From a bacterium (GTDB taxonomy: Bacteria > UBA8248): DNA of 64,000 nucleotides. Positions 1 to 64,000 of the stretch are shown piece by piece. Under the pieces are notes generated by a model, which saw only the letters and a list, made by a program, of their open reading frames with translations, did not search any database and was not told the origin of the DNA. The translations under genes were made by a program, and so were the position numbers. The stretch lies in NCBI GenBank assembly GCA_022828125.1, contig JAJEJD010000012.1, positions 193,309 through 257,308 of the forward strand, read 5' to 3'. How positions within the stretch are numbered: the stretch's first letter is position 1; every line of letters begins with the position of its first letter.

Positions 1-904
1 CCGCCGCCGCCGCGAGATTTGTGCTGACGAACACGTTGCTCATCGTCACTGCATCGACTGAGCCCTTGACCACGAGCATCGAGCCGCCGTTGAACCCGAA
101 CCAGCCGAACCAGAGGATGAAGACGCCCAGGGTGACGAGCGGGACGTTTGAGGGCGGCGTCGACTTGACGCTTCCGTCCTCGCGGAACTTGCCGCGCCGT
201 GCGCCCACGACGATTACGCCCGCAAGCGCCGCCCATCCACCGGTCGAGTGCACGATGGTGGAACCGGCGAAATCACTGAAACCCAGCTCCGTGAGCCAGC
301 CTCCGCCCCACGTCCAGGCGCCCACCAGCGGGTAGACGATTCCGGTCAGGACGGCGATGAAGACGAAGAACGACCACAGCTTCACGCGCTCGGCGAGGGC
401 GCCCGAGACGATGGAGGCGGTGGTCGCCACGAACGTCATCTGGAAAAACCAGAAAGACATGCTGGCGTAGTCGGTCCCGAGCACGGTCTTCGTGGCCTTC
501 TCGTTCCCGGCCAGTATGGCGAATTCATCCGCCGAGGGTCTGAACAAGAGTTTGACCGAACCGATCCAGCCCCCGACGTCCACGAACATCAGGTTGTAAC
601 CGATGATGTAGAACATGATCCCGGCGATCCCGTAAAGACCGATGTTCTTGAGACAAATCACCGAGGCGTTCTTGGTGCGCACCGAACCCGATTCGAGCAT
701 CGTGAAGCCCGCGCACATCCACATGATGAGCACACCACAGATCAGCAAAAAGAAGGTGTTGAATATGAACTTATCGTTTGCGACCTGAGTCTCGACGGGC
801 ATGGCCGCCTCCGCTCCGCTCGCGGCGAAAACAAGAACAACGAAGGCGAGAAACGCTCCCCGGACGGCAGGCCATGGAAGAGAAATTCGATGACGGTTTT
901 TCAT
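1..904 (-). CDS. amt: ammonium transporter (Amt family), partial; C-terminus runs off the window start
   Basis: Reverse-strand translation from ATG (904..902) gives a signal peptide then FNTFFLLICGVLIMWMCAGFTMLESGSVRTKN...ILWFGWFGFNGGS, which are typical Amt/AmtB motifs. No stop codon before position 1. Not in the ORF track because it is open-ended. Confidence 0.85.
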   Translation of the reverse strand, partial: MKNRHRISLPWPAVRGAFLAFVVLVFAASGAEAAMPVETQVANDKFIFNTFFLLICGVLIMWMCAGFTMLESGSVRTKNASVICLKNIGLYGIAGIMFYIIGYNLMFVDVGGWIGSVKLLFRPSADEFAILAGNEKATKTVLGTDYASMSFWFFQMTFVATTASIVSGALAERVKLWSFFVFIAVLTGIVYPLVGAWTWGGGWLTELGFSDFAGSTIVHSTGGWAALAGVIVVGARRGKFREDGSVKSTPPSNVPLVTLGVFILWFGWFGFNGGSMLVVKGSVDAVTMSNVFVSTNLAAAA

Positions 905-1322
905 GAGCTCACTCCCATTCTTGTGAAAACCGGTTTAATTTCGCTTCGTTCCCGAAGAGATTCTGTTTGGCGAAAAGGTGTAGCGGGCGGAACAGAGGCG
1001 GATAAAACATGACGCGCCGTGTATTCATCGGGGCGAGGCGGAACGAGGATCACCATACACGCCTCCGGATAGGGCCGTCGATATGTGCCGCAATTGTATT
1101 GAAAACATATTAGTGCATGGGAAGGAAAAGATTCAAGAAATTTTTTTCACGAGGATGCTCGCGGGTTCGGCGCGACCCGGCTTCACCGCATCGATCAAAT
1201 CGCTCCCGCCGCCCCTGGTGTCCGGCTCCACAGCCGATGCCCGGGTGTGAGAAAACCCGCCCCCCCACGCATCGCTCGGAGCGAATACCCCGAAACCGGG
1301 CGGAGGCGCAGGAACTCGCCTT

Positions 1323-1439
1323 GAAAACCAACCCCCCCTTGTCAGGGGGGCAAGAAAAATCAAAACCCCCCTCAGCCCGGCGGGGGCGCATCGCCTTTTT
1401 ATACCCCCCTGACAAGGGGGGGTAGGGGGGGTTGGTTTT
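1323..1439. repeat. MITE-like palindromic element, family R1, copy 1 (left arm lacks the TACCCCCCC unit)
   Basis: Arms AAAACCAACCCCCCCTTGTCAGGGGGG and CCCCCCTGACAAGGGGGGGTAGGGGGGGTTGGTTTT. Internal ...GGGGGCGCATCGCCTTTTTATA hairpin with a T-tract. Confidence 0.8.
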
Positions 1440-1595
1440 ATGGGGTTCCCCTTTCAGGGTGGGTGCCTTTATCCCCTGAGGAGGGGGACTTTTTCAACAA
1501 GTCTCGATTCCCCGGAATTGGACGCCGTCCGGCGCTTCAGGCCGCATAAATAAGCGCCCGCCGGTCGGCGGGCGCTTATTGCTCGATGGCGAGAC

Positions 1596-2201
1596 TCAAG
1601 AAGGCAGGGGCACGTCTTTCCCGTAAATCTGCTCGGACTGCTCTTGCGTCACGGGGTTGCCCTCGGGATCGTGCAAGGGATAGGCCTTGAGTGTGCGCAT
1701 GAAGACCTGGAAACCATAGTGAATCGCCACCATCGCGCCGATCTCCATGATCTGGGCTTCTGAAAAGTGCTTCTTGCCCTCATCGTAGAATTCCTTGTCG
1801 AGTCTCGCGGCGTCCCGGTACATCCAGTAGGAATAGCGGAGCGCCCACTTCTCGGCTTCGGTGAACTGCGGGTCGTTCTCGAAATCTCCGCAGGCGGCCT
1901 CAATGCGTTCTTCCGTCAGGCCCTCTTTTTTCGCCTGCTCGGAGCGAAGGTTCGCAAAGTAGGTGTCCTGCGCGGTTCTGGCGAGCTGGATGCGGATCAT
2001 CTCCTTGAGCTTGTGGTCCACCCCGCCCATGGCGTGGGAGCGGTGCATGGCGTCGTGCAGGTTGGCGGCATAGCCGGGCGCATGGGCCATGATGCGCGAG
2101 AAAAGCGCATCGGGCGCCTGGGTTTCGGCGGTGCGCTCCATGACGCGCTTCCAGTTCTTCTCTTCAATTCCTTCGGGTTCGAGCGGCTCGATAATCGGCA
2201 T
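1596..2201 (-). CDS. carboxymuconolactone decarboxylase (CMD/AhpD-like) family protein, Cys-less at the CxxC position
   Basis: 201 aa ORF with the CMD-family HKLKEMIRIQL block. GGAGG RBS 6 nt upstream of the ATG. Paralogous to the gene immediately upstream. Confidence 0.75.
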   Translation of the reverse strand: MPIIEPLEPEGIEEKNWKRVMERTAETQAPDALFSRIMAHAPGYAANLHDAMHRSHAMGGVDHKLKEMIRIQLARTAQDTYFANLRSEQAKKEGLTEERIEAACGDFENDPQFTEAEKWALRYSYWMYRDAARLDKEFYDEGKKHFSEAQIMEIGAMVAIHYGFQVFMRTLKAYPLHDPEGNPVTQEQSEQIYGKDVPLPS

Positions 2202-2210
2202 GTTCTCCTC

Positions 2211-2873
2211 CTAGCTTCCGCCTGCCTGTTGCGCCTCACCCTCTTCGATCGCGCGAGCGAGCGGGCCGCTCAGGTGCGATACGGGGCAATCGCCGTAGAT
2301 GCGGCGCGATTCCTCCTGACTCACCAGCCGGCCGTCGGGGGTGAACATGGGGTAGAAATCGAGTGTTCTGAAAAAGGTGTGGTAGCCCACGTTGAAGCCG
2401 ATGAAAGAGCCGAGCTCAACAATTTCCTCATCCGAGTAGTGCTCGCGCAGCCTTGCGTAGAAGGCCTCGTCGATCTTCTCGGGCTCCGAATCCATGAGTT
2501 CACTGTATTCAAGCGCGAGTTTTTCGGCCTCGGTGAAAAGCTCGCTCTCGTGCCAGTTGTCGATGCCCTCGTCTATCATCTCTTCCGTCAAGCCTGCCTG
2601 CTTCGCCGAAGCAGAGCGCACGTTACCTCAGTAGTTGCAAAAGGCGCGGCGCGATAGCTGGACGCGGATGATCTCCTTGAGCTTGTGGTCGATGACGCCG
2701 GTGTTGAACACCGTGCCCCACGCGAGGTACATCGATTTCGCCAGATCCTCGTTGTGGCCCTGCATGGCGTGAAAGGCGGGGTCGGGCGCGCGGTGTTTTA
2801 ACGCCTTGTTGACGAACGGCGCCAGCTTCGTCTTCTTCAGATCCTCGATGTCGAGCATGGTGATGTTGGACAT
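2211..2873 (-). CDS. CMD/AhpD-like family protein with an in-frame TGA (2628..2630) in a C-N-Y-U motif; selenoprotein candidate (AhpD-like selenoprotein)
   Basis: ORFs 2628..2873 and 2211..2621 are in the same frame, separated only by TGA plus 2 codons. Joined product is ...HKLKEIIRVQLSRRAFCNY-U-GNVRSASAKQAGLTEEMI.... It aligns to the CMD consensus GCaYC, with Sec at the second Cys. The paralog 1596..2201 has DTYF at this position. Confidence 0.6.
2598..2614 (-). promoter_or_regulatory. hairpin (7 bp stem CUGCUUC/GAAGCAG) 13 nt 3' of the in-frame UGA; candidate bacterial SECIS
   Basis: mRNA reads UGAGGUAACGUGCGCUCUGCUUCGGCGAAGCAGGCAGG; perfect inverted repeat read directly from the sequence. 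Confidence 0.4.
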
Positions 2874-2922
2874 ATGAAATCTCCCTGAAAATGATGTGCG
2901 GGATAAATTGTCGGCTATCGCA

Positions 2923-4290
2923 TCAGGCTCCGCTCTCTGCCTGAACGCGGCGCAGGGCGGTGTCGAGAGCGGAGGCGGCGCGCTCGGCCTCTTCTTCGGT
3001 CAAGACCAGCGGCGGACTGATGGTGACGGTGTTCGAAGGACCTGCGGCGATACCTGCGTTCTTGCCGAAGATCACGCCTTGCTCCTTCGCGTAGGCCAGC
3101 ACCTTCGCCGTGGCCGCCGTGGATAGCGGCGCGCCGTCTTCCTCTATCAACTCCACGCCCCAGATGAGGCCCACGCCCCGCACGTCGCCCACGCAGGGGA
3201 TGTCGGAGAGTTTGCCCAAAAGCCCGCCGAGATATGCGCCCACCTTGGCGCCGCGCGCGGGCAACTCCTCGTCCATCATGATTTCGAGATTCTTGAGCGA
3301 CGCCGCGCAGGCGACGGGGTGTCCGCCGTAGGTGTTTATCTGCAGAAAGCCTGAGTCTCCTTCGGCGTTCAAGGCCTCGAATATCTCGTTCGTGGTCGCC
3401 GTCGCCCCGATGGGCAGATAAGCGCTGCTCAGCCCCTTGGCCATCGTCATGATGTCCGGCTCGATCTCGTACAGATCGGAGGCGAAGAGTTCTCCCGTGC
3501 GCCCGAAGCCGGTGATGACCTCATCCGCGATAAACAAAACGCCGTGGTTCCGGCACACCTCGCGCATGCGTTTCAAATAATCCGCGGGCGGTGGAATCAC
3601 CCCGCCGCCGCCGATGACGGGCTCAGCGATGAACGCCGCCACGGTCTCGGGGTCTTCGTAGCGGATGACCTCATCCAACTCGTCCGCGCACCGGCGGGCG
3701 AGTTCTTCCTCGGTGTCCGCGTTGCTTCGGTAGAAATAGGGCGCGCTCACGTGAATCACGCCCGGCAGAAGCGGCTCGAACATCGCGCGCCGGAGCGTCT
3801 GGCCGGTGAGGCTGGCGCCTCCGATGGTCGCCCCGTGATAGCCCTGGTGGCGGGCGATGATCTTGTATCGCCTCCCGCCGTTCAAGCGGCCATAGGCGCG
3901 GGCCAGCTTGATGGCCGTGTCCACGGCTTCTGAGCCCGAGTTCACGAACCAGACGCGCTCGACCCCTTCGGGCAGCAAGGACGCGAGCCGCTCGGCGAGC
4001 CTCGCCGCGGGGGGATTCACCTGCGTCAGTGGATAGTACGCCAACTCCAGCATCTGCTCGTAGGCCGCCTTGGCCACCTCGTCGCGCCCGTAGCCGATGT
4101 TCACGCACCAAAGCCCCGCCATGGCGTCGATGTATTCCTTGCCGGAGGCGTCCTGGATGGTCGAACCCCTGGCCTTGACCACGACGTCGAGGGGATTTTC
4201 CTCTATCCCGGAATGGTTCATGAGCGGATGCCAGACGTGTTCCTTGTCCATCGCCCGCAAGGATTCGGCTTCGGCTATGGCTGGATTCAT
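2923..4290 (-). CDS. class III (omega) aminotransferase, PLP-dependent
   Basis: Motifs GLWCVNIGYGRDEV, VNSGSEAVDTAIKLAR, ARHQGYHGATIGGASLTGQ. Start set at the internal Met with a GAGGGG RBS (ORF track starts 13 codons earlier, at 4329). Confidence 0.8.
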   Translation of the reverse strand: MNPAIAEAESLRAMDKEHVWHPLMNHSGIEENPLDVVVKARGSTIQDASGKEYIDAMAGLWCVNIGYGRDEVAKAAYEQMLELAYYPLTQVNPPAARLAERLASLLPEGVERVWFVNSGSEAVDTAIKLARAYGRLNGGRRYKIIARHQGYHGATIGGASLTGQTLRRAMFEPLLPGVIHVSAPYFYRSNADTEEELARRCADELDEVIRYEDPETVAAFIAEPVIGGGGVIPPPADYLKRMREVCRNHGVLFIADEVITGFGRTGELFASDLYEIEPDIMTMAKGLSSAYLPIGATATTNEIFEALNAEGDSGFLQINTYGGHPVACAASLKNLEIMMDEELPARGAKVGAYLGGLLGKLSDIPCVGDVRGVGLIWGVELIEEDGAPLSTAATAKVLAYAKEQGVIFGKNAGIAAGPSNTVTISPPLVLTEEEAERAASALDTALRRVQAESGA

Positions 4291-4384
4291 GAGGGTCCCC
4301 TCTCGGGTTTCAGCAATTCGGAATTCCATTGATCGATGCGAAAATCTTAATGCGCAAACGGGTGCGAATCAACCGCCGGGAGAA

Positions 4385-5371
4385 CTAGCCCGGCGTATAT
4401 TCGGGGCTTTCGCTCCTGATCCGAAAGGCCTGGCGCCCGACCCCCTCGATTTCGCCTTCTATCAAGTCGCCCTCCTGGAGATATTCCCCCCACGAGGCGG
4501 CGTTGCCGGCAGGAGAGCCGGTGCCGATGATGTCGCCCGTCCGAAGCGTGGCGATCCCCGATAGATACGATACCTGCTCGGCGACCCGCCAGACCATGTC
4601 GCCCGTGGTGGCGTCTTGTCTCAGTTCGCCGTTCACCCAGAGCTTGAGCCTCAAATCGTGGGGGTCGAGCCCCTCCTCGGGGAGCAGGATGTAGGGGCCG
4701 ATGGGAGCGAAGCCGTCCGGGGCCTTCATGGCGTACCAGTCGATGAACTTTCCCATGTTGAGCGTCGTGCGGTCGCTCATGTCGTTGAACAGGGTGTAAC
4801 CGCCCACGTGATCCATGGCTCTTTCCACCGGAATGTTCTTGCCGCCCTGTCCGATGAGCACGCCGAGTTCGAGTTCGTAGTCGAGCTTTTCCATCGAGGG
4901 ATAGACGGGCACGTCCTCATATGGGCCGCTCACGCACGTGGCGGGCTTCAGGAAACAGTAGAGCGGGAGCTCCTCCTTGAAATCATCCACTTCGGTGCGC
5001 GCCATCTCGGCGGCATGGGCCACATAGTTTCTCGCCATGCAGAACAGCGTGTCCGGCACGACGGGGGGAAGAATCTCGACTTCATCGGGTTCATAGACCA
5101 CCTGCATTCCGTCGAAGCGAGCCGGGTCCTTTTTGCTCCCGTGCGCTTCGAGTGCTTCGAGAGCCTCCTCGGCGAGAGGACGGTTCAGTTCCAGGTCCTC
5201 GATGAACTCCTCGCAATCATGGGGGATCTCGGCCTCGACGCGATCCATGGCCTCCGCCGCTGTTTCCTCATCGAGCGACAGGGCGTAGGCCAGTTTCAGA
5301 TCGGCGATTCTCTCCCTGAACAGGACGCCGATGCGCGCCTCGCCCGCCAGACTGAACGTACAGATTCGCAT
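4385..5371 (-). CDS. fumarylacetoacetate hydrolase (FAH) family protein
   Basis: 328 aa; FAH-family C-terminal fold pattern (GDIIGTGSPAG..., EGVG). GGAGG RBS before the ATG at 5371. Confidence 0.75.
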   Translation of the reverse strand: MRICTFSLAGEARIGVLFRERIADLKLAYALSLDEETAAEAMDRVEAEIPHDCEEFIEDLELNRPLAEEALEALEAHGSKKDPARFDGMQVVYEPDEVEILPPVVPDTLFCMARNYVAHAAEMARTEVDDFKEELPLYCFLKPATCVSGPYEDVPVYPSMEKLDYELELGVLIGQGGKNIPVERAMDHVGGYTLFNDMSDRTTLNMGKFIDWYAMKAPDGFAPIGPYILLPEEGLDPHDLRLKLWVNGELRQDATTGDMVWRVAEQVSYLSGIATLRTGDIIGTGSPAGNAASWGEYLQEGDLIEGEIEGVGRQAFRIRSESPEYTPG

Positions 5372-5510
5372 GAAGGTGAGCCTCCAGGTTTCAAGTCCGC
5401 GACAAGGGGAATCCTACCACAGGGGCGCGGGCGATGCCGCACCGCTCGTAATACAGCGTTCCAGGAAGACCAGCTAGGCTCGAAACGCCAAGACGCGTCC
5501 TGAAGCGATT

Positions 5511-6356
5511 TTATTCCGTTCTTCGGTGCCGGTTCAGAAAATCGAGAATCAGCCGCCGCGCCTTCTCGTTGCGAGAGAGGTTGTGCGCCCGGCCCTCGAA
5601 AAGGTGAAACGCCATGTTCACGCCCCGCGCCCTTGCCTTGCGCAGGCACGAATCGGCGGGCCTGCCTCGCCTCCAAGGGTCGTCTTTCGAATACAGCGCG
5701 AGTGCGGGCGTACCGATCGGCATCCGAACGCCTCGCCAGCATACGGAACCACTGATGACGTGGGCGCTGAACTCATCCCCTTCATAGGCGGCGACCGCGG
5801 TGCCGCCTTGGCTATGTCCCGCCAGGAAGAGGTTTTTCCGGTCCACCCACCGAATGCGCCGGACTCGATATTCCGCGTGATGAATCTCCTCCTGCCGCAT
5901 CCGGCTCACCCGCCGGTGCGGCGCTCCCTTTATGCCTCGGTGTCGGGAAGGATCGCAGGTCTCGGGCCGGTAGCGGCGGGCGAAGCTGTCGGGCGCGATG
6001 ACGGCGTATCCCGCCCGCGCCAGAAACCGCATATAGCGCAAGTTTCCCCGGCCCAGCCCGGTGCAGCCGTGCGCGAAAATGACGGTGGGGCGTTTTCTCT
6101 TGAGGCCCGCGAGTTTTTGCTGAATGAAACCGTCGCTCATCCTGCCTTCGATGAGCGCGTCTTCTGCCTCGAACATGACGTAAGCGGCGTCGAAGGTGCG
6201 CCTCGCCTCCTCAAACAGATCGAGCGTTTTGGGGTCGACCCCTCCGGCGCAGCCCGATAAGAGATAACAAACCAACATCAGGATGAAGATAGAATGCCGC
6301 GTGGATGAATAACCGACAGTTCCGCGCCTCATAAACCCCCTAGACCACACCCTCAT
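5511..6356 (-). CDS. alpha/beta hydrolase lipoprotein, dienelactone hydrolase-like
   Basis: Lipobox LLSGCAGG, nucleophile elbow GHSQGG, DLH-like length. Start may instead be the internal Met at about 6332. Confidence 0.6.
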   Translation of the reverse strand: MRVWSRGFMRRGTVGYSSTRHSIFILMLVCYLLSGCAGGVDPKTLDLFEEARRTFDAAYVMFEAEDALIEGRMSDGFIQQKLAGLKRKRPTVIFAHGCTGLGRGNLRYMRFLARAGYAVIAPDSFARRYRPETCDPSRHRGIKGAPHRRVSRMRQEEIHHAEYRVRRIRWVDRKNLFLAGHSQGGTAVAAYEGDEFSAHVISGSVCWRGVRMPIGTPALALYSKDDPWRRGRPADSCLRKARARGVNMAFHLFEGRAHNLSRNEKARRLILDFLNRHRRTE

Positions 6357-7572
6357 CTTCCAGCTCTTTCAACTCAGCATCCGATACGCCGAGCAGGCCG
6401 CCGAGGATCTCCGCGTTGTGCTGGCCCACGAGCGGGGCGGGCGTTTTGTAGTCACCCTTTATCTCGCTGAATTTGAAGGGAAAGCCCGGGGCTTTCGCGT
6501 TCTTGAGGGTTCCGAGGGTGGGATGTTCGATGTCGACTATCATCCCGCGCTCTCGCATGTGGGGCCAGGCGAGGATGTCCTCGATGGTGTTCACCGGCCC
6601 GCAGATGACGTCGTGCGCGCGCAGGGAGGAGACCGCTTCTTTCGCCTCGCGGCGCTTCGTCCATTCGGTGATGATGGCGTCGACCTCCGCGACTCTGCTC
6701 ACGCGCCGGCTCATGTCCTCGTAACGCTCATCGCCAATCAATTCGGGGCGCTCGATACCGCGCAGGATGTTGTGCCAATGCGCGTTGGTGCCCGAGGCGA
6801 TGATGACCCAACCGTCTTTCGTCTCATAGGCGTTGAACGGGGCGAGCCGCATGATGCGGTTGCCGATGCGCGGCGGGAGGCCCAGTTGTTCGTAAAAATC
6901 CATCGGCTCATCGAAGATCAGGGAGAAGATGCAGTCGATCATCGAAATGTCGACCTGCTGGCCCTCCCCGGTGCGCTCGCGGTGAAAGAGCGCCGTCATA
7001 ATGGCGCCGAAGGCGAACGTGCCGCCCACGCTGTCACCGAGCGCGGAGCCCGCCTTGGTGGGCGGGCCGTCGGGAAATCCCGTGAGGTTCATGAGGCCCG
7101 AGGCGGCCTGGGAGACGGCGTCGTAGCCCTTGAGGCCCGAATCCGGCCCCGTCTGGCCGTAACCCGTGATGGAGCAGTAGACCAGGGAGGGCTTTCTCGC
7201 ATGGAGCGTCTCGTAGTCAACTTTAAGCCTTTTCGTGACGCCGACGGAGAAATTCTCCACCAGGATGTCGGATTGATCCACGAGCCCGTAGAACATTTCG
7301 AGACCCCGGGGGTCCTTGATGTTCAGGGTGATCGCCTTTTTCGCGCGCGTGCGCTTCAAGTAGGCAATCCCCAGGTCCTCATCCGTCTGGGGATGGTAGG
7401 AGACGCCCTTCTCACCGATGTAGGGTGGCGAATAAGCCACCGGGTCGCCGGTGGCCGGATTGTCGACACGGATGACCTCGGCCCCCAGCCCCGCCAGAAA
7501 AAGCGTGGCCTGCGGACCCGAGAGAAACTGCGTCAGGTCGAGGACGCGGATGCCTTCTAATGGCTTCGTCAT
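6340..7572 (-). CDS. CoA transferase family III (CaiB/BaiF-type)
   Basis: MTKPLEGIRVLDLTQFLSGPQATLFLAGLGAEVIRVD... is the family III CoA-transferase N-terminal signature. Roughly 75% identical to the paralog at 46755..47987. Confidence 0.85.
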   Translation of the reverse strand: MTKPLEGIRVLDLTQFLSGPQATLFLAGLGAEVIRVDNPATGDPVAYSPPYIGEKGVSYHPQTDEDLGIAYLKRTRAKKAITLNIKDPRGLEMFYGLVDQSDILVENFSVGVTKRLKVDYETLHARKPSLVYCSITGYGQTGPDSGLKGYDAVSQAASGLMNLTGFPDGPPTKAGSALGDSVGGTFAFGAIMTALFHRERTGEGQQVDISMIDCIFSLIFDEPMDFYEQLGLPPRIGNRIMRLAPFNAYETKDGWVIIASGTNAHWHNILRGIERPELIGDERYEDMSRRVSRVAEVDAIITEWTKRREAKEAVSSLRAHDVICGPVNTIEDILAWPHMRERGMIVDIEHPTLGTLKNAKAPGFPFKFSEIKGDYKTPAPLVGQHNAEILGGLLGVSDAELKELEDEGVV

Positions 7573-7583
7573 GAAAAGCCGAG

Positions 7584-8126
7584 CTAGCCTTCGAGCAGAA
7601 TCTTCACCGCCTGGCGGGCCGCATCGCCCGCGCGCGCGGAGATTTCCTCATCCGAGAGCGTGCTCAGGGGGTGCTGGATAACCACGGGGTCGAGGTCGTT
7701 CATGCCCAAAGCCGCCCTTTGCACGTGGGCTTCGTGCAGGAAGACCTCGGTCACGACAACGGCGGTGGGCACCCCTTTTTCTTCCAGGGAGATCGCATCG
7801 TGCATACAGCACGAAGTGCAGGAGCCTCAGTCCCCGATCGCCGTCAGGACGACGTCGTTCTCCTCCGCGATCTGCGCGATCAACTCAGGCGCCGCGTTTT
7901 TGGAAAAACTCTCTTTCTTGTAGTAGCGCACCTCGGCGAAGGGGCCTTCCGCCTCCATCAGCGCCGTGGTTTTCTCGAGCAGCCTGCGCCCGTTCCACTT
8001 CGTGTTGTCCAGGACGCCGAGCTTGAGACCCTTCAAATCCCGGACGCGCTGCGCAGTGGGTTGGGCCGCTGCCTCGACCACTCCCCGGGGGTCGTAGACG
8101 ACCTGACCGGTGATGACGTCACTCAT
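7584..8126 (-). CDS. small protein with in-frame TGA (7827..7829) in a D-U-G-S-C-T-S-C-C motif; selenoprotein candidate (UGSC-type)
   Basis: ORFs 7827..8126 and 7584..7805 share one frame, with only TGA plus 7 codons between them. Joined product is about 181 aa: ...VVLTAIGD-U-GSCTSCCMHDAISLEEKGVPTAVVV.... UxxCxxC-like arrangement. Confidence 0.6.
7798..7814 (-). promoter_or_regulatory. hairpin (UCGUGC/GCACGA stem, UGUAU loop) 12 nt 3' of the in-frame UGA; candidate SECIS
   Basis: mRNA reads UGAGGCUCCUGCACUUCGUGCUGUAUGCACGAUG; inverted repeat seen directly. Confidence 0.35.
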
Positions 8127-8154
8127 GGTTTCCTCCAGTTTTCTCTTGCTAACG

Positions 8155-9249
8155 CTATAGCAGACAGGTGCCGTCCACGCAGACGGGGCCGCCTTCGAGC
8201 GCTCTTCCGTCGATTGCGCGCAGCACCGGGTTCGTCATGTGGCCCCAGCCGGGAATGAAGGCCGAGAAACGGCCCGCCTCCCCGCCCGCCACGAACAGGT
8301 GAATGTTCTCGGGAGACGGCACGATGGGGATTCTCTCATCCGGCTCGCGCCTGTACCACTTGGGGATGTTGCGGTTGTAAACTTTTCCGTAGCGGTGGTT
8401 GAACGAGATATCGGCGAACGTGTTCCTGGTGTGCATCCACAGGTAGCTCTTCACGTCGTTCCGCGTCCAGTTCTTTGCGCTGATGGTCGCCCCGTGCTCG
8501 GGGCTGATGACGACGGCGCACGAGCCGCTGCTCACCGAATTGTTGTGCGCGATCGTGCTCATCGCCGAGCAGATGCTGTCGAGGATGCCCTCGGGATCGT
8601 CCGAGATGTGGTTCGTCACGCTGTGGGGCGCCTCGGCCGCGATGGCGAAGACCGTGGAATCCTCGGGCGCGTAGCCCTGTTCCACGTGGTAGGGCGCCCA
8701 GGGGCTGGCCTCTTCGTTCTCCGCGATGCAGTAGGTGTATTTGGTGGGACAGCCCAGCGTGCTCTTGTCCAGATCGCCCGGCCACGCGCCGCCGGCGTTC
8801 AAGAGCATCATCCGCACCGCGCGGCCTATCGTCGCGTTGGCGCGGTTGCCCGAGCCGAACACGTTGCAGCCCGCGTTCATGCCGATCTCGTGCCGAACCG
8901 GCCCGTTCACCACGATGAGCGGGCACGCCATGTGTGTTGTGGCCTGCACGCCGTTCAGGTTGAAATGGGGGTCGCAAAGCGCCAGCATCGCCGCGCGGAC
9001 GACGGGCGCGTACTCCGCCTTGCAGCCCGCCATTACCATGTTGATCGCCAGAACCTCTCTCGTGAGGTTGCCCCAGCGAGGCGGCACGCGGCACTCGATG
9101 TAGTCTTTATCTCCGCCCAGGGCTGAGACGGCAGCGTCTATCTTCTCGGGCGTGGGCGGGACGACGGGAAGCCCGTCCGAGAAGCCCTGCTCGTAGTAGT
9201 ACTCCACCAAGTCGACTTCCTGATCCACCATCTGCGTCGTCTGCGACAT
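8155..9249 (-). CDS. conserved hypothetical protein (Cys-rich, 364 aa), first gene of the apparent operon
   Basis: Long ORF with GC-typical codon usage. The next gene follows 28 bp downstream. I do not recognise the family. Confidence 0.5.
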   Translation of the reverse strand: MSQTTQMVDQEVDLVEYYYEQGFSDGLPVVPPTPEKIDAAVSALGGDKDYIECRVPPRWGNLTREVLAINMVMAGCKAEYAPVVRAAMLALCDPHFNLNGVQATTHMACPLIVVNGPVRHEIGMNAGCNVFGSGNRANATIGRAVRMMLLNAGGAWPGDLDKSTLGCPTKYTYCIAENEEASPWAPYHVEQGYAPEDSTVFAIAAEAPHSVTNHISDDPEGILDSICSAMSTIAHNNSVSSGSCAVVISPEHGATISAKNWTRNDVKSYLWMHTRNTFADISFNHRYGKVYNRNIPKWYRREPDERIPIVPSPENIHLFVAGGEAGRFSAFIPGWGHMTNPVLRAIDGRALEGGPVCVDGTCLL

Positions 9250-9368
9250 GCCGAATCACTCCTGCTCGTTGAATCTCAAGAAAAAATCATCATAAACCGA
9301 ATCCCACAAAAAGAAAAAGACGGGATGGCGGAGAGGAGGAAATCGAAACGTCTTTGAAATCAGCTTTT

Positions 9369-9926
9369 CTAGGCGTCCGGAAAGAGCGTTTCCGCGTCCT
9401 TGAGCGCGCCTTCGGCCTGCTCGGGGGTAAGGCCCTTCACGCCTGAGAGATCGACGCCCCGGATGTCGGCGAGCTCCAGGTCGGCGTCGTCGATGAGCGC
9501 GTCCGTAAGGTTCACCCCCCCGAGTTTCGCCCGCTGAAGCGATGTCCCGCGCAGGTCGGCTCCGCTCAAGTCGGCGCCCGTCAAATCCGCGAACTTAAGA
9601 CCCGCCGACATCATGTTCGCCCCGGCCATGCGCGCGCCGGTGAGGTTCGTCCCCTCGAGGCTGGACTGGAACAGATCGGCCCCTTCGAGATTGGCGCCCG
9701 TCAAGTCCGCCCCGTCCAGGTTCGCCCATTGCGCGTTGGCGCCCGCGAGGCGCGCTTCGCGCAAATCCGCTTTAGTGAGATTCACCATGAAAAGGCTGAT
9801 GATTTCGAGATTCGCGCCTGCAAAGTCGGCGCGCTCTCCGCGCGCGCCCGAACTTTGCAGCCACTTTCCGTGGGCTTCGATTTTTTCGGCGAAAAGAGCC
9901 TCCTGCTCCACCTGGTCCGGCGCCAT
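9369..9926 (-). CDS. pentapeptide repeat protein
   Basis: Repeating A(D/N)LxG pentapeptides: ADLTGANLEGADLFQ, ADLTGADLSGADLRG. Confidence 0.8.
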   Translation of the reverse strand: MAPDQVEQEALFAEKIEAHGKWLQSSGARGERADFAGANLEIISLFMVNLTKADLREARLAGANAQWANLDGADLTGANLEGADLFQSSLEGTNLTGARMAGANMMSAGLKFADLTGADLSGADLRGTSLQRAKLGGVNLTDALIDDADLELADIRGVDLSGVKGLTPEQAEGALKDAETLFPDA

Positions 9927-10196
9927 GGGCAGGCCGAAGCCGCCGCCCCCCTGGGGAGGTCCGCCTCCTGAGGGAGGGTCGTCCTTTTGCGTGAACCAGC
10001 CGAAAATCTTCCTGAGGATGGCGCACCTCGCTTTCCGAATACCAAGGCCGTACGGTTCGATGAGTAATGAGGATAAAACCGGTTTTTTCTTGCCTCAAGC
10101 CCCAGCCTTTTGTCAAACAGGCGGCGGCTTCAGGCGCTCCATGAAAGTCGGGCCGGGCGGCTCATTCTCCCCGAAAAAGCGGTCGCCCATGAATTG

Positions 10197-11039
10197 CTAT
10201 TCCGGCGGCAGGGAGGCCAGAAACTCATGGCAGATGCGCGCGAATGCGTCGGGCCGCTCGATGAGCGCCACGTGGCCCGTGCCCTCCATGATGATGAGTT
10301 TGGAGCCCTCGATGCGCTCGTGGATCTCCTTCGCGTGGTGGGGGTCGACGATCAGGTCGCGATCCGAACAGGTGATGAGCGTGGGAACTCGTATCCGGTG
10401 AAGACGCTCGAGGGTGTCCCCCTCCAGACAGGCGCGCAGTTGCCCCTCCCAGCCCAGGTCGACGCCGGATTGCTCGGTAAGCCACCTTCTCTTCTGCTCC
10501 AGAAGCTCGGCGTTCGCGTCGTAGAATTCATGGGAATAAAGCCCGAGAAGACTCAGTTCCACGAGCGCTTCGCGCTCCCCGCGCGCGGCGAGATTCATGC
10601 GGGCGCGCTGAAAAGAACCCAGCCGCGGGCAGTTTCTCGCCCAGGTGTGGTGGAGCCCCAGGCTCACGACGCGCTCGGGGTGGCGAAGCGTGAGTTCGGT
10701 AGAGATGTGCCCCCCCATGGAAAAACCCATCACGTGGGCGCGCTCCACGCCCGCGGCGTCCAGAACGACTGCTGCGTCATCCGCCATGTCCGCGAGCGTA
10801 TACCCCGGCGCGGGCGCCGTGCTCCTGCCCACCCCCCGGTTGTCGATGACGACGCAGCGGTAGTCCGCGCTCAGCAAGGGAAGCTGCGCCGACCAGAAGG
10901 TGTGGTCATGCCCCGTTCCGCTCACCAGCAAAAGGGGGTGCCCCTCTCCCTGGGTGTCATAGAAAATCTCTACGCCTGATTCCAGCGTTACGAACGGCAT
11001 GGGAAGGTCCTCAAAAAAGCGGGCGGCGCGCGCCATCAC
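10197..11039 (-). CDS. alpha/beta hydrolase fold protein
   Basis: HPLLLVSGTGHD..., GFSMGG nucleophile elbow, C-terminal GTGH. Confidence 0.7.
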   Translation of the reverse strand: MMARAARFFEDLPMPFVTLESGVEIFYDTQGEGHPLLLVSGTGHDHTFWSAQLPLLSADYRCVVIDNRGVGRSTAPAPGYTLADMADDAAVVLDAAGVERAHVMGFSMGGHISTELTLRHPERVVSLGLHHTWARNCPRLGSFQRARMNLAARGEREALVELSLLGLYSHEFYDANAELLEQKRRWLTEQSGVDLGWEGQLRACLEGDTLERLHRIRVPTLITCSDRDLIVDPHHAKEIHERIEGSKLIIMEGTGHVALIERPDAFARICHEFLASLPPE

Positions 11040-11716
11040 ATCCTGGGTTCATCCTCGGGTCCCCAGAAGAACGGGTCGAGCAGCAAGCCCTCGCGCGGTA
11101 TCTGCGCGGCGGGCGTGAGCCCCTGTTTGAGTTTCAGGCGGTGAATCGTCCGCAAGTGCACGAGCGCCTCCCAATACATCTGCCGGAGCATCCCCGCCAG
11201 CGTGTAGGTGAACTTCGTCTCGTCTTCGGGGTCCTGCGCGAGACCCTCGTCGTGAAACGTGGAGACGTGCATCCAGAACCGGTATACCGGCAGGTCCGTA
11301 TCCCCCATCAGCAACTCTGGCTTGAAAATGCGGGTGATGGAAAGCGACTTCAACTCATCTTCCGTCTTTCCTTGGGCGGCGCGTTCGGCGAAATGAATCG
11401 CCTCGTCGAACTTGGGCAGCAAATCCTCCAATTTCCAGTATTTCTCCTCATCCAGCCTGCGGTCGTACTGATTGGGGGCCGCTTTCGTGAAATCCACCGG
11501 GTCTTCCGGCGGGTTCTCCGGCCAGAGCGTCTTGCCCCACATCTTCACCCACCAGAAGAAATAGGCGAGCGCCACGTGGCTTATATGCCGCCTGATGCTC
11601 CAGCGCGACCACTCTTCCGATGGGTCCTCCCAGTCGAGCTGGGCGTCGCTCAGCCCTTCCACTTCCCGGTGATACATCGCGCGCAACGCCTGAAAATCGG
11701 GGACTCCCTCGCTCAC
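11036..11716 (-). CDS. hypothetical protein, possibly DinB/YfiT-like
   Basis: 226 aa ORF whose stop overlaps the downstream start. Family assignment is weak. Confidence 0.4.
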   Translation of the reverse strand: MSEGVPDFQALRAMYHREVEGLSDAQLDWEDPSEEWSRWSIRRHISHVALAYFFWWVKMWGKTLWPENPPEDPVDFTKAAPNQYDRRLDEEKYWKLEDLLPKFDEAIHFAERAAQGKTEDELKSLSITRIFKPELLMGDTDLPVYRFWMHVSTFHDEGLAQDPEDETKFTYTLAGMLRQMYWEALVHLRTIHRLKLKQGLTPAAQIPREGLLLDPFFWGPEDEPRM

Positions 11717-11819
11717 GCCCGTCTCCTCCCGAATGAATGCTCTCTCATCATCAAACCACCCAACCTTCCTTCATCCACTGATAGTCGCCGAACGGGGCGA
11801 GAGGGGCAACGCCCGGGCG

Positions 11820-13367
11820 CTAGAGAATCCGCAAATCCACACCCGTCATCTCGGGAGGCGGGGAAACCCCCATCAACCCCAGCAGGGTGGGCGCCACGTC
11901 GCAAAGCGCGCCGCCTGATCTGAGCGGGCCGTCGAAACCGGGCGCCATGACGATGCAGGGCGTCTCGTTCAGCGTGTGTGCGGTGTGCGGGCAGTCGTTC
12001 TCCACGTCCCACATCGTCTCGCAATTTCCGTGATCCGCCGTCACCACCGCCGCCCCGCCCGCGCGCTCCAGCGCTTCGAGAATGCGCCCGAGACAGAGGT
12101 CCACGAAACCGGCGGCCCGCACGGCGGCGCTCTCGACACCCGTGTGTCCCACCATGTCCGGATTGGCGTAGTTGAGAATAATGGCGTCATTCTCACCCCG
12201 CTCGATGGCGTCCAGTACCACTTCCGTTACTCCTTCTGCGCTCATCTCGGGCTTTAGATCATAGGTGGCCACCTTGGGCGAAGGAACCATGCGCCGCCTC
12301 TCGCCGGGGGGCGGCTCCTCCTCCCCGCCGTTAAAGAAATACGTGACGTGCGGATATTTCTCCGTCTCGGCGACTCTGAGACACGTCCGCCTTGCATCGG
12401 CCAGCGCGTGGCAGAACAGACCCTCCATCTTCAATGGGGGAAACGCGACGGGAAGGGCGAAGCGATCGTCGTATTCCGTCATGCAGGCGTAATGGACCGA
12501 TGGCCCGCCCGAGACGTCGAAGCCGTCGAACCCGTCATCTGTGAAGGCGCTGGTGATCTGCCGCACCCTGTCCGCGCGGAAGTTCATGCAGATCACGGCG
12601 TCGCCGTCTCGAATCAACCCCACCGGACGCCCGTTGTCGGTGAGCACCACCGGCTCGATGAACTCATCCGTCACCCCCTGCGCATAGGAGGCCTCTATCG
12701 CCGCAGCAGCGCTCGGGGCATGGATGCCTTCTCCTGCCGTCATGGCCCTGTAGGCGCGCTCGGCCCTCTCCCACCGCCTGTCCCGGTCCATCGCGTAGTA
12801 GCGCCCGATGACGGTGGCGAGTTCGGCCCCCGCCTCGCGCCGCAGACTCTCCTCGTAACGACCCACGAAGTCCAGCCCCGAACGGGGAGGCGTATCCCTC
12901 CCGTCGGTGAAGGCGTGCGCGAAAATTCGCTCGACACCGGTTTTTCTCCCCAGCCGCGCCAGCGCCACCCCGTGATCCTGGAGGCTGTGTACGCCGCCGT
13001 CCGATACGAGGCCGATGACGTGCAGGGCGCCGCCATTTTCTTTGGCTTTTTGAATGCACTCCACAAACGGGGGGAGTTCGAAGAAATCACCCGCCTCAAT
13101 GGAGCGGTCGATGCGAACGATGTCCTGATCCACCACGCGGCCGGCGCCGAGGTTCAGATGCCCCACTTCGGAATTGCCCATCTGGCCGTCGGGAAGACCC
13201 ACGGCGCGCCCCGAGGTGACGAGACGGGTGTGGGGGCGGTGAGTGAGCAGGGCGTCCATGATCGGGGTATCGGCCAATGCGACGGCGTTATGCGCGCGCT
13301 CATCGGATAATCCCCATCCGTCCAGCACGATGAGCATGACGGGGCGAGGGTAGTTCAACGGCTTCAC
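11820..13367 (-). CDS. gpmI: 2,3-bisphosphoglycerate-independent phosphoglycerate mutase
   Basis: MLIVLDGWGLSD..., GNSEVGHLNLGAGRVV, C-terminal ADHGN are iPGM hallmarks; 515 aa. Confidence 0.9.
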   Translation of the reverse strand: MKPLNYPRPVMLIVLDGWGLSDERAHNAVALADTPIMDALLTHRPHTRLVTSGRAVGLPDGQMGNSEVGHLNLGAGRVVDQDIVRIDRSIEAGDFFELPPFVECIQKAKENGGALHVIGLVSDGGVHSLQDHGVALARLGRKTGVERIFAHAFTDGRDTPPRSGLDFVGRYEESLRREAGAELATVIGRYYAMDRDRRWERAERAYRAMTAGEGIHAPSAAAAIEASYAQGVTDEFIEPVVLTDNGRPVGLIRDGDAVICMNFRADRVRQITSAFTDDGFDGFDVSGGPSVHYACMTEYDDRFALPVAFPPLKMEGLFCHALADARRTCLRVAETEKYPHVTYFFNGGEEEPPPGERRRMVPSPKVATYDLKPEMSAEGVTEVVLDAIERGENDAIILNYANPDMVGHTGVESAAVRAAGFVDLCLGRILEALERAGGAAVVTADHGNCETMWDVENDCPHTAHTLNETPCIVMAPGFDGPLRSGGALCDVAPTLLGLMGVSPPPEMTGVDLRIL

Positions 13368-13402
13368 ACGACCTTTCCGGAAAAGCGGATATGCTTTTTC
13401 TG

Positions 13403-14332
13403 TTATCTGGAGTCGAAAACGCGGACGAATTGCAGCTTCTTCTTATCCCACCGCCAGAATTCCTCGATGGGAAAACGTTCGATTAGAATCTCGTTTTTAT
13501 CTTTCCCGCCCTTGAGATTGAAGACCCGCTCCTCGTATTTCCTGACCCCCTTGAGGATGAGGGTGGCCGGATTGCCCGGCCCGTTGAAGCGGAAACGAAC
13601 CTTGGCGCTCAGGTCTTCGCTTCTCTGGACAGCCCGGGTTCTCGCATCGTTCAGGTACGCCTTCGGCCATCTCAGTTCCTCTTGCAAGTGAGCGAACCAC
13701 ACCAGTTCGAAGCGGCGCTTTTGGGCCGGCTTGATGACCCGCACGGCGTCTGAATAGCGGTCGTTCGACTCCTCGCGGACGTTGACTATCAATTCGTGCG
13801 ATCCGTCCCCCGTCAAATCGGCGATCTGGTAGGTGATCTCCCGCCCCCGGCTCAAGTCGCTGTAGGAGGCGAGCGGCTTGCGGGCGCTCTTGTCGTCATC
13901 CATCAGGCAAAAGGAGATGTAGTGGTCCTTGGCGTGATCCGACTGGATGACCATGAGGGTTTCGAGGCGTTTGTCCGCGTCCATGTTGAGCGGGATAAAA
14001 TCCACCGTGAAGGCGTAATTCTTGAGATGATCGGAAGAGAGGTACCAGGGCCATTCGTTTTCAGGGAGCGGGCAGTTCGACAGAGCGTTGAGTTGCACGT
14101 TGGCGTCCGAGGAGAAAAATTTACGAACCAGCAGCCAATCCTGGGGCTTCTCCAGCCGCTTGAGATGGGAGACGAGACGGGAAACGCGTCTTTGCTCTAT
14201 CGCCTCGGGGGTCTCCGGCGCAGCCGCAGAGACCCCCATGCTCCAAGCCGAAGCAAGGAGCCACAATATCAAGGCCATCCCCATGAGGCCTCTCATCGCA
14301 TGCTCCTTATCGAGCGCTACCCTATGAAGCAA
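13403..14332 (-). CDS. hypothetical secreted protein (signal peptide)
   Basis: N-terminal hydrophobic signal MGMALILWLLASAWSMGVSAAAP; no recognisable domain. Confidence 0.45.
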   Translation of the reverse strand: MLHRVALDKEHAMRGLMGMALILWLLASAWSMGVSAAAPETPEAIEQRRVSRLVSHLKRLEKPQDWLLVRKFFSSDANVQLNALSNCPLPENEWPWYLSSDHLKNYAFTVDFIPLNMDADKRLETLMVIQSDHAKDHYISFCLMDDDKSARKPLASYSDLSRGREITYQIADLTGDGSHELIVNVREESNDRYSDAVRVIKPAQKRRFELVWFAHLQEELRWPKAYLNDARTRAVQRSEDLSAKVRFRFNGPGNPATLILKGVRKYEERVFNLKGGKDKNEILIERFPIEEFWRWDKKKLQFVRVFDSR

Positions 14333-14370
14333 TATCGACTCACCATTCTACACTAAAATGCAAATAATAC

Positions 14371-15333
14371 CTAGGGCCGGAGCAGCACCTTGATTATGCC
14401 CTTTTCGCGGGCTTTTTCAAATGCTTCGGGCGCGTTTCGCAGGGCGAAGCGGCCATGAATCATCGAGGACGTGCGAACCGCGTCCGTCTCGAGCGCCCGA
14501 ATCGCAGGCGCGAAAGGCCCGCAGCGCGAACCCAGGATTGTGATTTCATCCACCACGACGGAGGATAGATTCAGGCGAGCTTCGGAAGCCACCGTGCTTT
14601 TGAGCACCAGCACGCCTCGGGGCTTCGCCTTCGAGACGGCGAGGGAAAACCCCTCCGCAGCGCCCGTGGCCTCGATCACGACGGGCCACCCCTCCCCCCC
14701 GGAGCAGACGGCCTGCGCAGGATCGCTCCAGACGGGAATCTCCAAAGAGGCGAGCAGCGCCATTTTTTCCGGGTGGCGGCCCAGCAGACACACTCTCGCC
14801 CCGGCGGTGTGGAGCACTTGGGTCTGGAGCAAACCGAGCCTCCCGTCTCCAATCACCAAAACCTCGCGCTCCACGATTTCGGGAAACTGCTCGATCACCT
14901 CGAAACAGGCAGCCAGAGGCTCGCAAAAAACGGCCGCCTCATCTTCCACGGCGTCGGGAATGGGGTGTAAGTTCCGACTCGGCAGGCAGGTATATTCCGC
15001 AAAAGCGCCGGGGCGGTCGAGAATGCCCAGGACGCTTCTCTCGGGACAATGACGTTCCATACCACCTGCGCACCAGGGGCAATCCCCGCACCCGCAGTTA
15101 ATCTCGCCCACCACCCTGCGTCCCAAAAGCGGGTGCGCCTCCGGCCCCACCACCACGCCGACGAACTCATGGCCCAGCACGCCCCGGAAATTCATGTACC
15201 CGCGAATGAGCTCCAGGTCCGTGGCGCAAATGCCCGCAAGACTCACCCGGACGAGGGCTTCATCCGCGAGGGGCTCGGGGCGCGCTACCTCTTTCAAAGA
15301 GGGGCCGTTCTCCTCCAGCACGTAGGCAAGCAA
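14371..15333 (-). CDS. zinc-dependent alcohol dehydrogenase family (MDR) oxidoreductase
   Basis: GICATDLELIRG, GHEFVGVV, structural-zinc CGCGDCPWC, Rossmann VLVIGDGRLG. Confidence 0.8.
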   Translation of the reverse strand: MLAYVLEENGPSLKEVARPEPLADEALVRVSLAGICATDLELIRGYMNFRGVLGHEFVGVVVGPEAHPLLGRRVVGEINCGCGDCPWCAGGMERHCPERSVLGILDRPGAFAEYTCLPSRNLHPIPDAVEDEAAVFCEPLAACFEVIEQFPEIVEREVLVIGDGRLGLLQTQVLHTAGARVCLLGRHPEKMALLASLEIPVWSDPAQAVCSGGEGWPVVIEATGAAEGFSLAVSKAKPRGVLVLKSTVASEARLNLSSVVVDEITILGSRCGPFAPAIRALETDAVRTSSMIHGRFALRNAPEAFEKAREKGIIKVLLRP

Positions 15334-15404
15334 CCGGTGATCTCTTTTACGGGGTCCAGGGCGGCTCGGAGCGGTTCGGGATTTTCTCGGCGCGGCGCGG
15401 CAAT

Positions 15405-16139
15405 TTATTCGCGCGCTCTCAAGGCCTCCTTCACGCGGCCGACTCCCAGATGTTCGGCGATTACGTCCTCTCGCGCAAGGAGCTCTTCGCTCGTTCCCTC
15501 GAAGGCGACGAAACCGCGGCTCAGCACGTAGAAATAATCGCCCACCTCCAGCGCCAGGGAGAGGTTCTGTTCCACGAGGAGGATGGAGAGGCCGTGCGTG
15601 CGGGTCTTCATGATTCCGTCCCTGATGGAGCGGACGAGGCCGGGCGCGAGCCCTTCAGTCGGCTCATCGAGCAGAATCAGCCTTGGACGCGCCACCAGGG
15701 CGCGCGCGATCACGAGCATCTGCTGCTCACCGCCGCTCAGGCTCCCCGCCAGTTGTCTGGCGCGCTCTTCCAGGACAGGGAAAAACGCCAGCGCTTCGCT
15801 GACGCCGTTCGCGTCGGAGTGCGGGCTGGCCTGCGCCGCCACGCGGATGTTCTCCTCCACGCTCAAGGAACCAAAGGGCCGCCTGTCCTCGGGCACGTAG
15901 GCCACTCCCATGCGGGCGACCTGGTGAGCCGCCATCGTGTCGATACGCTGCTCCTCGAAGAGGATTTCGCCTGAAGTGGCGGACACGAGCCCTATGATGG
16001 ACTTGAGCGTCGTGCTCTTGCCCGCGCCGTTGCGCCCGATGAGGCAGACGATTTTGCCTGCGCCCACCTCGAGGTCTACGCCGTGGAGAACGTGGGCGCT
16101 CCCGTAATGGACGTGGAGTGAGGAGACTTTGAGCATCAA
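15405..16139 (-). CDS. livF: branched-chain amino acid ABC transporter ATP-binding protein LivF
   Basis: Walker A GRNGAGKST, LSGGEQQML, LLDEP. TTG start overlaps the livG stop. Confidence 0.85.
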   Translation of the reverse strand: MMLKVSSLHVHYGSAHVLHGVDLEVGAGKIVCLIGRNGAGKSTTLKSIIGLVSATSGEILFEEQRIDTMAAHQVARMGVAYVPEDRRPFGSLSVEENIRVAAQASPHSDANGVSEALAFFPVLEERARQLAGSLSGGEQQMLVIARALVARPRLILLDEPTEGLAPGLVRSIRDGIMKTRTHGLSILLVEQNLSLALEVGDYFYVLSRGFVAFEGTSEELLAREDVIAEHLGVGRVKEALRARE

Positions 16140-16895
16140 TCCTCCTCCACTTCGACGGCGCCCAGATAGGCGTCCTGCACCTGAGGGTCCTGGCTGATCT
16201 GCTCGGGCGGACCCTGGGCGATCACCCGGCCCTGCGTCATCACGGTGATTTTATCCGAAATCGAGAGAACCACCTCCGTGTCGTGCTCTACGAGGAGGAC
16301 GCTCGTGCGCTCCGCGATTTGCCTTACCAGGCGGGCGATGCGCTCGGTCTCCGTTCGGGACATGCCCGCCGTCGGTTCATCGAGCAACAGGACCTCGGGG
16401 TTGAGCGCAAGCCCGATCGCCACCTCGAGCACGCGCTTGTCCCCGTGTCCCAACTCCTCGGGCCGCAGGTGGGCCTTCTCGATCAGCCCGACCACCTCCA
16501 GCGATTCCTCCGCGTCCTCGCGGGCCTCGATGCAGGCGCTCGCCTTTCGGAAGAAATCGAAATTGTATCCCTCTCGGGAGCGCGCCGCGAGTTCGACGTT
16601 CTCGCGCGCGCTCAATTCGCCGAAGACCTGGGTGATCTGGAAGGTGCGGACAATCCCCGTCTTCACCAGCTTGTGGGAAGGCAGATGGGTGACGTCGCTC
16701 CCGTTCAACGACACCTTGCCGGCGTCGGGACGGAGGAATCCGGTGATGCAGTTGAACAGCGTCGTCTTGCCGGCGCCGTTCGGGCCGATGAGCGCGTGCA
16801 CCTGCCCGGCTTCGATGTCCAGGGACACGTCGTTCACGGCGTGCAGGGCGCCGAAGGACTTGTGGAGGCCTTCTACTACGAACGCGCCGGCCACA
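16136..16895 (-). CDS. livG: branched-chain amino acid ABC transporter ATP-binding protein LivG
   Basis: GPNGAGKTT, the LivG-specific insertion, LLLDEPTAGM. The ORF track extends it to 17440, but that part overlaps livM in another frame. Start taken at a GTG near 16895. Confidence 0.75.
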
Positions 16896-17880
16896 GCCGT
16901 CTCCAGATTCTCTCGGCGATGCCTGCGATTCCCGAGGGCATGAACAAGACGGCGAGCACGAAAGCGAGCCCGAAAGAAAACTGCCACGCCCGGTACATCG
17001 TCGTCACCTGATCGCGGATGAATATGAAGCCTATCGAGCCGATAATCGGGCCGAAAAGCGTTCCGATGCCGCCCAGAATCGTGATGGCCAGTATGTTGCC
17101 CGACTCGATCCAGTAGAGCGACATCGGGTTCGCGCCCGCCTTCAGGAAGACGAAGAGCGTTCCCGCCACGCCGCCCGTCATCCAGGAAAGGATGAGAATC
17201 ACCAGCTTGTGCCGCCTCACGTCGATGCCGATGGCCGCCGCCCTGTCCTCGTTCGCGCGAATCGCCAGCAGGGTTTTCCCGAAGGGAGACTCCACCACCC
17301 TCCTCAGAAGAAGATAGCAGACGATGAGCGTAGCCGCGGTGAGGAGGTAGAACTCCTCGCCGGGCTCCACCTCCCGGCCGAAGAGCGTGGGCAGCGGAAC
17401 GCCGATCAAGCCGTCCAGCCCGCCGGTGAACGAGCGCCACACGACGGATATCTGGAACAGGACCTGGCAGATGCAGAGCGTGAGAATGGCGAAGGCGATT
17501 CCCGAGAGGCGCGTCACCACCAGGCCGGTCAGAAACGCCACCGCGGCGGCGGCGGCGATGGCCACGATGGTCGAGAGGAAAAAATCCGCGGAAATGTTCA
17601 TGGCGAATATGCCCGCGGCATAAGTCGCGAAGCCGAAACTCGCCGCGTGGCCGAACGAGACGAGTCCCGTGTAGCCCACCAGCAAATCGAGGCTCATCGC
17701 CCAGATGCCGAAGATCAAAGCCTCGGTGAGCAGGGTGATGAAAAACGGGCTGGCGCCCAGAAACGGAACCGCCAGCACCAGGAGCGCGGAGCCGGCGAGC
17801 AGCACCCGCGTCGCCACTTCCCGCGAACGGGTCTTCGAGGCGTCTTCTACCAGGTTTTCCACCTCAGGCGATGCGGCCAC
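16876..17880 (-). CDS. livM: branched-chain amino acid ABC transporter permease LivM
   Basis: Polytopic hydrophobic protein with the LivM pattern (GYTGLVSFGHAA..., IRANEDRAAAIGI). Confidence 0.8.
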   Translation of the reverse strand: MAASPEVENLVEDASKTRSREVATRVLLAGSALLVLAVPFLGASPFFITLLTEALIFGIWAMSLDLLVGYTGLVSFGHAASFGFATYAAGIFAMNISADFFLSTIVAIAAAAAVAFLTGLVVTRLSGIAFAILTLCICQVLFQISVVWRSFTGGLDGLIGVPLPTLFGREVEPGEEFYLLTAATLIVCYLLLRRVVESPFGKTLLAIRANEDRAAAIGIDVRRHKLVILILSWMTGGVAGTLFVFLKAGANPMSLYWIESGNILAITILGGIGTLFGPIIGSIGFIFIRDQVTTMYRAWQFSFGLAFVLAVLFMPSGIAGIAERIWRRLWPARS

Positions 17881-18730
17881 GACCGAAAACCCCTCTGGGC
17901 CGAAGAACCATGATCGCGGCCACGACCAGGAACAAGACTGCGATGGCCCACTCCGCGATGTAGCCCCCGCCGATGGATTTCGCGAGCGCCACGATGAACG
18001 CCCCCACGGCCGTCCCGGGCAGATGGCCGAGACCGCCCAGGATCACCGCCAGGAACGAGTCGATGATGATGCCCATTCCCATCTCCGGCTCGACGGAAAA
18101 AATGGGAGCGCCCAGCGCGCCCGCGAACGCCGCGAACCCCGCAGCACCCCCGAAGATGCTCGTGAGCAGCCAGCGCGTGTTGATGCCGAGCGCCTCGGCC
18201 ATTTCGTTGTCATCCGTGATGGCGCGAATCTTGAGGCCCACCGCCGTGAACTGGATGAAGACGAAGACCAGCCCCGTCACCAGCAATGACAGCGCCGACG
18301 CAAAGAGCCTGTAGACGGGGAACTGATTGCCGAGGATGTCCACCGTGCCCTGGAAGATGACGGGTGGTTTGATGAGGGTGGTCTCGGTGCCCCAGAGATA
18401 CTCGATTGCGCCCGTGATCATGAAGGAAAGGCCAAACGTCACGAGCAGCGTGTAGATTTCATCCCGGTTCCGGATGGGGGCGATCGTCAGCCATTCCATC
18501 GCGATGGCCAGGGGCACCACCACCAGCGGGGCGAACACCATCGCCCCCCAGCCCAGCGAGGGCAGGAAGATGATGAAGAAATACCCCCCCAGGGCGTAAA
18601 GCACCCCGTGCGCGAAGTTGACGACTCGGCCCAAGCCGAACACCAGGCTCAGGCCGAGACTCGTCAACGCCAGGAACGATCCGTAGATGATCCCGTTCAG
18701 CGAATTGACGAACAAGAAATTCCAATCCAT
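17864..18730 (-). CDS. livH: branched-chain amino acid ABC transporter permease LivH
   Basis: GLSLVFGLGRVVNFAHG... LivH signature; 288 aa. Confidence 0.8.
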   Translation of the reverse strand: MDWNFLFVNSLNGIIYGSFLALTSLGLSLVFGLGRVVNFAHGVLYALGGYFFIIFLPSLGWGAMVFAPLVVVPLAIAMEWLTIAPIRNRDEIYTLLVTFGLSFMITGAIEYLWGTETTLIKPPVIFQGTVDILGNQFPVYRLFASALSLLVTGLVFVFIQFTAVGLKIRAITDDNEMAEALGINTRWLLTSIFGGAAGFAAFAGALGAPIFSVEPEMGMGIIIDSFLAVILGGLGHLPGTAVGAFIVALAKSIGGGYIAEWAIAVLFLVVAAIMVLRPRGVFGRGRIA

Positions 18731-18738
18731 TCCAACCG

Positions 18739-19995
18739 CTATTTCTTCAAATTACAGCCGAGCTTCTTCGCCGGCTCGAGCGTCTTGGACGCGGGAAGCG
18801 CATTGACCGACTGCGCATACATGGCGCCGTACTTCGGCTTCTTGAGCTTCTCGATCCGCCCGAGAATCAGCGCAACCTCCGCCATGCGTCCGTCTTTCTG
18901 GAAGCGCATTCTTCCCGCGGGAGCCTCCACATCGAGCTTCTCGAGCGCCGCGACAATGGCCTTCCCGTCCGTCGAGCCCGCCTTCTCGATGGCGTTGAAC
19001 AGAAGCTGGGCTGCCGTGCCCGCCTGGATGGCCTGCATCCCGGCTACGCGGCCGTGCATCTTGTAGTAGAGCTCGTTGAACTTCTTGGTCGTGGGTATCG
19101 TGTCTTCCAGGCGCCACGCGCTCCACGCGCCCGCCGAGACGATGTGGGTCGACAATTCGCCCAGCTTGGCGATGAGCCAGTCCGGCAGTCCGATGGGCGC
19201 CACGAGGGTCGCCTGCTTGGTCAGGCCGAACTCGTTGGCCTGCTGGATGAACTGCACGAGCGGCGTGCCCAGGGTGACGGGAATGACCACCGCCGTCGCG
19301 CCCGACGCGCGGACCTTCGCGATGAACGGCGCCCAGTCCGTCGTATCGAGCGGCGCGTACGCCTCGCCGACGTAATTCACGCCCTTGACGATCTTGACCG
19401 AGCGCGCCACCCGGCGGCTCCAGGGATAGTCGTGGCCCATCGTGAACCACTTCGCGGCCTTGAACTTCGGGGTATCGTTGATGAGCGAGTCCATCGCCAC
19501 AACGGCCATCTGGGGCGTGGGGTTCGTCTGGAACACCCAGTAGTTGCACTTCTCGCCCGTGATGACGGCCGAGCCGCTGTTCGAGGTGATGATGGGCACG
19601 CGCAGGCGATTCGCCACGGGCAGCAGCGCGAGCGCCTCCAGCGTGCTCGTTCCCAGAATCGCCGTAACCTGGTTTTTCTGGACGAGCTTGGTCGCCTTGG
19701 TGACCGCCACCTGCGCGTTCACCAGGCTGTCCTCGAGGATCAACTCGATGGAACGGCCCATGACGGGTCCGTGCATCTTCACGGCCGTCTGGATGCCCGT
19801 GGTGATCTCGTCACCGATCGGCTTGAGCTTCCCGCTCAGAAACGACAGCACCCCGATTTTGATGGGGTCTTTCTTCGCGGCGAAGGCGGGGGAACTGAAG
19901 GCGGCGACGAGCGCGAAAGACGCTACTATAAACATCACCGCCGGACGAGAAACGCTGAACCATCGCTTTCGGGTATCCGTCGATCTCGTTGCCAT
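18739..19995 (-). CDS. livK: branched-chain amino acid ABC transporter substrate-binding protein (LivK/LivJ family)
   Basis: Start at MATRST with a GGAGG RBS, signal peptide ...AFAAKKDPIKIGVLSFLSG. The ORF track extends upstream to 20445, which I reject. Confidence 0.8.
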   Translation of the reverse strand: MATRSTDTRKRWFSVSRPAVMFIVASFALVAAFSSPAFAAKKDPIKIGVLSFLSGKLKPIGDEITTGIQTAVKMHGPVMGRSIELILEDSLVNAQVAVTKATKLVQKNQVTAILGTSTLEALALLPVANRLRVPIITSNSGSAVITGEKCNYWVFQTNPTPQMAVVAMDSLINDTPKFKAAKWFTMGHDYPWSRRVARSVKIVKGVNYVGEAYAPLDTTDWAPFIAKVRASGATAVVIPVTLGTPLVQFIQQANEFGLTKQATLVAPIGLPDWLIAKLGELSTHIVSAGAWSAWRLEDTIPTTKKFNELYYKMHGRVAGMQAIQAGTAAQLLFNAIEKAGSTDGKAIVAALEKLDVEAPAGRMRFQKDGRMAEVALILGRIEKLKKPKYGAMYAQSVNALPASKTLEPAKKLGCNLKK

Positions 19996-20398
19996 TACAT
20001 GATCCTCCCTGGCTTCCGATTCCGTGGACTCAGAGTGCGGACGCAGGGGCCTACCCGTTTCCGCACGTACAAGAGAAGAAAGATTGAACCCTTCCCCCGG
20101 AATAATTCCGGTGCGGTTCACGTAAGCAACATGGCGAGATATATAGCCGTAATATACAGGATGGCCCCTGCATGCACAACAAGCAAAAAACGAGGCCCGG
20201 GACCGCCCGGTGCGCCTTGTCCTCCACACGGCGAGTCCGGGCGAGGATGCGCGAGCAGGAAAACGAGCGGGTGTAACGCTATGAATCAGGGGTCGTTTCG
20301 GCGTAATCTTCCCGAACCGACGAAACGCGCCCGCCGAAAACGGGTATGACGCCTGAAACGGATTCCGGCCAGAAGCATTTGCCAGGGAGAAATTCGAG

Positions 20399-21247
20399 TT
20401 GCTTCCAAGGTTCATCATATTCGCGCTTTTCGCGCTGTTCCTCATCGGCGTGGCGGACTACGTGTACGGGCGCGCGGTCAGAAACAAGATTTTGCCGGGC
20501 ACGATCACGGCCTCGCAGTCGAGCATCGTCGTTCCCGTCACGTGGATCTGGGCGTATTACGAGGGCAGCTACGTCTGGACGCCTCCCGCCTTTCTGGGCA
20601 TCGGCGCCGCTTTTTTTACATTCATCGGCTTCTGGAGCTTCATGAGAAGCGTGGAACTCGGAGAGACGAGCGCCAGCACGCCCATCTACCGGATGAGTTT
20701 CGTCGTCACCGCCATGCTCGCCGTCTGGTTTCTGAGTGAATCCATCACGCTCCCCAAAATCGCAGGCCTCATCCTCACCGGCTGCGCCATTTTCCTGTTC
20801 TCGGATTTTCACCGCGGGAGTTTCTCTGCCGACAAGCTCGCCTCCGTCCTGTGGGCCGTCGTGGCGATGGTGGCCGTCGGCCTCGTTAATTTCATCTACA
20901 AGCTCGGCGTCTCCGGCGGGGTGGCGCCGATCATGTTTTTGCACAGCCAGGCGGTTTTCTTCATCACCACCGCGTACATCTACTCGTTCGCCGTGCAGGG
21001 GGGGCCGCAATTCTCGAAAAAAGGCTGGGCGCACGGACTCGCGACCGCCGTCTGCTTCATATTCGGGAACACCTCGCTGCTGGCCGCGTTCAGGGAGGGT
21101 GAGGCCACCATCGTCTCGCCGATCGTGCAGTTGAGCTTCATCGTGACCACAATCCTGGCCACCTGGCGGCTGTCCGAAAAGATGACGGCGAGAAAGCTTC
21201 TGGGGCTGGCCGCCGCGGTGGGAACCATCGTCGCCTTCACGCAGTAA
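20399..21247 (+). CDS. EamA/DMT family transporter
   Basis: 10-helix hydrophobic protein with a duplicated EamA-like halves pattern. Confidence 0.6.
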   Translation: MLPRFIIFALFALFLIGVADYVYGRAVRNKILPGTITASQSSIVVPVTWIWAYYEGSYVWTPPAFLGIGAAFFTFIGFWSFMRSVELGETSASTPIYRMSFVVTAMLAVWFLSESITLPKIAGLILTGCAIFLFSDFHRGSFSADKLASVLWAVVAMVAVGLVNFIYKLGVSGGVAPIMFLHSQAVFFITTAYIYSFAVQGGPQFSKKGWAHGLATAVCFIFGNTSLLAAFREGEATIVSPIVQLSFIVTTILATWRLSEKMTARKLLGLAAAVGTIVAFTQ

Positions 21248-21295
21248 CGCGGGCAGCCGGCGGTTCCATTACCCGGGCGGGGGATGCGGGGGAGT

Positions 21296-22888
21296 TCAGG
21301 GAGAAGCCGCGGAGGATACCGCTTCGGCGCTTCGCATCAGTCGCTGCGCATCGAGCGCCGCCCGGCGAAGCGCTGCCACGTTCGCGCTCCCGGCGTCCTT
21401 CAAGACGGCCACCGCCAGCTCGAGGACGGTGTCTTTTTTCTTTTCCTCCGTCTTATCCTCTTTCTTGTAGAGCGAAGACTTCATCTCTCGCCTTCGCTCG
21501 CGGATCTCCTTTTTGGTGGCCGGCTGAGGCCCCGCCTCGATGTCGGGCTTGATGCCCTTCTCGTGAATCAGGCGGCCGAGCGGGGTGTAGTATTTCGCCG
21601 TCGTCAGCCGGACCGCCGCCTCGCCCCTCGTGGGGATGATGGCCTGAACGGAGCCCTTGCCGAAGCTGGTCCTGCCGATGATGAGGGCGCGATCCAAGTC
21701 CTGCAGGGCGCCGGCCACGATTTCGGAAGCGCTCGCGCTGCCCTTGTTGATCAGCACGACCAGGGGCCTGTCCACCCATACGCCGCTGCCGCGAGAGCGG
21801 AAATACACCGTCTCGCTGCGCCTCCGTCCCCGGGTGAAGACGACCATGCTGCCATCGGGCAGGAAGCGTTCGGAGACCTGGACGGACTGGCGGAGAAAAC
21901 CACCCGGGTTGTCGCGCAGGTCGAGTACGATCCCCCGCACCTTCTTGCGAATCAAATCGTTGAGGCCCACGTCCAGTTCCTGCGTCGTGCGGCCATGAAA
22001 CGCCGTTACCCGCAGATAGCCGATCCCGCCCTCTTTCACCTCCGTCTTCACGCTTTTAATGCTGATGATCGCGCGGCGCAGCGTCACGTTGCGGGGCTCG
22101 GGCCAACTCGCGCGCGAGATCAGCAAATCCACCGTCTGGCCCGCGGGCCCTCTCATGCGTCGCACGACTTCTGAGAGCGGCATGTCCGCCGTGGGCGCGT
22201 CGTCGATTTTCAGAATCACGTCCTCGGACTTGAGTCCCGCCCGATGCGCGGGCGTGTCATCGATGGGCGATATGATGGTGAGCTTCTTCTCCCGCACCGT
22301 GATGATGACGCCCACCCCGCCGTAGCGGCCCGTATGCTCCACCCGCATTTGCCTGTAGGCCTCGGGCGTGACGAACGTGCTGAACGGATCCAGGGAACGC
22401 AGCATGGAAGAGAGCGCGGCGTACATGACTTCCAATCCGCCCTTCTTTTTCTTCTCCGAATCCCCGGCGTTCTCCACCGCGAACCGATAGGCGCGCTCGA
22501 ACCCGCCCAGCCCGCCGACGGTGTCTCCCCGGAGGCGAACGAGCAACTCCTTCTCCCCCGCCTTGAGGAGAACCTCGTCTCCCGCCTTCTCCTCGAAATC
22601 GAAGCGCCCCTCGCCCGCGCTTTTCTTGAGGCCCTCCAGGCCCGCGACGTACATTTTCCGGAAATCGGGGGTGCGCGCGTAGCTATGATCCACCTTCTCC
22701 ATGACCTCATACAGCAGGGCGATGGCCTCTTCCTGATCGCCGGAGAGCGAAAAGACGAGGCTCGCGGAGAGCACCGCCGCTGAAAGTATGAGGCATATCG
22801 TGAGATGCTTCGCGCGCCGTACGCCCGGTGCGCGCGAGCGGAGAAGACGGAAAAAGCGGATGCGCCTAATCGACATGGGCCGTTCCAA
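21296..22888 (-). CDS. ctpA: S41 family C-terminal processing peptidase with PDZ domain
   Basis: PDZ region (GLKSEDVILKIDD), S41 catalytic region VVLINKGSASASEIVAGALQD...GRTSFGKGSVQ. Confidence 0.8.
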   Translation of the reverse strand: MERPMSIRRIRFFRLLRSRAPGVRRAKHLTICLILSAAVLSASLVFSLSGDQEEAIALLYEVMEKVDHSYARTPDFRKMYVAGLEGLKKSAGEGRFDFEEKAGDEVLLKAGEKELLVRLRGDTVGGLGGFERAYRFAVENAGDSEKKKKGGLEVMYAALSSMLRSLDPFSTFVTPEAYRQMRVEHTGRYGGVGVIITVREKKLTIISPIDDTPAHRAGLKSEDVILKIDDAPTADMPLSEVVRRMRGPAGQTVDLLISRASWPEPRNVTLRRAIISIKSVKTEVKEGGIGYLRVTAFHGRTTQELDVGLNDLIRKKVRGIVLDLRDNPGGFLRQSVQVSERFLPDGSMVVFTRGRRRSETVYFRSRGSGVWVDRPLVVLINKGSASASEIVAGALQDLDRALIIGRTSFGKGSVQAIIPTRGEAAVRLTTAKYYTPLGRLIHEKGIKPDIEAGPQPATKKEIRERRREMKSSLYKKEDKTEEKKKDTVLELAVAVLKDAGSANVAALRRAALDAQRLMRSAEAVSSAASP

Positions 22889-22973
22889 TCGTTAGGGTTG
22901 ATCGGGTGGCGTCACAGCAAGAACATCATAGCATAGCCGGGCGGAATGCACCGCCCCGGCACTTTTTCGAGAA

Positions 22974-23681
22974 ATGCCGGTTCCAGAGAGGGATTCTGCG
23001 ATGATCTCCATCGTCGTGCCCGTACTGAACGAAGCGCCGCGTCTGCCCGCCATGTTCGAGATGCTCGGCGCCCAGCCGGGAGAGAAGCAGGTAATCCTCG
23101 CCGACGGGGGCAGCGCGGACGACACCCAAGCCGTGGCGGACGGGCGCGCCCTGATCGTCGAGTCCGAGCCCGGCCGCGCGCGCCAGATGAACGCGGGCGC
23201 CGCTTTGGCGGAAGGCGAGACGATCCTGTTTCTTCACTGCGACACGGAACTGCCGCCTGGAGCCTTAAGGGAGATCGCAGACGTCATGCGCGGGGGCGAC
23301 GTGGCGGGCGGGGGCTTTCTCCACAGCTTCGACCGCGAGGACCGCTTCAGCCGCTTCATCAGCTTCAGCGCCAACGCGCGCGCGAAAATCGCGAAACGCT
23401 TCCTGGGCGACCAGTGCATCTTCATCCGGCGCGAGGCCTTCGAGCGCATGGGTGGCTACGCCGACATGCCCCTGTTCGAGGACTGGGACCTGAGCAGGCG
23501 CATGCGAGCGTTCGGGCGGGTGGCCGTCATCGAGACGCCCGTCGTCACGAGCGGGCGGCGCATCGACGTCTGGGGCAAGCCCAAGTGCCTCATCATCTGG
23601 TGGGGGCTGAGCATCCTCTTCGCGCTGGGGGTATCGGCGGAGCGCCTCGCCCGGTATTACGCCCACGTGCGCGACGCGTGA
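22974..23681 (+). CDS. glycosyltransferase family 2 protein
   Basis: ISIVVPVLNEA...ILADGGSAD GT2 N-terminal motif; 235 aa. Confidence 0.7.
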   Translation: MPVPERDSAMISIVVPVLNEAPRLPAMFEMLGAQPGEKQVILADGGSADDTQAVADGRALIVESEPGRARQMNAGAALAEGETILFLHCDTELPPGALREIADVMRGGDVAGGGFLHSFDREDRFSRFISFSANARAKIAKRFLGDQCIFIRREAFERMGGYADMPLFEDWDLSRRMRAFGRVAVIETPVVTSGRRIDVWGKPKCLIIWWGLSILFALGVSAERLARYYAHVRDA

Positions 23682-23824
23682 CGCGCATTTTCACCCGCGG
23701 CCTCCTTGCGTCCCACTGCCCAGGGGATGATATATTGCGCCTGAAATCATCATCCATTCGCAGATAGCGATTCGAAAATCTCATCCGCAGGGATCAGAGC
23801 GCGGATGAGCGCGGGAGGCGAGGA

Positions 23825-25891
23825 ATGCGATTCGCGGTCGATACGGGCGGGACCTTCACCGACCTGGTGCTCGAGGACAACCGGGGCCGCCTCCACATGT
23901 TCAAGGCCCCCACGACGCCCCAGGACCCGGTGGAGGGCATTCTCGCGGCGATAGAGTCGGCAGCCGTTGCGCTCTCGACGAGCACCGAAGAACTCCTCGC
24001 CCAGGGCGAGCTCTTCATCCACGGCACCACCCACGCCACGAACGCCATCGTGACGGGGAACACCGCGAAGACCGCCTTCCTCACCACGAAGGGCCACCCC
24101 GACATCCTCGTGCTGCGCGAGGGCGGGCGCATGGAGCCGTTCAACTTCCTGGTGCCCTTCCCCAAACCCTACATCCCGCGCGCGCTCACCTACGAGGTGC
24201 CCGAGCGCATCGGCGCCGACGGCAGCGTCTATGAGCCGCTCGATGAGGCGGGCGTCATCAATATCATCGAGGAGCTCAAAGAAAAAGAAGTGGAGGCGGT
24301 GGCCGTCTCTCTCCTGTGGTCCACCGTGAACCCTCAGCATGAAATCGGCGTGGGACGCCTGCTCAAAAAACACTTGAAGGGCGTGCCATACACCTTATCT
24401 CATGTCCTCAACCCGATTCTCCGCGAATACCGCCGGGCGTCTTCCACCTGCATCGACGCATCGCTCAAGCCCCTGATGTCGCGCTACATCGGCGGTTTGC
24501 AGGAGCGGCTGGCCGCGGCGGGCTTCGCCGGAAGGCTCCTGATGCTGACTTCCAAGGGCGGCGTGATGGACGCGGGCGAACTCGCCGAAGCGCCCATCCA
24601 CTCGGTGGGTTCGGGGCCTTCGATGGCGCCCATCGCGGGCAGGCACTTCTCCCGCGCCGACGCCAGGGCCGCGACGGCGATAGTGGCCGACACCGGCGGC
24701 ACCACCTACGACGTGAGCCTCGTGCGCCGGGGCGAGATACCCATGTCGCCCGAAACCTGGCTCGGCCAGCGTTACCGGGGCCACATACTGGGCTTCCCCT
24801 CGGTCGACGTGAAGAGCATCGGCGCGGGCGGCGGCAGCATCGCCTGGGTGGATGAGGGCGGACTCCTGCACGTCGGCCCCCAGAGCGCGGGCGCGGAGCC
24901 GGGGCCGGCCTGCTACGGCCGGGGCGGAACGCGCCCCACCTTGACGGACGCATCTTTGGTGCTCGGCCACATCGACCCGGACTATTTCCTGGGCGGCGCG
25001 ATGACGCTCAACACTTCCGAAGCCGAGAAGGCCATCTCGAAAAACGTGGCCGAACCGCTGGGGCTATCTCTTCAGGAGGCGGCCTCGGCCATTTTGAGAC
25101 TGGCGACGGAGAACATGGTGGGCGCGATCGAGGAGATCACCATCCACCAGGGCATCGACCCCAGGGGCGCGGTGCTCATCGGCGGCGGCGGTGCTGCGGG
25201 CTTGAACTCGGTCGCCATCGCCAAGCGCCTGGGCTGCCAGGGCCTCGTGATTCCGGAAGTCGGCGCGGCGCTATCGGCCGCGGGCGCGATGATGAGCGAC
25301 CTGCACGCCGATTACCGCTCGATGTTCTTCACCATCACGGACCGGTTCGACTTCAAGGGCGCGAACGCGACCCTGAGAACGCTCGGCGACAGGTGCCGCG
25401 CGTTCATCAAAGGCCCCGGCAAGGGGGCGGTGGAGAGCGCAACGGAGTTCTACGTCGAGGCGCGCTACAAGCACCAGATCTGGGAGATCGACCTGGGGCT
25501 GCCCATCAACCGCTTCCGCTCGAAAAAAGACGTGGAGCGCACGCGGGCGGCGTTCGACGAAGTGCACGAGGAGGTGTTCGCCTTCCGCGATCCCTCATCC
25601 GAGGTCGAATTCGTCGGCTGGCGCGCCGTGGCGCGGTGCAAACTGAGAAAGGGCCGCTTCGGCAGGCTCGTCCGCGAGGCGATCCACGAGACGACGCTGC
25701 CCAAGCGGCGCGAAGCCTACTTCGCGGGCAAGGGACTCGTGAACGCCCGCGTGGCGGCGTTCGATTCCATGAAGCCGGGCGAGGCGATGCGAGGCCCCGC
25801 CATCATCGAATCGCCGTTCACGACGGTGGTCATCGACCCCGGCGCAAAGGCCGAGCGCACGAGAAGCGGCAGTCTGTTCATTACGCTCTAG
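23825..25891 (+). CDS. hyuA: hydantoinase/oxoprolinase A family protein
   Basis: MRFAVDTGGTFTDLVL start and the ADTGGTTYDVSLV second ATP-binding motif; 688 aa. Confidence 0.85.
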   Translation: MRFAVDTGGTFTDLVLEDNRGRLHMFKAPTTPQDPVEGILAAIESAAVALSTSTEELLAQGELFIHGTTHATNAIVTGNTAKTAFLTTKGHPDILVLREGGRMEPFNFLVPFPKPYIPRALTYEVPERIGADGSVYEPLDEAGVINIIEELKEKEVEAVAVSLLWSTVNPQHEIGVGRLLKKHLKGVPYTLSHVLNPILREYRRASSTCIDASLKPLMSRYIGGLQERLAAAGFAGRLLMLTSKGGVMDAGELAEAPIHSVGSGPSMAPIAGRHFSRADARAATAIVADTGGTTYDVSLVRRGEIPMSPETWLGQRYRGHILGFPSVDVKSIGAGGGSIAWVDEGGLLHVGPQSAGAEPGPACYGRGGTRPTLTDASLVLGHIDPDYFLGGAMTLNTSEAEKAISKNVAEPLGLSLQEAASAILRLATENMVGAIEEITIHQGIDPRGAVLIGGGGAAGLNSVAIAKRLGCQGLVIPEVGAALSAAGAMMSDLHADYRSMFFTITDRFDFKGANATLRTLGDRCRAFIKGPGKGAVESATEFYVEARYKHQIWEIDLGLPINRFRSKKDVERTRAAFDEVHEEVFAFRDPSSEVEFVGWRAVARCKLRKGRFGRLVREAIHETTLPKRREAYFAGKGLVNARVAAFDSMKPGEAMRGPAIIESPFTTVVIDPGAKAERTRSGSLFITL

Positions 25892-25900
25892 GAGCAGGAT

Positions 25901-27703
25901 ATGGCGAGAGCAGCAACGAGACGCGCGAAGCGAAAGACGAAACTCGATCCCATCACACTGGCCGTGCTGCACAAGCGCTTCGACGCCGTGACGACCAAGA
26001 TGGCGAACACGCTCCTGCGCACGGGCCGCTCGGGCGTGCTGAACCTCGCGCGCGATTTCTCGACCTCCGTGGTGACGCGCGAGTGCGAACTGCTGACGGG
26101 CGCGGAATCACTGCCCATCCACCACCTCAGCGGCGCGGACCTGATGGCCCGCTCGATGATGGACCTACACCCCGACCTCAAGCGCGGCGACGCCTATCTG
26201 CACAACTCGCCCTACCACGGCTGCTCGCACCCGGCGGACCACACCATCCTCGTGCCCGTCATCGACAAGCGGGGCGAGCACCAGTTCACCGTGTGGGTGA
26301 AGGCCCACCAGGCGGATTGCGGGTGCAGCCAGCCCACCACCTACATGGGCCACGCGCGCGATGTCTATGAAGAGGGCGCGCTCATCTTCCCGCCCACCAA
26401 GGTGCAGACGAACTACGAGGACAACGAGGACTTCATCAACTTCTGCCGGATGCGCATCCGCGTGCCCGAGCAGTGGTACGGCGACTATCTCGCGATGATT
26501 GGTGCTGCGCGCATCGGCGAGCGCGAGGTGCTCGCCATGGGCGATGAATACGGCTGGGAGACGCTGCACGATTTCTCGAAGGAGTGGTTCGACTACAGCG
26601 AGAAGCTCATGGTCTCCGCCATCAAAAAACTCCCCACGGGCGAGGCCACCGCCCACAGCACGCACGACCCCGTGCCCGGCACGCCCGAGGAGGGCATCCC
26701 CATCACCGCGCACGTGCGGATCGACAACAAAAAGGCCACCATCGAGGTGGACTTGCGCGACAACCCCGACGCCATGCCCTGCGGCCTGAACCTGAGCGAG
26801 GCCTGCGCACGCACCGGCGCGATGATCGGCGTGTTCAACAGCATCGACGACATCGTGCCCACGAACGCGGGCAGCTTCCGCCGGATCAACGTGCTCATCC
26901 GCGACGGCTCGGTCGCGGGCGGCGGCAAGCACCCCACTTCGATGTCCGTGGCCACCACCAACCTCGCCGACCGCGTGACGAACCCGGTGCAGCGCGCGTT
27001 CTCGAAGATTCAGGACGGCATCGGCCTGGCGGAATGCGGGCCGATTTTCCCGGCGTCGATGGGCGTCATCTCGGGCTTCGACCCCAGGAACGACAACGAG
27101 CCCTTCGTGAACCACCTCTTTTTAATGGTTACCGGCGGCGCGGGCGCGGGCAAGACCGACGCCTGGCTCACCATCCTGCACGCGGGCAACGCCGGCATGT
27201 GCTTCGTGGACAGCATCGAACTGGACGAACTCCACTTCCCCATCTACATCAAGACGCGCAGGCTCATGCCCGACACCGAGGGCGCGGGCCGGACGATAGG
27301 CGCGCCTTCGGGCTATTGCGAATACGGCCCCGTGGGAGGCGGCGATCTCGAGGTCGTCTACGTGTCCGACGGCGCGATAAACGCTTCGAAAGGCACGCTC
27401 GGCGGGCTGAACGGGGCGGCTTGCAAGAATTTCCTCATGCGCGAGGACGGCTCTCTGGAGGATCTCCCCGCCTGTGCTGACATCATCTTAAAGCCCGGCG
27501 AGAACGTGGCGTCCTACTGTACGGGCGGGGGCGGCTACGGCCCGCCGCACGAGCGGCCCGTCGAGAAGGTGCGCGAGGACGTGGAGGAGAAGTGGATCAC
27601 CAAAGAGCGCGCCTGGAAGGTCTACGGCGTCGCGGTCGACGACGCGGGCCAGGTGGATGCGGCCAGAACCAGGCGGAAACGGAACCGGTTGAGTAACAAG
27701 TAG
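25901..27703 (+). CDS. hyuB: hydantoinase B/oxoprolinase family protein
   Basis: 600 aa; the HyuB-type DPITLAVLHKRFDAVTTKMANTLLRTGRSGVLNLARDFSTSV block. Adjacent to hyuA with a 9 bp gap. Confidence 0.85.
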   Translation: MARAATRRAKRKTKLDPITLAVLHKRFDAVTTKMANTLLRTGRSGVLNLARDFSTSVVTRECELLTGAESLPIHHLSGADLMARSMMDLHPDLKRGDAYLHNSPYHGCSHPADHTILVPVIDKRGEHQFTVWVKAHQADCGCSQPTTYMGHARDVYEEGALIFPPTKVQTNYEDNEDFINFCRMRIRVPEQWYGDYLAMIGAARIGEREVLAMGDEYGWETLHDFSKEWFDYSEKLMVSAIKKLPTGEATAHSTHDPVPGTPEEGIPITAHVRIDNKKATIEVDLRDNPDAMPCGLNLSEACARTGAMIGVFNSIDDIVPTNAGSFRRINVLIRDGSVAGGGKHPTSMSVATTNLADRVTNPVQRAFSKIQDGIGLAECGPIFPASMGVISGFDPRNDNEPFVNHLFLMVTGGAGAGKTDAWLTILHAGNAGMCFVDSIELDELHFPIYIKTRRLMPDTEGAGRTIGAPSGYCEYGPVGGGDLEVVYVSDGAINASKGTLGGLNGAACKNFLMREDGSLEDLPACADIILKPGENVASYCTGGGGYGPPHERPVEKVREDVEEKWITKERAWKVYGVAVDDAGQVDAARTRRKRNRLSNK

Positions 27704-27740
27704 AGAAATTCGATTGACATAACAGGGGCGGTTCACGAAC

Positions 27741-27862
27741 TGTGGGGCGACCACAGGGGTCGCCCCTACGAATTCCTGTAATATCACCGTAGGGGCGGAC
27801 CCGTGTGTCCGCCCGCTTTTCGTGCGTGATCGTCATTCCGGCGAAGGCCGGAATGACGATAC
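27741..27862. repeat. cluster of palindromic repeat units (R3 GTAGGGG-type x2, plus R2 GATCGTCATTCCGGCgaagGCCGGAATGACGAT)
   Basis: tgtggggcgaccacaggggtcgcccctac; gtaggggcggacccgtgtgtccgcccgc; gatcgtcattccggcgaaggccggaatgacgat. Confidence 0.8.
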
Positions 27863-27934
27863 TCAGCGCAAGGAATGGTATACGTGCGTCCCCTTCGTGC
27901 GCGCTCCTCTTCCACCTCGCGCCACCTGAAACCT

Positions 27935-27962
27935 TTGCGTGAATACCAAATTTTGGTATAAT
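27935..27962 (+). promoter_or_regulatory. sigma70-type promoter: -35 TTGCGT, 16 bp spacer, -10 TATAAT
   Basis: ttgcgtgaataccaaattttggtataat, followed by a GGAGG RBS and the parD ATG at 27984. Confidence 0.6.
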
Positions 27963-27983
27963 GGGCGCGAAGGAGGAATAACC

Positions 27984-28220
27984 ATGCCGAGAAATACGTC
28001 GGTTTCGCTCGGAGAGCACTTCGTGGGTTTCATCGACGAACGGGTCGCGTCGGGCCGCTACAACTCGGCGAGCGACGTGGTGCGCGCCGGACTGCGCCTG
28101 CTCGAAGAACACGAAGCCAGGGTGGAAGCCCTGCGCGAGGCGCTCATCGAAGGCGAGGAGTCCGGCCGGGCGACACCGTTTGATTTCGACGCGTTCATCG
28201 CCAGCAAGAAATCCACCTGA
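27984..28220 (+). CDS. parD: type II antitoxin, ParD/CopG ribbon-helix-helix family; no cognate toxin adjacent
   Basis: MPRNTSVSLGEHFVGFIDERVASGRYNSASDVVRAGLRLLEEHEARVEALREAL is a classic ParD sequence. Downstream is a repeat-filled intergenic region rather than parE. Confidence 0.75.
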   Translation: MPRNTSVSLGEHFVGFIDERVASGRYNSASDVVRAGLRLLEEHEARVEALREALIEGEESGRATPFDFDAFIASKKST

Positions 28221-28455
28221 ATGAGGTAGTCACATCTTCATTGTAGGGGACGCATACATGCGTCCCTTCGCCTTTGGCCGCCCAACCCACGGGGCGCATA
28301 TATACGCCCCCTGCAAGTGCTCACCGGAACCATGTCCACCCCTTCCCCATCACACCAAAGGGCGGTATCATGCCCGCAAAAATCGAGACGCAATCTTTTA
28401 CCGGGGACTTTTCGCTTTCGGGGCGATCCGGGAGCGCCGCAGGGAGGAAACATCC

Positions 28456-29199
28456 ATGAAGCTAAAGGACAAGGTCGCCATCGTCACGGGCGGCTCGCAG
28501 GGAATCGGCGAGGCCATCTGCCGCCGCTTCGCGGAAGAGGGCGCCAAGGTCGCGGTCGTGAACCGCACGGCGGAAACGGGAGAGGCGCTCGCCGCCGAGA
28601 TCGGCGATGCGGCCAAAGCGTTTCCGTGCGACGTATCGAAGAAGTCGGCGGTGGACGCCATGGTGGCCGACGTGGTGAACGCGTTCGGCACGGTGGACAT
28701 CCTCGTCGGCAACCACGGCATCATGATCAACAAGGAACTCGAGGCCTATTCCGAGCAGGAGTGGGACGACATCATCGACATTAATCTCAAGGGCAACTTC
28801 CTGCTGTCGCAGGCCATCGTGCCCATCATGAAAGAGAAGAGCTACGGGAAGATCATCTTCATGGCCTCCATCGCCGCGACGCACGCCTTCCCGAACGCGG
28901 TGCCCTACTGCGCGAGCAAGGGCGGGGTCTACATGATCACGCGCGCGCTGGCGGCGGAGATATCGAAGTGCGGCATCAACGTGAACTGCATCTCGCCGGG
29001 CAACACGGCCACGCCGCTGAACCAGCACTTACAGGACGACCCCGAGTTCGTGAAGCTCATGGCGAGCTACACGCCCACGGGCCGGGCCTACATCACGACG
29101 GCGGAGATGGCGGGCGCTGCGGTGTTCCTGGCGTCTGACGACGCGAGCGCGGTGCACGGCCTCGATCTCATCGTCGACGACGGCTGGTGCGCGATCTGA
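28456..29199 (+). CDS. SDR family oxidoreductase
   Basis: VAIVTGGSQGIGEA, NHGI, YCASKGG Tyr/Lys catalytic motif. AGGGAGG RBS. The ORF track start at 28258 is rejected. Confidence 0.85.
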   Translation: MKLKDKVAIVTGGSQGIGEAICRRFAEEGAKVAVVNRTAETGEALAAEIGDAAKAFPCDVSKKSAVDAMVADVVNAFGTVDILVGNHGIMINKELEAYSEQEWDDIIDINLKGNFLLSQAIVPIMKEKSYGKIIFMASIAATHAFPNAVPYCASKGGVYMITRALAAEISKCGINVNCISPGNTATPLNQHLQDDPEFVKLMASYTPTGRAYITTAEMAGAAVFLASDDASAVHGLDLIVDDGWCAI

Positions 29200-29219
29200 T
29201 CGCGGGCTGAAAAACCGAT

Positions 29220-30116
29220 ATGCCAGGCGCGCTCAAGTCCATCACGACTCCCGCGCTCGAAATCGGCTATCTGGAGGCGGGCGATGAAACCGCGCCGCCC
29301 GTGGTTCTCGTCCACGGCTTTCCCGACGATGCACGGACTTGGGATCGTGTCGTCCCGATTCTCAACGACGCAGGCTTCAGGACGCTTTGCCCCTACGTGC
29401 GCGGCTACGGCCCGACGCGGTTCCTGGACCCCGCGACGCCCAGAAGCGCGCAATATACGGCCATCGCTTCCGACATCACCGCCTTCGCCGACGCGCTGGA
29501 ACTCGAGCGCTTCACCTTGGTGGGCCACGACTGGGGTGCGCGGGCTTCTTATTGCATAGCCGCCATGCGGCCTGCGCGGCTGGACGCCTTGATCGTCAGC
29601 CCCGCGGGCTACGGCACGGGACGCCCTCAGCAGCGGATGTCCGTCGATCAGGTGCGCGCGTACTGGTACCAGTGGTTTTTCTGCACCGAGCGCGGCCGCG
29701 ATGCGCTAAGAGAGGACGCCGCGGGTTTTTGCCGCGAACTCTGGCGTGTATGGTCCCCAGGCTGGGATTTCTCGGACGCGGAATATGAAGCCACCGCGCG
29801 GTCATTCCTGAACCCCGACTTCGTGGATATCGTCATGCACTCCTACCGCTACCGGTGGGGGTATGAAGAGCCGGACCCCGAGTTCCAAGACGCGGAGAGC
29901 TTCATGGCGGGCCTGCCGGACATCTCCGTGCCGACAGTTATCGTGCAAGGCGCTGAGGACGGCGCCTCGCGTCCCGAGAGTTCCGAGGGCAAGGAGCGGC
30001 ATTTCACGGGCGGCTACCATAGGATTCTCGTGGAGGGCGCGGGCCACTTCGCCCAGCGCGAGAAGCCCGAAGCCTTCGCCGCCGCGATCCTCGAAATGGC
30101 GAAAAAGGATGGATAG
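29220..30116 (+). CDS. alpha/beta hydrolase (epoxide hydrolase-like)
   Basis: VVLVHGFPDDARTW, GHDWGA nucleophile motif. Confidence 0.75.
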   Translation: MPGALKSITTPALEIGYLEAGDETAPPVVLVHGFPDDARTWDRVVPILNDAGFRTLCPYVRGYGPTRFLDPATPRSAQYTAIASDITAFADALELERFTLVGHDWGARASYCIAAMRPARLDALIVSPAGYGTGRPQQRMSVDQVRAYWYQWFFCTERGRDALREDAAGFCRELWRVWSPGWDFSDAEYEATARSFLNPDFVDIVMHSYRYRWGYEEPDPEFQDAESFMAGLPDISVPTVIVQGAEDGASRPESSEGKERHFTGGYHRILVEGAGHFAQREKPEAFAAAILEMAKKDG

Positions 30117-30119
30117 CGC

Positions 30120-31001
30120 GTGTCTTATACCTGCTATGTGAACGGCGAATACGTCGCCGCGGAAGAGGCCAAAGTCTCCGCCTTCGACCACGGGTTTCTC
30201 TACGGAGACGGCCTGTTCGAGTCCATGACGGTAACGAACCGGCGGATATTCAAGTTCTCGGAACACCTCGACCGCATGGAACGCTCCGCGCGCGCGCTCA
30301 AGCTCGAACTGCCCGAGACGCGCGAGCGAATCGCCGGGATCGTCAAGGAATGCGTCCGAAGATCCCAAGTGGACGACGTGTACCTCCGCGTCGTGGTCTC
30401 GCGGGGGGCGGGCTATCCCCTGCTCGACCCGAGAGTAACGGATAAGGCGACGCTCGCCGTGCTCCTGCACGACCCCGCCCCGCCCGCCGAGACGGGTTCG
30501 AGCTACAAGGCGAAAGGAGCGGGCCTTCGGCTCAAGACGGCGGGCGTCCGCAAGGTGCCTTCCGAATCGTTCGAGGCGCGCGTGAAATCGCTCAACTATC
30601 TCAACAACGTGATGGCGAGGATCGAAGCCGTGGAATCGGGTTTCGATGAGGCGGTTCTCTTGGATACCCGCGGTTTCGTGGCGGAAGCGCCGGGGGAGAA
30701 CGTCTTCATCGTGAAGGACGGCGCGCTCAAGACGCCGAAAGCCCATAACGTCCTCGACGGCATTACGCGGAAGGTCGTGCTCGAAATCGCGGAGCGCGAG
30801 GGGATTCCGGCGGAAGAGGCCGACTTGACACTCTACGACCTCTACACGGCGGATGAGTGCTTTCTCACCTCTTCTTTCAGCCGGGTGCACGCCGTGGCCG
30901 AGGTGGACGGGCGCCCGATTCCCGCCCCCGGCCCCGTCACGCAAAGGCTGCGCGCCGATATCCTGGAGATGGAAAGAACGCAGGGCGAGCCGATAGACTG
31001 A
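30120..31001 (+). CDS. class IV aminotransferase (branched-chain/D-amino acid aminotransferase fold)
   Basis: GTG start. FDHGFLYGDGLFE and the EAPGENVFIV pattern typical of fold-type IV PLP enzymes. Confidence 0.75.
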   Translation: MSYTCYVNGEYVAAEEAKVSAFDHGFLYGDGLFESMTVTNRRIFKFSEHLDRMERSARALKLELPETRERIAGIVKECVRRSQVDDVYLRVVVSRGAGYPLLDPRVTDKATLAVLLHDPAPPAETGSSYKAKGAGLRLKTAGVRKVPSESFEARVKSLNYLNNVMARIEAVESGFDEAVLLDTRGFVAEAPGENVFIVKDGALKTPKAHNVLDGITRKVVLEIAEREGIPAEEADLTLYDLYTADECFLTSSFSRVHAVAEVDGRPIPAPGPVTQRLRADILEMERTQGEPID

Positions 31002-31043
31002 CCGGCGCGAGCCGGGTTGTAACAATCAAGGAGAAAACTGAAA

Positions 31044-31379
31044 GTGGCGACGATGGAGGATTTCGACAGGCTGGACATCCGCCTGGGGCGCGTGGTCGAG
31101 GCGGCGGATTTCCCCGAGGCGAGGAAACCGGCTTATAAGCTCTGGATCGATTTCGGCGAGGAACTGGGGGTCAAGAAATCCTCCGCCCAGCTCACGGCGC
31201 TTTATTCCAAGGAAGAACTCCAGGGAAAACTCGTTCTCGCCGTGGTGAACTTCCCGCCGAGGCAGATCGGGCCCTTCATGTCCGAAGTCCTCACCCTCGG
31301 CGTGCCCGATGAGCGGGGCGAGGTGGTGCTCATCGCGCCGGATGATAGAGGTGCGGTGTTGGGCGGGCGGTTGTTTTAG
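31044..31379 (+). CDS. csaA: tRNA-binding protein, CsaA/YgjH family
   Basis: FDRLDIRLGRVVEA...KLWIDFGEE...KLVLAVVNFPPRQIGPFMSEVLTLG matches the CsaA/Myf domain pattern. Confidence 0.7.
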   Translation: MATMEDFDRLDIRLGRVVEAADFPEARKPAYKLWIDFGEELGVKKSSAQLTALYSKEELQGKLVLAVVNFPPRQIGPFMSEVLTLGVPDERGEVVLIAPDDRGAVLGGRLF

Positions 31380-31514
31380 GTCGGAGCGGGGCGAAGAGGG
31401 AGGTTTCGCCGTAGGGGCGGACCCGTGTGTCCGCCCGCATGTTGTTTTGATGGTGAACCCGTTTGTAGGGGTCGCATATGGGGTTGTAGAAAAAGCCTCC
31501 CTCCTCAGGGGATA

Positions 31515-31707
31515 AAGGCAACCCCCCCTACCCCCCCTTGTCAGGGGGGTAAGAAAAAGCAAAACCCCTTCCACCCGGCGGCGGGCAAGGAAAAGCAAAA
31601 TCCTCTCGGCCCGGCGGCGGGCGTCGTCTTTTTTTCATATCCCGTACTTGCCGGGGGGTCGGTCTTTTTTACCCCCCTGTTAAGGGGGGGTAGGGGGGGT
31701 TGCTTTT
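31515..31707. repeat. MITE-like element family R1, copy 2 (longer, with internal duplication)
   Basis: AAAGGCAACCCCCCCTACCCCCCCTTGTCAGGGGGG ... ACCCCCCTGTTAAGGGGGGGTAGGGGGGGTTGCTTTT. Confidence 0.8.
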
Positions 31708-31739
31708 CATGCAGGTAAGAGAGCAATCCAACTGAGTCC

Positions 31740-31767
31740 GTAGGGGCGGTTCGCGAACCGCCCCTAC
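31740..31767. repeat. perfect 28 bp palindrome GTAGGGGCGGTTCGCGAACCGCCCCTAC (family R3, GTAGGGG...CCCCTAC)
   Basis: Read directly. Related 28-mers GTAGGGGCGGACCCGTGTGTCCGCCCGC occur identically at 27789..27816 and 31411..31438. Confidence 0.85.
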
Positions 31768-31800
31768 AATTTCGTCCGCGCCGGAACCGAGACGGAACGC

Positions 31801-32694
31801 TTACGTCAAATCGGGCCGTTCGTCGTCCTGGTAGTGGGCCAGCCCCTTGGGGGCCGTGCCGTTGTTGCGCAGGACGTGCATGGGCGCGGGCGTGAGCGGC
31901 TTCCACTGGGTCTCTTCGGGGGGTTCGGGCCACTCGTGGGATAGATGCTTATAGGCGTTCGGTCCCCCGGCCGCTTCCAGATGCGCGCACACGTCGTCGC
32001 ACACCGCGCGCTGGCCAATTCTATCGCCCACGTCTCCGAGCATGCGCCCGAAGGGATACTGGATGAAGACCGCCCTCGGCACGCAGACCCTCTCCGACAC
32101 CTCGGGCTGGTTGCATATCGAGACGGTGGCGATTCCCAACTCTTCCAGTCTTCTCTGCAGCAGGCTCACGGACCGCATGCAGAGCGGTCAGACGGGGATG
32201 AGAAACGCCGCGTCCACGTCCTCGGCGTGCATCTTCTCGGCCATCAGGGGAGCCGTCTTCTTCAGCAGGGGATGGAAGTTGGGCGTGTAGCCCATCGTGG
32301 AGTAGAGGGTGTCGGCGAGCGCGCCGATCTTCCCCTCGCGCTCGTAGTCCAGGAAGATATCCACCGGGAACGAGACGTTCCTGTCCCGTTCCAGGTACTC
32401 GGTGTTGATGTGCAGGTGCGAGTATTCGCAGTCATCCTGCGCGGCCGTTTTCGGAATCTCGCGGTGGGTGGGGTCGCCCCAGTGCGGCTCGCGCCACTCG
32501 CGCTCGTAGTCGAATGAAACGTCTCCCTTCATGAAGATGCCCGCCGTGGAGACGAGGGTGACCTTGCATTCAGAGAGCGGCTTCGGCAGCGGCGTCCACG
32601 GCGTTTTGGCCGGATCGGCGGGCCGCATGGCGTCGATGCGCGTCCTGCTGCCGGGGTAATAAACGTATCCGTCTACTTCCGTGATCGGTGGCAT
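31801..32694 (-). CDS. protein with in-frame TGA (32188..32190) in a V-U-P-L-C motif; selenoprotein candidate, family unassigned
   Basis: ORFs 32188..32694 and 31801..32178 are in frame, with only TGA plus 3 codons (P-L-C) between them. Joined product is about 297 aa: ...AEDVDAAFLIPV-U-PLCMRSVSLLQRRLEELGIATV.... Confidence 0.5.
32153..32184 (-). promoter_or_regulatory. hairpin (7 bp stem CUCUGCA/UGCAGAG, GGUCC-containing loop) starting 3 nt 3' of the in-frame UGA; candidate SECIS
   Basis: mRNA reads UGACCGCUCUGCAUGCGGUCCGUGAGCCUGCUGCAGAG; inverted repeat read directly. Confidence 0.35.
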
Positions 32695-32715
32695 GAAGGG
32701 TTTGCTCCTTTGGGA

Positions 32716-33627
32716 TCAATAATTCGTATATAAAACGCATAAAAGCTGGTTCGCCAGTTCCGCGTTCCCCTCGACTTCGAGGCGGCCCGCGTCCTCCATG
32801 GCGCCGCGCTTCGCGCGCCCGTAGAGCAGGAGAAAGTGCGCCTCGCCGTCCGCGGTGATTATGGCGTCGTGCGCGCCGGACGTGTGGGCGGATTCCTCCG
32901 CCTTCTCGCCGGCGACGGTGATCGTCCACTCCCGGTCCGGCGTCTTCGAGCGGAACAGAAAGCGCCCGTCGAAGGGCGGGTTCTCGCGGACGCCGAAAAG
33001 ACGGCTCTGGCTCGCGGGGAGGAAGCTCATGACGCCCTCCAGGGCGTCTTCGGAGACGCCTGCCTCCGCGTCTTCCCCGTACCGGATGTCCCAGTCGTGC
33101 GCCACGAGTTCGACGAGGCGCAGCCCGATCCAGGCGTCGAGCCGCGTCAGCCCCCGGGGGTGAAAGCCGAGCTTGGCGATGTCGTCCGCCGTGACCTCCG
33201 CGAGCGTGTCGTTCACCCCGGCGGCCGAGGCGTCGAACGCGTCCATCATCTCATCGCGGGGCAGGGCCATGAGTTCATCGCCCCTGGCGGCGCGGATGGC
33301 GAAAAACTCCTTCACGTTGCTCCCGTAGGGGGGTTCGGGCGGCAGGCCCTCCAGGGCGCGGCGAATCGAGTTCGTGTAAAAATCCGCCCCCGTCGCCAGA
33401 TGGGAGACGGCGTGCTGCGCCTGCCAGCCGGGGCAGAACGTCTCCACCTCCCAGCGCGCGTCCGAAAAGCCGCGCCAGTAGGCCGAGAGACGCTCGGATT
33501 CGGATTTCACCAGGGCGACTCGGGAAAGTTGTTCTTCGGGACTCACGTGGACGCACCTCCGTCTCGCTGGATCGCGATATGTCTTTGAAGAAGAATTCCC
33601 CGCCCCATGAACGGGGAGAGACTTCAA
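32716..33627 (-). CDS. maleylpyruvate isomerase N-terminal domain (DinB_2/MDMPI-like) protein
   Basis: 303 aa ORF with weak similarity to the MDMPI_N-type helical bundle. Start uncertain (a GTG near 33555 is possible). Confidence 0.4.
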   Translation of the reverse strand: MKSLPVHGAGNSSSKTYRDPARRRCVHVSPEEQLSRVALVKSESERLSAYWRGFSDARWEVETFCPGWQAQHAVSHLATGADFYTNSIRRALEGLPPEPPYGSNVKEFFAIRAARGDELMALPRDEMMDAFDASAAGVNDTLAEVTADDIAKLGFHPRGLTRLDAWIGLRLVELVAHDWDIRYGEDAEAGVSEDALEGVMSFLPASQSRLFGVRENPPFDGRFLFRSKTPDREWTITVAGEKAEESAHTSGAHDAIITADGEAHFLLLYGRAKRGAMEDAGRLEVEGNAELANQLLCVLYTNY

Positions 33628-33760
33628 GTATCACGAAACCAGGGGCCGCTGGCAAGGGCCGCAAGCTGGCGGGGGGAGGGGGAGTTCTGCTAGGTTATGG
33701 CCTCGGTGCGAGGAGGCGGAATCTCTCATAAGCGCTCCTCTTTTCAGGAGACGGAAACCC

Positions 33761-35086
33761 ATGTCGCCACTGATGGTAGTCGCAGACGCCGGGGGCAACC
33801 TGTTCGAACACCCCGAGTTCGAGATGGTGGGCGCGCTCGGGGCCGAACCCGTGGCGCCCGAATCCTCTGAACTCTCGCCCCTCCCGGCGGGGAGCAAGTT
33901 CTTCACCATCCCCGACAGCGTTCCCGTCGGCGGCGACCCGGAAGAAGACGCGCTCGTGAGCGTGGAGGAAGCGAACTGGGGCGACGGCCCGGTTCTCCTG
34001 CAGGCCGCCTGCACGTTCCCCGCACCCGGCTGGATGCGCACCCTGCTCCCCTTCGCCGAGAGAACCCCCGGTGCGCCCGTCCTCCCCCTTTGGGCCTACA
34101 CGGCGCTCGGCTTCGATGAAGAGAGCGGCGAGTTCGTCTGCGCCGCCGTGCAGGTCGACGACTGCCCGCGCTGGGAACCCGAGCAGTACGACGACACGGG
34201 CCTCCCCGGACGAATCGAGCGGATGCGCGACGCCCACCCCGAAAACCGGATGATCCCCCACCTCGCGCGCTGCGCGCGGGAGTTCCACTGCTTTGCGGCG
34301 AAAAACTTCTTCGCGCGACGCTGGGAGATGGGCCTGCCCATCGCGCCGCTCTGCAACGCGGACTGCCGGGGGTGCATATCGCTCCAGACCGACGACCTCT
34401 TCCCGGCGAGCCACCGGCGCATCGAGATCGTCCCGACGCCGGAGGAGCTTTGCGAGATCGCCCTCCCCCATCTCGATGGCGCCGAGATGGCCGTCGCGAG
34501 CTTCGGCCAGGGCTGCGAGGGGGAGCCCTTGCTTCAGGCGGGCGTCATCGAGCGCGCCTGCCGACTCATCCGCGAGCGGACGGAGCGCGGCACCCTCCAC
34601 CTCAACACGAACGGCAGCCGCCCCGAATGGATGGACAGGCTGGCGGCGGCGGGTCTCGAAAGCATCCGGATCAGCACGAACAGCGCGACGCCCGAGTGGC
34701 ACGGCGCCTACTACCGGCCCGAGACGTATGATTTCTCCGACATGGAAGACTGCGTGAAGGCTGCCGTGGACGCAGGGCTGTATACGCAGATCAACTACCT
34801 GGTCTTCCCCGGCGTCACGGATTTAGAAGCCGAGGTCGAGGCGGCCCTCGCCTTCGCGGCGCGCACGGGCCTGCACGTAATCCAGATGAAGAACCTCTGC
34901 ATCGACCCCGCGCTCTACCTCGATACCCTGCCCGACATAGGCGACATGGGCGAGGCGATGGGCATGGCGCGTATGCTGGAGGTCTACCGCGAAGAACTGC
35001 CCGACGTGGCCATCCGCTATTTCAACCGCCCAAAAGAGGAATGGCACATCGACCCCAAGGGCTCGAAGGCCGGGGCCGCGCGATGA
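33761..35086 (+). CDS. radical SAM domain protein (CxxxCxxC = CNADCRGC), function unknown
   Basis: 441 aa with a single C-x3-C-x2-C cluster at about residue 195. Stop overlaps the rimO start by 4 bp. Confidence 0.6.
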   Translation: MSPLMVVADAGGNLFEHPEFEMVGALGAEPVAPESSELSPLPAGSKFFTIPDSVPVGGDPEEDALVSVEEANWGDGPVLLQAACTFPAPGWMRTLLPFAERTPGAPVLPLWAYTALGFDEESGEFVCAAVQVDDCPRWEPEQYDDTGLPGRIERMRDAHPENRMIPHLARCAREFHCFAAKNFFARRWEMGLPIAPLCNADCRGCISLQTDDLFPASHRRIEIVPTPEELCEIALPHLDGAEMAVASFGQGCEGEPLLQAGVIERACRLIRERTERGTLHLNTNGSRPEWMDRLAAAGLESIRISTNSATPEWHGAYYRPETYDFSDMEDCVKAAVDAGLYTQINYLVFPGVTDLEAEVEAALAFAARTGLHVIQMKNLCIDPALYLDTLPDIGDMGEAMGMARMLEVYREELPDVAIRYFNRPKEEWHIDPKGSKAGAAR

Positions 35087-36513
35087 GCGAGAACCTCCTG
35101 CAGATCCAGCCCATCTCCGAGATGCCCCTCGTGCGGCGGGACTCAGCCCCCCCTCTGGCGCCCGAAGCGCCCACCGCCGCGCTCATATCGCTCGGCTGCG
35201 CCAAGAACACGGTGGATTCCGAGATCATGCTCGCCGCTCTCGCGGGGGCCGGATACCGCCTCGTGAGCGACGCCGAGGACGCCCAGGTCGCCATCGTCAA
35301 CACGTGCGGCTTCATCGAGGACGCGAAGCGCGAATCCATCGATACGATTCTGGAAGTCGCCCAGCTCAAGGAGGCGGGCGACCTCGAAACCCTGGTCGTG
35401 GCGGGCTGTCTGGCCGAGCGCTACCGTGGGGAACTCGCACAGGGCCTGCCCGAGGTGGACCTGTTCATCGGAACGCGCGAGTACGACCAATTGCCCGCGC
35501 TCCTGAGCGGGGAGCGTGGCGGCGCGCGCGAGGCGTTCTCGGACACCCTGATGGACTACGGCAGGAGGCTGCCGCGCATCCTTGCCGAACCGGGGCCGAG
35601 CGCGTATCTCAAAGTCGCCGAGGGCTGCTCGCGGCCCTGCACCTTCTGCGTGATCCCCAGGTTCCGGGGGAGATTCCGCTCGCGCCCGCTCGACCTGGTG
35701 GTGGAAGAAGCGGGTGCGCTCGCCGAGGCGGGCGTACGCGAGGTGAACCTGCTCGCGCAGGAGATCACGAGCTACGGCGTCGACCTGGGACTCGGCTTCT
35801 CCCTCGCAAAATTGTTAGCGGAATTGAACGAGGTGGACGGCCTCGACTGGATCCGCGTGCTCTACAACTACCCGCGCGGGGTGACGGACGAGCTGCTCGA
35901 CGCCTACCGCGAATTGCCGAAGGTGTGCGAGTACATCGACATGCCGCTCCAGCACGTCGCCACGCCCGTGCTCGACGCCATGCGGCGCGGCATCGATGAA
36001 GAAGGAACGCGCGAACTCGTAGCGCGCATCAAGGAAAAAGTGCCCGGCTGCGCGCTCAGGACCACCATGCTCGTCGGCTTCCCGGGAGAGACGGATGCGG
36101 ATTTCGAACGCCTGCTCGACTTCGTCGAGGAGACGCGCTTCGCGCGGCTGGGCGGCTTCGTCTTCTCGCCCGAGGACCGCTCCATCGCGGCCAGGCTGCC
36201 CGATCAGGTGCCCGCCGAACTCGCGCGCGAGCGCATGGCGCGCCTGCTCGCGCTCCAGGAACGCATCATGGCCGAAGACAACGAAGCGCTCATCGGCCAG
36301 GAGACGCAGGTGCTCGTCGAGGGTCTCACGGGAGAGGGCCTGCTGCGCGGGCGTACGCGGCTCCAGGCCCCGGAAGTGGACGGCGAGGTCTTCCTGCACG
36401 AGACGGAGGCCGAGCCGGGTGAGATCATCGCGTGTGAGATCATCGGCACGGACGGCGTGGACCTCGTGGCGCGCGGCGTCGAGGCGGACGTAAGCACAGC
36501 ACCTGGGAGATGA
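35083..36513 (+). CDS. rimO: ribosomal protein S12 methylthiotransferase RimO
   Basis: MTTase N-domain (LISLGCAKNTVDSE), radical SAM CSRPCTFC, C-terminal TRAM domain (LLRGRTRLQAPEVDGEVFL). Confidence 0.8.
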   Translation: MSENLLQIQPISEMPLVRRDSAPPLAPEAPTAALISLGCAKNTVDSEIMLAALAGAGYRLVSDAEDAQVAIVNTCGFIEDAKRESIDTILEVAQLKEAGDLETLVVAGCLAERYRGELAQGLPEVDLFIGTREYDQLPALLSGERGGAREAFSDTLMDYGRRLPRILAEPGPSAYLKVAEGCSRPCTFCVIPRFRGRFRSRPLDLVVEEAGALAEAGVREVNLLAQEITSYGVDLGLGFSLAKLLAELNEVDGLDWIRVLYNYPRGVTDELLDAYRELPKVCEYIDMPLQHVATPVLDAMRRGIDEEGTRELVARIKEKVPGCALRTTMLVGFPGETDADFERLLDFVEETRFARLGGFVFSPEDRSIAARLPDQVPAELARERMARLLALQERIMAEDNEALIGQETQVLVEGLTGEGLLRGRTRLQAPEVDGEVFLHETEAEPGEIIACEIIGTDGVDLVARGVEADVSTAPGR

Positions 36514-36516
36514 GAG

Positions 36517-37341
36517 ATGAATGAAACATCCGGGTACGACCCCGAAGCCTTCAGGGAATTCGAGCGCACCGGCTGGAACGGCGCGGCGGGCGAATACGCC
36601 GATCTGTTCGGCGTCATCACCGCGCAGGCGGTCGGGTTGTTGCTCGACGCGGTGGACGCGCGCTTCGGGACGCGCCTGCTCGACCTCGCCTGCGGGACGG
36701 GCGTCGTCTCCGCGGGGGCGCTCATGCGCGGCTGCACGGTGGTGGGGGCGGATTTCGCCGACGACATGCTGGCCGAGGCCGCGCGCCGCTGGCCGGGGGC
36801 GGAGTTCCGGCACTGCGACGCGGAGGACATGCCCTTCGAAGACGAACGCTTCGACGCCGTGGCGAGCAACTTCGGCTTCCTGCACTTCCCTTACCCCGAG
36901 GTCGCACTGGCCGAGACGGCGCGGGTGCTCAAGTCCGGCGGAAAGCTCGCCTTCACCGCCTGGACGCACGACGCGGGGCACCGGTCGCTCATGGCGCGGG
37001 CCATCCAGGACCACGGCGACCCGGACGTCCCCCTCGTGGCCGGTCCGCCGGAGCCCTTCCTGGAAGACGACGAGAAATGCGCGCGCGTGATGGGGGCGGC
37101 GGGCTTCACCGCGCCCGCTATCGCTGACATCACCCTTTATATGGAAGCGGAGGAGCCGGCCCGGCTCATCGAGGTGTTCGAGAAGTCCACCGTGCGTACG
37201 GCCTCTCGCCTCGCCTCCCAGACGGCGGAAGCCAGAGAGAAGATACGCGAAGCGTTGGTCGGGATGCTGCGCGAGTACGAGAGCGACGGAACCATCGCGG
37301 TGCCCATGCAGGCGAGGCTCATCTCGGCGGAGAAGAAGTAG
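36517..37341 (+). CDS. class I SAM-dependent methyltransferase
   Basis: LLDLACGTGVVS motif I and the downstream LKSGGKLAF. Confidence 0.75.
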   Translation: MNETSGYDPEAFREFERTGWNGAAGEYADLFGVITAQAVGLLLDAVDARFGTRLLDLACGTGVVSAGALMRGCTVVGADFADDMLAEAARRWPGAEFRHCDAEDMPFEDERFDAVASNFGFLHFPYPEVALAETARVLKSGGKLAFTAWTHDAGHRSLMARAIQDHGDPDVPLVAGPPEPFLEDDEKCARVMGAAGFTAPAIADITLYMEAEEPARLIEVFEKSTVRTASRLASQTAEAREKIREALVGMLREYESDGTIAVPMQARLISAEKK

Positions 37342-37522
37342 GGAGGGGCCGCCCTCGGTATACGCGTGAGTTCAGGATCGTCATTCCGGCGATTCGGCAG
37401 GGGTAATGGTAGGGACAACCCTCCGTGGTTGTCCTTTGCGGGATAGTTGCCGTCAGGACAGGCACGGAGGCCTGTCCCTACGGGGCGTCCCTCGATACGG
37501 CCCTCGCCGACTTCTCTCGTCG

Positions 37523-37648
37523 AAAGGCACCCCCCCCTACCCCCCCTTGTCAGGGGGGTATAAAAAGGCGATGCGCCCCCGCCGGGTTGAGGGGGTTTTG
37601 ATTTTTCTTACCCCCCTGACAAGGGGGGGTAGGGGGGGTTGATTTTCA
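37523..37648. repeat. MITE-like element family R1, copy 3 (core inverted relative to copies 1, 5 and 6)
   Basis: Same roughly 36 bp TIRs. Its core TATAAAAAGGCGATGCGCCCCCGCCGGG is the reverse complement of the copy 1 and copy 5 core. Confidence 0.8.
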
Positions 37649-37721
37649 AGCGGAGAGGGGCGTCCCCTCTACCCCATGAAAAGGGGGCTTTTTCAATTAT
37701 CCCTACCTCGTCGGAATCGAC

Positions 37722-40076
37722 CTACCAGCGCAGCGAGCCGCGAAGCGCCAGGCCGTGGTCGACGTCATCCACACCTTCGCGGCGCTCGCCCTCCAGGCTC
37801 ATGCTCAAGCGTTCGCCGAGACGGAATCGCCCGCCCGCGCGGTAGCTCTGCGCCGCCTCCGAGACCGACACCCCGCCATAAGGGGTGAGGAGACCGCCCA
37901 TGCCGTCCAGACCGTAGCCCACCTCCGCGTCCAAGCGCGCGCCCGGTTCGAATTCCCCGCTTCCAGTCAGGCCGGCAGCGCTGCGCCCGCTCCAGAGCTG
38001 CTCCGGTCCGCCCGCCGGGGCGCCCCAGGACGAACCCAGCCGCATGGACAAGCCGCGTCCCCCCTCGCCCGGAGCGAGGCGCAACGAGCCGCTCACGCCC
38101 CATTCCTCATAATCGCTGTCCGCATGTGCGAGCAGCCCCCGGGCGCTCACCTGTACCGTGAAGCCCGAACCCGCGTAGCGCAGCCCGCCGCCGACCTCGA
38201 CGCCGCCTCCCGTCTCGGCGTCGCCGCCGTCGTAGCGCAGACCCACCTCGATGGAGGGCGTCAGGCTCGCGCCCGAGGCGAACCCGAACTCACGCGAGGC
38301 TTCGAGCGCGAGGCGCAGGCGGCTCGTCTCCGCCTCTACCTCCGCGAAACTTTCCGTCTCATCGGAACTCGTCCACGTCATCAGCGCATCCGAGCGAAGC
38401 GCGAGTTCGAAATCTCCCTTGCTCACGGCGGGCAGCAGCACGCCGCGCGCGCCCAGCGACGCCATGTTCATCTCGATGTCGGCTTGGGCGGCGCTACTTC
38501 CCGCCGTGGTGAGCGTCAACTCGCCGCGCCCGTGGCCGAGCACTCCCCAGGCCGAGAGGCGCTCGCTGAAACGATAGCGCGCATAGGGATAGGCGCCGGT
38601 GAGCGTGCTCTCCAGATCGCCGCCGCAGCCCGAAGCGCAGCTTCCGCCGATGCGGAACTCACCCTCGCCCGCGCTACGCGAGAGCGCCACGCCGGCCAGC
38701 CACCGCTCGCGTTCGAAATCGAAGCCCAGCGTCGCGGTGGTGACATCGCCGTCGAGCGCGAGCGCGCCCTCTTTGGCGTCGAAACCCGAACGCGCGGCGC
38801 CTCCCCAGAACGACCAGCCCCCGCCGGCGTCCGCGCCTTCCGCGGAGGCCAGGTGAAAGGAACTCGCGAGCAGCAACTCGCTCATCGACATCTCGCGCCC
38901 GGCGAAAACCTCCCCGCTCCGCTCATCGAGAGAACCCTCCGCGAGGCGCGCGGCGGAATCCCCATCCGCCAAAGGGAGGGGGGAGCCTGCCAAATCGATA
39001 TCCTGACCGCCGAGCGTGAGTCGAGTGCCCGGCGCTCCGCGCATCCTGTCGCCGATGGCCCCGGTGACGTGCTCCGCCGCCGCCCGCCCGAAGCGCGCGA
39101 GCCACGCCTCCTGCGGCGCGGGCGCGTCATCCGCCGTGAGCAGGTTCGTCTCCGTCACCGTCCCCGTGTTCATCCACTCGACGATGGCCCCCACCGTCTT
39201 GCGCTCCTTGCCCAGGAAACCGTGCGCTGTCTGCGCCTGGCAAACACTGGGGCTTATCTGCGAATGCCCTCCGCTCACGGAGACGAACTCCTTGCGCGGG
39301 CTGTTCGTGATCGCGTTGAATGTAGTCTGCGCATCTGAAAACTGCGTACCGGGGCACAAGTCGTCCGTGTGATGCACCATCAGGACGGGGCCTCTGATTG
39401 CGCTTGCATAAGACACTATCGACCCCGCGCTTGCGGTGAGAACGTAGCCCGCGACTCCCGGATGCGTGATCACGGAGGCCAGATATGCGACGGACGTCGA
39501 GCCGTTGCTCGTGCCGATGAGGTACACCTCGCGCGCGCCCTCGCTCACCAGAAAATCCACGGCAGCGCGCACGTCCGCATGATGCTGACTCGACCACCTG
39601 AATGAAAATTCCATGCCTTCGCTCCTGTCCGAAGGAGCGTCGATGATGGCCGTGACGAAGCCCGCCTCGGCGAAGAGTGCTGAGCTTCTCACCAGAAAAT
39701 TGCCGCTAAGCCTGTGGTCCCTCTCCCGCGTAATCGGCGTTCCCGCGCCGCCCATGAAGAGGATGACGGCCTTGTTCCCTGCATTCCTCGCCCTGGCGAG
39801 CAGAAGACGCTGCCGCACGCCCTGCCGCGTGGGAAGACGCACGTCCTCCCAAGGGAGCGAGGCGACGTTGCCGACGCCTCTGGGGTGGGGCAGTACGTTG
39901 ATCGGTTTCCGTACGATTGCCGGGGTCAGCGGCCGGCCCGGCATGGTGGCGGGCGGGGCGCCCACGGTCGGGCCGCCGCCCCCACCGCCTCCGCAGCCCG
40001 CCGGCCCCAGCGCCAGAAGCGCCGCCAGCGTGAAAGCGGACAGTTTGTTCGTGGACGTGTCTTTGCGGAAAAACAC
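37722..40076 (-). CDS. autotransporter outer-membrane protein with alpha/beta hydrolase (esterase-like) passenger; lipoprotein-type signal
   Basis: LAALLALGPAGCGG signal, a passenger with an a/b-hydrolase pattern, a Gly/Ala-rich C-terminal beta-barrel ending ...LRGSLRW. Confidence 0.65.
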   Translation of the reverse strand: MFFRKDTSTNKLSAFTLAALLALGPAGCGGGGGGGPTVGAPPATMPGRPLTPAIVRKPINVLPHPRGVGNVASLPWEDVRLPTRQGVRQRLLLARARNAGNKAVILFMGGAGTPITRERDHRLSGNFLVRSSALFAEAGFVTAIIDAPSDRSEGMEFSFRWSSQHHADVRAAVDFLVSEGAREVYLIGTSNGSTSVAYLASVITHPGVAGYVLTASAGSIVSYASAIRGPVLMVHHTDDLCPGTQFSDAQTTFNAITNSPRKEFVSVSGGHSQISPSVCQAQTAHGFLGKERKTVGAIVEWMNTGTVTETNLLTADDAPAPQEAWLARFGRAAAEHVTGAIGDRMRGAPGTRLTLGGQDIDLAGSPLPLADGDSAARLAEGSLDERSGEVFAGREMSMSELLLASSFHLASAEGADAGGGWSFWGGAARSGFDAKEGALALDGDVTTATLGFDFERERWLAGVALSRSAGEGEFRIGGSCASGCGGDLESTLTGAYPYARYRFSERLSAWGVLGHGRGELTLTTAGSSAAQADIEMNMASLGARGVLLPAVSKGDFELALRSDALMTWTSSDETESFAEVEAETSRLRLALEASREFGFASGASLTPSIEVGLRYDGGDAETGGGVEVGGGLRYAGSGFTVQVSARGLLAHADSDYEEWGVSGSLRLAPGEGGRGLSMRLGSSWGAPAGGPEQLWSGRSAAGLTGSGEFEPGARLDAEVGYGLDGMGGLLTPYGGVSVSEAAQSYRAGGRFRLGERLSMSLEGERREGVDDVDHGLALRGSLRW

Positions 40077-40202
40077 AGGTCAAGTCCTCCTCGTCGGAAC
40101 ATCGCAAAACCAAACGAATGATGAGCTTCGCGTCATATGGCAGGGACAGGTTGCGGCCTGTCCCTACAGGGATTGTTGAAAAAATGTCCCTTGCCAGGGG
40201 AC

Positions 40203-40347
40203 AAAGGCAACCCCCCCTACCCCCCCTTGTCAGGGGGGTCTTTTTGTTGCTCCCCCTGTCGGGGGACCTTTTTCTTTTTACCACCCCCACCGTCAGAGCA
40301 TTGCTTTTTCATACCCCCCTGACAAGGGGGGGTAGGGGGGGTTGGTT
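40203..40347. repeat. MITE-like element family R1, copy 4 (divergent core)
   Basis: AAAGGCAACCCCCCCTACCCCCCCTTGTCAGGGGGG ... CCCCCCTGACAAGGGGGGGTAGGGGGGGTTGGTTTT. Confidence 0.8.
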
Positions 40348-40559
40348 TTCAAGGCGAGGAGGCGGACAAGGGCAGGACAGCCCCGAGGAAGGGCCGCCCC
40401 TACGCAGGACGATATGGTTTCGTGGCAGGAACGATCTCCTTTCGAGGTCATTCCCGCCCTGCTCGATTAACCCTCCAGGGGACAGGTCGCGACCTGTCCC
40501 TACAAAATCATCATCCTCCCCGCTCGGAACAATTCCCCCCTCTTCGGGGTTGTTGCAAA

Positions 40560-40848
40560 CCCGTGCTTGGATGATGCGGGAGGATTCGGTTCGGCCTCGA
40601 ACCCTCCCCCCGTTTTGCGTGGCCTGCCTCTCCGCCTCACCCTGAGCAGCGGCCCCTCGACTTCGCTCGGGACAGGCTCCGCCGTTGCCCGACGCCCCTC
40701 ACCCTGAGTAGCGGCAAAGCCGCGTATCGAAGGGGCCTGTCCTGAGCCTGTCGAAGGGCGAAATTCGCGCCCGCCGGAGAAATGCGCCCCCATCCTTCGA
40801 TACGGCGCTTGCGCGCCTACTCAGGATGAGGAATTGGCGCGCCTCACC
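40560..40848. repeat. repeat-rich intergenic segment with CTCACCCTGAG(C/T)AGCGG direct and inverted copies and a GACAGGCTC / GAGCCTGTC inverted pair
   Basis: cctcaccctgagcagcgg (40637), cctcaccctgagtagcgg (40698), ctactcaggatgagg (40819), gcctcaccctacctg (40841). Confidence 0.6.
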
Positions 40849-41446
40849 CTACCTGAACGGCATGATGGAGCCGGTGCGCTTCATGGGTTTTTCCATCCGC
40901 CATAGCTGTCTCTCGAGCGCATCTTCGGAGCACGTCCCGAGGGCCAGGGAGCGCGCCATGTGGCGGCTCGGCAGCCTGCGCCCGCCCCGCGTGAGGCGGG
41001 AGGGTTCCGCGCCGATGGTGAGGCATTTATCGGGATGCGCCTTCAGGCTCAAGCGGTAGTTCTCGAAACGCCAGTTCTGAAGGGCCGAGCCGTCGCATTT
41101 TTTGAGCAGGAGCTTCGCGCCGTCTTTGGCGGAAGCAGCGGCGACACACAGGCCGTATTCGGGCATCCGGAGCTGGCCCTTCCCCACGGCGGCGGGGTCG
41201 AATTGCTCGTCCAGGTTCCAGATGCCCTCCTTGCAGGTGTGCACGAGAAGGGCGGCCGTGGTTCTCACGCGGTCGCGGTGTCCCGGAATGTCGATGCAGT
41301 GAAACCTCGGCTCATCGAGCGGATAAAACGCCTTGATGAAGACGACTTCTTTCTCCATGCCCTGCGCATGAAGTGCCAAGAACGCGAGCGCTGCAAAAAC
41401 CGCCAGACATGCCGCGGCCGCACACCGAGCGATACGCCGAATCATC
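40849..41446 (-). CDS. secreted ricin-B lectin (beta-trefoil) domain protein
   Basis: Signal peptide, QxW repeats (QNWRF, QLWRM), conserved Cys pairs. Confidence 0.55.
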
Positions 41447-41844
41447 TTTGCCCTCCTTATGAGAGGCGGGAGGCGGCACCCTTCCATTCCATGATAGTTT
41501 CCCCGATGCTTTCATGCGGGGGGAGCGGTGTCAATGAGGGGTCGAACCCGACCGATGAGGGAGGGTTCGCCGACCGGGGAGGGAGGGGCTGCCGACCGAT
41601 GCAGGGCTGTTGAAAAAGCCCCCTTCTCAGACGGGTAGAAGCGATGCCCCCGACGAGGTTTTTTCGACAACCCCCTCAAGTGGGGAGTGAAATACGACCC
41701 CGCAATTCCCCGCATTTGCCGCCGGGGGACTTTCGCGTCGATGGGATATGCTGGAGAGGCCGTCCGTCGGCCTTCGGTTTTTCAGGCGGCGGAAGGGGCG
41801 TTGCCCGCAGGAATCGGAGGGCCGCCCGGACGAGACGCGGAAGG

Positions 41845-41940
41845 GGCAAAATGCAAATAATAATTCCCGAAAAATTCGATAAATATCGATAAATTCACGG
41901 GGTTTTTCGGTAAATTTCCGGCAATTTTTTAGAGGGGATA
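41845..41940. promoter_or_regulatory. AT-rich island (unusual in this GC-rich window) with a direct repeat TCGATAAAT-at-TCGATAAAT and flanking CCCGAAAAA/TTTTTCGG inverted arms, about 250 bp upstream of the QueG-like tandem genes
   Basis: gcaaataataattcccgaaaaattcgataaatatcgataaattcacggggtttttcggtaaatttccggcaatttttt. Confidence 0.35.
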
Positions 41941-42197
41941 TGACGCTTTTGCAGTGCGGCGCAGGAGCATTCTGCCATGACCCGCCGCGCCCGCGATGAC
42001 CGCAAATGCGGGGAAATGCGCATTCCGCGCAAAAGGGCACCGAACGGCCCATATGATGCGATTTTGCCTCATCGCGGCGTTGTGCTAGATTCAATCCATC
42101 CTCTCGAATGAAAACTCAGGCGTCAGGCGAATGCCGCGAGAGGACGAGCAGTTCCAGGTCAACGCACGGATCCGACAACGGAAACCCGAGGTTACAC

Positions 42198-43100
42198 GTG
42201 GACCGAACCGAGGCCCGAAAACCCATTGATAATCAAGAGGTAAAGCGCACAGCCCGCGAGCTGGGCGCCGACCTCGCGGGGGTCGCATCGGCGGAGGATT
42301 TCGCGGAAGCGCAGCCGGGCTGCCGCCCCAGGGACTTGTTCAACATGGCGAACAGCGTCGTCGTGGTCGCCAAGCGCGTCCCCTTCGCCGCGGCCACGCC
42401 CTATCCCAGCATCGGCGCGATGGAGTTCGGTGAATACATCCCCGAGAATTTCCTGAACGAAGCCTGCTATCGCCTCTCGCTGTTTCTCGAAGATATGGGC
42501 TGGCTCTCGGGCGCCACCCCGTGCGGGCGCGACATCACGAGCTTCCGCGTGGAAGAAGAAGGCGCCGAACCCAGGGTCTTCCTCCAGGGCTCCTTCGACT
42601 TGCGGCTCGCGGCGGTCAAGGCCGGTCTCGGGCATATCGGCGCCAATAACTGCCTGATAACGCAGGAGTACGGCTCTCGCGTCCGCCTGGGCGCGGTGTT
42701 CACCGAGGCGAAGCTCGAACCCGACCCGCCCAACCAGGTCGGCGCGATCCCCGAGTTCTGCCATGAGTGCGGCTTTCGCTGCGTGAAGGCCTGCCCCGCG
42801 AACGCGCTGCCCGGCGACGGCACGGTGGATCACTACCGCTGCATGGTCATCCGGCCGGACCTGGTCGCGCCGGAAAAAGCCCTGGCCCACTTCAAGAAAC
42901 TCTTCCGGGGCAAGCCCATGATCATGGCGGCCAAGGGCCTCTCCTACACCGACAGCCCGCCGCATCCATGCAGCACCTGCATCGCGCTCTGCCCGATGGA
43001 TCAGGGCCGCGATTTCGCGCATAAACCCTTTCACCGCGAATCCTGGACCGATGAAGACGCGCTCAAGGTCATCGATCCGGCCCTGCTGGAGAATCCCTGA
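42198..43100 (+). CDS. QueG-like (epoxyqueuosine reductase family) 4Fe-4S protein, paralog 1
   Basis: GANNCLITQEYGSRVRLGAVFTEAKLEPDPP block plus Cys cluster CHECGFRCVKACP. GTG start aligned to the paralog. Confidence 0.5.
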   Translation: MDRTEARKPIDNQEVKRTARELGADLAGVASAEDFAEAQPGCRPRDLFNMANSVVVVAKRVPFAAATPYPSIGAMEFGEYIPENFLNEACYRLSLFLEDMGWLSGATPCGRDITSFRVEEEGAEPRVFLQGSFDLRLAAVKAGLGHIGANNCLITQEYGSRVRLGAVFTEAKLEPDPPNQVGAIPEFCHECGFRCVKACPANALPGDGTVDHYRCMVIRPDLVAPEKALAHFKKLFRGKPMIMAAKGLSYTDSPPHPCSTCIALCPMDQGRDFAHKPFHRESWTDEDALKVIDPALLENP

Positions 43101-43101
43101 A

Positions 43102-43971
43102 ATGGATAACGGCAAAGGCGCCGGAATTACCTCAGGCGACGTCAAGGCGCAGGCCCGTGAATTCGGCGCGGACCTCGTCAACATTTCCTCGTGCGAGGGC
43201 TACGAGAAAGCGCTCCCCGGCTGCAAGCCCCATGACCTGGTGAAGGACGCCAGGAGCGTCGTCGTCTTCGCGCGCCGGATGCCCTTCGGCAACGCGACGC
43301 CCCGACCCTCGGTGGGTTATCTGGAATTCGGCTATTACGGGCACGAGGCCTGGATCAACAAGCTCTCATACCGCCTGGCGCTCTGGTTGGAGGACGAGGG
43401 ACACATGGCGCTGCCCACGCCTGCCGGACGGGACATCCCCTCGCTCCGCATCCTTCGAGAAGGCGCGGAACCGGAAGTCTTCATGCAGGGTTCTTTCGAT
43501 CTCAGGCTCGCCGCGGTGAACGCGGGCATGGGCGAGATCGGCGTGAACAACAACCTCATCACCGCCGAATACGGCTCGCGTCTGAGACTCGGAGCGGTCG
43601 TCACGACGGCCGCGCTCGAAGCGGACCCGCCCCAAAAATACGGCGTGGTTCCCGATTTCTGCGTGGAGTGCGGCTACAAGTGCATCAAGCCCTGCCCGGC
43701 GGGTGCGCTGCCCGGAGACGGCGCGGTGGATCACTACAAGTGCATGGTGATGTATCCCCAGAAAGTTTCATCGGAAAAAGCCGTCGACGTCTTCAAGACG
43801 CGCTACGGCTACCCCGAACTCCAGCTCGCCGGACGAATGATGGCCTTCACCGAGAACGCGCCGCACATCTGCGCGACCTGCATCACCCTGTGCCCCATGG
43901 ACGAAGCGCGCCGCGTCAAGGAGAAGGCGAACGGCGGCGGGGGCGGTCAACCACTTCCAGTCGTGCCATAA
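43102..43971 (+). CDS. QueG-like 4Fe-4S protein, paralog 2 (tandem)
   Basis: Roughly 55-60% identical to the preceding gene (GVNNNLITAEYGSRLRLGAVVTTAALEADPP; CVECGYKCIKPCP). Confidence 0.5.
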   Translation: MDNGKGAGITSGDVKAQAREFGADLVNISSCEGYEKALPGCKPHDLVKDARSVVVFARRMPFGNATPRPSVGYLEFGYYGHEAWINKLSYRLALWLEDEGHMALPTPAGRDIPSLRILREGAEPEVFMQGSFDLRLAAVNAGMGEIGVNNNLITAEYGSRLRLGAVVTTAALEADPPQKYGVVPDFCVECGYKCIKPCPAGALPGDGAVDHYKCMVMYPQKVSSEKAVDVFKTRYGYPELQLAGRMMAFTENAPHICATCITLCPMDEARRVKEKANGGGGGQPLPVVP

Positions 43972-44083
43972 CGAAACGGAAAAAAATTGCAGTCGAACGG
44001 GAATGACATATAGGACAGTGCGGCGGTATTCCGGGCTCTGGTTTCGAATGGGAGCGATGTAATTACTTTCCCTTTGAGAGGGT

Positions 44084-44160
44084 TGTTGTAGGGGTCGCAC
44101 ATATGCGACCCGACTGGTTTGCGGCATGTGGGCCGCATATATGCGGCCCCTACACACAAA
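44084..44160. repeat. nested palindromes GTAGGGGTCGCACATATGCGACCC ... GGGCCGCATATATGCGGCCCCTAC (R3 type)
   Basis: Two adjacent 20 bp palindromes bounded by GTAGGGG / CCCCTAC. Confidence 0.8.
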
Positions 44161-44236
44161 TAACTTTTCCCTCTCCGGCTTTTTCAACAGCCCCTATGGG
44201 GCTTGTTGAAAAACCCCCTTGAAAGGGAAATCCCAT

Positions 44237-44360
44237 AAAGGCAACCCCCCCTACCCCCCCTTGTCAGGGGGGCAAGAAAAAGCAACCCCCCCTCAGCCCG
44301 GCGGGGGCGCATCGCCTTTTTATACCCCCCTGACAAGGGGGGGTAGGGGGGGTTGGTTTT
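44237..44360. repeat. MITE-like element family R1, copy 5
   Basis: Near-identical to copy 1, including the core CAAGAAAAAGCAACCCCCCCTCAGCCCGGCGGGGGCGCATCGCCTTTTTATA. Confidence 0.85.
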
Positions 44361-44459
44361 CCACGAGGGAGGTCGGGAGTTCGCGCGAACCCGAAGCAAG
44401 TCTCCGGAACCGCATCCTGACGCCGGGTCCGTGGACGGGTCCGCTGCGCGGGCCTGCTC

Positions 44460-45545
44460 CTACTGCCTCGTGGCGACGAAGCCGCCCTTGATTCTGGGCG
44501 CCTCGAACACCCCACCGACCGTGTTCGGGCTCGTCCCCGTAGTGCCCTGGTGGCGGAAAGCGCCGTTGATCTTGCGGCCCCCGGCCGTCGAGCTGAAGGC
44601 GCCGCTCGAATCGATCGACAGGCCGGACCAGGTCTGGTCCGGGTACGTCGAGGGGACTGCGGCGCCCGACTCGATTTTCACAGCCCGGGAGGACTTCAGG
44701 TTCGTGAGAGAAACGCCCGCGCTTCTGGTCGGGAGATTGACGGTGACGCTGGCGTCGCCGCCGATCTCGAAGCCTCTGGTCACCCACTGGGCAGGGTCGT
44801 TCTCGAAGGCGATCACCTTGCCCGTCCAGGTCGCGCTCCCCGTCCCGGTGGGCTGCACGCCGGCGCCGGGCGCCTGAAGGTGCGCCTCGACCAGGAAGAA
44901 ATCGTTGGTGATATCATGGCCGCTCTCCTCAAGTATTTTCTTAAGCTGCACGGAAAACAGCCGCTTCCCGGTCTCTTGCGGCACCCGGGCGCGGATATGG
45001 ACCTTCATGTCGCCGGCGGCGCCGGGCGGATAGGTCATCCACAGGTCGTCGACGTTCATACTGTAAAAAACGAACTCGTCACCGTCGGAGTTCGCGTCCG
45101 TGTACTTGAGGTTCCAATATCGGGTTCCGCCTTTTCTTATCCGCGCCTGAATGTCCGGCCGGAGGCTCATGGGGGGGTTGAAAGAGTTCAGGTTGATCGT
45201 TTTCGCCGTCGCACCGGCGGGAAAGCCGGGGGGAGTGCCGGTACCGACCGAAGTCGATTTGGCCGTCACACGCGGTGTCCGCGGCGCGACCTGCAGCTGC
45301 GAGACCTGCAGCTGCGAGACCCTCGGGAAGACCGGCGGCAGGGCGGGCGCCGGCTGGGGCGTGGCGGCAGGCCGTGCCTCGAGCGCGGCGGCAGGCTGCG
45401 GAGCGGGCCGGCTCATCACGGGTTGCGGGAGACTGAGTCCCCCGCCCCCTCCCCCGCAGGCGGTGAGAAACAACGCCAGCAGCGCGACGGAAGCGAAGCC
45501 CCCCGCCGGCGACGGTCTGTGGAACAGGGTATCCAGCGTTTTCAT
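44460..45545 (-). CDS. hypothetical lipoprotein with a low-complexity Pro/Ala-rich linker
   Basis: Lipobox LFLTACGGGG. Internal 15 bp tandem duplication gives SQLQVSQLQV. Confidence 0.5.
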   Translation of the reverse strand: MKTLDTLFHRPSPAGGFASVALLALFLTACGGGGGGLSLPQPVMSRPAPQPAAALEARPAATPQPAPALPPVFPRVSQLQVSQLQVAPRTPRVTAKSTSVGTGTPPGFPAGATAKTINLNSFNPPMSLRPDIQARIRKGGTRYWNLKYTDANSDGDEFVFYSMNVDDLWMTYPPGAAGDMKVHIRARVPQETGKRLFSVQLKKILEESGHDITNDFFLVEAHLQAPGAGVQPTGTGSATWTGKVIAFENDPAQWVTRGFEIGGDASVTVNLPTRSAGVSLTNLKSSRAVKIESGAAVPSTYPDQTWSGLSIDSSGAFSSTAGGRKINGAFRHQGTTGTSPNTVGGVFEAPRIKGGFVATRQ

Positions 45546-45889
45546 TTCAAGGTGCTCCCCATGGTGAATGGAAAATGAATGCGGCAGAAGACGGAAAAAC
45601 CCGCAGGCGCGGGCGCTTCAAGTACAACGGATGAGGGATAACGACAGGCGGAAGACGGCCCCGCCGGAGGGCGGGGACCCGGACCCGATCGGAAGCGGCG
45701 CTCCCGGTGGCGGCCGGCGCGGTCCACGGCGTCAGCCGGGCGGACGCGATGCTCGGCTCGAATCAGTTTCAGGTGCGCCCTTGCTTTCAAGTCGTACTTG
45801 CCCCCGTATGAAGGACTCCGCACCGGCGCCGTCGCCGGGCGGTATTACGGGGTCATGGCCAGATGTATTGGAAGGCCGTATGTAGGGTT

Positions 45890-45995
45890 ATGCCTCGTGG
45901 GTAGTATATTTTCATCTGTAGCATATACTATGGAAACAGTATGCATCATTGATCCTGAAATGTATATACCCTGTCGGGGAGCTTTTTTGTTTTTT
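45890..45995. promoter_or_regulatory. AT-rich island with an inverted repeat GTAGTATAT-N13-ATATACTAT and a downstream G/C hairpin plus T-run (ccctgtcggggagcttttttgtttttt)
   Basis: Lies upstream of the minus-strand lipoprotein gene. It is the only other strongly AT-rich patch in the window. Confidence 0.3.
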
Positions 45996-46253
45996 GCGTG
46001 TTTTTTCGGCGCCGGGAAGGGCGGTTTCGACGCCGGGGCGTCCGGATCGGCCCAGGGAGGCGTATCGGGAGCTTGTCTTAAGCCTGTCGAGGGGGACGCG
46101 GGAAAACAGCTTTCCCGCCCCCGCTCGCCGTGAACCCTCCTTCCCTGAGGTTGTTGAAAAACCCCTGCTTTCGTCATTCTGCGTATAGAGCCAACCGGGG
46201 AAAGAGGAGACAACATTTCCCCCTTGAAGAGTGCCAACCAAACACTCCCCCCT

Positions 46254-46590
46254 TGAGGAGGCTGTTGAAAAAGTCACCCTTGGTCGGAATTGACCACCGC
46301 CGTCATTCCGGCGAAAGCCGGAATCCATTTTGACTTTTCACCGGGCGGGGCGATCACGACCTTTTTGTCGCGCGGCGCCGGGATGCGGAACCCAGAGAAT
46401 TCGCCTTTCGTTTTTGTGTTCGATTCCGATCCTCCCCGACCGGGCGTAAAGACGTCCGAACGAAGAGGCGAAAAGGCAAAGGCGAAAATGGATTCCGGCT
46501 TTCGCCGGAATGACGGCCAAAACCCGAAACCGGGCGGAGGCGCAGGTGTCACTTCCTCCTCGATGGACTTTTTCAACAAGCCCCCTCAAG
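46254..46590. repeat. composite mosaic repeat region: GTTGAAAAAG hairpin module, an inverted pair of 32 bp TCATTCCGGCGAAAGCCGGAATCC arms (46299..46331 and 46485..46518), and a GGCCAAAACCCGAAACCGGGCGGAGGCGCAGG module
   Basis: The modules recur in other intergenic regions (52136..52215, 61855..62000, 1240..1320, 50755..50790). Confidence 0.75.
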
Positions 46591-46754
46591 GGGGAAGTGA
46601 ATTCCCTCTCTCATGAATTGCGCCCGATCCTCAAGGGAGAGTGAAAAAACCCCAAGCATGAAGGGGTGATTCTGGAAAGGGATTTATGAATTGACCGGCA
46701 AGAAAAACTCGTCAACTTGAGTATATAATTCCCTTTCTTTCTCTGGAGCCTCTC

Positions 46755-47987
46755 ATGCCGAAACCGCTGGAAGGATACCGGGTGCTGGACTTGACCCAGT
46801 TCTACTCGGGGCCCTGGACGACGCTCCTGCTCGCCGGTCTGGGGGCGGAAGTCATCAAGGTGAACCACCCGGCCACGGGCGACGTGGTGGCCATGGGGCC
46901 TCCCTACGCCGGTCCCGAGGGCGTGTCCTTCCACAAGCAAACCGAGGACGATCTGGGAATCGCCTACTTGAAGAGAACCAGAGACAAGAAATCCCTGACG
47001 CTCAATCTCAAGGAGCCGCGCGGGCTGGAGCTGTTCTACCGCCTGGTGGATGAGGCCGACGTGCTCGTCGAGAACTTCTCGGTGGGCGTAACGAAAAGGC
47101 TCAAGATCGACTACGAGACGCTCGAGAAGCGCAACCCCCGGCTCGTCTACTGCTCCATCACCGGCTACGGGCAGAGCGGCCCCGATGCGCGGCTCAAGGG
47201 CTACGACGCCGTCACCCAGGCGGTCTCTGGGCTCATGAACCTGACCGGCTTCCCGGACGGCCCCCCTACCAAGGCGGGTTCCGCCATCGCGGACAGCATC
47301 GGGGGCACCTTCGCCTACGGCGCCATCACCACCGCGCTCTTACACCGCGAGCGAACGGGCGAGGGCCAGTGGGTGGACGTCTCCATGGTGGACTGCCTCC
47401 TGTCGCTCGTGTTCGATGAGCCGATGGACTGCTACGAGGCGCTGGGGCTGCCCGACAGGCTGGGGAACCGCATCATGCGCCTATCGCCTTTCAACGCATA
47501 TCCCGCGAAGGACGGCTGGCTGGTGATCGGCTCGGGCACGGATGAGCACTGGAACAACATCCTGCGCGCCGTGGGACGCGGGGAACTGGTGGGCGACCCG
47601 CGTTATGCGGACCTGAGCGGCCGCATCACGCACAACGACGAGGTGGACGCCGTCATCACGCAGTGGACGGAAAAGCACACCGTGGAAGAGGCGCTCTCAG
47701 CGCTTCGCCGTTTCGACGTCATCTGCGGACCAGTCCACACCATCCGGGACATCCTCGCCTGGCCGCATCTCAAGGCGCGGAACATGATCGAAGACCTCCC
47801 CCACCCCGCGCTGGGAAATCTCAGCGAAGTCAAGACGGCCGCCTTCCCGCTCAAATTCAGCAAAACCCCCGGCGGCTACGACGCCCCCGCGCCGCTGAGC
47901 GGCCAGCACAACGAGGAGATTCTCGGCGACCTGCTCGGCCTCGCGAAAGAGGAGATCGACCGGCTCAAGGAAGACGGCGTTATCTGA
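46755..47987 (+). CDS. CoA transferase family III (CaiB/BaiF-type), paralog of 6340..7572
   Basis: MPKPLEGYRVLDLTQFYSGPWTTLLLAGLGAEVIKV...; 410 aa, the same length as the paralog. Confidence 0.85.
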   Translation: MPKPLEGYRVLDLTQFYSGPWTTLLLAGLGAEVIKVNHPATGDVVAMGPPYAGPEGVSFHKQTEDDLGIAYLKRTRDKKSLTLNLKEPRGLELFYRLVDEADVLVENFSVGVTKRLKIDYETLEKRNPRLVYCSITGYGQSGPDARLKGYDAVTQAVSGLMNLTGFPDGPPTKAGSAIADSIGGTFAYGAITTALLHRERTGEGQWVDVSMVDCLLSLVFDEPMDCYEALGLPDRLGNRIMRLSPFNAYPAKDGWLVIGSGTDEHWNNILRAVGRGELVGDPRYADLSGRITHNDEVDAVITQWTEKHTVEEALSALRRFDVICGPVHTIRDILAWPHLKARNMIEDLPHPALGNLSEVKTAAFPLKFSKTPGGYDAPAPLSGQHNEEILGDLLGLAKEEIDRLKEDGVI

Positions 47988-48224
47988 AGCGACGCCCCCG
48001 AAACCCATGGGCGATGAAATTCGAAACAATTTCTTGTTCATCAATCCCGACAGGGAAGGAAGAATTCCCTCTCTCTTGAGGGAGTTTTTCAACAACTCCA
48101 TGATCGACAAGCTATTACTCGAACGCGGGCGCAGATTACCACCCGGAACGCGAATGGTCCGGTCTTGCAAGACTTGCAAAGCATACGGCCTTGCCCTATA
48201 TTCATTCCCAAAAGGGGATGAATT

Positions 48225-48815
48225 ATGCCTATCACGGCCGATTTGACGATTCGAGAAACCGCCGCCCTCTCGGGAGTGCCTCGGACGACGATTGAAAAAA
48301 CCGTGGAAGCCCGCGTCTTGCGGCCCCTCGCCGGCCCGGTCCGTCTCCGTGGTGGCACGACGCGCTATCTCCCAATCCGCGCCGTAGTCTATTTCCACGC
48401 CCTGAAGGCAGCCAACCTTACGGACCTCCCTTTGCGCCATAAGCGGGCGATTTGGACGAATATGATTCGGATCGAGCCCATGCAACTCGAGACAATCGAA
48501 TTTACGCCCGGCGCGACGCTCGATCTCGATCGCCTAGCGGCGGACGCTCTGTGTAAGGCTGAACGATACCGAAAAGCCCGAGATCGATACATCACATCAG
48601 ATGAGAATATCCTCGGCGGCACACCGGTTATCGCCGGGACACGGTTGACGGTTTACGCGATTCTTGGGCGGCTGCAGGACGGAGACAGCGTCGATGATCT
48701 CGTAGAGGACTATCCTGAAATCCCGCGCGAAGCGTTCGAGGCCGCCGAGATATACGCCAAAACTCATCCTCTTCGAGGACGCCCGTCCGGCAGACCCTGG
48801 CGAAACGTGGCCTGA
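48225..48815 (+). CDS. DUF433 domain protein (putative antitoxin-like partner)
   Basis: C-terminal ILGGTPVIAGTRLTVYAILGRLQDGDSVDDLVEDYPEI is the DUF433 signature. Confidence 0.6.
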   Translation: MPITADLTIRETAALSGVPRTTIEKTVEARVLRPLAGPVRLRGGTTRYLPIRAVVYFHALKAANLTDLPLRHKRAIWTNMIRIEPMQLETIEFTPGATLDLDRLAADALCKAERYRKARDRYITSDENILGGTPVIAGTRLTVYAILGRLQDGDSVDDLVEDYPEIPREAFEAAEIYAKTHPLRGRPSGRPWRNVA

Positions 48816-48832
48816 GCGGCGGTTGTAGCCGG

Positions 48833-49222
48833 GTGATGCGGATGTTTCTTGATGAGTGTCTGTCCCCCAGAATTGCCCAAACCCTGAATGCCGAGGGGGA
48901 TCATGTTGCTCTTCATCCGCGCGATTTCGGTGGGCTGGGTGCGTCGGATCACCACGTATTGGCCAGATGTATCGAGCAGGACCTCGTACTCGTGACGGCC
49001 AACGCGCGCGATTTCCGCGCCCTTGCCGCCGCACGGGACGTGCATCCCGGCCTCGTCATCTTGCCGAGTGTGGGCCGAGAACGTTCGGAGGCGCTGCTGC
49101 GTGGCGCAATCGCTTTCTTGTCCCAACACGGCGACCCGATGGACGTCATAGTCAACCATGTTCTCGAAGTATCGGCAGAGGCGGAGATGACGCTCTCGAT
49201 GTTGCCGACGCAAGAGCAGTGA
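48833..49222 (+). CDS. DUF5615 (PIN-like) domain protein (putative toxin-like partner)
   Basis: MFLDECLSPRIAQTL...VLVTANARDF matches the DUF5615/Mut7-C-like pattern. Starts 18 bp after the DUF433 gene. Confidence 0.55.
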   Translation: MMRMFLDECLSPRIAQTLNAEGDHVALHPRDFGGLGASDHHVLARCIEQDLVLVTANARDFRALAAARDVHPGLVILPSVGRERSEALLRGAIAFLSQHGDPMDVIVNHVLEVSAEAEMTLSMLPTQEQ

Positions 49223-49322
49223 GCGTTCGACAACGCCTCCGCCATACACTTCAATTTGAAGAAGGGGGGTCAAACCCTGCCGGTTTAGTCGAAATCACAC
49301 CCACGAATGGAGAATCACTCGA

Positions 49323-50501
49323 CTACAATGGTTCCTCCGCCTCGGGTTTCCAGTCCGGCGCTTCGCCGAAGGCGGCGGCGACCAGGGAGCGGGCGCGGAT
49401 TCCCGGGGGATTCCCCTCCGGCTGGAAGTTGGTGCAGTAGCCGAAGGCCATGTTCCGCTCGCGGTCACAGAACGTGAACGCCCCGCCGGAGCCGCCGTGG
49501 CCGAAGGCCTTCATGTTGGGTCCCATCGGCGAGTTGGGCGGGCAGTTGTGCATGAAACCGAGACCCATCCGCCGGGGCGCGCCTGTCATCGCGCAAAACC
49601 CCTCCCACTGAACCTTGGAGAGCCGCTCCACCGTTTCGGGCCGGAGCAGGCGGACGCCGCCGATTTCGCCATTATTGGCCAGCATCGCGTACACCCGCGC
49701 GATGCCGCGGGCGTTCCCGTGACCGCCCGAGGAGGGGTTCTCGCCCACGCGGTTCTCGCGGCAGTTCACCAGATCGACCCCTATCGGCCGGCTCCCCCAC
49801 GCCCTGTGCAGCATCGTGCCGGGCTTTTCTCCCAACTCCCAGAATTTGTTCTCGGGATTGCGGTGCACGGGCGCGACACGCGCGAGTTCTTCCTCGTTCA
49901 GCCCGACGTTGTAGTCCGCGCCGAGCGGGCCCGTAATCTCCTCGCGGATGAAGTCGCGGATCCGCTTGCCGCTCACCCGGCGGACGATCTCGCCGTGGAT
50001 GAACCCGAAGTTGATGGAATTGTAGGCGCCCTTCGAACCCGCGGGCCAGGCGGGTTCCTGGGCTGCGATGGCGGCCACCTGAGCCGGGTAGTCGAAAAAA
50101 TCTCCCGGCTTGGCCGCGTCGCAGAAGATGACGCCGCACTGATGGGAGATGGTGTGCCGGACGAGTATGTTTTCCTTGCCCTTCTGGGCGAACTCCGGCC
50201 AGTACCGCGCCACGGGCTCCTCCAGCGAAACCAGCCCCCGGTCCACGAGCATGTGGACGGAGAGCGCGCTCATGCTCTTGGCGATGGAACTCATGAGCAC
50301 GATGGTATCTTCCGTCCAGGGCTGCGTGCGGGCTTCGTCGCGGTGGCCTCCCCAGAGGTCCACGACTTTCTCGCCGTCCCTGTACACGCAGACGGCGGCC
50401 CCTAACTCGCTCCGGCTCGCGAAGTTCTCCCGGAACGTCTCTTCCACAGTCGAGTAATCGCTGTGGCAATGCCCTTCCACCTGAATATCGGCAATACTCA
50501 T
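49323..50501 (-). CDS. beta-lactamase-related serine hydrolase (class C/EstB-like)
   Basis: SIAKS (SxxK) motif, YxN-region equivalent, about 390 aa. Confidence 0.7.
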   Translation of the reverse strand: MSIADIQVEGHCHSDYSTVEETFRENFASRSELGAAVCVYRDGEKVVDLWGGHRDEARTQPWTEDTIVLMSSIAKSMSALSVHMLVDRGLVSLEEPVARYWPEFAQKGKENILVRHTISHQCGVIFCDAAKPGDFFDYPAQVAAIAAQEPAWPAGSKGAYNSINFGFIHGEIVRRVSGKRIRDFIREEITGPLGADYNVGLNEEELARVAPVHRNPENKFWELGEKPGTMLHRAWGSRPIGVDLVNCRENRVGENPSSGGHGNARGIARVYAMLANNGEIGGVRLLRPETVERLSKVQWEGFCAMTGAPRRMGLGFMHNCPPNSPMGPNMKAFGHGGSGGAFTFCDRERNMAFGYCTNFQPEGNPPGIRARSLVAAAFGEAPDWKPEAEEPL

Positions 50502-50805
50502 CTTTTCCCTGCGAGTTGAAGAAAATCAAATTTTCCATGTGTGCTTGACGTTTGAAGCACCCGGCTTCCCTTACCGCCTCACCTGATGAATCCATCGCCA
50601 TACGGATTCAGAAGCCGTCACCGATATGTTCATATTTGTCTTGGTAGCGGTGTAAGACTATTACGAATTCATCCAGCAAAACAAATGGAGAATGCAGGTA
50701 TATTGATCTGGAAACAGCCGATTTTCCGGGAATGGAAATAACCGACGGAACCGCCCACTGGGGGGCTGTTGAAAAAGTCCTGTCCGACCATCGAGATTGT
50801 TCGCC

Positions 50806-50904
50806 GTAGCAGGGACAGGCCTTTGCGCCTGTCCGAGGCCTCCGTGCCTGTCCTGCTCTTCGTGGTTGTCCTTCGTCAGGACAGGCACGGAGGCCTGTCC
50901 CTAC
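50806..50904. repeat. long inverted repeat of family R4 (GTAGGGACAGGCC...GGCCTGTCCCTAC)
   Basis: The right arm CAGGACAGGCACGGAGGCCTGTCCCTAC (50877..50904) is identical to 37444..37471. The left arm is its reverse complement with a 17 bp insertion. Smaller R4 units lie at 40138..40170, 40468..40500 and 62017..62050. Confidence 0.8.
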
Positions 50905-50982
50905 AAAACCATCACGTCTGCGCCGCGTGAACCTCCTTGCCGACGAGACCGCCCTCTGACGCCGGCTTTCACCCCCGAAGGA

Positions 50983-51861
50983 CTATTGCATATCCTTCCC
51001 TTCGTATACCTCGATGACGCGGCTGGCGTCGTCCTTTCCCCAGCCGGCGGCCTCGGCCCGCTCGAACATCTTGCGCGCCGCGGGAACGACGGCGAGTTCG
51101 ACACCGTGTTCCTCGGCAAGCTTGATCGCGAGGCCCATGTCCTTCACGAATATTTCCACCGCCCCGCGTGGGGCGAAATCCCGCTCGAACATTCTGGGGG
51201 CGGTCTGTGAGAGCATGGAACCCTGCACGGAACCCTTCGAGAGGCAATGCTCCATGATCTCATGCGAGAGCCCCGCGCGCTCGCCCACCACGATCAACTC
51301 GGCGAACAGCGCCGTGCACGAGTTGACGAAAAGGTTGGTCACGACTTTCATGGTGGCCCCGGTTCCGCTCGGGCCCGTGTGGGCCGCATCCGCCGCCAGC
51401 GGATCGAGAATCGGCTTTACCCGCTCGAAGACTTCTTTCCTGCCGCCCACCATGAAGGAAATGGTTCGCGTATCGACCCGGTTGTGGGAACCCGATATCG
51501 GCGCATCCAGCATCTCGACCCCCTCGGCGGCGAGCCGCTCAGCCAGGCCGGCCTGAAAGGAGGGCTCCATGGTGCTCATTTCGACGTGAATGAGGCCCTT
51601 CTTTCCGGCAGCGACGATGCCTTTCGGTCCGAACGTGTTCTCCTCGATGTGCTCGGGTTTCAAGAGAATGCTGAACGTGATGTCGCTTTGCTCGGCTACC
51701 TCCTTCGCCGAAGCAGCGGGGCGCCCGCCTTCCTCCTCCAGCATCTTCATCCGCGCGGGGTCGATGTCGTAGCCGACGATCTCGTGGCCGTCCGCCATCA
51801 TCTGCCGCGAGAGCGGGAGTCCCATCTTTCCCAGTCCGATCATTCCCAGCTTTTCACCCAT
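50983..51861 (-). CDS. NAD(P)-dependent oxidoreductase, 3-hydroxyisobutyrate/tartronate-semialdehyde reductase family
   Basis: MIGLGKMG dinucleotide motif, the catalytic Lys region GSGATMKVVTN. Confidence 0.8.
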   Translation of the reverse strand: MGEKLGMIGLGKMGLPLSRQMMADGHEIVGYDIDPARMKMLEEEGGRPAASAKEVAEQSDITFSILLKPEHIEENTFGPKGIVAAGKKGLIHVEMSTMEPSFQAGLAERLAAEGVEMLDAPISGSHNRVDTRTISFMVGGRKEVFERVKPILDPLAADAAHTGPSGTGATMKVVTNLFVNSCTALFAELIVVGERAGLSHEIMEHCLSKGSVQGSMLSQTAPRMFERDFAPRGAVEIFVKDMGLAIKLAEEHGVELAVVPAARKMFERAEAAGWGKDDASRVIEVYEGKDMQ

Positions 51862-52221
51862 GATTTTCTCCTGTACTCAAAAAATCAGTGTCTTTCGATT
51901 ATCGGAAATTTGCGCGGCGACCGAGGACGCGCCGGCAAATCACCGGAGAACGAATTCAATCCACCATCAGCTTGCCCGGAGCCTCGAACACGGGCTCAGG
52001 GGCGGCGGGCATGCGGTTGACGCGGGCGCCAACCGCCTGTCTGAAGGCGTGGGCGACTACAGCGGCTGCGATCCTGACGCTTCGGGCATATCGTTGATGA
52101 GACTGCCACAGCCGGGCGAGCGCCCCCATCTTTCCCGCCTATTGGGGCTGTTGAAAAAGTCATCCCTGGTCGCAATGACGGCCAAAACCCGAACCCGGGC
52201 GGAGGCGCAAGCTGTCTCCTT

Positions 52222-52341
52222 GAAAACCAACCCCCCTACCCCCCTTGTCAGGGGGCAAGAAAAAGCAAAACCCTCTCGGCTCGGAGGGGGCGCATCGCCT
52301 TTTTATACCCCCCTGACAAGGGGGGGTAGGGGGGGTTGCCT
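52222..52341. repeat. MITE-like element family R1, copy 6
   Basis: GAAAACCAACCCCCCTACCCCCCTTGTCAGGGGG ... CCCCCCTGACAAGGGGGGGTAGGGGGGGTTGCCTTT, then ATCCCCTG. Confidence 0.8.
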
Positions 52342-52377
52342 TTATCCCCTGACAAAACGGGCTTTTTCAACAGCCCC

Positions 52378-53907
52378 CTATTCGGCGTCGGCTCCGCCGG
52401 TGATCCCGAGCCTCGCCGCCCGGAACATCGCGGCCATGCTGTAGACCGCCGTGATGAGGGAGAGCACGAGAATGGTCGCCGTGATGGGGCTGGAGAGGAG
52501 CGCCCACATGTCCCCGCCCGAGATCGTGAGCGCGCGGCTCAGGTTGATCTCGATAATCGGCCCCATGATGAACGCGAGCACGATGGGCACGACGGGAATG
52601 TTAATCTTCTCGAAGAAGTAGGCGAGTGCGCCCAGGATGAGCACCATGACGACGTGGGCCGTGTAGTTCGCGTACACGTAGCTGCCGACGACGATGAGGA
52701 TCAGGACGAACGGCCCCAGGATGCGGCGGGGCACCTTGGCGACCAGGCTGAAGGCGCGGGTGCCGACGAGTCCCGTGCAAAGGAGCATGAGGTTGATCAC
52801 GAAAAGGCCGATGAACACCGTCATCACGAACGTCCCGTTGTCCCGGAAGAGCAGCGGCCCGGGAACCAGTCCCTTGCTGATCAGCACGCCCAGCAGAATG
52901 GCCGCGCCGCCCGAACCCGGGATGCCGAGCGAGAGCGAGGGCACGAGCGTGCCTGCGACCAGGGCGTTGTTCGAACACTCGGGCGCGGCGACGCCCTCGA
53001 TGATGCCCGTGCCGAACTCCTCCGAGCGCTTCGACCACCGCCTCTCCTCGCTGTAGGCCAGCATGCCGGCGATGGAGCCGCCCGCTCCAGGAACCGCGCC
53101 GACACCCGTTCCGATCAGGCTCGCGCGAATCCATGTGGGGATGAGCCTGCGGACTTCCCACCGCTGAATCCGGTTGCGCTCATCGGCGGCGCCCTGGGCG
53201 GCGGTTTCCTTGCTCTCGATAGTGCGCCGGTGCTCCACCAGGAGGTTGAACGCCTCGGGCCCGGCCAGGAAGGCGATGATGACGACGACCAGCGGGATGC
53301 CGTCCATCAGATACCCCTGGTCAAAGGTGAACCGCAGTCCGCCGAAGCCCGAACTCCCGACCGTCGCCAGCAACAGCCCGATGCCCGTGGCGAGGAAACC
53401 GCGTGCGGCGTCTTTTCCGAAGAAGCTCGCCACGATCGACAGGCCGAACACGCCGACCGCGAATAATTCGCCCGGCCCGAACATCAGGGCGACGTTGCCG
53501 AGCGAGGTGCCTGCGATGATGAAGATCAGCGTGCTCGTGACGCCGCCGATGACGCCCGAGTAGAGGGAGATGCGCAGCGCCTTTCGCGCGAGACCGTTGC
53601 GGGTCATGGTGTAGCCGTCGAGCACGGTGACGGCGGACGCACCCGTCCCCGGCGTGCGGATCAGGATGGCCGGAATGGAGCTTCCGTATTCGACCCCCGA
53701 ATAGACGGCGAGGAAGAACATGGTCGCGTGCTCCACGGGCATCGTGAAGGTCAGGGGAAAAAGGAGGGCCAGCGCCTGGGAACTGCCGAAACCCGGCATG
53801 GCGCCCATGAGGACGCCGATGGCGACGCCCCCCAGCATGATCGCGAGAATGGCGGGCGAAGCGAGTTGGCCGGTCGCTGCGAATATGTGCCCGAGAGTTC
53901 CTTCCAT
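52378..53907 (-). CDS. tctA: tripartite tricarboxylate transporter permease TctA
   Basis: 509 aa polytopic protein with the TctA duplicated-domain pattern (GAMPGFGSSQALALL...). Confidence 0.8.
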   Translation of the reverse strand: MEGTLGHIFAATGQLASPAILAIMLGGVAIGVLMGAMPGFGSSQALALLFPLTFTMPVEHATMFFLAVYSGVEYGSSIPAILIRTPGTGASAVTVLDGYTMTRNGLARKALRISLYSGVIGGVTSTLIFIIAGTSLGNVALMFGPGELFAVGVFGLSIVASFFGKDAARGFLATGIGLLLATVGSSGFGGLRFTFDQGYLMDGIPLVVVIIAFLAGPEAFNLLVEHRRTIESKETAAQGAADERNRIQRWEVRRLIPTWIRASLIGTGVGAVPGAGGSIAGMLAYSEERRWSKRSEEFGTGIIEGVAAPECSNNALVAGTLVPSLSLGIPGSGGAAILLGVLISKGLVPGPLLFRDNGTFVMTVFIGLFVINLMLLCTGLVGTRAFSLVAKVPRRILGPFVLILIVVGSYVYANYTAHVVMVLILGALAYFFEKINIPVVPIVLAFIMGPIIEINLSRALTISGGDMWALLSSPITATILVLSLITAVYSMAAMFRAARLGITGGADAE

Positions 53908-53936
53908 CTATCACTGCCCTTCCATCGATTACGGCC

Positions 53937-54485
53937 CTAGAGGATATAGACCGGCAGGAATTTAAGCGGTAAGGGGATCTTCAGCATCGGCACCAGTCCC
54001 AGATACAGGATGATCATCGTCACAAAAGACAACGCGAATCCCAGCAACAGCGCGCCGCGCGGCGCCGATTCCACCCGCATGCGCGGGACCAGCAGGCACA
54101 TCATGAGCACGATGGTCATGATCTCGAACCCTATCGGCTCGAGCAGTACCGCGTAGAGGTAAACGAAAACGACGATGGAGGCGAACTCCAGCCAATGCCC
54201 CCGGAGGTAGGGCTCCTCGCCGCCCGCGGCTTGCGCCTCCGGGGGCAGGAAAAACCCGCGTCCCAGGACGATCACCGCCCAGATAATCGAGAAACCCAGG
54301 GCCAGGCGGGGGAAAAAGGCGTCGCCCGGATACCCCGGCTCGTAGGGAGGCTGCATCGCATAGGTTTCGTAGTACAGAAACGCGAGTCCCCCCAGGATGA
54401 GGGCGGTGGTGGTCAACACCGCCGCCCTCATCGGAACCTTCAACTCATAGGGAGACGCGGCGCTCTTTTCTTTTTCTTCCGTCAT
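53937..54485 (-). CDS. tctB: tripartite tricarboxylate transporter TctB family protein
   Basis: Small 4-TM hydrophobic protein between tctC and tctA. Confidence 0.65.
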   Translation of the reverse strand: MTEEKEKSAASPYELKVPMRAAVLTTTALILGGLAFLYYETYAMQPPYEPGYPGDAFFPRLALGFSIIWAVIVLGRGFFLPPEAQAAGGEEPYLRGHWLEFASIVVFVYLYAVLLEPIGFEIMTIVLMMCLLVPRMRVESAPRGALLLGFALSFVTMIILYLGLVPMLKIPLPLKFLPVYIL

Positions 54486-54534
54486 GTCCGCGCCTTAATG
54501 ACGGCGGAACCTGCCGCCGTCCGCTCAAATCCAG

Positions 54535-55536
54535 CTACTTCTTGATGATATTGTGATCGATCATGAATTGTTTCACGACCGCCTGGTTCTTCGCCATGTC
54601 CTTGTTGAGCCACTCCGAGCCCGTCTTGACGTCCAGGACGATGTGCGTCCCCTTGGCGAGATAGTCCTTGTAGTCGGGCGAGCTGGTCACCTTGTACACG
54701 GCGTCTTCCAGTATTTTCATGACTTCCGGAGGCGTGCCCCGCTTGACCATGAGGCCCTGCCAGTGGAGCGGGAGGTCGTATTTGAGGCCGACTTCCACCG
54801 CGCTCCGGACGTTTTTCCAGATCGGGTCGTGCGAGAGGCGCTTGTGGGTCTGCGATACGAGCGGGCAGATGGTTCCCGCCTCGATGTGCGGCCGCCACGT
54901 GCGCGGCGAGGCCTGCCCGCTGGGAAGATGGCCGCCGAGTACGTCCTTCACCACGTTGCCGTCGCCCCGGTAGAAGATTGTCTTGACTTTGTCCCCGATG
55001 CCTGCGGCCTTTAAGAACGCGAGCTGATGACGGTGGTGGGTGGAGCCTCTCTTGTTGGAGCCCATCGACAGTTTGCCGGGGTTCTTCTTGGCGTAGGCGA
55101 CGAGATCCTCGAACGTCTTGATGCCGTACTTGTTGTTGCACTTCACCGCGACGCCGTAGACGTGCTTCTCGACCTGAGCCAGCGTCTGGAAGTCGTCGTA
55201 CGACCGCCTGTAGTGCGGCAGGTGGAAATACCCGTAGAAGCTCGCGCTGATGTGCATGATGATGTGCCCGTCGGCGGGCTTGCCCGAGACGTAGAGAACC
55301 GGCTCGTGCTGCGAGCCTCCGCTCTTGAAGGTCACCCGCATGGGAACGCCGAGCACTTTTGGAAACTCCTGGGCGAGAAGCTGGCACCAGACCGCCACGC
55401 TGGAGCCGGGCGAGGTGGTGCACACCAGTTCCATCGGCTTCGAGGGGAACTTCTTGGCTGCGAGAGCCGGAGCGGTCCACAAAACAAGAACGGCTACGAG
55501 AACAAGGATGCGTTTGAAGCTCGACATGGTATTCAC
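54535..55536 (-). CDS. tctC: tripartite tricarboxylate transporter substrate-binding protein TctC (Bug family)
   Basis: Signal peptide ...LWTAPALAAKKFPSKPMELVC and Bug-family length. Confidence 0.75.
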   Translation of the reverse strand: MNTMSSFKRILVLVAVLVLWTAPALAAKKFPSKPMELVCTTSPGSSVAVWCQLLAQEFPKVLGVPMRVTFKSGGSQHEPVLYVSGKPADGHIIMHISASFYGYFHLPHYRRSYDDFQTLAQVEKHVYGVAVKCNNKYGIKTFEDLVAYAKKNPGKLSMGSNKRGSTHHRHQLAFLKAAGIGDKVKTIFYRGDGNVVKDVLGGHLPSGQASPRTWRPHIEAGTICPLVSQTHKRLSHDPIWKNVRSAVEVGLKYDLPLHWQGLMVKRGTPPEVMKILEDAVYKVTSSPDYKDYLAKGTHIVLDVKTGSEWLNKDMAKNQAVVKQFMIDHNIIKK

Positions 55537-55851
55537 TCCTTCAAGGGGTGGGTATGAACGGGGCAGGTAACGACCCCCACTTCTCAGGGTGATAGGTATG
55601 ATTCACGATACCATTTCTCGGTAAAATTCACAAATAGGCGTTTTCGGACCGCCGTTTCGCATGCGTCGGAGCGCTTCGCCACCGGAACGAACTCCATGTC
55701 GAAGCGCGCAGCGAATGGCCTGTTCGGGGTGCAAAAGTCCTTCGAATCCTGTCTAATGTCGACATCATGAAAATCCCGAAGCGCGAAGGACCCCGAAGAG
55801 CCTGAGAGGAATTGCGGCTTTCCGCTAAAGAACAACCGGAGGCATTCATCC

Positions 55852-56742
55852 ATGACCGACAGCAGCGTCTTGTCCTACAGCGGCGTCACGGACTTGGGCG
55901 GCGGCAAAGCCTATGGCCTCCACAACGTCTTCGAGCTCGACGGGCGGATCAGCGCCTATCCCCTGAGCGCCAGGGGGTTCGCTCCGTCCAACTGCTACCT
56001 CCTTTGCGAGGAGGACGGCGCGATTCTGCTCGACACGGGCTATGGCGGGCACAGGGATTCCCTCTTCGGGCAGATAGGCTCCATCATCACGCCCGACACC
56101 CCGCTGTCGATCTACCCGCTCAGGCTGAACGAGTTCATGTCCGTGGGGAATGCGGCCGCCCTCGCCAGGGAGTTCAACGTCGTGGAGTGCTTCGCCCGGC
56201 GGCCCGACATGGATTTCTGGCTCGATTTCGACGTGGAGGAATTCGGCCCCAAGAGCGAGGAAGATCAGATATTCCCGACGACCGTCCTCGGAAACGAGCT
56301 CGAATGCACCGTTGGGGGCAACGAGAGTCGGGTTATCCGCGGCATCAACGCGCCCATCCGCCTCATCACCACCATGTGGATCTACGACGAGGCCACCCGC
56401 ACCCTGTTCTCCTCCGATATGTTCAGCCATGTGTGGGGGGACAACCCCGAAGGCCCCTGGGCGGTGGCGGACGAGTCGGTGACGACCACCGCATTCGTGC
56501 GCTCGTTTTTGCTGAACACGCGCTACTGGTGGCTCGAGGGCGTAGAGACCGGAATGATGCGCAAGGGCATCGCCGACGTCTTCGAGAGCTACGACATCGA
56601 GAACATCGCCCCCGGTTACGGCGCCATCCTCCTCGGGCGCGAACAAGTCGAACGCCAGTTCTCGGTGTTAGATGACGTTCTGCGCGATCTGGATCGCTCC
56701 GTCGCCGAGCCGCGCTACGTTCCCCGCAACATGGAAAGGTGA
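55852..56742 (+). CDS. MBL-fold (ODP/flavodiiron-type beta-lactamase-like) protein, paralog 1
   Basis: 296 aa. The pattern SNCYLLCEEDGAILLDTGYGG resembles the beta-lactamase-like domain of diiron proteins. Weak assignment. Confidence 0.4.
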   Translation: MTDSSVLSYSGVTDLGGGKAYGLHNVFELDGRISAYPLSARGFAPSNCYLLCEEDGAILLDTGYGGHRDSLFGQIGSIITPDTPLSIYPLRLNEFMSVGNAAALAREFNVVECFARRPDMDFWLDFDVEEFGPKSEEDQIFPTTVLGNELECTVGGNESRVIRGINAPIRLITTMWIYDEATRTLFSSDMFSHVWGDNPEGPWAVADESVTTTAFVRSFLLNTRYWWLEGVETGMMRKGIADVFESYDIENIAPGYGAILLGREQVERQFSVLDDVLRDLDRSVAEPRYVPRNMER

Positions 56743-57518
56743 TCATGGACCCGAACAACAATCCGCTTCCGCGCGAAATCGCTCCCGGCATCCTCTGGCT
56801 CGGCATCTGCCACGAACAGCACCACAAGGGAAAGATCTACCACAGCTACAATGCGGCCTTTCTCCTCATCGGAAAAGAGGGCGCGATGCTGGTCGAGACG
56901 GGCCACCAGGGGGATTACCCGGTCATTTCCCGCCAGATTCGCGAAATCCTGGACGAACGCGGCTCGGCGCTCAAATATCTCTTCCTCTCGCACCAGGAAA
57001 CGCCCCATTCGGGCGGGCTTGGCCGGCTGCTCGAAGACTACCCCGAGATGACGGTCCACTGCGACGTGAGCGACTACCATCTCTCCTACCCCGAGCACGC
57101 CCACAGGCTGAGGCGCATGGAAGTCGGCGACACAGTCGACTTAGGCGACAGGCAGTTCATTGCCGTCGAACCCGTCATCCGCGACCTGAGAACATCGCTC
57201 TGGGGGTTCGACACCGGCGCGCGCGCCCTCTTCCCGGGAGACGGGTTCGCCTACAGCCACTACCACTGGGACGGCCACTGCGGACAAATCGCGGAAGAGG
57301 CCACCTCGCTCGATCTGGCGGATGTCCTGGGCGTGTTCGCGGAGCGCGCGCTGTTCTGGACGCGGTTCGCCGACATGAACATTTATTCGGATCGCCTGGA
57401 AGAACTGATCGAAGAGCTTGACGTCGCCGTGGTCGCGCCTGCCCACGGTCTTCCGATTCTGGATCTGGCGGTCACCATGCCCAAGGTGCGCGAAGGTCTC
57501 ATTGCCGGAAATCTTTGA
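56739..57518 (+). CDS. MBL-fold (ODP-like) protein, paralog 2
   Basis: AFLLIGKEGAMLVETGHQGD...LFLSHQETPHSGG. Overlaps the upstream stop (ATGA). Confidence 0.4.
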   Translation: MIMDPNNNPLPREIAPGILWLGICHEQHHKGKIYHSYNAAFLLIGKEGAMLVETGHQGDYPVISRQIREILDERGSALKYLFLSHQETPHSGGLGRLLEDYPEMTVHCDVSDYHLSYPEHAHRLRRMEVGDTVDLGDRQFIAVEPVIRDLRTSLWGFDTGARALFPGDGFAYSHYHWDGHCGQIAEEATSLDLADVLGVFAERALFWTRFADMNIYSDRLEELIEELDVAVVAPAHGLPILDLAVTMPKVREGLIAGNL

Positions 57519-57527
57519 GGAGGGCCG

Positions 57528-58721
57528 ATGGACTTTTCCCTGACCGACGAACAAAAAGCGCTCCAGAAACTCGCGCGCGATTACGTCGAGCGGCACGTGC
57601 GCCCCATCGCCGCGGAGTACGACAAGAACCCGGATCCCCTCGACTGCATCCCCTACGACGTCGTCGAGGAAGGCTCGAAGTTAGGCTTGCGCACGCTGGC
57701 GCTGTCCGATGAGCGCGGCGGCGGGGCCGACATGCTCACTCTCTCCATCGTCGGCGAGGAGCTCGGCGCCGGCGATCTCGGCGTGGCCGCCACCTTCGAT
57801 CAGACATGGAAGTTCACCCCCATCCTCGAGCACTGGACGAACGACGAGCAAAAAGAGCGCTTCCTCCCGGCGTTCGTCTCGGACCACCGCTATCACCTGG
57901 CGACGTGCATGACGGAACCGGACGCAGGCACCGATCACGTGCTCCCCTACCCCGCTCCCGGCGCGGGCGTGCAGATGCGCGCAGATCGCGACGGGGACGT
58001 CTACCGCCTGAGCGGCGTCAAGAGCTTCATCAGCAACGGCGGGACGGCCAGGCTCTACATCGTCTACACGCGCACCGACAAGACGCAAGGGGGCTTGAAG
58101 GGCATGACGCCGTTCCTCGTTCCGGCGGACACGCCGGGCCTGAACGTCGGCCGTGTCCACGACAAGATGGGCAGAAGGCTTCTCAGCAACGCCACCCTCG
58201 TCTTCGAGAACGCGGAAGTCCCCGCCGTCAACCGGCTGGGAGAGGAAGAGGGCCAGGCCGAGGCGCTTCGCACGAGCCGCATCGCCCGGGGAAGGGGCGG
58301 CTACGGGGCGACCGTGCTGGGCGCGGGCCGGGCCGCCTTCGAGGAGGCCGTGCGCTATTCACAAGAAAGGGTGCAGGGCGGGAAACCCATAGGCCAACAT
58401 CAGGCCGTCGCCCAGATGATCGGGGAGATGTACACGAGGATCGAGACGGCGCGCTCGGTTCTCTGGCGCACCTCGTGGGCTGTGGATCACGCCGAGGAAT
58501 ACGATCCCAAAATGTCGTGGCTCACCAAGGTGGTCTGCTCGGAGGCCGCGTATGAGGTCTGCCGTCTCGCACTGGAAGTGCACGGCGGACTCGGCTATAT
58601 GCGCGAGTGCCCCGTCGAGAAATACCTGCGCGACGTCATCTCGTTTCTCCACGGCGCAGGCAACAACCACATCTACCGGATCAAGATAAGCTCGAGGATC
58701 ACCGGCCTGCCGGCCGAATAA
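57528..58721 (+). CDS. acyl-CoA dehydrogenase family protein
   Basis: LATCMTEPDAGTD, plus the C-terminal ...RDVISFLHGAGNNHIYRI ACAD pattern; 397 aa. Confidence 0.8.
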   Translation: MDFSLTDEQKALQKLARDYVERHVRPIAAEYDKNPDPLDCIPYDVVEEGSKLGLRTLALSDERGGGADMLTLSIVGEELGAGDLGVAATFDQTWKFTPILEHWTNDEQKERFLPAFVSDHRYHLATCMTEPDAGTDHVLPYPAPGAGVQMRADRDGDVYRLSGVKSFISNGGTARLYIVYTRTDKTQGGLKGMTPFLVPADTPGLNVGRVHDKMGRRLLSNATLVFENAEVPAVNRLGEEEGQAEALRTSRIARGRGGYGATVLGAGRAAFEEAVRYSQERVQGGKPIGQHQAVAQMIGEMYTRIETARSVLWRTSWAVDHAEEYDPKMSWLTKVVCSEAAYEVCRLALEVHGGLGYMRECPVEKYLRDVISFLHGAGNNHIYRIKISSRITGLPAE

Positions 58722-58783
58722 CGCCTCGATGAACGTCTCAGAGCGAGACGGACTTCGCCAAAGTCTTTTCCAGGCCGCCCGGG

Positions 58784-59176
58784 TCAGGCCTGTATGAGTT
58801 CGATGGGCATTTCCTCGGGGCCCTCGATGAAGGCGGCGAACTTGCCGCTCACGTGGACGGGCATCTCCTGGATAATTGTCACCCCATTGGCGCGCATATC
58901 CTCCAGTAATCCTGGCAGGTCATCCACTACGAAGCAGAAGTGATGGATTCCGTACCCCTTGGGGCGGGGGCCGTCCGCTTCCGTGAGTCCGTCCGAGGGC
59001 CGGGGGGTGCGCACGCTGAGCGTCCCTTCCCCCACCCGGAGGACGAGGTTGCGCGCCCCGGCCGGAAACTGCTCGGCCACTATCTCACTCCCGAAGAAGC
59101 GTTCGAACCAATCGGCTACCCCGTCGGGATCCCTGCTGATCATATGGACATGATGAAATGCGCCGACAATCGCCAT
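58784..59176 (-). CDS. VOC family (glyoxalase/bleomycin-resistance fold) protein
   Basis: FHHVHMISRDPD...GIHHFCFVVDDL paired beta-alpha-beta-beta-beta pattern. Confidence 0.65.
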   Translation of the reverse strand: MAIVGAFHHVHMISRDPDGVADWFERFFGSEIVAEQFPAGARNLVLRVGEGTLSVRTPRPSDGLTEADGPRPKGYGIHHFCFVVDDLPGLLEDMRANGVTIIQEMPVHVSGKFAAFIEGPEEMPIELIQA

Positions 59177-59518
59177 TTTCTTGATTTCTCCTCTGCGCCA
59201 AAGTCAACACCGTATATTCAGCCGCACTCCCCTCCCTGCCACCTTTCAAACCGCGCACTGCGCAAAAACCCGACCGAACCTTCAAGCCTGCAATCGGAGG
59301 GGAATCGCCATCCTGTGTGTATTTCACCATATGCAGGGTAAGGAGAATCGATTACGGGAGCAAGGTGACGAAAGACCTGAATTCAAAATAGAATCATCAA
59401 TTCGCCGAGTGCGAGTCCGAGACCAGGGAACACGCCGCTTGAACGGCTCCCCCGCCCCGGCTTTACATTGCGGCGTATGAGCCCGGCTATCGACTTTACT
59501 TCCTGAAGGAGACCGAGA

Positions 59519-59944
59519 ATGCCGAAACAGATCGAATGTGTGGACTGGCCCGACAGGCTCGACGTCTGGACGCCCTACTCGATGGCCATCAAGGCGAGCG
59601 GGGGGACGACCGTCTATTTCGCGGGCGTCACGGCCGCGCCGCCCTATCACCACCACCCCCACCGGCCAGAGGAGTTCGACACGCTGCCGGACGATCTGCC
59701 CACCCAGACGCGCATGGCCCTCGAGAACTTGAAGAAAAGCCTCGATGCCGTGGGCGGGGCGTTCAGCGACATCGTCTTCTTCCAGTTCTTCTCGACGACG
59801 ATGGAGGGCGCCGAGGAGGCGGGGGCCATCCGTAAGGAGTATTTCGGCGACCATCGGACCGCCTCCACCACGCTTCAGGTCGTGCGCCTCGCCACCGACC
59901 CCAGGTGCCTAGTGGAGGTCAACGCGATAGCGGTCGTGGATTGA
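59519..59944 (+). CDS. RidA/YjgF family protein
   Basis: 141 aa; VYFAGVTA...RTASTTLQVVRLATDPRCLVEVNAIAV has the RidA C-terminal signature. Confidence 0.65.
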   Translation: MPKQIECVDWPDRLDVWTPYSMAIKASGGTTVYFAGVTAAPPYHHHPHRPEEFDTLPDDLPTQTRMALENLKKSLDAVGGAFSDIVFFQFFSTTMEGAEEAGAIRKEYFGDHRTASTTLQVVRLATDPRCLVEVNAIAVVD

Positions 59945-60096
59945 GGAGGACCCTCGGCCATTTTCCGGGGCGCGGCGCGAGCATATGATCGCCATTTTTT
60001 CATTGCCCGCTCCCGCCGCTCTCGGCTATCATCCCGTCTGGTCAAACGAGGACATACGAGGACGACTCGAGGCGCACCTACCCTTCACCCCGGGGA

Positions 60097-60978
60097 ATGG
60101 AGCGTCATACCCAACCCAGAGGAGCCACGGCGGTGGACATCATCAACGAAGTCGGCGCAACCGCATTTTTCGTATCCTCCATCCGCGCCATGGAGAAGAA
60201 GCAGGAACACAAGCTGTTCGACGACCCTTACGCGGCGTGGTTCGTGAACGAGGAAATCGAGGGAAAGGTGCAAGAGCAGATAGAAGTTTTTCCGCCCTCG
60301 AGGGAGCTGGTGCGTTTTCGGGTTTGCGTCATGAGCGAGGTCGTCGAGCGCGCCATCGCGGACGGCGTGAAGCAGATCGTCTCGCTCGGCGCGGGCTTCG
60401 ACATGCGCGCCCACATCTATCAGACCGAGGGCGTCCGGTTCTGCGACGTCGACCAGCCTGCGGTCCTGCAGTTCAAGAACAAGGTGCTCGAAGCAGGCGG
60501 CGTCACGCCCTGCGCCGGGATCGAGTGCAATTACCTGGAAGTCGACCTGCCCCGGGAACTCCGCCAGGCGGGTTTCGACCTCGAAGCGCCCATCCTGTTC
60601 ATATGGGAAGGCAACACCATGTACCTCCCGCTCACACTTATCCATGACTTCCTCGATAAAATGCGCACGCAGGTTCCCAACATGACCATCGCTTTCGATT
60701 ATCTCTCCGAAAAGGTGATCAACCGCACCTCGGGTGATGAGAGAATCAGCGAATTCACGGACCTTTTTGAAAGCAACTTCGGGGTGAAATGGGTGACGGG
60801 CTTCGACGACCTCTCCGTTCTGACGGAAAAACACGGCCTCGAAGTAGTGAAATCTGAAAGCCTCCTGGAAGTCGGCGAGCGGCGCGCACCGGAATCCGCA
60901 GCGGCCATCGAGGAGTTTATGGACGTCACGGCCGACCTGTTGAAACTCTACTCCTACTGCGTCCTCAAGGCGGCCTGA
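60097..60978 (+). CDS. class I SAM-dependent methyltransferase (LCM/Ppm1-like O-methyltransferase family), paralog 1
   Basis: DDPYAAWFV..., IVSLGAGFDMRA, PILFIWEGNTMYLP are typical of LCM-family methyltransferases. Confidence 0.7.
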   Translation: MERHTQPRGATAVDIINEVGATAFFVSSIRAMEKKQEHKLFDDPYAAWFVNEEIEGKVQEQIEVFPPSRELVRFRVCVMSEVVERAIADGVKQIVSLGAGFDMRAHIYQTEGVRFCDVDQPAVLQFKNKVLEAGGVTPCAGIECNYLEVDLPRELRQAGFDLEAPILFIWEGNTMYLPLTLIHDFLDKMRTQVPNMTIAFDYLSEKVINRTSGDERISEFTDLFESNFGVKWVTGFDDLSVLTEKHGLEVVKSESLLEVGERRAPESAAAIEEFMDVTADLLKLYSYCVLKAA

Positions 60979-60983
60979 GTTCC

Positions 60984-61826
60984 ATGGACATCAACGAAAT
61001 CGGCGCGACCGCGTTCGTCATTTCCTGCATGCGGGCGATGGAAAAAGACCAGGAGCACAAGCTGTTCGACGACCCCTACGCGGCGTGGTTCGTCAACGAG
61101 GCGATAGAGGAGAAGGTCCAGGAACTGATACGCGTTTTCCCGCCCTCGGTGGAACTGGTTCGTTTCCGGGTTCGGGTCATGAGCGAGGTCGTCGAGCGCG
61201 GCATCGAGGACGGCGTGAAGCAGATCGTCTCTTTGGGCGCGGGCTTCGACATGCGCGCCCATATCTATCAGACCGAAGGCGTGAGGTTCTGCGATGTCGA
61301 TCAACCGGCGGTGGTCGAATTCAAGAACAAGGTGCTCGAAACCCACGGCGTCACGCCCTGCCCCGGAATCGAGTGCAACTACCTGGAAGTCGACCTCCCG
61401 GGAAAACTCGCCGAGGCGGGCTTCGACCTCGAAGCCCCCATCCTGTTCATATGGGAAGGCAACACCATGTACCTGCCGCTCGACCTGATTCATGATTTCC
61501 TGAGTCGATTGCGCGCGCGCATTCCGCGCCTGGCCATCGCCTTCGATTATTACTCCGAAAAGATCATCAACCGCACGTCCGGCGATGAGAGGATCACCGA
61601 AATCACGGATATGTTCGAAAGCAACTTCGGGGTGAAATGGGTGACGGGTTTCGACGACCTCTCCGTGTTCCAGGAAAAACACGGCCTCGAAGCAATCGAA
61701 TCCGAAAGCCTCATGGAGTTCGGCGAGCGCCACGCGCCGCAGTCCGTGGCGGCTGTCAAAGAGTATATGGGCCAGGCGGCCGACCTGTTGAAACTGTATT
61801 CCTACTGCGTGCTCAAGGCGTCGTGA
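60984..61826 (+). CDS. class I SAM-dependent methyltransferase (LCM-like), paralog 2 (tandem duplicate)
   Basis: About 75-80% amino acid identity to the upstream gene, with runs above 90% nucleotide identity (for example 60390..60445 versus 61230..61285). Confidence 0.7.
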   Translation: MDINEIGATAFVISCMRAMEKDQEHKLFDDPYAAWFVNEAIEEKVQELIRVFPPSVELVRFRVRVMSEVVERGIEDGVKQIVSLGAGFDMRAHIYQTEGVRFCDVDQPAVVEFKNKVLETHGVTPCPGIECNYLEVDLPGKLAEAGFDLEAPILFIWEGNTMYLPLDLIHDFLSRLRARIPRLAIAFDYYSEKIINRTSGDERITEITDMFESNFGVKWVTGFDDLSVFQEKHGLEAIESESLMEFGERHAPQSVAAVKEYMGQAADLLKLYSYCVLKAS

Positions 61827-62101
61827 ACTTTACGTCCACCCCGGCGGCGCTTCTAAAAAGCTTGGACTTAGAAATCACTCCCCTCTTGAGGGGGTTGTTG
61901 AAAAACCCCATCGCAGAGGAAGTGACGCCTCCGCCTCCGCCCGGTTTCGGGTCTTGGCCGTCATTCCGGCCGAGGATGACTTTTTCAACAGCCCCTTGAG
62001 AGGGAAAAGGCCACACGAGAAAAAGCAGGGACAGGTCGCGACCTGTCCCTGCCAGAAACGCAAAATTCGACGATATCTAAAACAAGCTTACCGCCAGATT
62101 C

Positions 62102-62479
62102 CTACAGCGTAATAACCAGATCAGGCGCGGCGGGAGCGAGCGCGGCGTAGAGTTGCGGGAAGCAGCCTGCGCCCACGCCGGCCACCAGGCCCTTCGCCTT
62201 GACGTCGCCCGATCCGCACTGCTCGAACGTGCCCTCGGCGAGGTTGCGCCGCACGGCGCACTGATCGCAGACCATGAGGAGGATGTTCTGCTCCGCGGCG
62301 ACCTTGGCCAGGCGCTCGCCCACCTCGTCGCCCTCGCGCAGGCAGAACAGGTTGTCGTCGAAGAAAAACATGCCGACGACGTTCACCCCGTGGTTGCCGG
62401 CTTCTAGTTGCGGCAGGATCATGGTGCCCAGCTTGTAGGTCGCCGACATGTCGGTGGCGAAAACGTATGCGATGTTCAT
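62102..62479 (-). CDS. DsrE/DsrF-like family protein
   Basis: 125 aa; NIAYVF...LLMVCDQCAVRR pattern. Confidence 0.5.
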   Translation of the reverse strand: MNIAYVFATDMSATYKLGTMILPQLEAGNHGVNVVGMFFFDDNLFCLREGDEVGERLAKVAAEQNILLMVCDQCAVRRNLAEGTFEQCGSGDVKAKGLVAGVGAGCFPQLYAALAPAAPDLVITL

Positions 62480-62610
62480 CCTTCAGGTTCCTCCTCGCGT
62501 GCGTCTCTCGACTGGCGGATAATGACCTTGCTGCCCCTGTTATTCCGATCAATCTTTATTTATTTTTCACTTGGAAGCGGGTGCGAGCCTCTCACCTCAG
62601 GCATCCGGCG

Positions 62611-63438
62611 TCAACGCCACCTTCTTATCCAGAGGAGTTTCCTGAACGAGAGTGTATCCACCGCGCGCGCGGGTTCGACCCGCTCGACTTGCCCCTCCTT
62701 CACGGTGAAGAAAAACAGCTTTTTGTAGATACAGCCGGAGGGGCAGTCCCCCCACGCCTTGCGGATGACGACATGCCAGACGCCGCCCGTTTTCGCCGCC
62801 TCGATGTCGGAGCCGTCGCCCAGGTGCGCATCGGACTCCGCGTATTCGACTCCCGCTATCTTCCGGTATGCCCTCCGCCCCGCCCCGACGTTTGCGCGCT
62901 CGCTCAGGTGCATGACGAGGACGCCGGTGTGGCGGTATGGCCGCACGGCCTTTAACCCGAGCTTCGCGTTCAAGGCGTCGAACGCCGCATTGCCGGTGCG
63001 CAGCGCCACGGGTTCGTTCTTGTCTTGAAGGAGGTCTGCGACCGCGCGGAACAACCCGGGTTTCACGCCCAGGAGAAGCACCCCCGGCAGATGGGCCGCA
63101 CGGGCGGATATTTTCGCCACTTCGGGGTGCGCGTATCTCAGCCGCTTGAGCATATCCTCGATTTCACGGGCAAGTTCGCGCCGCCGTTTCTCATCGAGGA
63201 GCAACGCGTCGCTCTCTCTCGCCAGGATGCGGTGAGCCAGAAGGGCGGCCTCGGATACCTCGGGAGGATTCGGGGATTCGGCGCGCACGACCATCGGAGC
63301 CGCATCCGCCACCCAGGCTTGCGTGCTCAGCGAAACACCGGAGACCGCCAGCAGAAAGCAAATCGATGCGAAGCAAACCCGCATCGTCATGAATGGATTG
63401 TCACAACGCATTTTGTGATGAAACAGACGCCAACTCAT
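62611..63438 (-). CDS. hypothetical secreted protein
   Basis: Signal peptide MTMRVCFASICFLLAVSG; no recognisable domain. Confidence 0.4.
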   Translation of the reverse strand: MSWRLFHHKMRCDNPFMTMRVCFASICFLLAVSGVSLSTQAWVADAAPMVVRAESPNPPEVSEAALLAHRILARESDALLLDEKRRRELAREIEDMLKRLRYAHPEVAKISARAAHLPGVLLLGVKPGLFRAVADLLQDKNEPVALRTGNAAFDALNAKLGLKAVRPYRHTGVLVMHLSERANVGAGRRAYRKIAGVEYAESDAHLGDGSDIEAAKTGGVWHVVIRKAWGDCPSGCIYKKLFFFTVKEGQVERVEPARAVDTLSFRKLLWIRRWR

Positions 63439-63482
63439 CTTGTCGAGTCTCCATTATGGGTTTCGCCGTCCATGTATTTCCC

Positions 63483-64000
63483 TCATCCTGCCGCGCGGAG
63501 GCGCGGGCCGAGCCACAGCCCCCACGCCGCCAGAACGAGCAGCCCCGTGAACGCGAGCGCCCACGCGGCCCCGCCTGTGGGAAACAGAATGACGGCCACG
63601 GCGACGGCTCCGTAGAGCGCGCGTTCGGGCAGGCACAGGGGACGCTTGAGGTATCCGCTGAGCGCGACCGCCCAGGCGCCCGTCGCGCAGAACAACGAAA
63701 CACACGCCAGGGCGACCCACCCAAAACCGCCCTGCCCCAGCAGCCTCGGGTCGAACGCGAAGGCGAAGGGTATCAGGAACGAAACGAGGCTCAGGCGAAA
63801 GGCGATGAGGCTCGTCTCCATCGAGCCTGCGCCCGAGATTCCCGCCGCAGTGAACGACGCCAGCGCCACCGGCGGCGTGACCATCGAGAGTACGCAGTAG
63901 TACATCACGAAGAAATGCGCCGGCAACTCGGCGATGCCTAAATCCTTTAACGCCGGCGCGAAGAGGATCGCCCCGATGATGTAGGCGGCGACCGTCGGCA
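63483..64000 (-). CDS. TRAP transporter permease (fused DctQM/TAXI-type), partial; N-terminus beyond the window end
   Basis: The reading frame stays open to position 64000. ...AYIIGAILFAPALKDLGIAELPAHFFVMYYCVLSMVTPPVALASF is the TRAP large-permease C-terminal pattern. Confidence 0.6.
   Translation of the reverse strand, partial: PTVAAYIIGAILFAPALKDLGIAELPAHFFVMYYCVLSMVTPPVALASFTAAGISGAGSMETSLIAFRLSLVSFLIPFAFAFDPRLLGQGGFGWVALACVSLFCATGAWAVALSGYLKRPLCLPERALYGAVAVAVILFPTGGAAWALAFTGLLVLAAWGLWLGPRLRAAG

Follow-up and report, generated by a model that had tools for sequence, protein, structure and literature searches.

The window, by which we mean the whole 64-kb stretch of DNA analysed here, contains six palindromic repeats, all present where an initial annotation of the sequence had placed them, with coordinates that differ by at most 2-3 bp. 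As that annotation held, all six are intergenic, lying outside every gene predicted by a GC3-based method, which recovers the ORFs with Pfam support, and the ORFs that it regarded as spurious do cross the copies when reading frames are called mechanically. Copy 3 had been described as following an autotransporter gene, a description that we do not retain, as the 784-aa ORF in question has no Pfam support as an autotransporter. With a conserved 8-bp outer motif (AAA[AG][GC]CAA) counted in, the six palindromes, given here without strand, are:

1324-1439: copy 1, left arm one C7TA unit short, core "forward"
31514-31707: copy 2, core duplicated in tandem, right arm with the loop TGTTAA, not TGACAA
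37523-37646: copy 3, core reversed relative to copies 1, 5 and 6
40203-40349: copy 4, both arms exact, core different and longer
44237-44360: copy 5, both arms exact, consensus core
52223-52343: copy 6, within a composite MITE, C runs of the left arm shortened

Each palindrome consists of two inverted 36-bp arms with the layout AAA[AG][GC]CAA-C7-TA-C7-TTGTCA-G6, between which lies a core of about 52 bp. We counted 12 matches to the inner arm motif CCCCCCCTTGTCAGGGGGG (at most three mismatches) in the window, where shuffled sequences lead one to expect 0.01, and these form six inverted pairs; nine of the 12 arms are exact, in keeping with their earlier description as near-perfect reverse complements. 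Every arm has its own hairpin (C6-7/TTGTCA/G6), and the palindrome as a whole folds with a stem of 31-33 bp. The C runs that are shortened in copy 6 are full-length in its orthologue in another strain (L104). The arms are constant around a variable interior, which may be a single core, a double core, another core or a nested element. The cores had been called partly conserved, with that of copy 3 inverted, and this is what we found: copies 1, 5 and 6 have one core in common and copy 3 has its reverse complement, so that element 3 simply lies in the opposite orientation. Core and flank orientation are loosely tied (18 vs 10), and we rejected the idea that the orientation of the core is fixed by the type of flank. 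Exactly 8 bp beyond the outer C7 run, arm conservation falls from about 1.4 bits to about 0.18, a sharp and consistent flank boundary of the kind that the initial annotation expected of mobile repeats, and different flank modules join the palindrome precisely at this point.

The six repeats are genuine members of a palindrome family of about 124 bp, built on G/C runs, that is abundant in sponge-associated Nitrospinota genomes. Its members also occur outside the window: we found at least 144 elements in at least 15 assemblies, nearly all of them Nitrospinota or sponge MAGs, and a further set on at least 82 metagenome contigs. A locus had to contain one exact arm to be retrieved, and counts hold among the matches listed, so that conservation and copy numbers are biased. 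Palindromes of this family take up much of the intergenic space in this clade of uncultured sponge-symbiont Nitrospinota, and related strains differ by gene-sized indels at clusters of the repeats, which thus mark sites of genome plasticity. The sole match on a viral contig (L116), a lone look-alike hairpin with another loop in another context, is not a family member. Literature searches gave no report of the palindrome family from Nitrospinota or sponge symbionts. The window also contains classical GTAG...CTAC REPs that belong to other families.

Copy 6 lies within a larger element that is delimited as follows:

52139-52143: left TSD CTATT (5 bp)
52144-52377: complete composite MITE of 234 bp, missing from five strains with an identical TctA protein
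52378-52382: right TSD CTATT, which includes the stop codon of TctA, a gene on the minus strand (52378-53907)

The composite runs from an F-box GGGGCTGTTGAAAAA (52144-52158) through module M4, palindrome copy 6 and module M1 to a second F-box TTTTTCAACAGCCCC (52363-52377). The empty site reads GCCGAATAGGCGGG in five contigs with the identical TctA protein, and at the three filled sites (the window and two other contigs) 234 bp are inserted there and AATAG is duplicated (alignment A10), the insertion falling directly at the TctA stop codon. A comparison of related genomes for presence and absence, as the initial annotation had proposed, thus finds copy 6 polymorphic, but the unit inserted there is this 234-bp composite, larger than the palindrome and with its own TIRs and 5-bp TSD, and not the palindrome alone. 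We found no empty site for a palindrome alone, and palindrome-only presence or absence did not occur in any orthologous comparison made. For copies 1-5, contigs identified through identical neighbouring proteins had the same arrangement or ended at the repeat. The 36-bp arms are likewise not flanked by a TSD in any of 85 elements (lengths 3-9 bp, offsets 0-24 bp, no signal above permutation), and an "empty" palindromic target, AAARSCAA-TTGSYTTT, is absent in 0.78 Mb. Of the earlier proposal of a MITE with 36-bp TIRs we therefore keep the dispersed, multi-copy and transposase-less character and the link to mobile DNA, but not the arms as transposition termini, as they have no TSD. Composite MITEs as a group span 105-350 bp, have no coding capacity, and are high-copy and intergenic.

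We observed related ends beside the other five copies:

1489-1503, minus strand: F-box-like TIR CTTTTTCAACAAGTC, outward-facing, 50 bp right of copy 1
31480-31494, plus strand: F-box-like TIR GGGGTTGTAGAAAAA, left of copy 2, followed by the subterminal hairpin module M1
37688-37697, minus strand: degenerate F-box CTTTTTCAAT, to the right of copy 3, where module M3 has its outer end
40169-40183, plus strand: F-box-like TIR GGGATTGTTGAAAAA, left of copy 4, followed by module M1
44180-44194: solo F-box end in the opposite orientation, abutting the left F-box of copy 5
44199-44213, plus strand: F-box-like TIR GGGCTTGTTGAAAAA, left of copy 5, followed by module M2

The arm of copy 1 is separated from its right F-box by a pair of short hairpin modules, one M2-like and the other M1. 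All six palindromes in the window have an outward-facing end within 130 bp. Among the matches listed, at least one such end accompanies 71 of 83 palindromes and both accompany 32, compared with 18 and 0, respectively, in a control for ends in the wrong orientation; one or both ends are missing within the same distance in 51 of the 83. Modules M1, M2, M3 and M5 each begin with an F-box end, and in these matches they adjoin an arm in 18 of 18, 30 of 32, 8 of 8 and 7 of 8 instances. The 75 end pairs among the matches listed include nine with a perfect 5-bp TSD and five with one mismatch, whereas offset controls gave 0-1 perfect duplications. Five of these 14 TSD elements bear the palindrome, namely the window copy (perfect) and four others (L006, L013, L029 and L079, one mismatch each), so the copy-6 composite is the only palindrome-bearing element in which a perfect TSD goes together with a demonstrated empty site. 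Most window copies (1-5) now retain just one transposon end and are probably immobile relics; copies that now lack an end would formerly have had it.

The 15-bp ends of the copy-6 composite are identical to the ends of 1510-1522-bp elements at three other loci (L019, L086 and L088). The protein of these elements matches the NCBIfam model NF033551, IS1182 family transposase, with 346.7 bits against a cutoff of 270, and also matches Pfam DUF772 and DDE_Tnp_1_6. Related MAGs encode IS1182-family transposases at eight loci (L012, L017, L019, L086, L088, L121, L148 and L150), and module M1 is similar to the IS1182-family subterminal region. The absence of a transposase from the window, noted earlier, holds: tblastn with two transposases from related loci gave zero homologues, and no IS1182-family gene was found within the 64 kb. 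Elsewhere, IS1182-family elements sit inside the arm loops with the TSD TTGTC or GACAA (L019, L086 and L121), and a 165-bp derivative occupies the same arm loop with a perfect TSD TTGTC (L037); L150 and L121 have their left junction in common. The nested mosaics exist because the IS repeatedly inserts into the loop of the palindrome's arm hairpins. No transposase with the 36-bp arms as its ends was found, and the only genes bracketed by arms are those of inserted IS elements and a transporter gene that lies between two distinct degenerate copies. An IS256-family element between two arms (L091) was rejected as an autonomous parent, since it has inserted into the core and has its own ends, with a 9-bp TSD TTTTTCTTG.

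Judging from these sequence comparisons, we consider it likely that the palindrome is cargo of small non-coding composite MITEs with IS1182-family ends, which an IS1182-family transposase would move in trans. Such composites terminate in IS1182-family TIRs (GGGGCTGTTGAAAAA), inside which come a subterminal hairpin module, drawn from a small set, and the palindrome at the centre, and a DDE transposase of this family, supplied in trans, would move the entire composite. The enzyme would make a 5-bp TSD and prefer the loops of short C-run/G-run hairpins, of exactly the kind that the palindrome arms contain (C6-7/TTGTCA/G6). Because they contain this preferred hairpin, the arms are struck by the IS and by other small elements, leaving nested, decaying intergenic mosaics. 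The repeats are accordingly an undescribed MITE family, a fairly ordinary kind of bacterial junk DNA. A more speculative extension, which we think possible but doubtful, is that the IS1182-family element and the palindrome form a self-reinforcing pair in which the IS targets the arm loop, a harmless intergenic landing pad, and its miniatures take that palindrome to new sites and so seed further landing pads for their parent; if so, a mobile element would be building its own safe insertion niche.

Passive cargo fails to explain why arms and core are more highly conserved than their surroundings: in an orthologous pair they differ at 2 of 108 positions, versus 10 of 66 in the adjacent subterminal module (Fisher p = 0.001). 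Moreover, the sharp arm boundary, the joining of modules there and the loose core orientation would also fit a discrete module that recombines or moves independently. The difference in conservation favours the idea that the palindrome is retained for a function in the cell and that mobility merely delivers it, the candidates being a two-way intrinsic terminator, an mRNA-end stabiliser, a protein-binding site or a G-quadruplex/i-motif element. We regard this idea as unlikely. High conservation can also be explained by recent spread or gene conversion between copies, and retrieval was skewed to exact arms. The 31-33 bp stem is unbroken, its predicted RNA folding energies of -95 to -110 kcal/mol correspond to z-scores of -7 to -9, and A-rich and T-rich tails adjoin it on both strands. 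A terminator pattern scan flags, by shape only, the arms with TTGCCTTTAT or TTGCTTTTC tails on both strands and the core GGCGG...TCGCC with TTTTTATA. The initial annotation had placed this mini-hairpin and its T run in every core, and among the matches listed they do occur in 46 of 52 distinct family members, but the hairpin is weak (4-7 bp) and without covariation, the RNAalifold consensus retaining only an A5:T5 extension of the big palindrome. Rfam gave zero matches at the gathering threshold across the whole window, and a sigma-70 promoter scan of 31-45 kb found nothing inside the elements.

Within the window, every copy follows the 3' end of at least one gene, copy 6 right at the TctA stop codon; however, 15 of 100 element-bearing intergenic regions among the matches listed are divergent, and thus promoter regions, and their overall distribution (26 convergent, 59 tandem and 15 divergent, compared with 75/255/84 overall) shows a bias against divergent regions that is weak and not significant. 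Strains with and without copy 6 coexist, and many copies are broken by IS or other insertions or are missing an arm. A bidirectional terminator, as proposed initially, is thus a plausible candidate role whose shape fits and which gene context backs weakly, and for the host the likeliest side-effect of the long hairpin would be a two-way transcription stop or RNA stabilisation. As a secondary reading, the arms (G7TAG7/C7TAC7), which are conserved across species, may be kept as G-quadruplex/i-motif or protein-binding structures; G7TAG7 fits G3N1G3N2G3N1G3, and of the 16 canonical G4 motifs that the window contains, the arms supply 11.

It is also conceivable, though we think it improbable, that the palindrome is a replicative unit of its own, a REPIN-like doublet copied without TSD by a single-copy enzyme (RAYT-type or similar), and that its association with IS1182-type ends merely reflects mutual insertion of elements and palindromes. 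Two inverted palindromic repeats with a spacer, folding as one long hairpin or clover, are what defines a REPIN (PMC3116915), and the sharp, constant outer boundary, the constant arms around a varying interior and the lack of a TSD at the arms agree with this. IS1182-family elements do enter arms, and at orthologous sites in genomes that are about 94% identical the palindrome occurs with differing flanking modules. Yet M1, M2, M3 and M5 essentially never occur without the palindrome, which fits one composite better than chance nesting, and neither the lack of palindrome-only polymorphism nor the scarcity of genes between arms favours a separate unit. GTAG is present within the arms (G7-TAG-G6), but on the G-rich strand its position is 3' of the arm hairpin. 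Nunvar et al. reportedly place it 5' of the hairpin in classical REPs. No Y1/RAYT-like ORF was seen in 1.45 Mb of element-rich DNA, where tblastn with approximate queries (E. coli RAYT and IS200 TnpA) gave no credible hit and a best E of 0.11, antisense in a transporter gene, in a sample that is a small part of each genome, RAYT being single-copy per genome. An assembly or sequencing artefact of G/C homopolymers, to which the varying run lengths of orthologous copies and the short contigs that stop at repeats might point, is extremely improbable given that the elements occur in unique flanked contexts in at least 15 independent assemblies, including chromosome-level MAGs, and on at least 82 metagenome contigs.

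The family has practical consequences. It breaks short-read assemblies at the repeats and yields spurious ORF calls, and knowledge of its true boundaries aids both annotation and assembly. Insertion polymorphisms, such as that at the TctA stop codon, are usable as strain markers. Downstream of many genes, moreover, the arms provide both strands with strong hairpins and G4 motifs that could influence where transcripts end.

The composites resemble IS5/IS1182-type MITEs in that their TIRs are identical to those of a full-length IS, they have a fixed 5-bp TSD, and they are non-coding, high-copy, intergenic and insertion-polymorphic between strains. They differ in that their interior is not that of a mere deleted IS but a near-perfect palindrome of 124 bp with no relation to the IS interior; this palindrome is more conserved than the transposon ends and includes the hairpin that the IS itself prefers as a target. 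Correia (NEMIS) elements of Neisseria and similar functional MITEs are likewise small, abundant intergenic inverted repeats able to form long RNA hairpins, for which effects on transcript ends have been proposed or shown. Correia ends, however, are transposition termini with a TA duplication, whereas the long inverted repeat of the palindrome is internal, not terminal, and the two have no sequence relation. With REPINs and REP-BIME (PMC3116915, PMC3333891, PMC2817692), the family has in common two inverted hairpin repeats with a short spacer that form a long hairpin or clover, no TSD at the arms, an extragenic location, tens to hundreds of copies and mosaic clusters with a limited set of linker modules. 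In contrast to them, no RAYT was found near the palindromes, the unit shown to be mobile is bounded by DDE-type ends with a TSD, and the 36-bp arms are homopolymer-rich (C7TAC7) with GTAG on the opposite side of the hairpin. REP targeting has been reported for five IS families, IS3, IS110, IS4, IS256 and IS5 (PMC1525189), and REP-targeting IS (IS1397, ISKpn1, IS621, ISPpu9/10, ISPsy8 and ISRm22; PMC1525189) insert, as here, at an exact point of a palindrome with a short TSD. The IS in our case belongs to the IS1182 family, and it targets the loop of a hairpin in a palindrome borne by its own miniature derivatives.

On direct reading, all six intervals that the initial annotation had assigned to a repeat with inverted arms contain one structure: a left arm AAA[AG][GC]CAA-C7-TA-C7-TTGTCA-G6, then a core, then the arm again as its exact reverse complement. 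With up to three mismatches allowed, the 19-mer CCCCCCCTTGTCAGGGGGG has 12 matches that form six inverted pairs, where dinucleotide-preserving shuffles predict 0.01; the six-copy observation is confirmed and lies far beyond chance. Nine of the 12 arms are exact.

Copies of the palindrome in the window
1324-1439: copy 1, left arm with one C7TA unit lost
31514-31707: copy 2, right arm with TGTTAA, core duplicated
37523-37646: copy 3
40203-40349: copy 4, core differs from the other copies
44237-44360: copy 5
52223-52343: copy 6, C runs shortened

As annotated, the core of copy 3 is inverted: it reads as the reverse complement of the core shared by copies 1, 5 and 6, which reflects only the opposite orientation of the element. 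Each copy folds as RNA into an uninterrupted 31-33 bp stem (-95 to -110 kcal/mol, z-scores -7 to -9), and Rfam gave no match anywhere in the window. Orthologs of copy 6 differ in run length (alignment A10), with C5/G6/G6 in L101 and the window vs C6/G7/G7 in L104, owing either to slipped-strand variation or to errors in sequencing homopolymers. Genes were called by a simple GC3-based method that recovers every Pfam-supported ORF in the window; by these calls, copies 2, 3 and 5 have convergent neighbors, copies 1, 4 and 6 have same-strand neighbors and none of the six has divergent ones. Two neighboring gene names were not borne out by Pfam: the 'autotransporter' by copies 3 and 4 (784-aa ORF, 37722-40076, minus strand) has no autotransporter domain and a weak alpha/beta-hydrolase match as its sole hit, and the 'QueG-like pair' (42108-43971, plus strand) has nothing beyond sub-threshold 4Fe-4S matches.

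The repeats are not confined to the window. When one genome per species was scanned for the exact pattern, at least 98 eight-kb blocks from at least 15 assemblies matched, and a metagenome scan added 82 further contigs with the family; retrieval required one exact arm, so arm conservation is overestimated and copy numbers are lower bounds. Among the matches listed, 13 of 15 assemblies are Nitrospinota/Nitrospinaceae or unclassified 'bacterium' MAGs, five of the 15 are chromosome-level, and the blocks hold at least 144 elements, 53 of them in 235 kb of isolate jk18x34bins.43. Several isolates are presumably sponge-metagenome bins, judging by isolate names; the records shown state no host. The window's TctA protein recurs unchanged on 22 contigs of metagenome assemblies NGUY21, KELL22 and PANK22, and in GCA_022820345.1. 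Outside the main lineage, a Peribacteria MAG (L046, 44% GC), from an unrelated phylum, has a lone exact arm at 4126-4153 of an AT-rich contig, and a Binatia bin (L024) holds a complete element; both more probably reflect mis-binning or contig chimerism than genuine spread. One viral contig match proved to be a look-alike hairpin rather than a family member. Four short-read contigs of one strain (L111, L112, L113, L115) terminate at or beside repeats; thus, the family fragments assemblies.

To define the boundaries, we aligned 85 elements, each retrieved through one exact arm, by their arms. Beyond the outer C7 run, information content is 1.3-1.8 bits at most of the first eight positions (0.8-0.9 at the variable positions R and S) and 0.18 at the ninth, and complementarity between left and right flanks drops from ~0.8 to ~0.2 at that same position. 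Because both measures fall at one point, the palindrome has a consistent boundary, in agreement with the annotated arm length of 36 bp: conservation ends eight positions beyond the outer C7 run. Arm-to-arm length among the listed elements has its mode at 106-108 bp; minor classes near 124, 131-141 and 160-167 bp have duplicated or altered cores, and a 236-357 bp class has a second small palindromic element nested within the core. No direct repeat of 3-9 bp flanking the arms of the 85 elements rose above the permutation background at any offset combination, and the listed loci contain no 'empty' AAARSCAA-TTGSYTTT site.

The unit that does insert was revealed at copy 6, where we compared ten contigs that encode the window's exact TctA protein. 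Immediately after the TctA gene, five read ...GCCGAATAGGCGGGG... without insertion, and two match the window in carrying a 234-bp insert there that has GGGGCTGTTGAAAAA and TTTTTCAACAGCCCC as its ends and a duplication of AATAG.

The insertion at copy 6
52139-52143 and 52378-52382: target duplication CTATT, TctA stop codon within the second
52144-52377: composite element with copy 6, an insertion polymorphism; order M4, palindrome (52223-52343), M1 (M4 and M1 being recurrent flank modules)

Since this site is either empty or filled by 234 bp, what was inserted is the composite, with the palindrome as its cargo. One-mismatch 5-bp duplications flank four other composites that contain the palindrome (L006, L013, L029, L079), and no orthologous-site comparison yielded presence or absence of the palindrome alone. 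In one strain with identical TctA (L103, 4530-4659), the downstream NAD-binding dehydrogenase gene is missing and a beta-lactamase-family gene directly follows TctA.

The arm flanks are generally a small set of recurring modules rather than unique sequence; in the listed loci, M1 adjoins an arm in 18/18 instances, M2 in 30/32, M3 in 8/8 and M5 in 7/8. The outer end of each of these four opens with GGGGCTGTTGAAAAA(G), a 15-bp IS-like terminal inverted repeat that we call the F-box. Of 83 listed elements, 71 have an outward F-box (up to two mismatches) within 130 bp on one side or both, and 32 have it on both, compared with 18 and 0 for a wrong-orientation control; in the window it accompanies all six copies, on both sides at copy 6. 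The same GGGGCTGTTGAAAAA starts, and its complement ends, elements of 1510-1522 bp (L086, L019, L088) whose 481-aa product scores 346.7 bits against NCBIfam NF033551 'IS1182 family transposase' (cutoff 270) and also matches Pfam DUF772, DDE_Tnp_1_6 and DDE_Tnp_1. The F-box is the terminus of an insertion sequence of the IS1182 family, whose transposase is the sole one recurring near the elements (at least six genome-set and three metagenome-set loci). M1 resembles the subterminal 40 bp of this IS (F-box, short hairpin, then (G)TA(T/A)(G/A)G). Each complete IS copy has a perfect 5-bp duplication (TTGTC, GACAA, CAAGG), and among 75 F-box pairs in the listed loci the duplication is perfect in nine and one-mismatch in five, compared with 0-1 perfect in offset controls; pairs with duplications range from 105-bp derivatives up to the full IS. 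The window also has three F-box-bounded miniature elements without the palindrome: 41603-41674, 46258-46583 and 61891-61995, the last being 105 bp with a perfect duplication TTGAG and sitting in a CACTCCCC...GGGG hairpin loop. The mobile unit is a MITE derived from the IS1182 family that duplicates 5 bp of its target. The initial interpretation was partly right: the elements are mobile-DNA-derived and lack a transposase, but the long inverted repeat is an internal palindrome and not a transposition terminus.

Passive cargo leaves three observations unexplained. The one measurable orthologous pair differs at 2/108 positions in arms and core vs 10/66 in the adjacent subterminal module (Fisher p = 0.001); several different modules are joined at one exact arm boundary; and core orientation is only loosely linked to flank orientation, which recombination between the inverted arms, by flipping the core, would suffice to explain. 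These observations keep two alternatives alive. Selection for a host function might maintain the palindrome, which we regard as unlikely. Still less probable is that the palindrome is itself the replicating unit, like a REPIN (PMC3116915): the arm's GTAG flanks its hairpin on the side opposite to that in classical REPs, and a tblastn search of 1.45 Mb found no Y1/RAYT-like gene, although a RAYT would be single-copy and this sample is a minor part of each genome.

The shape fits the suggested role as portable bidirectional terminators. A pattern scan flagged the arm with a T-rich tail (TTGGTTTT or TTGCCTTT) on both strands, as well as the core mini-hairpin with TTTTTATA, and 46 of 52 distinct cores have a 4-7 bp hairpin before a T run. 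Against this role, the core stem shows no covariation, elements also occupy 15 divergent intergenic regions, and intergenic context bias is not significant (chi-square ~4.9, 2 degrees of freedom, by hand). In addition, G7TAG7 matches the canonical G-quadruplex pattern (G3+N1-7 x4): arms make up 11 of the 16 motifs predicted in the 64-kb window, and each element has one such motif and one C-rich i-motif candidate per strand.

Returning to the IS1182-derived MITE, in every clear case the duplicated 5 bp lie in the loop of a short G/C hairpin, such as CGCC-GAATA-GGCG at copy 6. The arm loop itself (C7-TTGTCA-G6) is the target in L019, L086 and L121, in L037 a 165-bp derivative sits in it, and the loop of a second repeated palindrome, CACTCCCCCC-TTGA-GGGGGGAGTG, is the target in L088, L015 and window 61891-61995. 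The IS and its derivatives hence enter the same hairpins that the derivatives transport. An IS256-family element (NCBIfam NF033543; L091, 4818-6320) has similarly inserted into the core of a palindrome, duplicating 9 bp (TTTTTCTTG). Such insertions account for the mosaics, for the single-F-box copies and for orthologous intergenic sites that, between genomes with 90-96% identity, have a common outer frame and differing interiors. A second IS256-family copy adjoins an arm in L010 (~1-1070), and a possible end remnant, GCGTAACTC, lies beside an arm in L053.

Window 43930-46754 (2.8 kb) corresponds to L054 7171-7645 (474 bp, jk18x34bins.43), with flanking genes 92-96% identical. The L054 interval is one composite palindrome-bearing MITE; the extra window DNA comprises copy 5, a 361-aa ORF (44460-45545, minus strand, no Pfam match) and the F-box element at 46258-46583. 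Repeat clusters flank this gene-sized indel. At least three other short extragenic palindrome families occur in the window, often beside the G/C-run palindromes, and some of them are classical GTAG...CTAC REP-like units.

Other palindrome families in the window
37456, 40144, 40480, 50813, 50879, 62029: GGACAGG-N-CCTGTCC
22939, 27793, 31415, 31744: GGGCGG-N-CCGCCC
27835, 46305, 46492: ATTCCGG-N-CCGGAAT

The most interesting further reading is a possible loop in which the IS and the hairpins of its derivatives serve as each other's vehicle and landing pad. A full-text literature search found no paper describing this palindrome family. REP-type palindromes are documented preferred targets of five IS families (PMC1525189).

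Follow-up and report, generated by a model that had tools for sequence, protein, structure and literature searches.

Two independently conserved selenoprotein pairs probably juxtaposed in a lineage-specific eight-gene cluster of a Nitrospinota-like bacterium

Within the window (the whole stretch of 64,000 nucleotides analysed here), eight genes on the minus strand at positions 1596-9249 include two genes for selenoproteins; with moderate confidence, the cluster is read here as two selenoprotein pairs, each conserved independently of the other, that have come to lie side by side in this lineage together with a set of exchangeable accessory enzymes. One pair consists of an orphan protein (g1) and a UGSC-family selenoprotein (g2), and is conserved on its own, whatever the other genes of the cluster; the second consists of two paralogues of the CMD/AhpD-like family (g7 and g8), only one of which carries selenocysteine (Sec), and is likewise conserved independently, at four loci outside the clade. 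The features of the locus, listed in the order of transcription, are the following.

8155..9249, minus strand: g1, orphan protein of 364 residues without Pfam or NCBIfam match, the conserved partner of UGSC
7584..8126, minus strand: g2, UGSC-family selenoprotein of 180 residues, Sec at residue 100 (PF24696, NF041046)
7827..7829, minus strand: UGA (Sec) codon of the UGSC gene, context IGD-U-GSCTSC
7796..7816, minus strand: SECIS-like hairpin of the UGSC gene, starting 13 nt after the UGA, stem CGUGC/GCACG, loop UGUAU
6340..7572, minus strand: g3, family III CoA-transferase (PF02515, E = 2.2e-115, residues 5-386, full-length)
5511..6356, minus strand: g4, lipobox-bearing (LSGC) alpha/beta hydrolase of the DLH type (PF01738, E = 1e-7)
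4385..5371, minus strand: g5, FAH-family hydrolase, hydratase or decarboxylase (PF01557, E = 2.8e-62)
2923..4329, minus strand: g6, class III (omega-type) aminotransferase (PF00202, E = 4e-97; NF005812, 495.5 against a cut-off of 488)
2211..2873, minus strand: g7, CMD/AhpD-like selenoprotein, CxxU at residues 79-82 (PF02627)
2628..2630, minus strand: UGA (Sec) codon of g7, context FCNY-U-GN
2596..2617, minus strand: SECIS-like hairpin of g7, after the UGA, CUGCUUC-GGC-GAAGCAG
1596..2201, minus strand: g8, CMD paralogue of g7 lacking Cys (the two about 37% identical)
1552..1577, minus strand: intrinsic terminator hairpin 3' of g8, 19 nt past its stop codon, followed by AUUUAU

A check of reading frames and coordinates confirmed the eight co-directional genes and, with the exception of one gap, the gene order and family assignments of the initial annotation; the gaps, previously given as -17 to +57 bp, are from g1 to g8 +28, +11, -17 (g4 overlaps g3 by 17 nt), +139, +55, +49 and +9 nt, so that the g4-g5 spacer has to be corrected to 139 nt. 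A minus-strand terminator scan found no terminator-like site in the spacers between the eight genes; three weak matches on this strand lie inside g3, g5 and g6, the total count of matches is that of the shuffle background, and the 139-nt spacer folds as its shuffles do (z = 0.05). The hairpin that follows g8 has a folding energy of -28.9 kcal/mol (z = -5.73), is equalled by 0 of 200 shuffles and is followed by a U-rich tail. A single strand, short spacers free of internal terminators and a terminator at the end all point to co-transcription: the eight genes probably form one transcript in the Nitrospinota-like host bacterium, and the operon proposed earlier is plausible as a prediction from strand, spacers and end terminator. 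Beyond g8 the window has an ammonium transporter gene (amt), with a repeat element and the terminator between the two; 13 relatives have this gene after g8 as well.

Both selenoprotein assignments of the initial annotation proved correct. The family is the 'UGSC-containing protein' of Zhang & Gladyshev 2008 (PMC2398784), and g2 is a full member of it, carrying the UGSC motif and passing the cut-offs of both models (PF24696, E = 8.5e-59, 199 bits against a cut-off of 25; NF041046, 159.9 bits against 125). In each of the 74 UGSC genes that follow g1, TGA stands at the identical codon, the frame is conserved beyond it and the motif is AIGD-U-GSCTSC; Sec, present also in g2, is found nearly always in this family and Cys forms are rare. 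In 38 full-length homologues, CGSC takes the place of the UGSC motif. The hairpin following the UGSC codon is paired in 92.8% of the cells across 61 distinct orthologous sequences, its wobble-wobble pair being G-C (42), G-U (16) or A-U (2); synonymous sites are biased toward pairing, while covariation is no higher than in shuffles, owing to the conservation of the peptide encoded there, CTSCCMHD. As for g7, 18 of 18 loci of the clade and 4 of 4 unrelated genomes have kept the TGA, and its hairpin shows a compensatory U-A to C-G change in L016, L020, L022, L023, L084 and L086. When the entire window was searched for TGA codons with coding signal on both sides, these two sites were the only credible ones. 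Public gene callers do split both genes, leaving fragments of 99 and 81 residues, as would be expected if the TGA codons were ordinary stops and the selenoproteins split or pseudogenised reading frames; the probability of this is practically negligible, considering that TGA, and never another stop, occupies the same codon in 74 UGSC and 22 g7 orthologues with the frame kept beyond it, that homologues have Cys in the Sec column, that hairpins stand at SECIS distance after each codon, with compensatory changes in g7, and that g2 passes a curated NCBIfam (seleno)protein model.

The orphan g1 belongs to a large family, with more than 7600 homologues (4899 cluster representatives at 50% identity); in profile searches no Pfam or NCBIfam model matches it, and no convincing fold match was obtained in the PDB. 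Asp25, Arg143 and Glu177 are invariant family-wide and two cysteines nearly so (Cys76 in 63 and Cys174 in 59 of 65 family members), whereas Cys244 and the C357-x4-C362 tail are limited to the subfamily of g1. A class I fumarate hydratase or Fe-S hydro-lyase fold was considered for g1 and is not supported at the level of residues, three conserved Cys ligands for a [4Fe-4S] cluster being absent and only Cys76 and Cys174 being family-wide.

In 80 genomes from more than ten phyla, whose loci were picked by similarity to g1 (at least 72% identity) and thus represent one subfamily, g1 is 72-99% identical; in 75 of them it adjoins UGSC, the distance between the two genes having a median of about 41 nt. 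The diverged second copies of Vicinamibacteria are also paired and also contain Sec (38-41% identity for the g1 copy, 31-33% for that of UGSC). Natural UGSC-g1 fusions occur (P0146, P0178, P0181), and the modelled fusion is a single confident body (pLDDT 87.6, pTM 0.89); g1 is found as well fused to a Redoxin/AhpC domain (P0176) or to thioredoxin reductase (P0200; TIGR01292, E = 3.6e-99). Fusion of UGSC to a conserved domain, 'Unknown_1', had already been noted (PMC2398784), and this domain is very probably the g1 family.

The neighbours of this pair vary. A CoA-transferase homologue is the next gene after UGSC in 25 of the 80 loci, and one lies at most 6 kb from g1 in 29; LarA-like genes are within 6 kb of g1 in 23 loci of Vicinamibacteria; selA, selB and/or an NDH-SelD fusion are found at most 6 kb from g1 in 11 loci, all from lineages labelled Alpha- or Betaproteobacteria or nearby. 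No trxB gene occurs in the 80 loci; outside this set, beside the P0200 fusion, an Advenella operon has a LysR gene followed by g1, a Cys-type UGSC, a CoA-transferase (CoA_transf_3), TctC and TrxB, the last scoring 378 bits with TIGR01292 (cut-off 343). In Rhodospirillaceae, Rokubacteria, Burkholderiales and Advenella, the CoA-transferases adjoining UGSC are only 36-55% identical to g3 (36% in Advenella) and belong to other subfamilies.

The pair formed by g7 and g8 is of a different kind. Both proteins match PF02627 (28.6 and 24.7 against a cut-off of 23), and g7 has the same domain as the AhpD-like/CMD selenoproteins (the GOS 'AhpD-like 2' group), with CxxU where AhpD has CxxC; it differs from them in being always accompanied by its paralogue g8, which has no Cys at the site equivalent to the Sec of g7. 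The YciW-related (seleno)protein equivalog NF053654 was rejected for both, the scores being 71.6 for g7 and 42.4 bits for g8 against a cut-off of 310. In four unrelated genomes a g7 split at its TGA comes before the g8 homologue every time, and neither an aminotransferase nor a UGSC gene was found nearby in these same four; in SAR324 (L087), g7 and g8 form one polypeptide. The two proteins would thus constitute an AhpD-like hetero-oligomer with the redox centre in only one of the paralogues, a heteromeric arrangement of which our literature searches returned no description.

The initial annotation had viewed the whole cluster as a selenium-dependent catabolic module. In the form considered here, all eight genes would serve one dedicated pathway for an amino or keto acid, in which the CoA-transferase takes up or activates the substrate, the DLH and FAH enzymes hydrolyse it, the aminotransferase transaminates it and the selenoproteins carry out two Sec-dependent redox steps. 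The shared strand, the short gaps, the terminator-free spacers and the single strong terminator at the end are in its favour, as is the core set of g1, UGSC, aminotransferase, g7 and g8, which always stays together within the clade over 65-99% identity, in 18 related genomes including L016, L020, L022 and L023; the ammonium transporter past g8 would fit a nitrogen-releasing route, but the terminator and the repeat element separate it from g8. The eight-gene order, however, is confined to the Nitrospinota-like clade, in which synteny also extends to the genes on either side, so that conservation within the clade can be ascribed to common descent, and the proposal of a single module fails beyond this narrow group on the very point, neighbourhood conservation, that had been put forward as its refutation. 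Moreover, g3, g4 and g5 are individually dispensable even among close relatives: L013 lacks g3, and L016 has an amidase in its place; g4 is missing in L001 (a 99%-identical relative), L005, L011 and L014, and its identity falls to 73-80% in relatives in which the genes around it reach 90-98%; g5 is missing in L010, L011, L013, L014 and L016. Linkage of g6 to g7-g8 is likewise confined to the clade, g7-g8 stand alone elsewhere and g1-UGSC have quite different neighbours; the accessory genes, namely those for the DLH lipoprotein (g4), the FAH enzyme (g5) and the aminotransferase (g6) and, in relatives, for an AtzE-like amidase, are clade-specific. One pathway embracing all eight genes, with the steps outlined above, is therefore unlikely. 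A connection with the metabolism of CoA thioesters or organic acids gains some independent support from the family III CoA-transferases of different subfamilies found beside g1-UGSC in several phyla; the connection with the FAH enzyme and the aminotransferase is restricted to the clade. Given the constant company of the core genes there, the two selenoprotein modules may be functionally linked within it.

As regards g3, no substrate can be assigned from the nearest NCBIfam equivalogs, succinate-glutarate (287.6 against a cut-off of 750) and succinyl-CoA:mesaconate (280.4 against 700) CoA-transferases; these, together with formyl-CoA transferases, represent the family III enzymes, whose model PF02515 is matched over its full length by g3 and by a second CoA-transferase of the window (46755-47987). 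The latter had been called diverged, a description hardly suited to 69% identity to g3 over all 410 residues. Clusters with more than one selenoprotein gene are known (grdAB, prdBC, frhA-frhD-hdrA, SAO and Tso; PMC13188914) and resemble the present one in having two such genes in one co-directional cluster; they comprise other families, whereas here the modules are separable and occur together in one clade only. The initial statement that the gene combination is not a described pathway is borne out by full-text searches, in which no functional work on UGSC or on this set of genes came up.

With respect to function, we consider it reasonably probable that g1 and UGSC constitute a two-component Sec-dependent reductase. 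The analysis itself shows which genes are present, the signals for Sec recoding, the patterns of conservation, the fusions and the predicted folds; physical interaction, the direction of electron flow, the class of substrate and co-transcription are inferred from there on. In this scheme g1 would be the substrate-binding catalytic subunit, acting through Cys76 and Cys174 together with Asp25, Arg143 and Glu177, and UGSC its dedicated redox subunit, with the Sec-x-x-Cys motif placed at the N-terminus of a helix; UGSC would give or take reducing equivalents via a selenenylsulfide, re-reduced by a system of the thioredoxin/thioredoxin reductase type. The literature guess for UGSC, to which no function is attached, is a thioredoxin-like fold, whereas in the UGSC-g1 fusion model it is flavodoxin/Rossmann-like. 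UGSC may share a distant ancestry with the Sec region of PrdB and GrdB: of 40 UGSC proteins compared individually, 36 match PrdB (best E = 1.8e-4), 11 match GrdB and 3 match GrdF, in matches that surround the Sec site, span about 55-80 residues, lie far below the curated cut-offs and have a Sec register deduced from coordinates. The glycine/sarcosine/betaine and D-proline reductases (Grd/Prd) likewise combine a selenoprotein subunit with a U-x-x-C motif (GrdB, GrdF or PrdB) and a larger catalytic partner. They receive electrons from thioredoxin reductase and thioredoxin, a supply that g1-UGSC may share, with TrxB in the Advenella operon and fused to g1 in P0200. They differ in that g1 has no similarity to the pyruvoyl proenzymes PrdA or GrdE (0 of 65 family members match any Grd/Prd model at E <= 0.1) and in that they belong to Stickland fermenters, while the hosts of g1-UGSC are largely aerobic or environmental lineages; no GrdA, GrdC or GrdD gene is present among the neighbour clusters or Pfam-annotated loci of g1-UGSC. 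Since a family III CoA-transferase recurs near the pair, the substrate would most likely be an organic acid that is processed in the form of its CoA thioester.

Two other roles deserve consideration. Both selenoprotein pairs could be general thiol-peroxidase or antioxidant devices (AhpD-like, Prx-like) placed among unrelated metabolic genes, g1 being a redox substrate or chaperone and not an enzyme, as might be suggested by the AhpD/CMD superfamily of g7 and g8, by the fusions of g1 to AhpC/Redoxin and thioredoxin reductase, and by the reviews that place UGSC with presumed redox proteins of unknown function; yet g1 is about 75% identical across phyla, its invariant Asp, Arg and Glu and its cysteines resemble a substrate site, the modelled UGSC has neither a thioredoxin nor a peroxiredoxin fold, and the genes that recur at most 6 kb from g1, for CoA-transferases in 29 loci and for LarA-like proteins in 23 of Vicinamibacteria, together with the LysR and TctC genes of Advenella, point to a specific small-molecule substrate, which makes this explanation improbable. 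It is more improbable still that g1-UGSC serve selenium metabolism itself, for instance in delivering selenium to SelD or recycling selenium compounds: the sel genes near g1 in 11 of 80 loci would agree with it, but selenoprotein genes often neighbour the sel genes that serve them, so that a main 'client' should be found beside them anyway, sel genes are absent from the surroundings of g1 in most loci, and Cys-type UGSC operons occur (Advenella).

The near-universal adjacency of g1 and UGSC, the Redoxin and thioredoxin reductase fusion partners, the recurrent CoA-transferase, the sel neighbourhood and the Advenella TrxB operon are undescribed in the literature searched. Going beyond a two-component reductase as such, we propose, tentatively and with more doubt than belief, that g1-UGSC represents an unrecognised two-subunit class of selenium-dependent reductases, composed of an orphan-fold catalytic protein and a PrdB/GrdB-like Sec subunit, the pair being recycled by the thioredoxin system and acting on a CoA-activated organic acid; if true, this would be a new reductase class with a wide distribution, its hosts being soil, marine and sponge-associated bacteria from more than ten phyla.

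The initial annotation described the interval 1596-9249 as an apparent eight-gene selenium-dependent catabolic operon; the eight minus-strand ORFs are indeed present in the ORF listing, and their gene labels are upheld by Pfam and NCBIfam family scans of g1-g8, as follows.

8155-9249, minus strand: g1, no match in Pfam or NCBIfam
7584-8126, minus strand: g2, UGSC (PF24696, 8.5e-59; NF041046, 159.9 bits versus a cut-off of 125)
6340-7572, minus strand: g3, family III CoA-transferase
5511-6356, minus strand: g4, DLH-like alpha/beta hydrolase with a lipobox
4385-5371, minus strand: g5, FAH family
2923-4329, minus strand: g6, class III aminotransferase
2211-2873, minus strand: g7, CMD domain with selenocysteine (Sec)
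1596-2201, minus strand: g8, CMD domain, redox site without Cys

From g1 to g8 the intergenic gaps are +28, +11, -17, +139, +55, +49 and +9 nt; the range first proposed (-17 to +57 nt) thus holds with the exception of the g4-g5 junction, whose 139 nt exceed its upper bound. In a terminator scan of the minus strand no terminator-like site was found in any of the spacers between g1 and g8; the weak matches on this strand, no more frequent than background, lie inside g3, g5 and g6. Folding of the 139-nt spacer is not stronger than that of shuffled sequences, and 3' of g8 there is a strong hairpin (-28.9 kcal/mol, z = -5.7), which a U-rich tail follows. No sigma-70-like promoter was found on the minus strand, in a scan that is uninformative for the host phylum. 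The eight genes are probably transcribed together in the host lineage. Across the window, neither Rfam at gathering thresholds (SECIS family and riboswitches included) nor a tRNA scan (tRNA-Sec included) returned any match, and selA, selB and selD are absent from it.

The in-frame TGA codons of g2 and g7 can be assigned with high confidence to selenocysteine, as originally proposed, on the basis of codon conservation, downstream hairpins and, for UGSC, Cys homologues. Read through, g2 encodes a 180-aa protein (...AIGD-U-GSCTSC...; 7584-8126) and g7 a 220-aa protein (...FCNY-U-GNVRS...; 2211-2873), and a window-wide scan for TGA within coding signal yielded these two credible Sec sites only. 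The UGSC gene carries TGA at the identical codon in 74 of the 80 genomes recovered through g1, while one further UGSC gene in this set ends at a contig end ahead of the codon; five diverged second UGSC copies have TGA too, and Cys fills the Sec column in full-length UGSC homologues. The UGSC hairpin begins 13 nt 3' of the UGA in 61/61 distinct sequences; 92.8% of cells are paired, and the wobble-wobble pair occurs as G-C, G-U and A-U. Its covariation is not significant against shuffles, because the encoded peptide CTSCCMHD is itself conserved. The TGA of g7 is kept in 18/18 clade loci and in 4/4 unrelated genomes, and among orthologues a U-A pair of its hairpin (CUGCUUC-GGC-GAAGCAG) is replaced by C-G, a compensatory change. 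That both codons are ordinary stops is highly improbable in the face of this conservation.

The reading of the cluster as a single pathway is not supported by comparison with 80 loci, all selected through g1, representing one g1 subfamily and with genes called by our own ORF heuristic: the eight-gene arrangement is kept in one clade only, where g3, g4 and g5 come and go. The closest relatives of the window are MAGs labelled Nitrospinota or Nitrospinaceae, with g1 identities of 87-99% (loci L001-L014) or about 80-83% (L016, L020, L022-L024). The flanks are syntenic too in this clade, upstream, on the gpmI side (a 226-aa ORF, an alpha/beta hydrolase and a pentapeptide protein), and downstream (amt), so that conserved order there reflects descent. 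Within the clade g3, g4 and g5 are individually dispensable: g4 is absent from L001 (99% g1 identity), L005, L011 and L014, g5 from L010, L011, L013, L014 and L016, and g3 from L013, its place being taken in L016 by an AtzE-like amidase; in L020 and L023 an insert of ~2.4 kb separates UGSC from g3. At those of the 80 loci that lie outside the clade, g1 is not accompanied by any of g4-g8. The cluster is best read as a first module, g1 and UGSC (module A), with its CoA-transferase, and a second, g7 and g8 (module B); in one lineage the two have been joined, along with interchangeable hydrolases and a class III aminotransferase.

Module A is widespread. Homologues of g1 with 72-99% identity occur in Nitrospinota, Tectomicrobia, Chloroflexota/Dehalococcoidia, Acidobacteriota (Vicinamibacterales), Gemmatimonadota (Longimicrobiales), SAR324, Rokubacteria/Methylomirabilales, Eremiobacterota, Dormibacterota, and Alpha- and Betaproteobacteria; UGSC directly follows g1 in 75/80 loci (median gap about 41 nt), with a remnant in one locus and no UGSC in four, and UGSC is almost never found without a g1 partner. 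The remnant (L018:11133-11318, Longimicrobiales), aligning over residues 6-38 and 140-173 only, is followed by a CoA_transf_3 fragment, in what looks like decay of the module. In five Vicinamibacteria (L044, L053, L057, L059, L062) a second g1'-UGSC' pair lies <10 kb from the first (g1' 38-41%, UGSC' 31-33% identity; Sec in ALAD-U-GSCTSC), indicating paralogous expansion of the two-gene module.

The g1 family comprises 4899 representatives at 50% clustering and includes natural UGSC-g1, AhpC/Redoxin-g1, g1-thioredoxin reductase and tandem g1-g1 fusions; the 'Unknown_1' of the 'UGSC/Unknown_1' fusion mentioned in a 2008 GOS paper (PMC2398784) is very likely this family. D25, R143 and E177 are invariant family-wide, C76 and C174 are conserved in 63/65 and 59/65 members, and the subfamily of the window adds C244, several His and a disordered C-terminal C357-x4-C362 tail. 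The model of a UGSC-g1 fusion (P0146) is one compact body (pLDDT 87.6, pTM 0.89), whose UGSC domain is predicted to be a flavodoxin/Rossmann-like alpha/beta/alpha sandwich with CGSC at a helix start, and not a thioredoxin fold. Neither g1 nor UGSC has a PDB match at E < 0.1 in sequence and profile searches. In the literature searched, UGSC function is still described as unknown, and no relevant description of a g1/UGSC/CoA-transferase system was found.

Among genes within 6 kb of g1, a family III CoA-transferase occurs in 29/80 loci: within the clade it comes immediately after UGSC, as it does in Rhodospirillaceae, Rokubacteria and Burkholderiales (there at 45-55% identity to g3); a LarA-like protein occurs in 23 loci, Vicinamibacteria only, and amidase, acyl-CoA dehydrogenase, methylmalonyl-CoA mutase, CoA ligase and LLM oxidoreductases are scattered. 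In the cultured genus Advenella a Cys-type operon has the order LysR | g1 - UGSC(Cys) - CoA_transf_3 - TctC - TrxB; its g1 is 70% identical to that of the window and its CoA-transferase 36% to g3. Different CoA-transferase subfamilies have been recruited beside g1-UGSC repeatedly. Finally, selA, selB and/or an NDH-SelD fusion gene is found within 6 kb of g1 in 11 loci, mostly of Alpha-/Betaproteobacteria (L060, L063, L066, L067, L070, L072, L074, L075, L077 and L080 among them); in L070 the UGSC gene was not found.

Module B appears independent of module A at four loci. In four unrelated genomes (a 5.2-Mb genome, an Acidimicrobiia contig, a 207-kb contig and a SAR324 MAG) two ORFs, one of 81 aa and the other also short, lie ahead of the g8 homologue; read through the TGA, they form a g7 orthologue (CNY-U-GNVRSASAK); in SAR324, g7 and g8 are fused into one polypeptide. 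No class III aminotransferase or UGSC-domain gene lies within 7 kb of g7-g8 at these loci.

Elsewhere in the window, the second CoA-transferase (46755-47987, plus strand) is a paralogue that is solitary, as the initial annotation had it, and flanked by non-coding stretches; called diverged there, it is 69% identical to g3. Two small adjacent ORFs after it (48225-49222, plus strand) look like a putative toxin-antitoxin pair, and two tandem paralogous Cys-rich ORFs of about 310-330 aa (42108-43971, plus strand) carry CxxC-type motifs that look like putative Fe-S binding sites. An amt gene (961..2, minus strand) runs off the window edge and is 91% identical to the Amt of L006, itself a match to the 'marine subtype' model TIGR03644; amt comes after g8 here as in 13 related genomes, and in the window the g8 terminator and then one copy of a dispersed intergenic repeat lie between them. 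This repeat, in which two inverted copies of the 17-mer CCCCCTTGTCAGGGGGG stand about 70-155 bp from each other (12 matches in the window versus 0.05 expected by chance), looks MITE- or REP-like and occupies six sites.

1334-1420: CCCCCTTGTCAGGGGGG repeat
31533-31688: CCCCCTTGTCAGGGGGG repeat
37542-37627: CCCCCTTGTCAGGGGGG repeat
40222-40330: CCCCCTTGTCAGGGGGG repeat
44256-44341: CCCCCTTGTCAGGGGGG repeat
52240-52324: CCCCCTTGTCAGGGGGG repeat

Fusions, gene neighbours, the predicted fold and weak homology lead us to infer a mechanism for module A, its main basis being the repeated recruitment of CoA-transferases together with the thioredoxin-system partners: g1 would be the catalytic subunit and UGSC a Sec redox subunit like those of D-proline and glycine-type reductases (PrdB/GrdB), recycled by Trx/TrxR, and the pair would act on a CoA-linked organic acid. 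Weak matches to PrdB were obtained from 36/40 individual UGSC proteins (best E = 1.8e-4), to GrdB from 11/40 and to GrdF from 3/40, always in the Sec region. An analogy of g1 with PrdA/GrdE finds no sequence support, g1 members matching no Grd or Prd model.

Probable co-transcription would suit a pathway formed by all eight genes, which is unlikely with an order limited to one clade and module B standing alone elsewhere. A generic antioxidant function of the selenoprotein pairs, with which the AhpC/Redoxin fusion could be reconciled, is to be set beside the recurrent CoA-transferases and appears equally unlikely. A role of module A in selenium metabolism, to which the neighbouring sel genes might point, is less probable still; where present beside them, UGSC may be a principal client of the Sec machinery.

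Annotating the eight-gene cluster as one pathway would mislead, the transferable units being two gene pairs. For UGSC, function is now testable through a strongly conserved orphan partner, g1, through fusions, including those with the thioredoxin system, and through the Advenella operon, which in a cultured genus combines genes for thioredoxin reductase and CoA-transferase with those for a carboxylate-binding protein and a LysR regulator.

Follow-up and report, generated by a model that had tools for sequence, protein, structure and literature searches.

A conserved in-frame UGA and a coding-sequence hairpin point to a CxxU selenoprotein gene of the AhpD/CMD fold with a Cys-less tandem paralogue

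Overview

Positions 2211-2873 on the minus strand of the window, the whole 64-kb stretch of DNA that was analysed, can be read with high confidence from sequence comparison as a single gene (gene A) for a selenoprotein of the AhpD/CMD fold, in which the UGA at codon 82 would be decoded as selenocysteine (Sec) by means of a hairpin situated just downstream. Gene A very probably belongs to a kind of selenoprotein that is already known, the AhpD-like C-x-x-U proteins. The features to which the text refers are as follows.

2211..2873, minus strand: gene A, predicted selenoprotein gene; a single frame with one internal TGA, 220 codons plus stop
2637..2639, minus strand: Cys79 codon, predicted partner of U82 in C-x-x-U; TGC or TGT in 75/75 distinct sequences
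2628..2630, minus strand: UGA codon of the predicted U82, at the site of the second Cys in the CxxC motif
2598..2614, minus strand: SECIS-like hairpin within the coding sequence; 7-bp stem CUGCUUC/GAAGCAG, apical loop GGC at 2605-2607
1596..2201, minus strand: tandem paralogue B, 201 aa, CMD-like (Pfam CMD, 24.7 bits)
1549..1580, minus strand: perfect 15-bp inverted repeat, 16 nt past the B stop and followed by U-A-U-U-U-A-U
7827-7829: TGA of a second predicted selenoprotein gene, of the known UGSC family (Pfam PF24696)

Reading frame and conservation of the in-frame TGA

Gene A extends from an ATG at 2871-2873 to a TAG at 2211-2213. In the minus-strand ORF list it appears as two pieces, 2628..2873 (81 aa) and 2211..2621 (136 aa), and translation of 2211-2873 passes through both with one internal stop only (...SRRAFCNY*GNVRSASAKQ...), as anticipated by the original prediction that the ORF track splits a gene whose pieces are co-linear and separated by a single TGA and two codons. 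The TGA is found in the context F-C-N-Y-TGA-G-N-V-R-S, and the codons GGT and AAC lie between it and a GTG at 2619-2621. The motif of the predicted protein is E67-x11-C79-N-Y-U82-G-N-V-R86, and the placement of the TGA at the second Cys of the CMD motif, also predicted, is supported by distant homologues, as Cys is aligned under the UGA in P0146, P0147, P0159, P0171, P0178, P0179, P0180, P0189, and P0227. These homologues share 24-31% identity with the gene A protein and carry C-x-Y-C or C-G-Y-C-G-x-x-R-S at the site. Close relatives, at 68% identity or more, yielded no Cys form, so that the Cys/Sec pairing rests on the 24-31% identity homologues; for two of these, P0147 and P0171, the contigs do not extend far enough to show the presence or absence of a B partner.

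Orthologues of gene A with 68-98% identity over the full length were found in 80 genomes, giving, with the window itself, 82 sites (the window and 81 orthologous loci) and 75 distinct sequences. TGA occupies the codon at 82/82 sites and TGC, TGT or TGG at none; there are no indels or register shifts in the region, and the homologues thus neither end nor change frame at this position, as they would have if the prediction had been wrong in the way its author allowed for. The MAGs that carry the TGA are labelled as Nitrospinota, Tectomicrobia, Acidimicrobiia, Rhodospirillales, Verrucomicrobiales, Chthoniobacterales, Anaerolineales, and Gammaproteobacteria, and Cys79 is invariant in both alignments (A1 and A2). 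Third codon positions have an entropy of 1.27 bits upstream of the TGA and of 1.26 bits downstream, entropy at codon positions 1 and 2 is 0.27-0.46 bits, and the period-3 variation runs in one frame, unbroken across the TGA; judged from these alignments, purifying selection is acting on both sides of the codon.

The downstream hairpin

The perfect 7-bp stem hairpin predicted 13 nt downstream of the TGA is present at 2598-2614 (CUGCUUC-GGC-GAAGCAG), with 13 nt from UGA to stem and 20 nt from UGA to loop, in a stretch that codes for part of S-A-S-A-K-Q. In the window sequence its base-pair probability is ∼0.9 and its energy comes to -9.1 kcal/mol when folded in context and to -7.6 kcal/mol when folded alone. 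The bSECIS model describes an apical loop of 3-9 nt with a G in the two leading positions, an upper stem of 4-16 bp, a UGA-to-loop distance of 16-37 nt, and a minimum free energy of -7.5 kcal/mol or lower (PMC13188914). The hairpin falls within all four constraints (loop of 3 nt, GGC; stem of 7 bp; spacing of 20 nt; -9.1 kcal/mol), and the loop GGC, or C-GGC-G, fits N1-G-[G/U]-N-N2.

Across the 75 distinct orthologous sequences, 99.2% of the hairpin cells are paired, compared with 26-68% in slid controls, and the pairing score was reached by 0/500 shuffles. The pair 2613/2599 covaries (U-A in 54 sequences, C-G in 19, U-G in 2; 19 double changes) and is the one covarying pair of the seven; five pairs never vary, and a mismatch in one pair is found in four of the 75 sequences. 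Within 483 nt of gene A, five third codon positions in succession are invariant at one place only, and the hairpin lies there. S-A-S-A-K is without variation in the TGA family alone and changes among the Cys homologues, so the constraint here is one on the RNA. The suggestion that the hairpin acts as a bacterial SECIS element is supported by the published constraints and by conservation with covariation. The synonymous sites that flank the conserved stretch vary freely.

The folding energy of a 71-nt stretch was not better than that of its shuffles (z = 0.45), and RNAalifold returned a different, weak structure (-3.1 kcal/mol) in place of the hairpin from the 75-column alignment, recovering 6/7 of the hairpin pairs from a shorter sub-alignment; single-sequence folding gives the hairpin in 52/75 sequences. 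Rfam at gathering thresholds produced no match in the window and none to the hairpin.

Alternative explanations

Seen in one sequence by itself, a gene that is intact but for a single in-frame stop would suit a recent nonsense mutation, or a base-call error, at 2628-2630. However, 81 further assemblies, independent and including short-read and long-read chromosome-level MAGs, carry the same TGA, which excludes a read or assembly error; the 75 distinct sequences show that the loci are not copies of one contaminant, and purifying selection extends on both sides of the codon. A pseudogene or sequencing error is accordingly a vanishingly small prospect, and the earlier judgement that a frameshift or pseudogene would be less parsimonious has held. 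It is also highly improbable that the locus comprises two small genes, the first ending at UGA 2628 and the second encoding a 136-residue protein from GTG 2621, with the hairpin serving mRNA stability or pausing. Such a division is how the databases present it, where more than 100 proteins of 121-144 aa begin at MRSASAK and where L001 has gene calls of 81 aa and 137 aa. The supposed restart GTG, however, is present in only 24/75 sequences, the remainder having the non-start codons GTC, GTT or GTA, so the C-terminal piece lacks a conserved start of its own; the intervening codons GGN AAY GTN (G-N-V) show synonymous changes only in the 75 sequences, the 82 sites are free of indels and register shifts, and the boundary would divide a C-x-x-C motif that is intact in the Cys homologues.

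Decoding of the UGA as one of the standard amino acids (Trp, Gly or Cys), through a reassigned code or leaky read-through and without selenium, is held to be very unlikely. Read-through of leaky UGA codons by tRNA-Trp or tRNA-Cys is known, and the database entries P0001-P0005 show W at this codon, yet in the one entry whose DNA was examined, P0001, the codon is TGA and was translated with a Trp code, the W having arisen as an artefact of gene calling on a contig of 1.3 kb; the 'full-length' database matches were accordingly rejected as Trp variants. TGA is a normal stop here, as it ends 15/37 other well-supported (Pfam-supported) genes in the window, and it ends gene A itself in 27/81 orthologues, which shows that UGA is not globally reassigned. 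Had the site called for Cys or Trp, at least some of the 82 loci should carry TGC or TGG, and 0 do; moreover, a hairpin that fits SECIS constraints is conserved at the right distance, and Sec machinery adjoins the orthologue in L063. Insertion of Sec at codon 82 of one continuous gene is thus the preferred reading.

Selenocysteine machinery and a second selenoprotein gene

In L063, an alphaproteobacterial MAG, genes for tRNA-SeC, selB, and selA directly adjoin the gene A orthologue. Within the 64-kb window none of selA, selB or selD was found among the ∼45 genes scanned with Pfam, and ARAGORN detected neither tRNA-Sec nor any other tRNA. The window does contain the UGSC gene, whose product read through the TGA gives an end-to-end Pfam match of 199 bits, and in which the TGA is kept in 20/20 loci with a hairpin 12 nt downstream. 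This gene, together with the selA-selB-tRNA-Sec cluster beside the L063 orthologue, suggests that the source genome encodes Sec machinery. Among NCBI-named Nitrospinota, MAGs with 48-54 selenoprotein genes are listed in BSepDB (PMC13326102). A further read-through candidate in the window, at 16136-18730, was rejected, being two adjacent permease genes in different frames.

Family and fold of protein A

The joined protein, which the original prediction had proposed to search against Pfam CMD (PF02627), matches that model over residues 49-106 with 28.6 bits, the gathering score being 23. Its best NCBIfam matches are models of the YciW/COG2128 type, headed by NF053654 (71.6 bits, E = 6.8e-20, residues 43-171), and TIGR01926 (peroxidase-related enzyme), with a cut-off of 81.8 bits, gives 37.2; protein A does not attain the cut-off of any curated NCBIfam model. 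The AlphaFold2 model of P0003, a homologue 70% identical to the window protein, has the all-helical AhpD/CMD fold (pLDDT 76.5, pTM 0.73), and its best Foldseek matches are 7xw1, 2o4d, 2ijc, 6ohi, 2prr, and 6k40, all with probability 1.00. The catalytic motif of Mycobacterium tuberculosis (Mtb) AhpD is E-x11-C-x2-C-x3-H. E67, C79, and U82 are in register with it and the position of the His is taken by Arg86, which is invariant in the family, so that AhpD-type chemistry is not assured.

Paralogue B and the gene neighbourhood

The ATG of B lies 9 nt past the stop of A, and a GGAGGAG sequence overlaps that stop. In B, D-T-Y-F is aligned with the C-N-Y-TGA of gene A, as had been noted for the tandem paralogue, and B thus has no redox pair. 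B comes straight after A wherever the downstream sequence is long enough. A separate downstream match to B is present in 76/82 loci and in every phylum sampled; of the 6 loci that lack one, three stop no more than about 900 nt from the start of the gene. In a SAR324 MAG the two are joined in one frame as a fusion of 426 residues (L085, 2749-4029) that has the TGA and the hairpin as well, and further MAGs carry an A-B fusion as judged from database proteins. From its position and shape, the inverted repeat at 1549..1580 is likely to be the intrinsic terminator of an A-B operon.

Paralogue B was the only conserved neighbour found across phyla. In the window, gene A is surrounded by genes for an aminotransferase, FAH, a dienelactone hydrolase, and a CoA-transferase; the aminotransferase/FAH/CoA-transferase context is limited to Nitrospinota/Tectomicrobia-type loci and provides no general functional clue. 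No ahpC or peroxiredoxin gene was present among the Pfam-scanned neighbours, nor any halogenase, P450 or carrier protein of a bmp-type cluster around gene A.

Proposed mechanism

What follows on Sec insertion itself, on chemistry and substrate, and on an A-B complex is what we infer for this system. SelB with Sec-tRNA(Sec) would bind the hairpin at 2598-2614, the loop of which lies 20 nt behind the UGA, and Sec would enter at codon 82 without the chain being ended, to give the active site E67-x11-C79-x-x-U82. On the model of AhpD and further CxxC proteins that have this fold, the selenolate of U82 would be the attacking nucleophile; its target could be a peroxide, a partner's sulfenic acid or disulfide, or an electrophilic atom in the substrate. 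C79 would then resolve the intermediate to a selenenyl-sulfide, which a cellular reductant would reduce. Protein A most likely acts in a complex with the redox-inactive B, whose gene would be translationally coupled to that of A and, in some lineages, forms a fusion with it.

A more far-reaching proposal, which is considered unlikely, is that A-B constitutes a two-subunit selenoenzyme (two-domain in SAR324) that is Sec-only near home and performs chemistry other than that of AhpD, the pair perhaps having moved between phyla as a cassette with its own nearly invariant SECIS hairpin and the selenol attack on an electrophilic substrate atom serving, for example, reductive dehalogenation. If this were true, a dehalogenating A-B would be a bacterial counterpart, with a different fold, of the Sec-dependent thyroid deiodinases. 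The non-peroxide reading of A-B leans on Arg in place of His and on the lack of AhpC, and Bmp8, which would be the model for the dehalogenation, is the closest solved relative by sequence.

Annotation and significance

In public records gene A appears as two fragments or as the C-terminal fragment only, the latter under the names 'carboxymuconolactone decarboxylase family protein' or 'hypothetical protein'. Given these fragmented records and the lack of an NCBIfam model that reaches its cut-off, 253 genome loci and database proteins that start just after the TGA are probably mis-annotated. As a natural case of a SECIS within coding sequence the family is very clean, since eighteen nucleotides are conserved across the sampled phyla bar one covarying pair and rare single changes, and the steady pairing with a redox-dead paralogue, including the fusions, leads to the testable hypothesis of a heteromeric AhpD-like selenoenzyme. 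The current understanding of selenoproteins is unchanged by these findings.

Comparison with known systems

AhpD-like CxxU selenoproteins were described in 2005 from the Sargasso Sea (COG2128) and are abundant in ocean metagenomes (PMC1088965, PMC2398784), which bears out the original statement that CxxU AhpD-like/CMD proteins are a known selenoprotein class. In GOS, 'AhpD-like 1' comprises 299 sequences and is the fourth most abundant selenoprotein family (PMC1088965, PMC2398784, PMC13188914), and a 2026 review places the AhpD-like family under TIGR01926 (PMC13188914). The Sargasso/GOS proteins and protein A, as predicted, have in common the CxxU motif, Sec in place of the second Cys, the AhpD/CMD fold, a SECIS hairpin shortly after the UGA whose apical loop has a G, and hosts among marine Alphaproteobacteria and other uncultured bacteria; for the published examples AACY01418594 and MCB9421940.1 the likeness is drawn from their descriptions. 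A Cys-less partner gene, an A-B fusion, and the His-to-Arg replacement are not mentioned in PMC1088965, PMC2398784 or PMC13188914. NF053654, the 'YciW-related (seleno)protein' (GroundWater_YciW), is likewise CMD-type and exists in Sec or Cys forms, but at 71.6 bits protein A is far under its curated cut-off of 310, and thus represents a different subfamily; B matches it more weakly still (42.4 bits).

Among solved structures, AhpD PA0269 of Pseudomonas aeruginosa (7xw1/2ijc/2o4d) has the same fold as the P0003 model (Foldseek probability 1.00, target TM-score 0.84) and superposes on it with an rmsd of 2.0-2.1 Å over 136 columns. The Glu-x11-Cys-x2-Cys spacing of Mtb AhpD is kept in A as E67-x11-C79-x2-U82, although A differs in having the predicted Sec for the second Cys and Arg86 for the His that helps to activate the thiol. 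A further differs from AhpD in its ∼50 extra N-terminal and ∼45 extra C-terminal residues, the lack of a nearby ahpC, and the heterologous partner B. By sequence, the closest solved structure is the tetrabromopyrrole debrominase Bmp8 (6ohi, 6ohj; E = 2e-11 over 124 residues), a CMD homologue that debrominates by thiol chemistry (PMC7918430). Its C-M-Y-C aligns with the C-N-Y-U of A and the fold is the same, with an identity of only 19%, and A differs in lacking a bmp-type halogenase, P450 or carrier-protein cluster; dehalogenase activity of protein A is no more than a possibility. The UGSC selenoprotein (PF24696) resembles A in having a redox motif, a gene cut at an in-frame TGA, and a downstream hairpin, and its gene is co-located with gene A in Nitrospinota-type loci and is unlinked outside that lineage, but its fold is unrelated and its motif is UxxC (U-G-S-C), in contrast to the CxxU of A.

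Reading frame and conservation of the in-frame TGA

The features of the A-B region and of a second split gene are as follows (window positions).

2211-2873, minus strand: gene A, AhpD/CMD-like candidate selenoprotein gene; ATG at 2873 to TAG at 2211-2213, a single frame with one internal stop
2598-2614, minus strand: hairpin CUGCUUC-GGC-GAAGCAG, starting 13 nt past the UGA of A
1596-2201, minus strand: gene B, tandem Cys-less paralogue of A
1549-1580: inverted repeat with 15 bp perfectly paired around a 2-nt loop, directly past the stop of B
7584-8126, minus strand: split gene of the UGSC family, with TGA at 7827-7829 in I-G-D-TGA-G-S-C

The sole internal stop of A is the TGA at 2628-2630, in the translated context ...IIRVQLSRRAF-C-N-Y-TGA-G-N-V-R-S-A-S-A-K-Q..., and a mechanical ORF list cuts the gene there into 2628-2873 (81 aa) and 2211-2621 (136 aa), the latter called from a GTG two codons past the TGA. 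The original prediction of selenocysteine (Sec) at this codon had described two co-linear pieces in one frame parted by a lone TGA, a paralogue whose aligned residues are D-T-Y-F and a hairpin 13 nt past the UGA; ORF list, translation and alignment agree with it throughout, and its factual statements on the sequence are all correct.

Querying with the joined A protein, in which U was replaced by C, brought up 265 relatives; of the top 120, some 100 are fragments 121-144 aa long, starting MRSASAK directly past the TGA. A few relatives of ∼200-213 aa are full-length, with W at the TGA site. In one of these, P0001, the protein entry has W where its DNA has TGA, the gene having been called, on a short contig, with a code that reads TGA as Trp; the other W entries, also on ∼1 kb contigs, are likely to be the same artefact. 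A genome scan (one genome per species) yielded 253 loci, the best 80 of which are labelled by NCBI as Nitrospinota (95-98% identical to A of the window, and hence its probable lineage of origin), Tectomicrobia, Acidimicrobiia, Rhodospirillales/Rhodospirillaceae, other Alphaproteobacteria, Verrucomicrobiales, Chthoniobacterales, Anaerolineales, and Gammaproteobacteria. TGA occupies the aligned site in all 82 sequences compared (the window plus 79 of those 80 loci and two others), and TGC, TGT, or TGG in none.

Mean entropy by codon position over 81 distinct sequences is alike upstream (0.45, 0.27, and 1.27 bits for positions 1, 2, and 3) and downstream of the TGA (0.46, 0.37, and 1.26 bits), demonstrating a single reading frame on both sides; selection on one frame across the stop excludes a read error or a pseudogene. 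A separately initiated downstream piece would need a start codon, and none is conserved, since the supposed restart is GTG in just 24 of 75 sequences and GTC, GTT, or GTA in the rest, the three codons from the TGA to this point being kept as G-N-V with synonymous variation only. TGA is also the stop of 15 of the 37 Pfam-supported window genes and the terminal stop of A itself in 27/81 orthologues, so that the recoding is local.

The SECIS-like hairpin

Among 75 distinct 75-nt sequences, synonymous sites +5, +8, +11, and +14 after the UGA are free to vary, as are those from +35 onward, and the segment +15 to +32 (TCYGCTTCGGCGAAGCRG) hardly changes. Within it, five third positions in succession, from +20 to +32, show zero entropy; across 483 nt no other stretch of five approaches this, and the second-lowest sum is 3.62 bits. 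Pairing in the 7-bp stem holds in 99.2% of alignment cells, vs. 26-68% in slid controls, and 0/500 shuffles match the observed covariation or pairing. Five of its pairs never vary, pair 28-40 is mismatched in four sequences, and pair 27-41 is U-A in 54 sequences, C-G in 19, and U-G in two; the 3′-side G turns Gln into Arg, showing that the protein tolerates a stem-preserving substitution. The peptide matching S-A-S-A-K is variable in Cys-containing homologues, so that its invariance in the TGA family reflects a constraint on the RNA.

The hairpin forms in 52/75 sequences folded singly, with a base-pair probability of ∼0.9 in the window sequence; the energy of the 71-nt hairpin region is ordinary against shuffles (z = 0.45), and RNAalifold, when given the full alignment, returns another, weak structure. 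The bacterial SECIS consensus has an apical loop of 3-9 nt in which the first or second nucleotide is G, often as N1-G-[G/U]-N-N2, a 4-16 bp stem, a UGA-to-loop spacing of 16-37 nt and an MFE of -7.5 kcal/mol or lower (PMC13188914). The hairpin of A, with its GGC loop (C-GGC-G), 7-bp stem, 20-nt spacing and energy of -9.1 kcal/mol in context, agrees on all four points, and the proposal that it is a bacterial SECIS element is thus upheld by published constraints as well as by a conserved, covarying stem.

Probable selenocysteine usage

No selA, selB, selD, or tRNA-Sec gene was found within the 64-kb window. In an alphaproteobacterial MAG (OFTM101, locus L063) three such genes lie beside the A orthologue:

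L063 2326-2419: tRNA-SeC
L063 2498-4423: selB
L063 4420-5838: selA

This block (2326-5838) directly adjoins the A orthologue at 6001 and is divergent from it. In BSepDB, NCBI-named Nitrospinota MAGs rank with the most selenoprotein-rich bacteria, at 48-54 such genes each (PMC13326102). The gene at 7584-8126, represented in the ORF list by a 99-aa piece only, is predicted to be a second selenoprotein gene of the window, belonging to UGSC, a known major selenoprotein family (PMC2398784). Joined through the TGA (I-G-D-U-G-S-C), it encodes 180 aa that cover Pfam PF24696 (UGSC) end to end, scoring 199 bits over positions 2-171 of 172, compared with 83.6 bits for the truncated ORF. Its TGA is conserved in 20/20 related loci, and a hairpin, UCGUGC-UGUAU-GCACGA, begins 12 nt past the UGA.

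Protein family and Cys homologues

The joined A protein matches Pfam CMD (PF02627) above threshold. Among NCBIfam models, its best hits are without exception AhpD/CMD selenoprotein or peroxidase-related families, none at its cut-off (NF053654, 71.6 vs. 310; TIGR01926, 37.2 vs. 81.8). The AlphaFold2 model of P0003, a homologue 70% identical to A, is all-helical (pLDDT 76.5), its best PDB matches being Pseudomonas aeruginosa AhpD PA0269, Bmp8 debrominase and several "AhpD core" proteins. The solved structure with the best sequence match is Bmp8 (E = 2e-11), which places C-M-Y-C over the C-N-Y-U of A. The E67-x11-C79-x2-U82 spacing, where U82 is the candidate Sec and C79 its partner, matches the AhpD motif as it stands in Mtb AhpD, but where that motif has His, three residues beyond, A has an invariant Arg.

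A profile search of 1.84 billion representatives returned 1693 relatives, in which those spanning the site form two classes, a D-x-Y-F type (partner B) and a C-x-Y/F-C type (e.g., C-G-Y-C-G-T-V-R-S and C-E-Y-C-G-N-Q-R-S). The second Cys of the latter aligns under the UGA, which is the classical pattern of a Cys/Sec pair, though at just 24-31% identity. No Cys form was seen among close relatives.

The probable partner gene B

Gene B directly follows A in 76 of 82 compared loci, in all phyla sampled, and is the only neighbour found to be conserved across phyla; of the remaining six loci, three run out within some 900 nt of the start of the gene. In the window, B begins at an ATG 9 nt past the stop of A, which is spanned by GGAGGAG, and the inverted repeat at 1549-1580 is a probable intrinsic terminator closing the A-B operon. 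In a SAR324 MAG (L085 2749-4029) A and B are joined in a single ORF of 426 codons that keeps both the TGA and the hairpin, and an apparent A-B fusion also occurs in database proteins P0006, P0013, and P0019 from Betaproteobacteria and other MAGs. Linkage and fusion argue that A and B act together, and we infer a complex of the two.

Two database entries, P0056 (181 aa) and P0138 (141 aa), resemble A/B chimeras in which an N-terminus of A type (…MGHN…FNTGR…) continues as a D-x-Y-F motif and C-terminus of B type. This is the form expected of a deletion between the tandem paralogues taking out the Sec site.

Proposed mechanism

The hairpin most likely directs SelB-dependent Sec insertion at the UGA of A. 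The product would be a C-x-x-U oxidoreductase cycling through a selenenyl-sulfide and working with the redox-inactive B. Candidate chemistries, by analogy, are AhpD-like reduction of peroxide or sulfenic acid and Bmp8-like attack on an electrophilic atom. The window neighbours of A (class-III aminotransferase, FAH-family hydrolase, dienelactone hydrolase, and CoA-transferase) are a lineage-specific context and do not favor either.

Other window content

The ordinary catabolic content of the window comprises:

6340-7572 and 46755-47987: CoA-transferase family III, two genes
23825-27703: hydantoinase/oxoprolinase A and B gene pair
52378-55536: TctA/TctC transporter
60097-61826: two LCM-type methyltransferases in tandem

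Six long ORFs with coding-like GC3 (8155-9249, 13403-14332, 37722-40076, 43051-43971, 44460-45545, and 62611-63438) have no Pfam match at E <= 1e-4; the first (364 aa) is conserved beside the UGSC gene in related Nitrospinota-type loci. Intergenic palindromic C/G-run elements at 1324-1439 (AAAACCAACCCCCCCTTGTCAGGGGGG…) have inverted arms of 16-44 nt, and a motif resembling them, GGGCAAGAAAAAGCAAAACCCCC, recurs at 31547-31622; these may represent a dispersed REP- or MITE-like repeat.

Comparison with known selenoproteins

AhpD-like and CMD-domain C-x-x-U selenoproteins were reported in 2005 from the Sargasso Sea (PMC1088965), "AhpD-like 1" ranked fourth in abundance among the selenoprotein families of GOS (PMC2398784), and such proteins are listed in a 2026 review (PMC13188914) and in BSepDB (PMC13326102). 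The class to which the original prediction assigned A is therefore a known one, and A belongs to it. These sources give no account of a constant Cys-less partner or its fusion with A, nor do they describe the absence of close Cys forms, Arg replacing His, or near-identity of the SECIS across phyla. The last, together with 68-80% protein identity of A between phyla, suggests horizontal spread. Gene A is a real finding of an ordinary kind, to which the partner and its fusion, the lack of a close Cys form, the Arg for His and the near-identical SECIS are modest additions.
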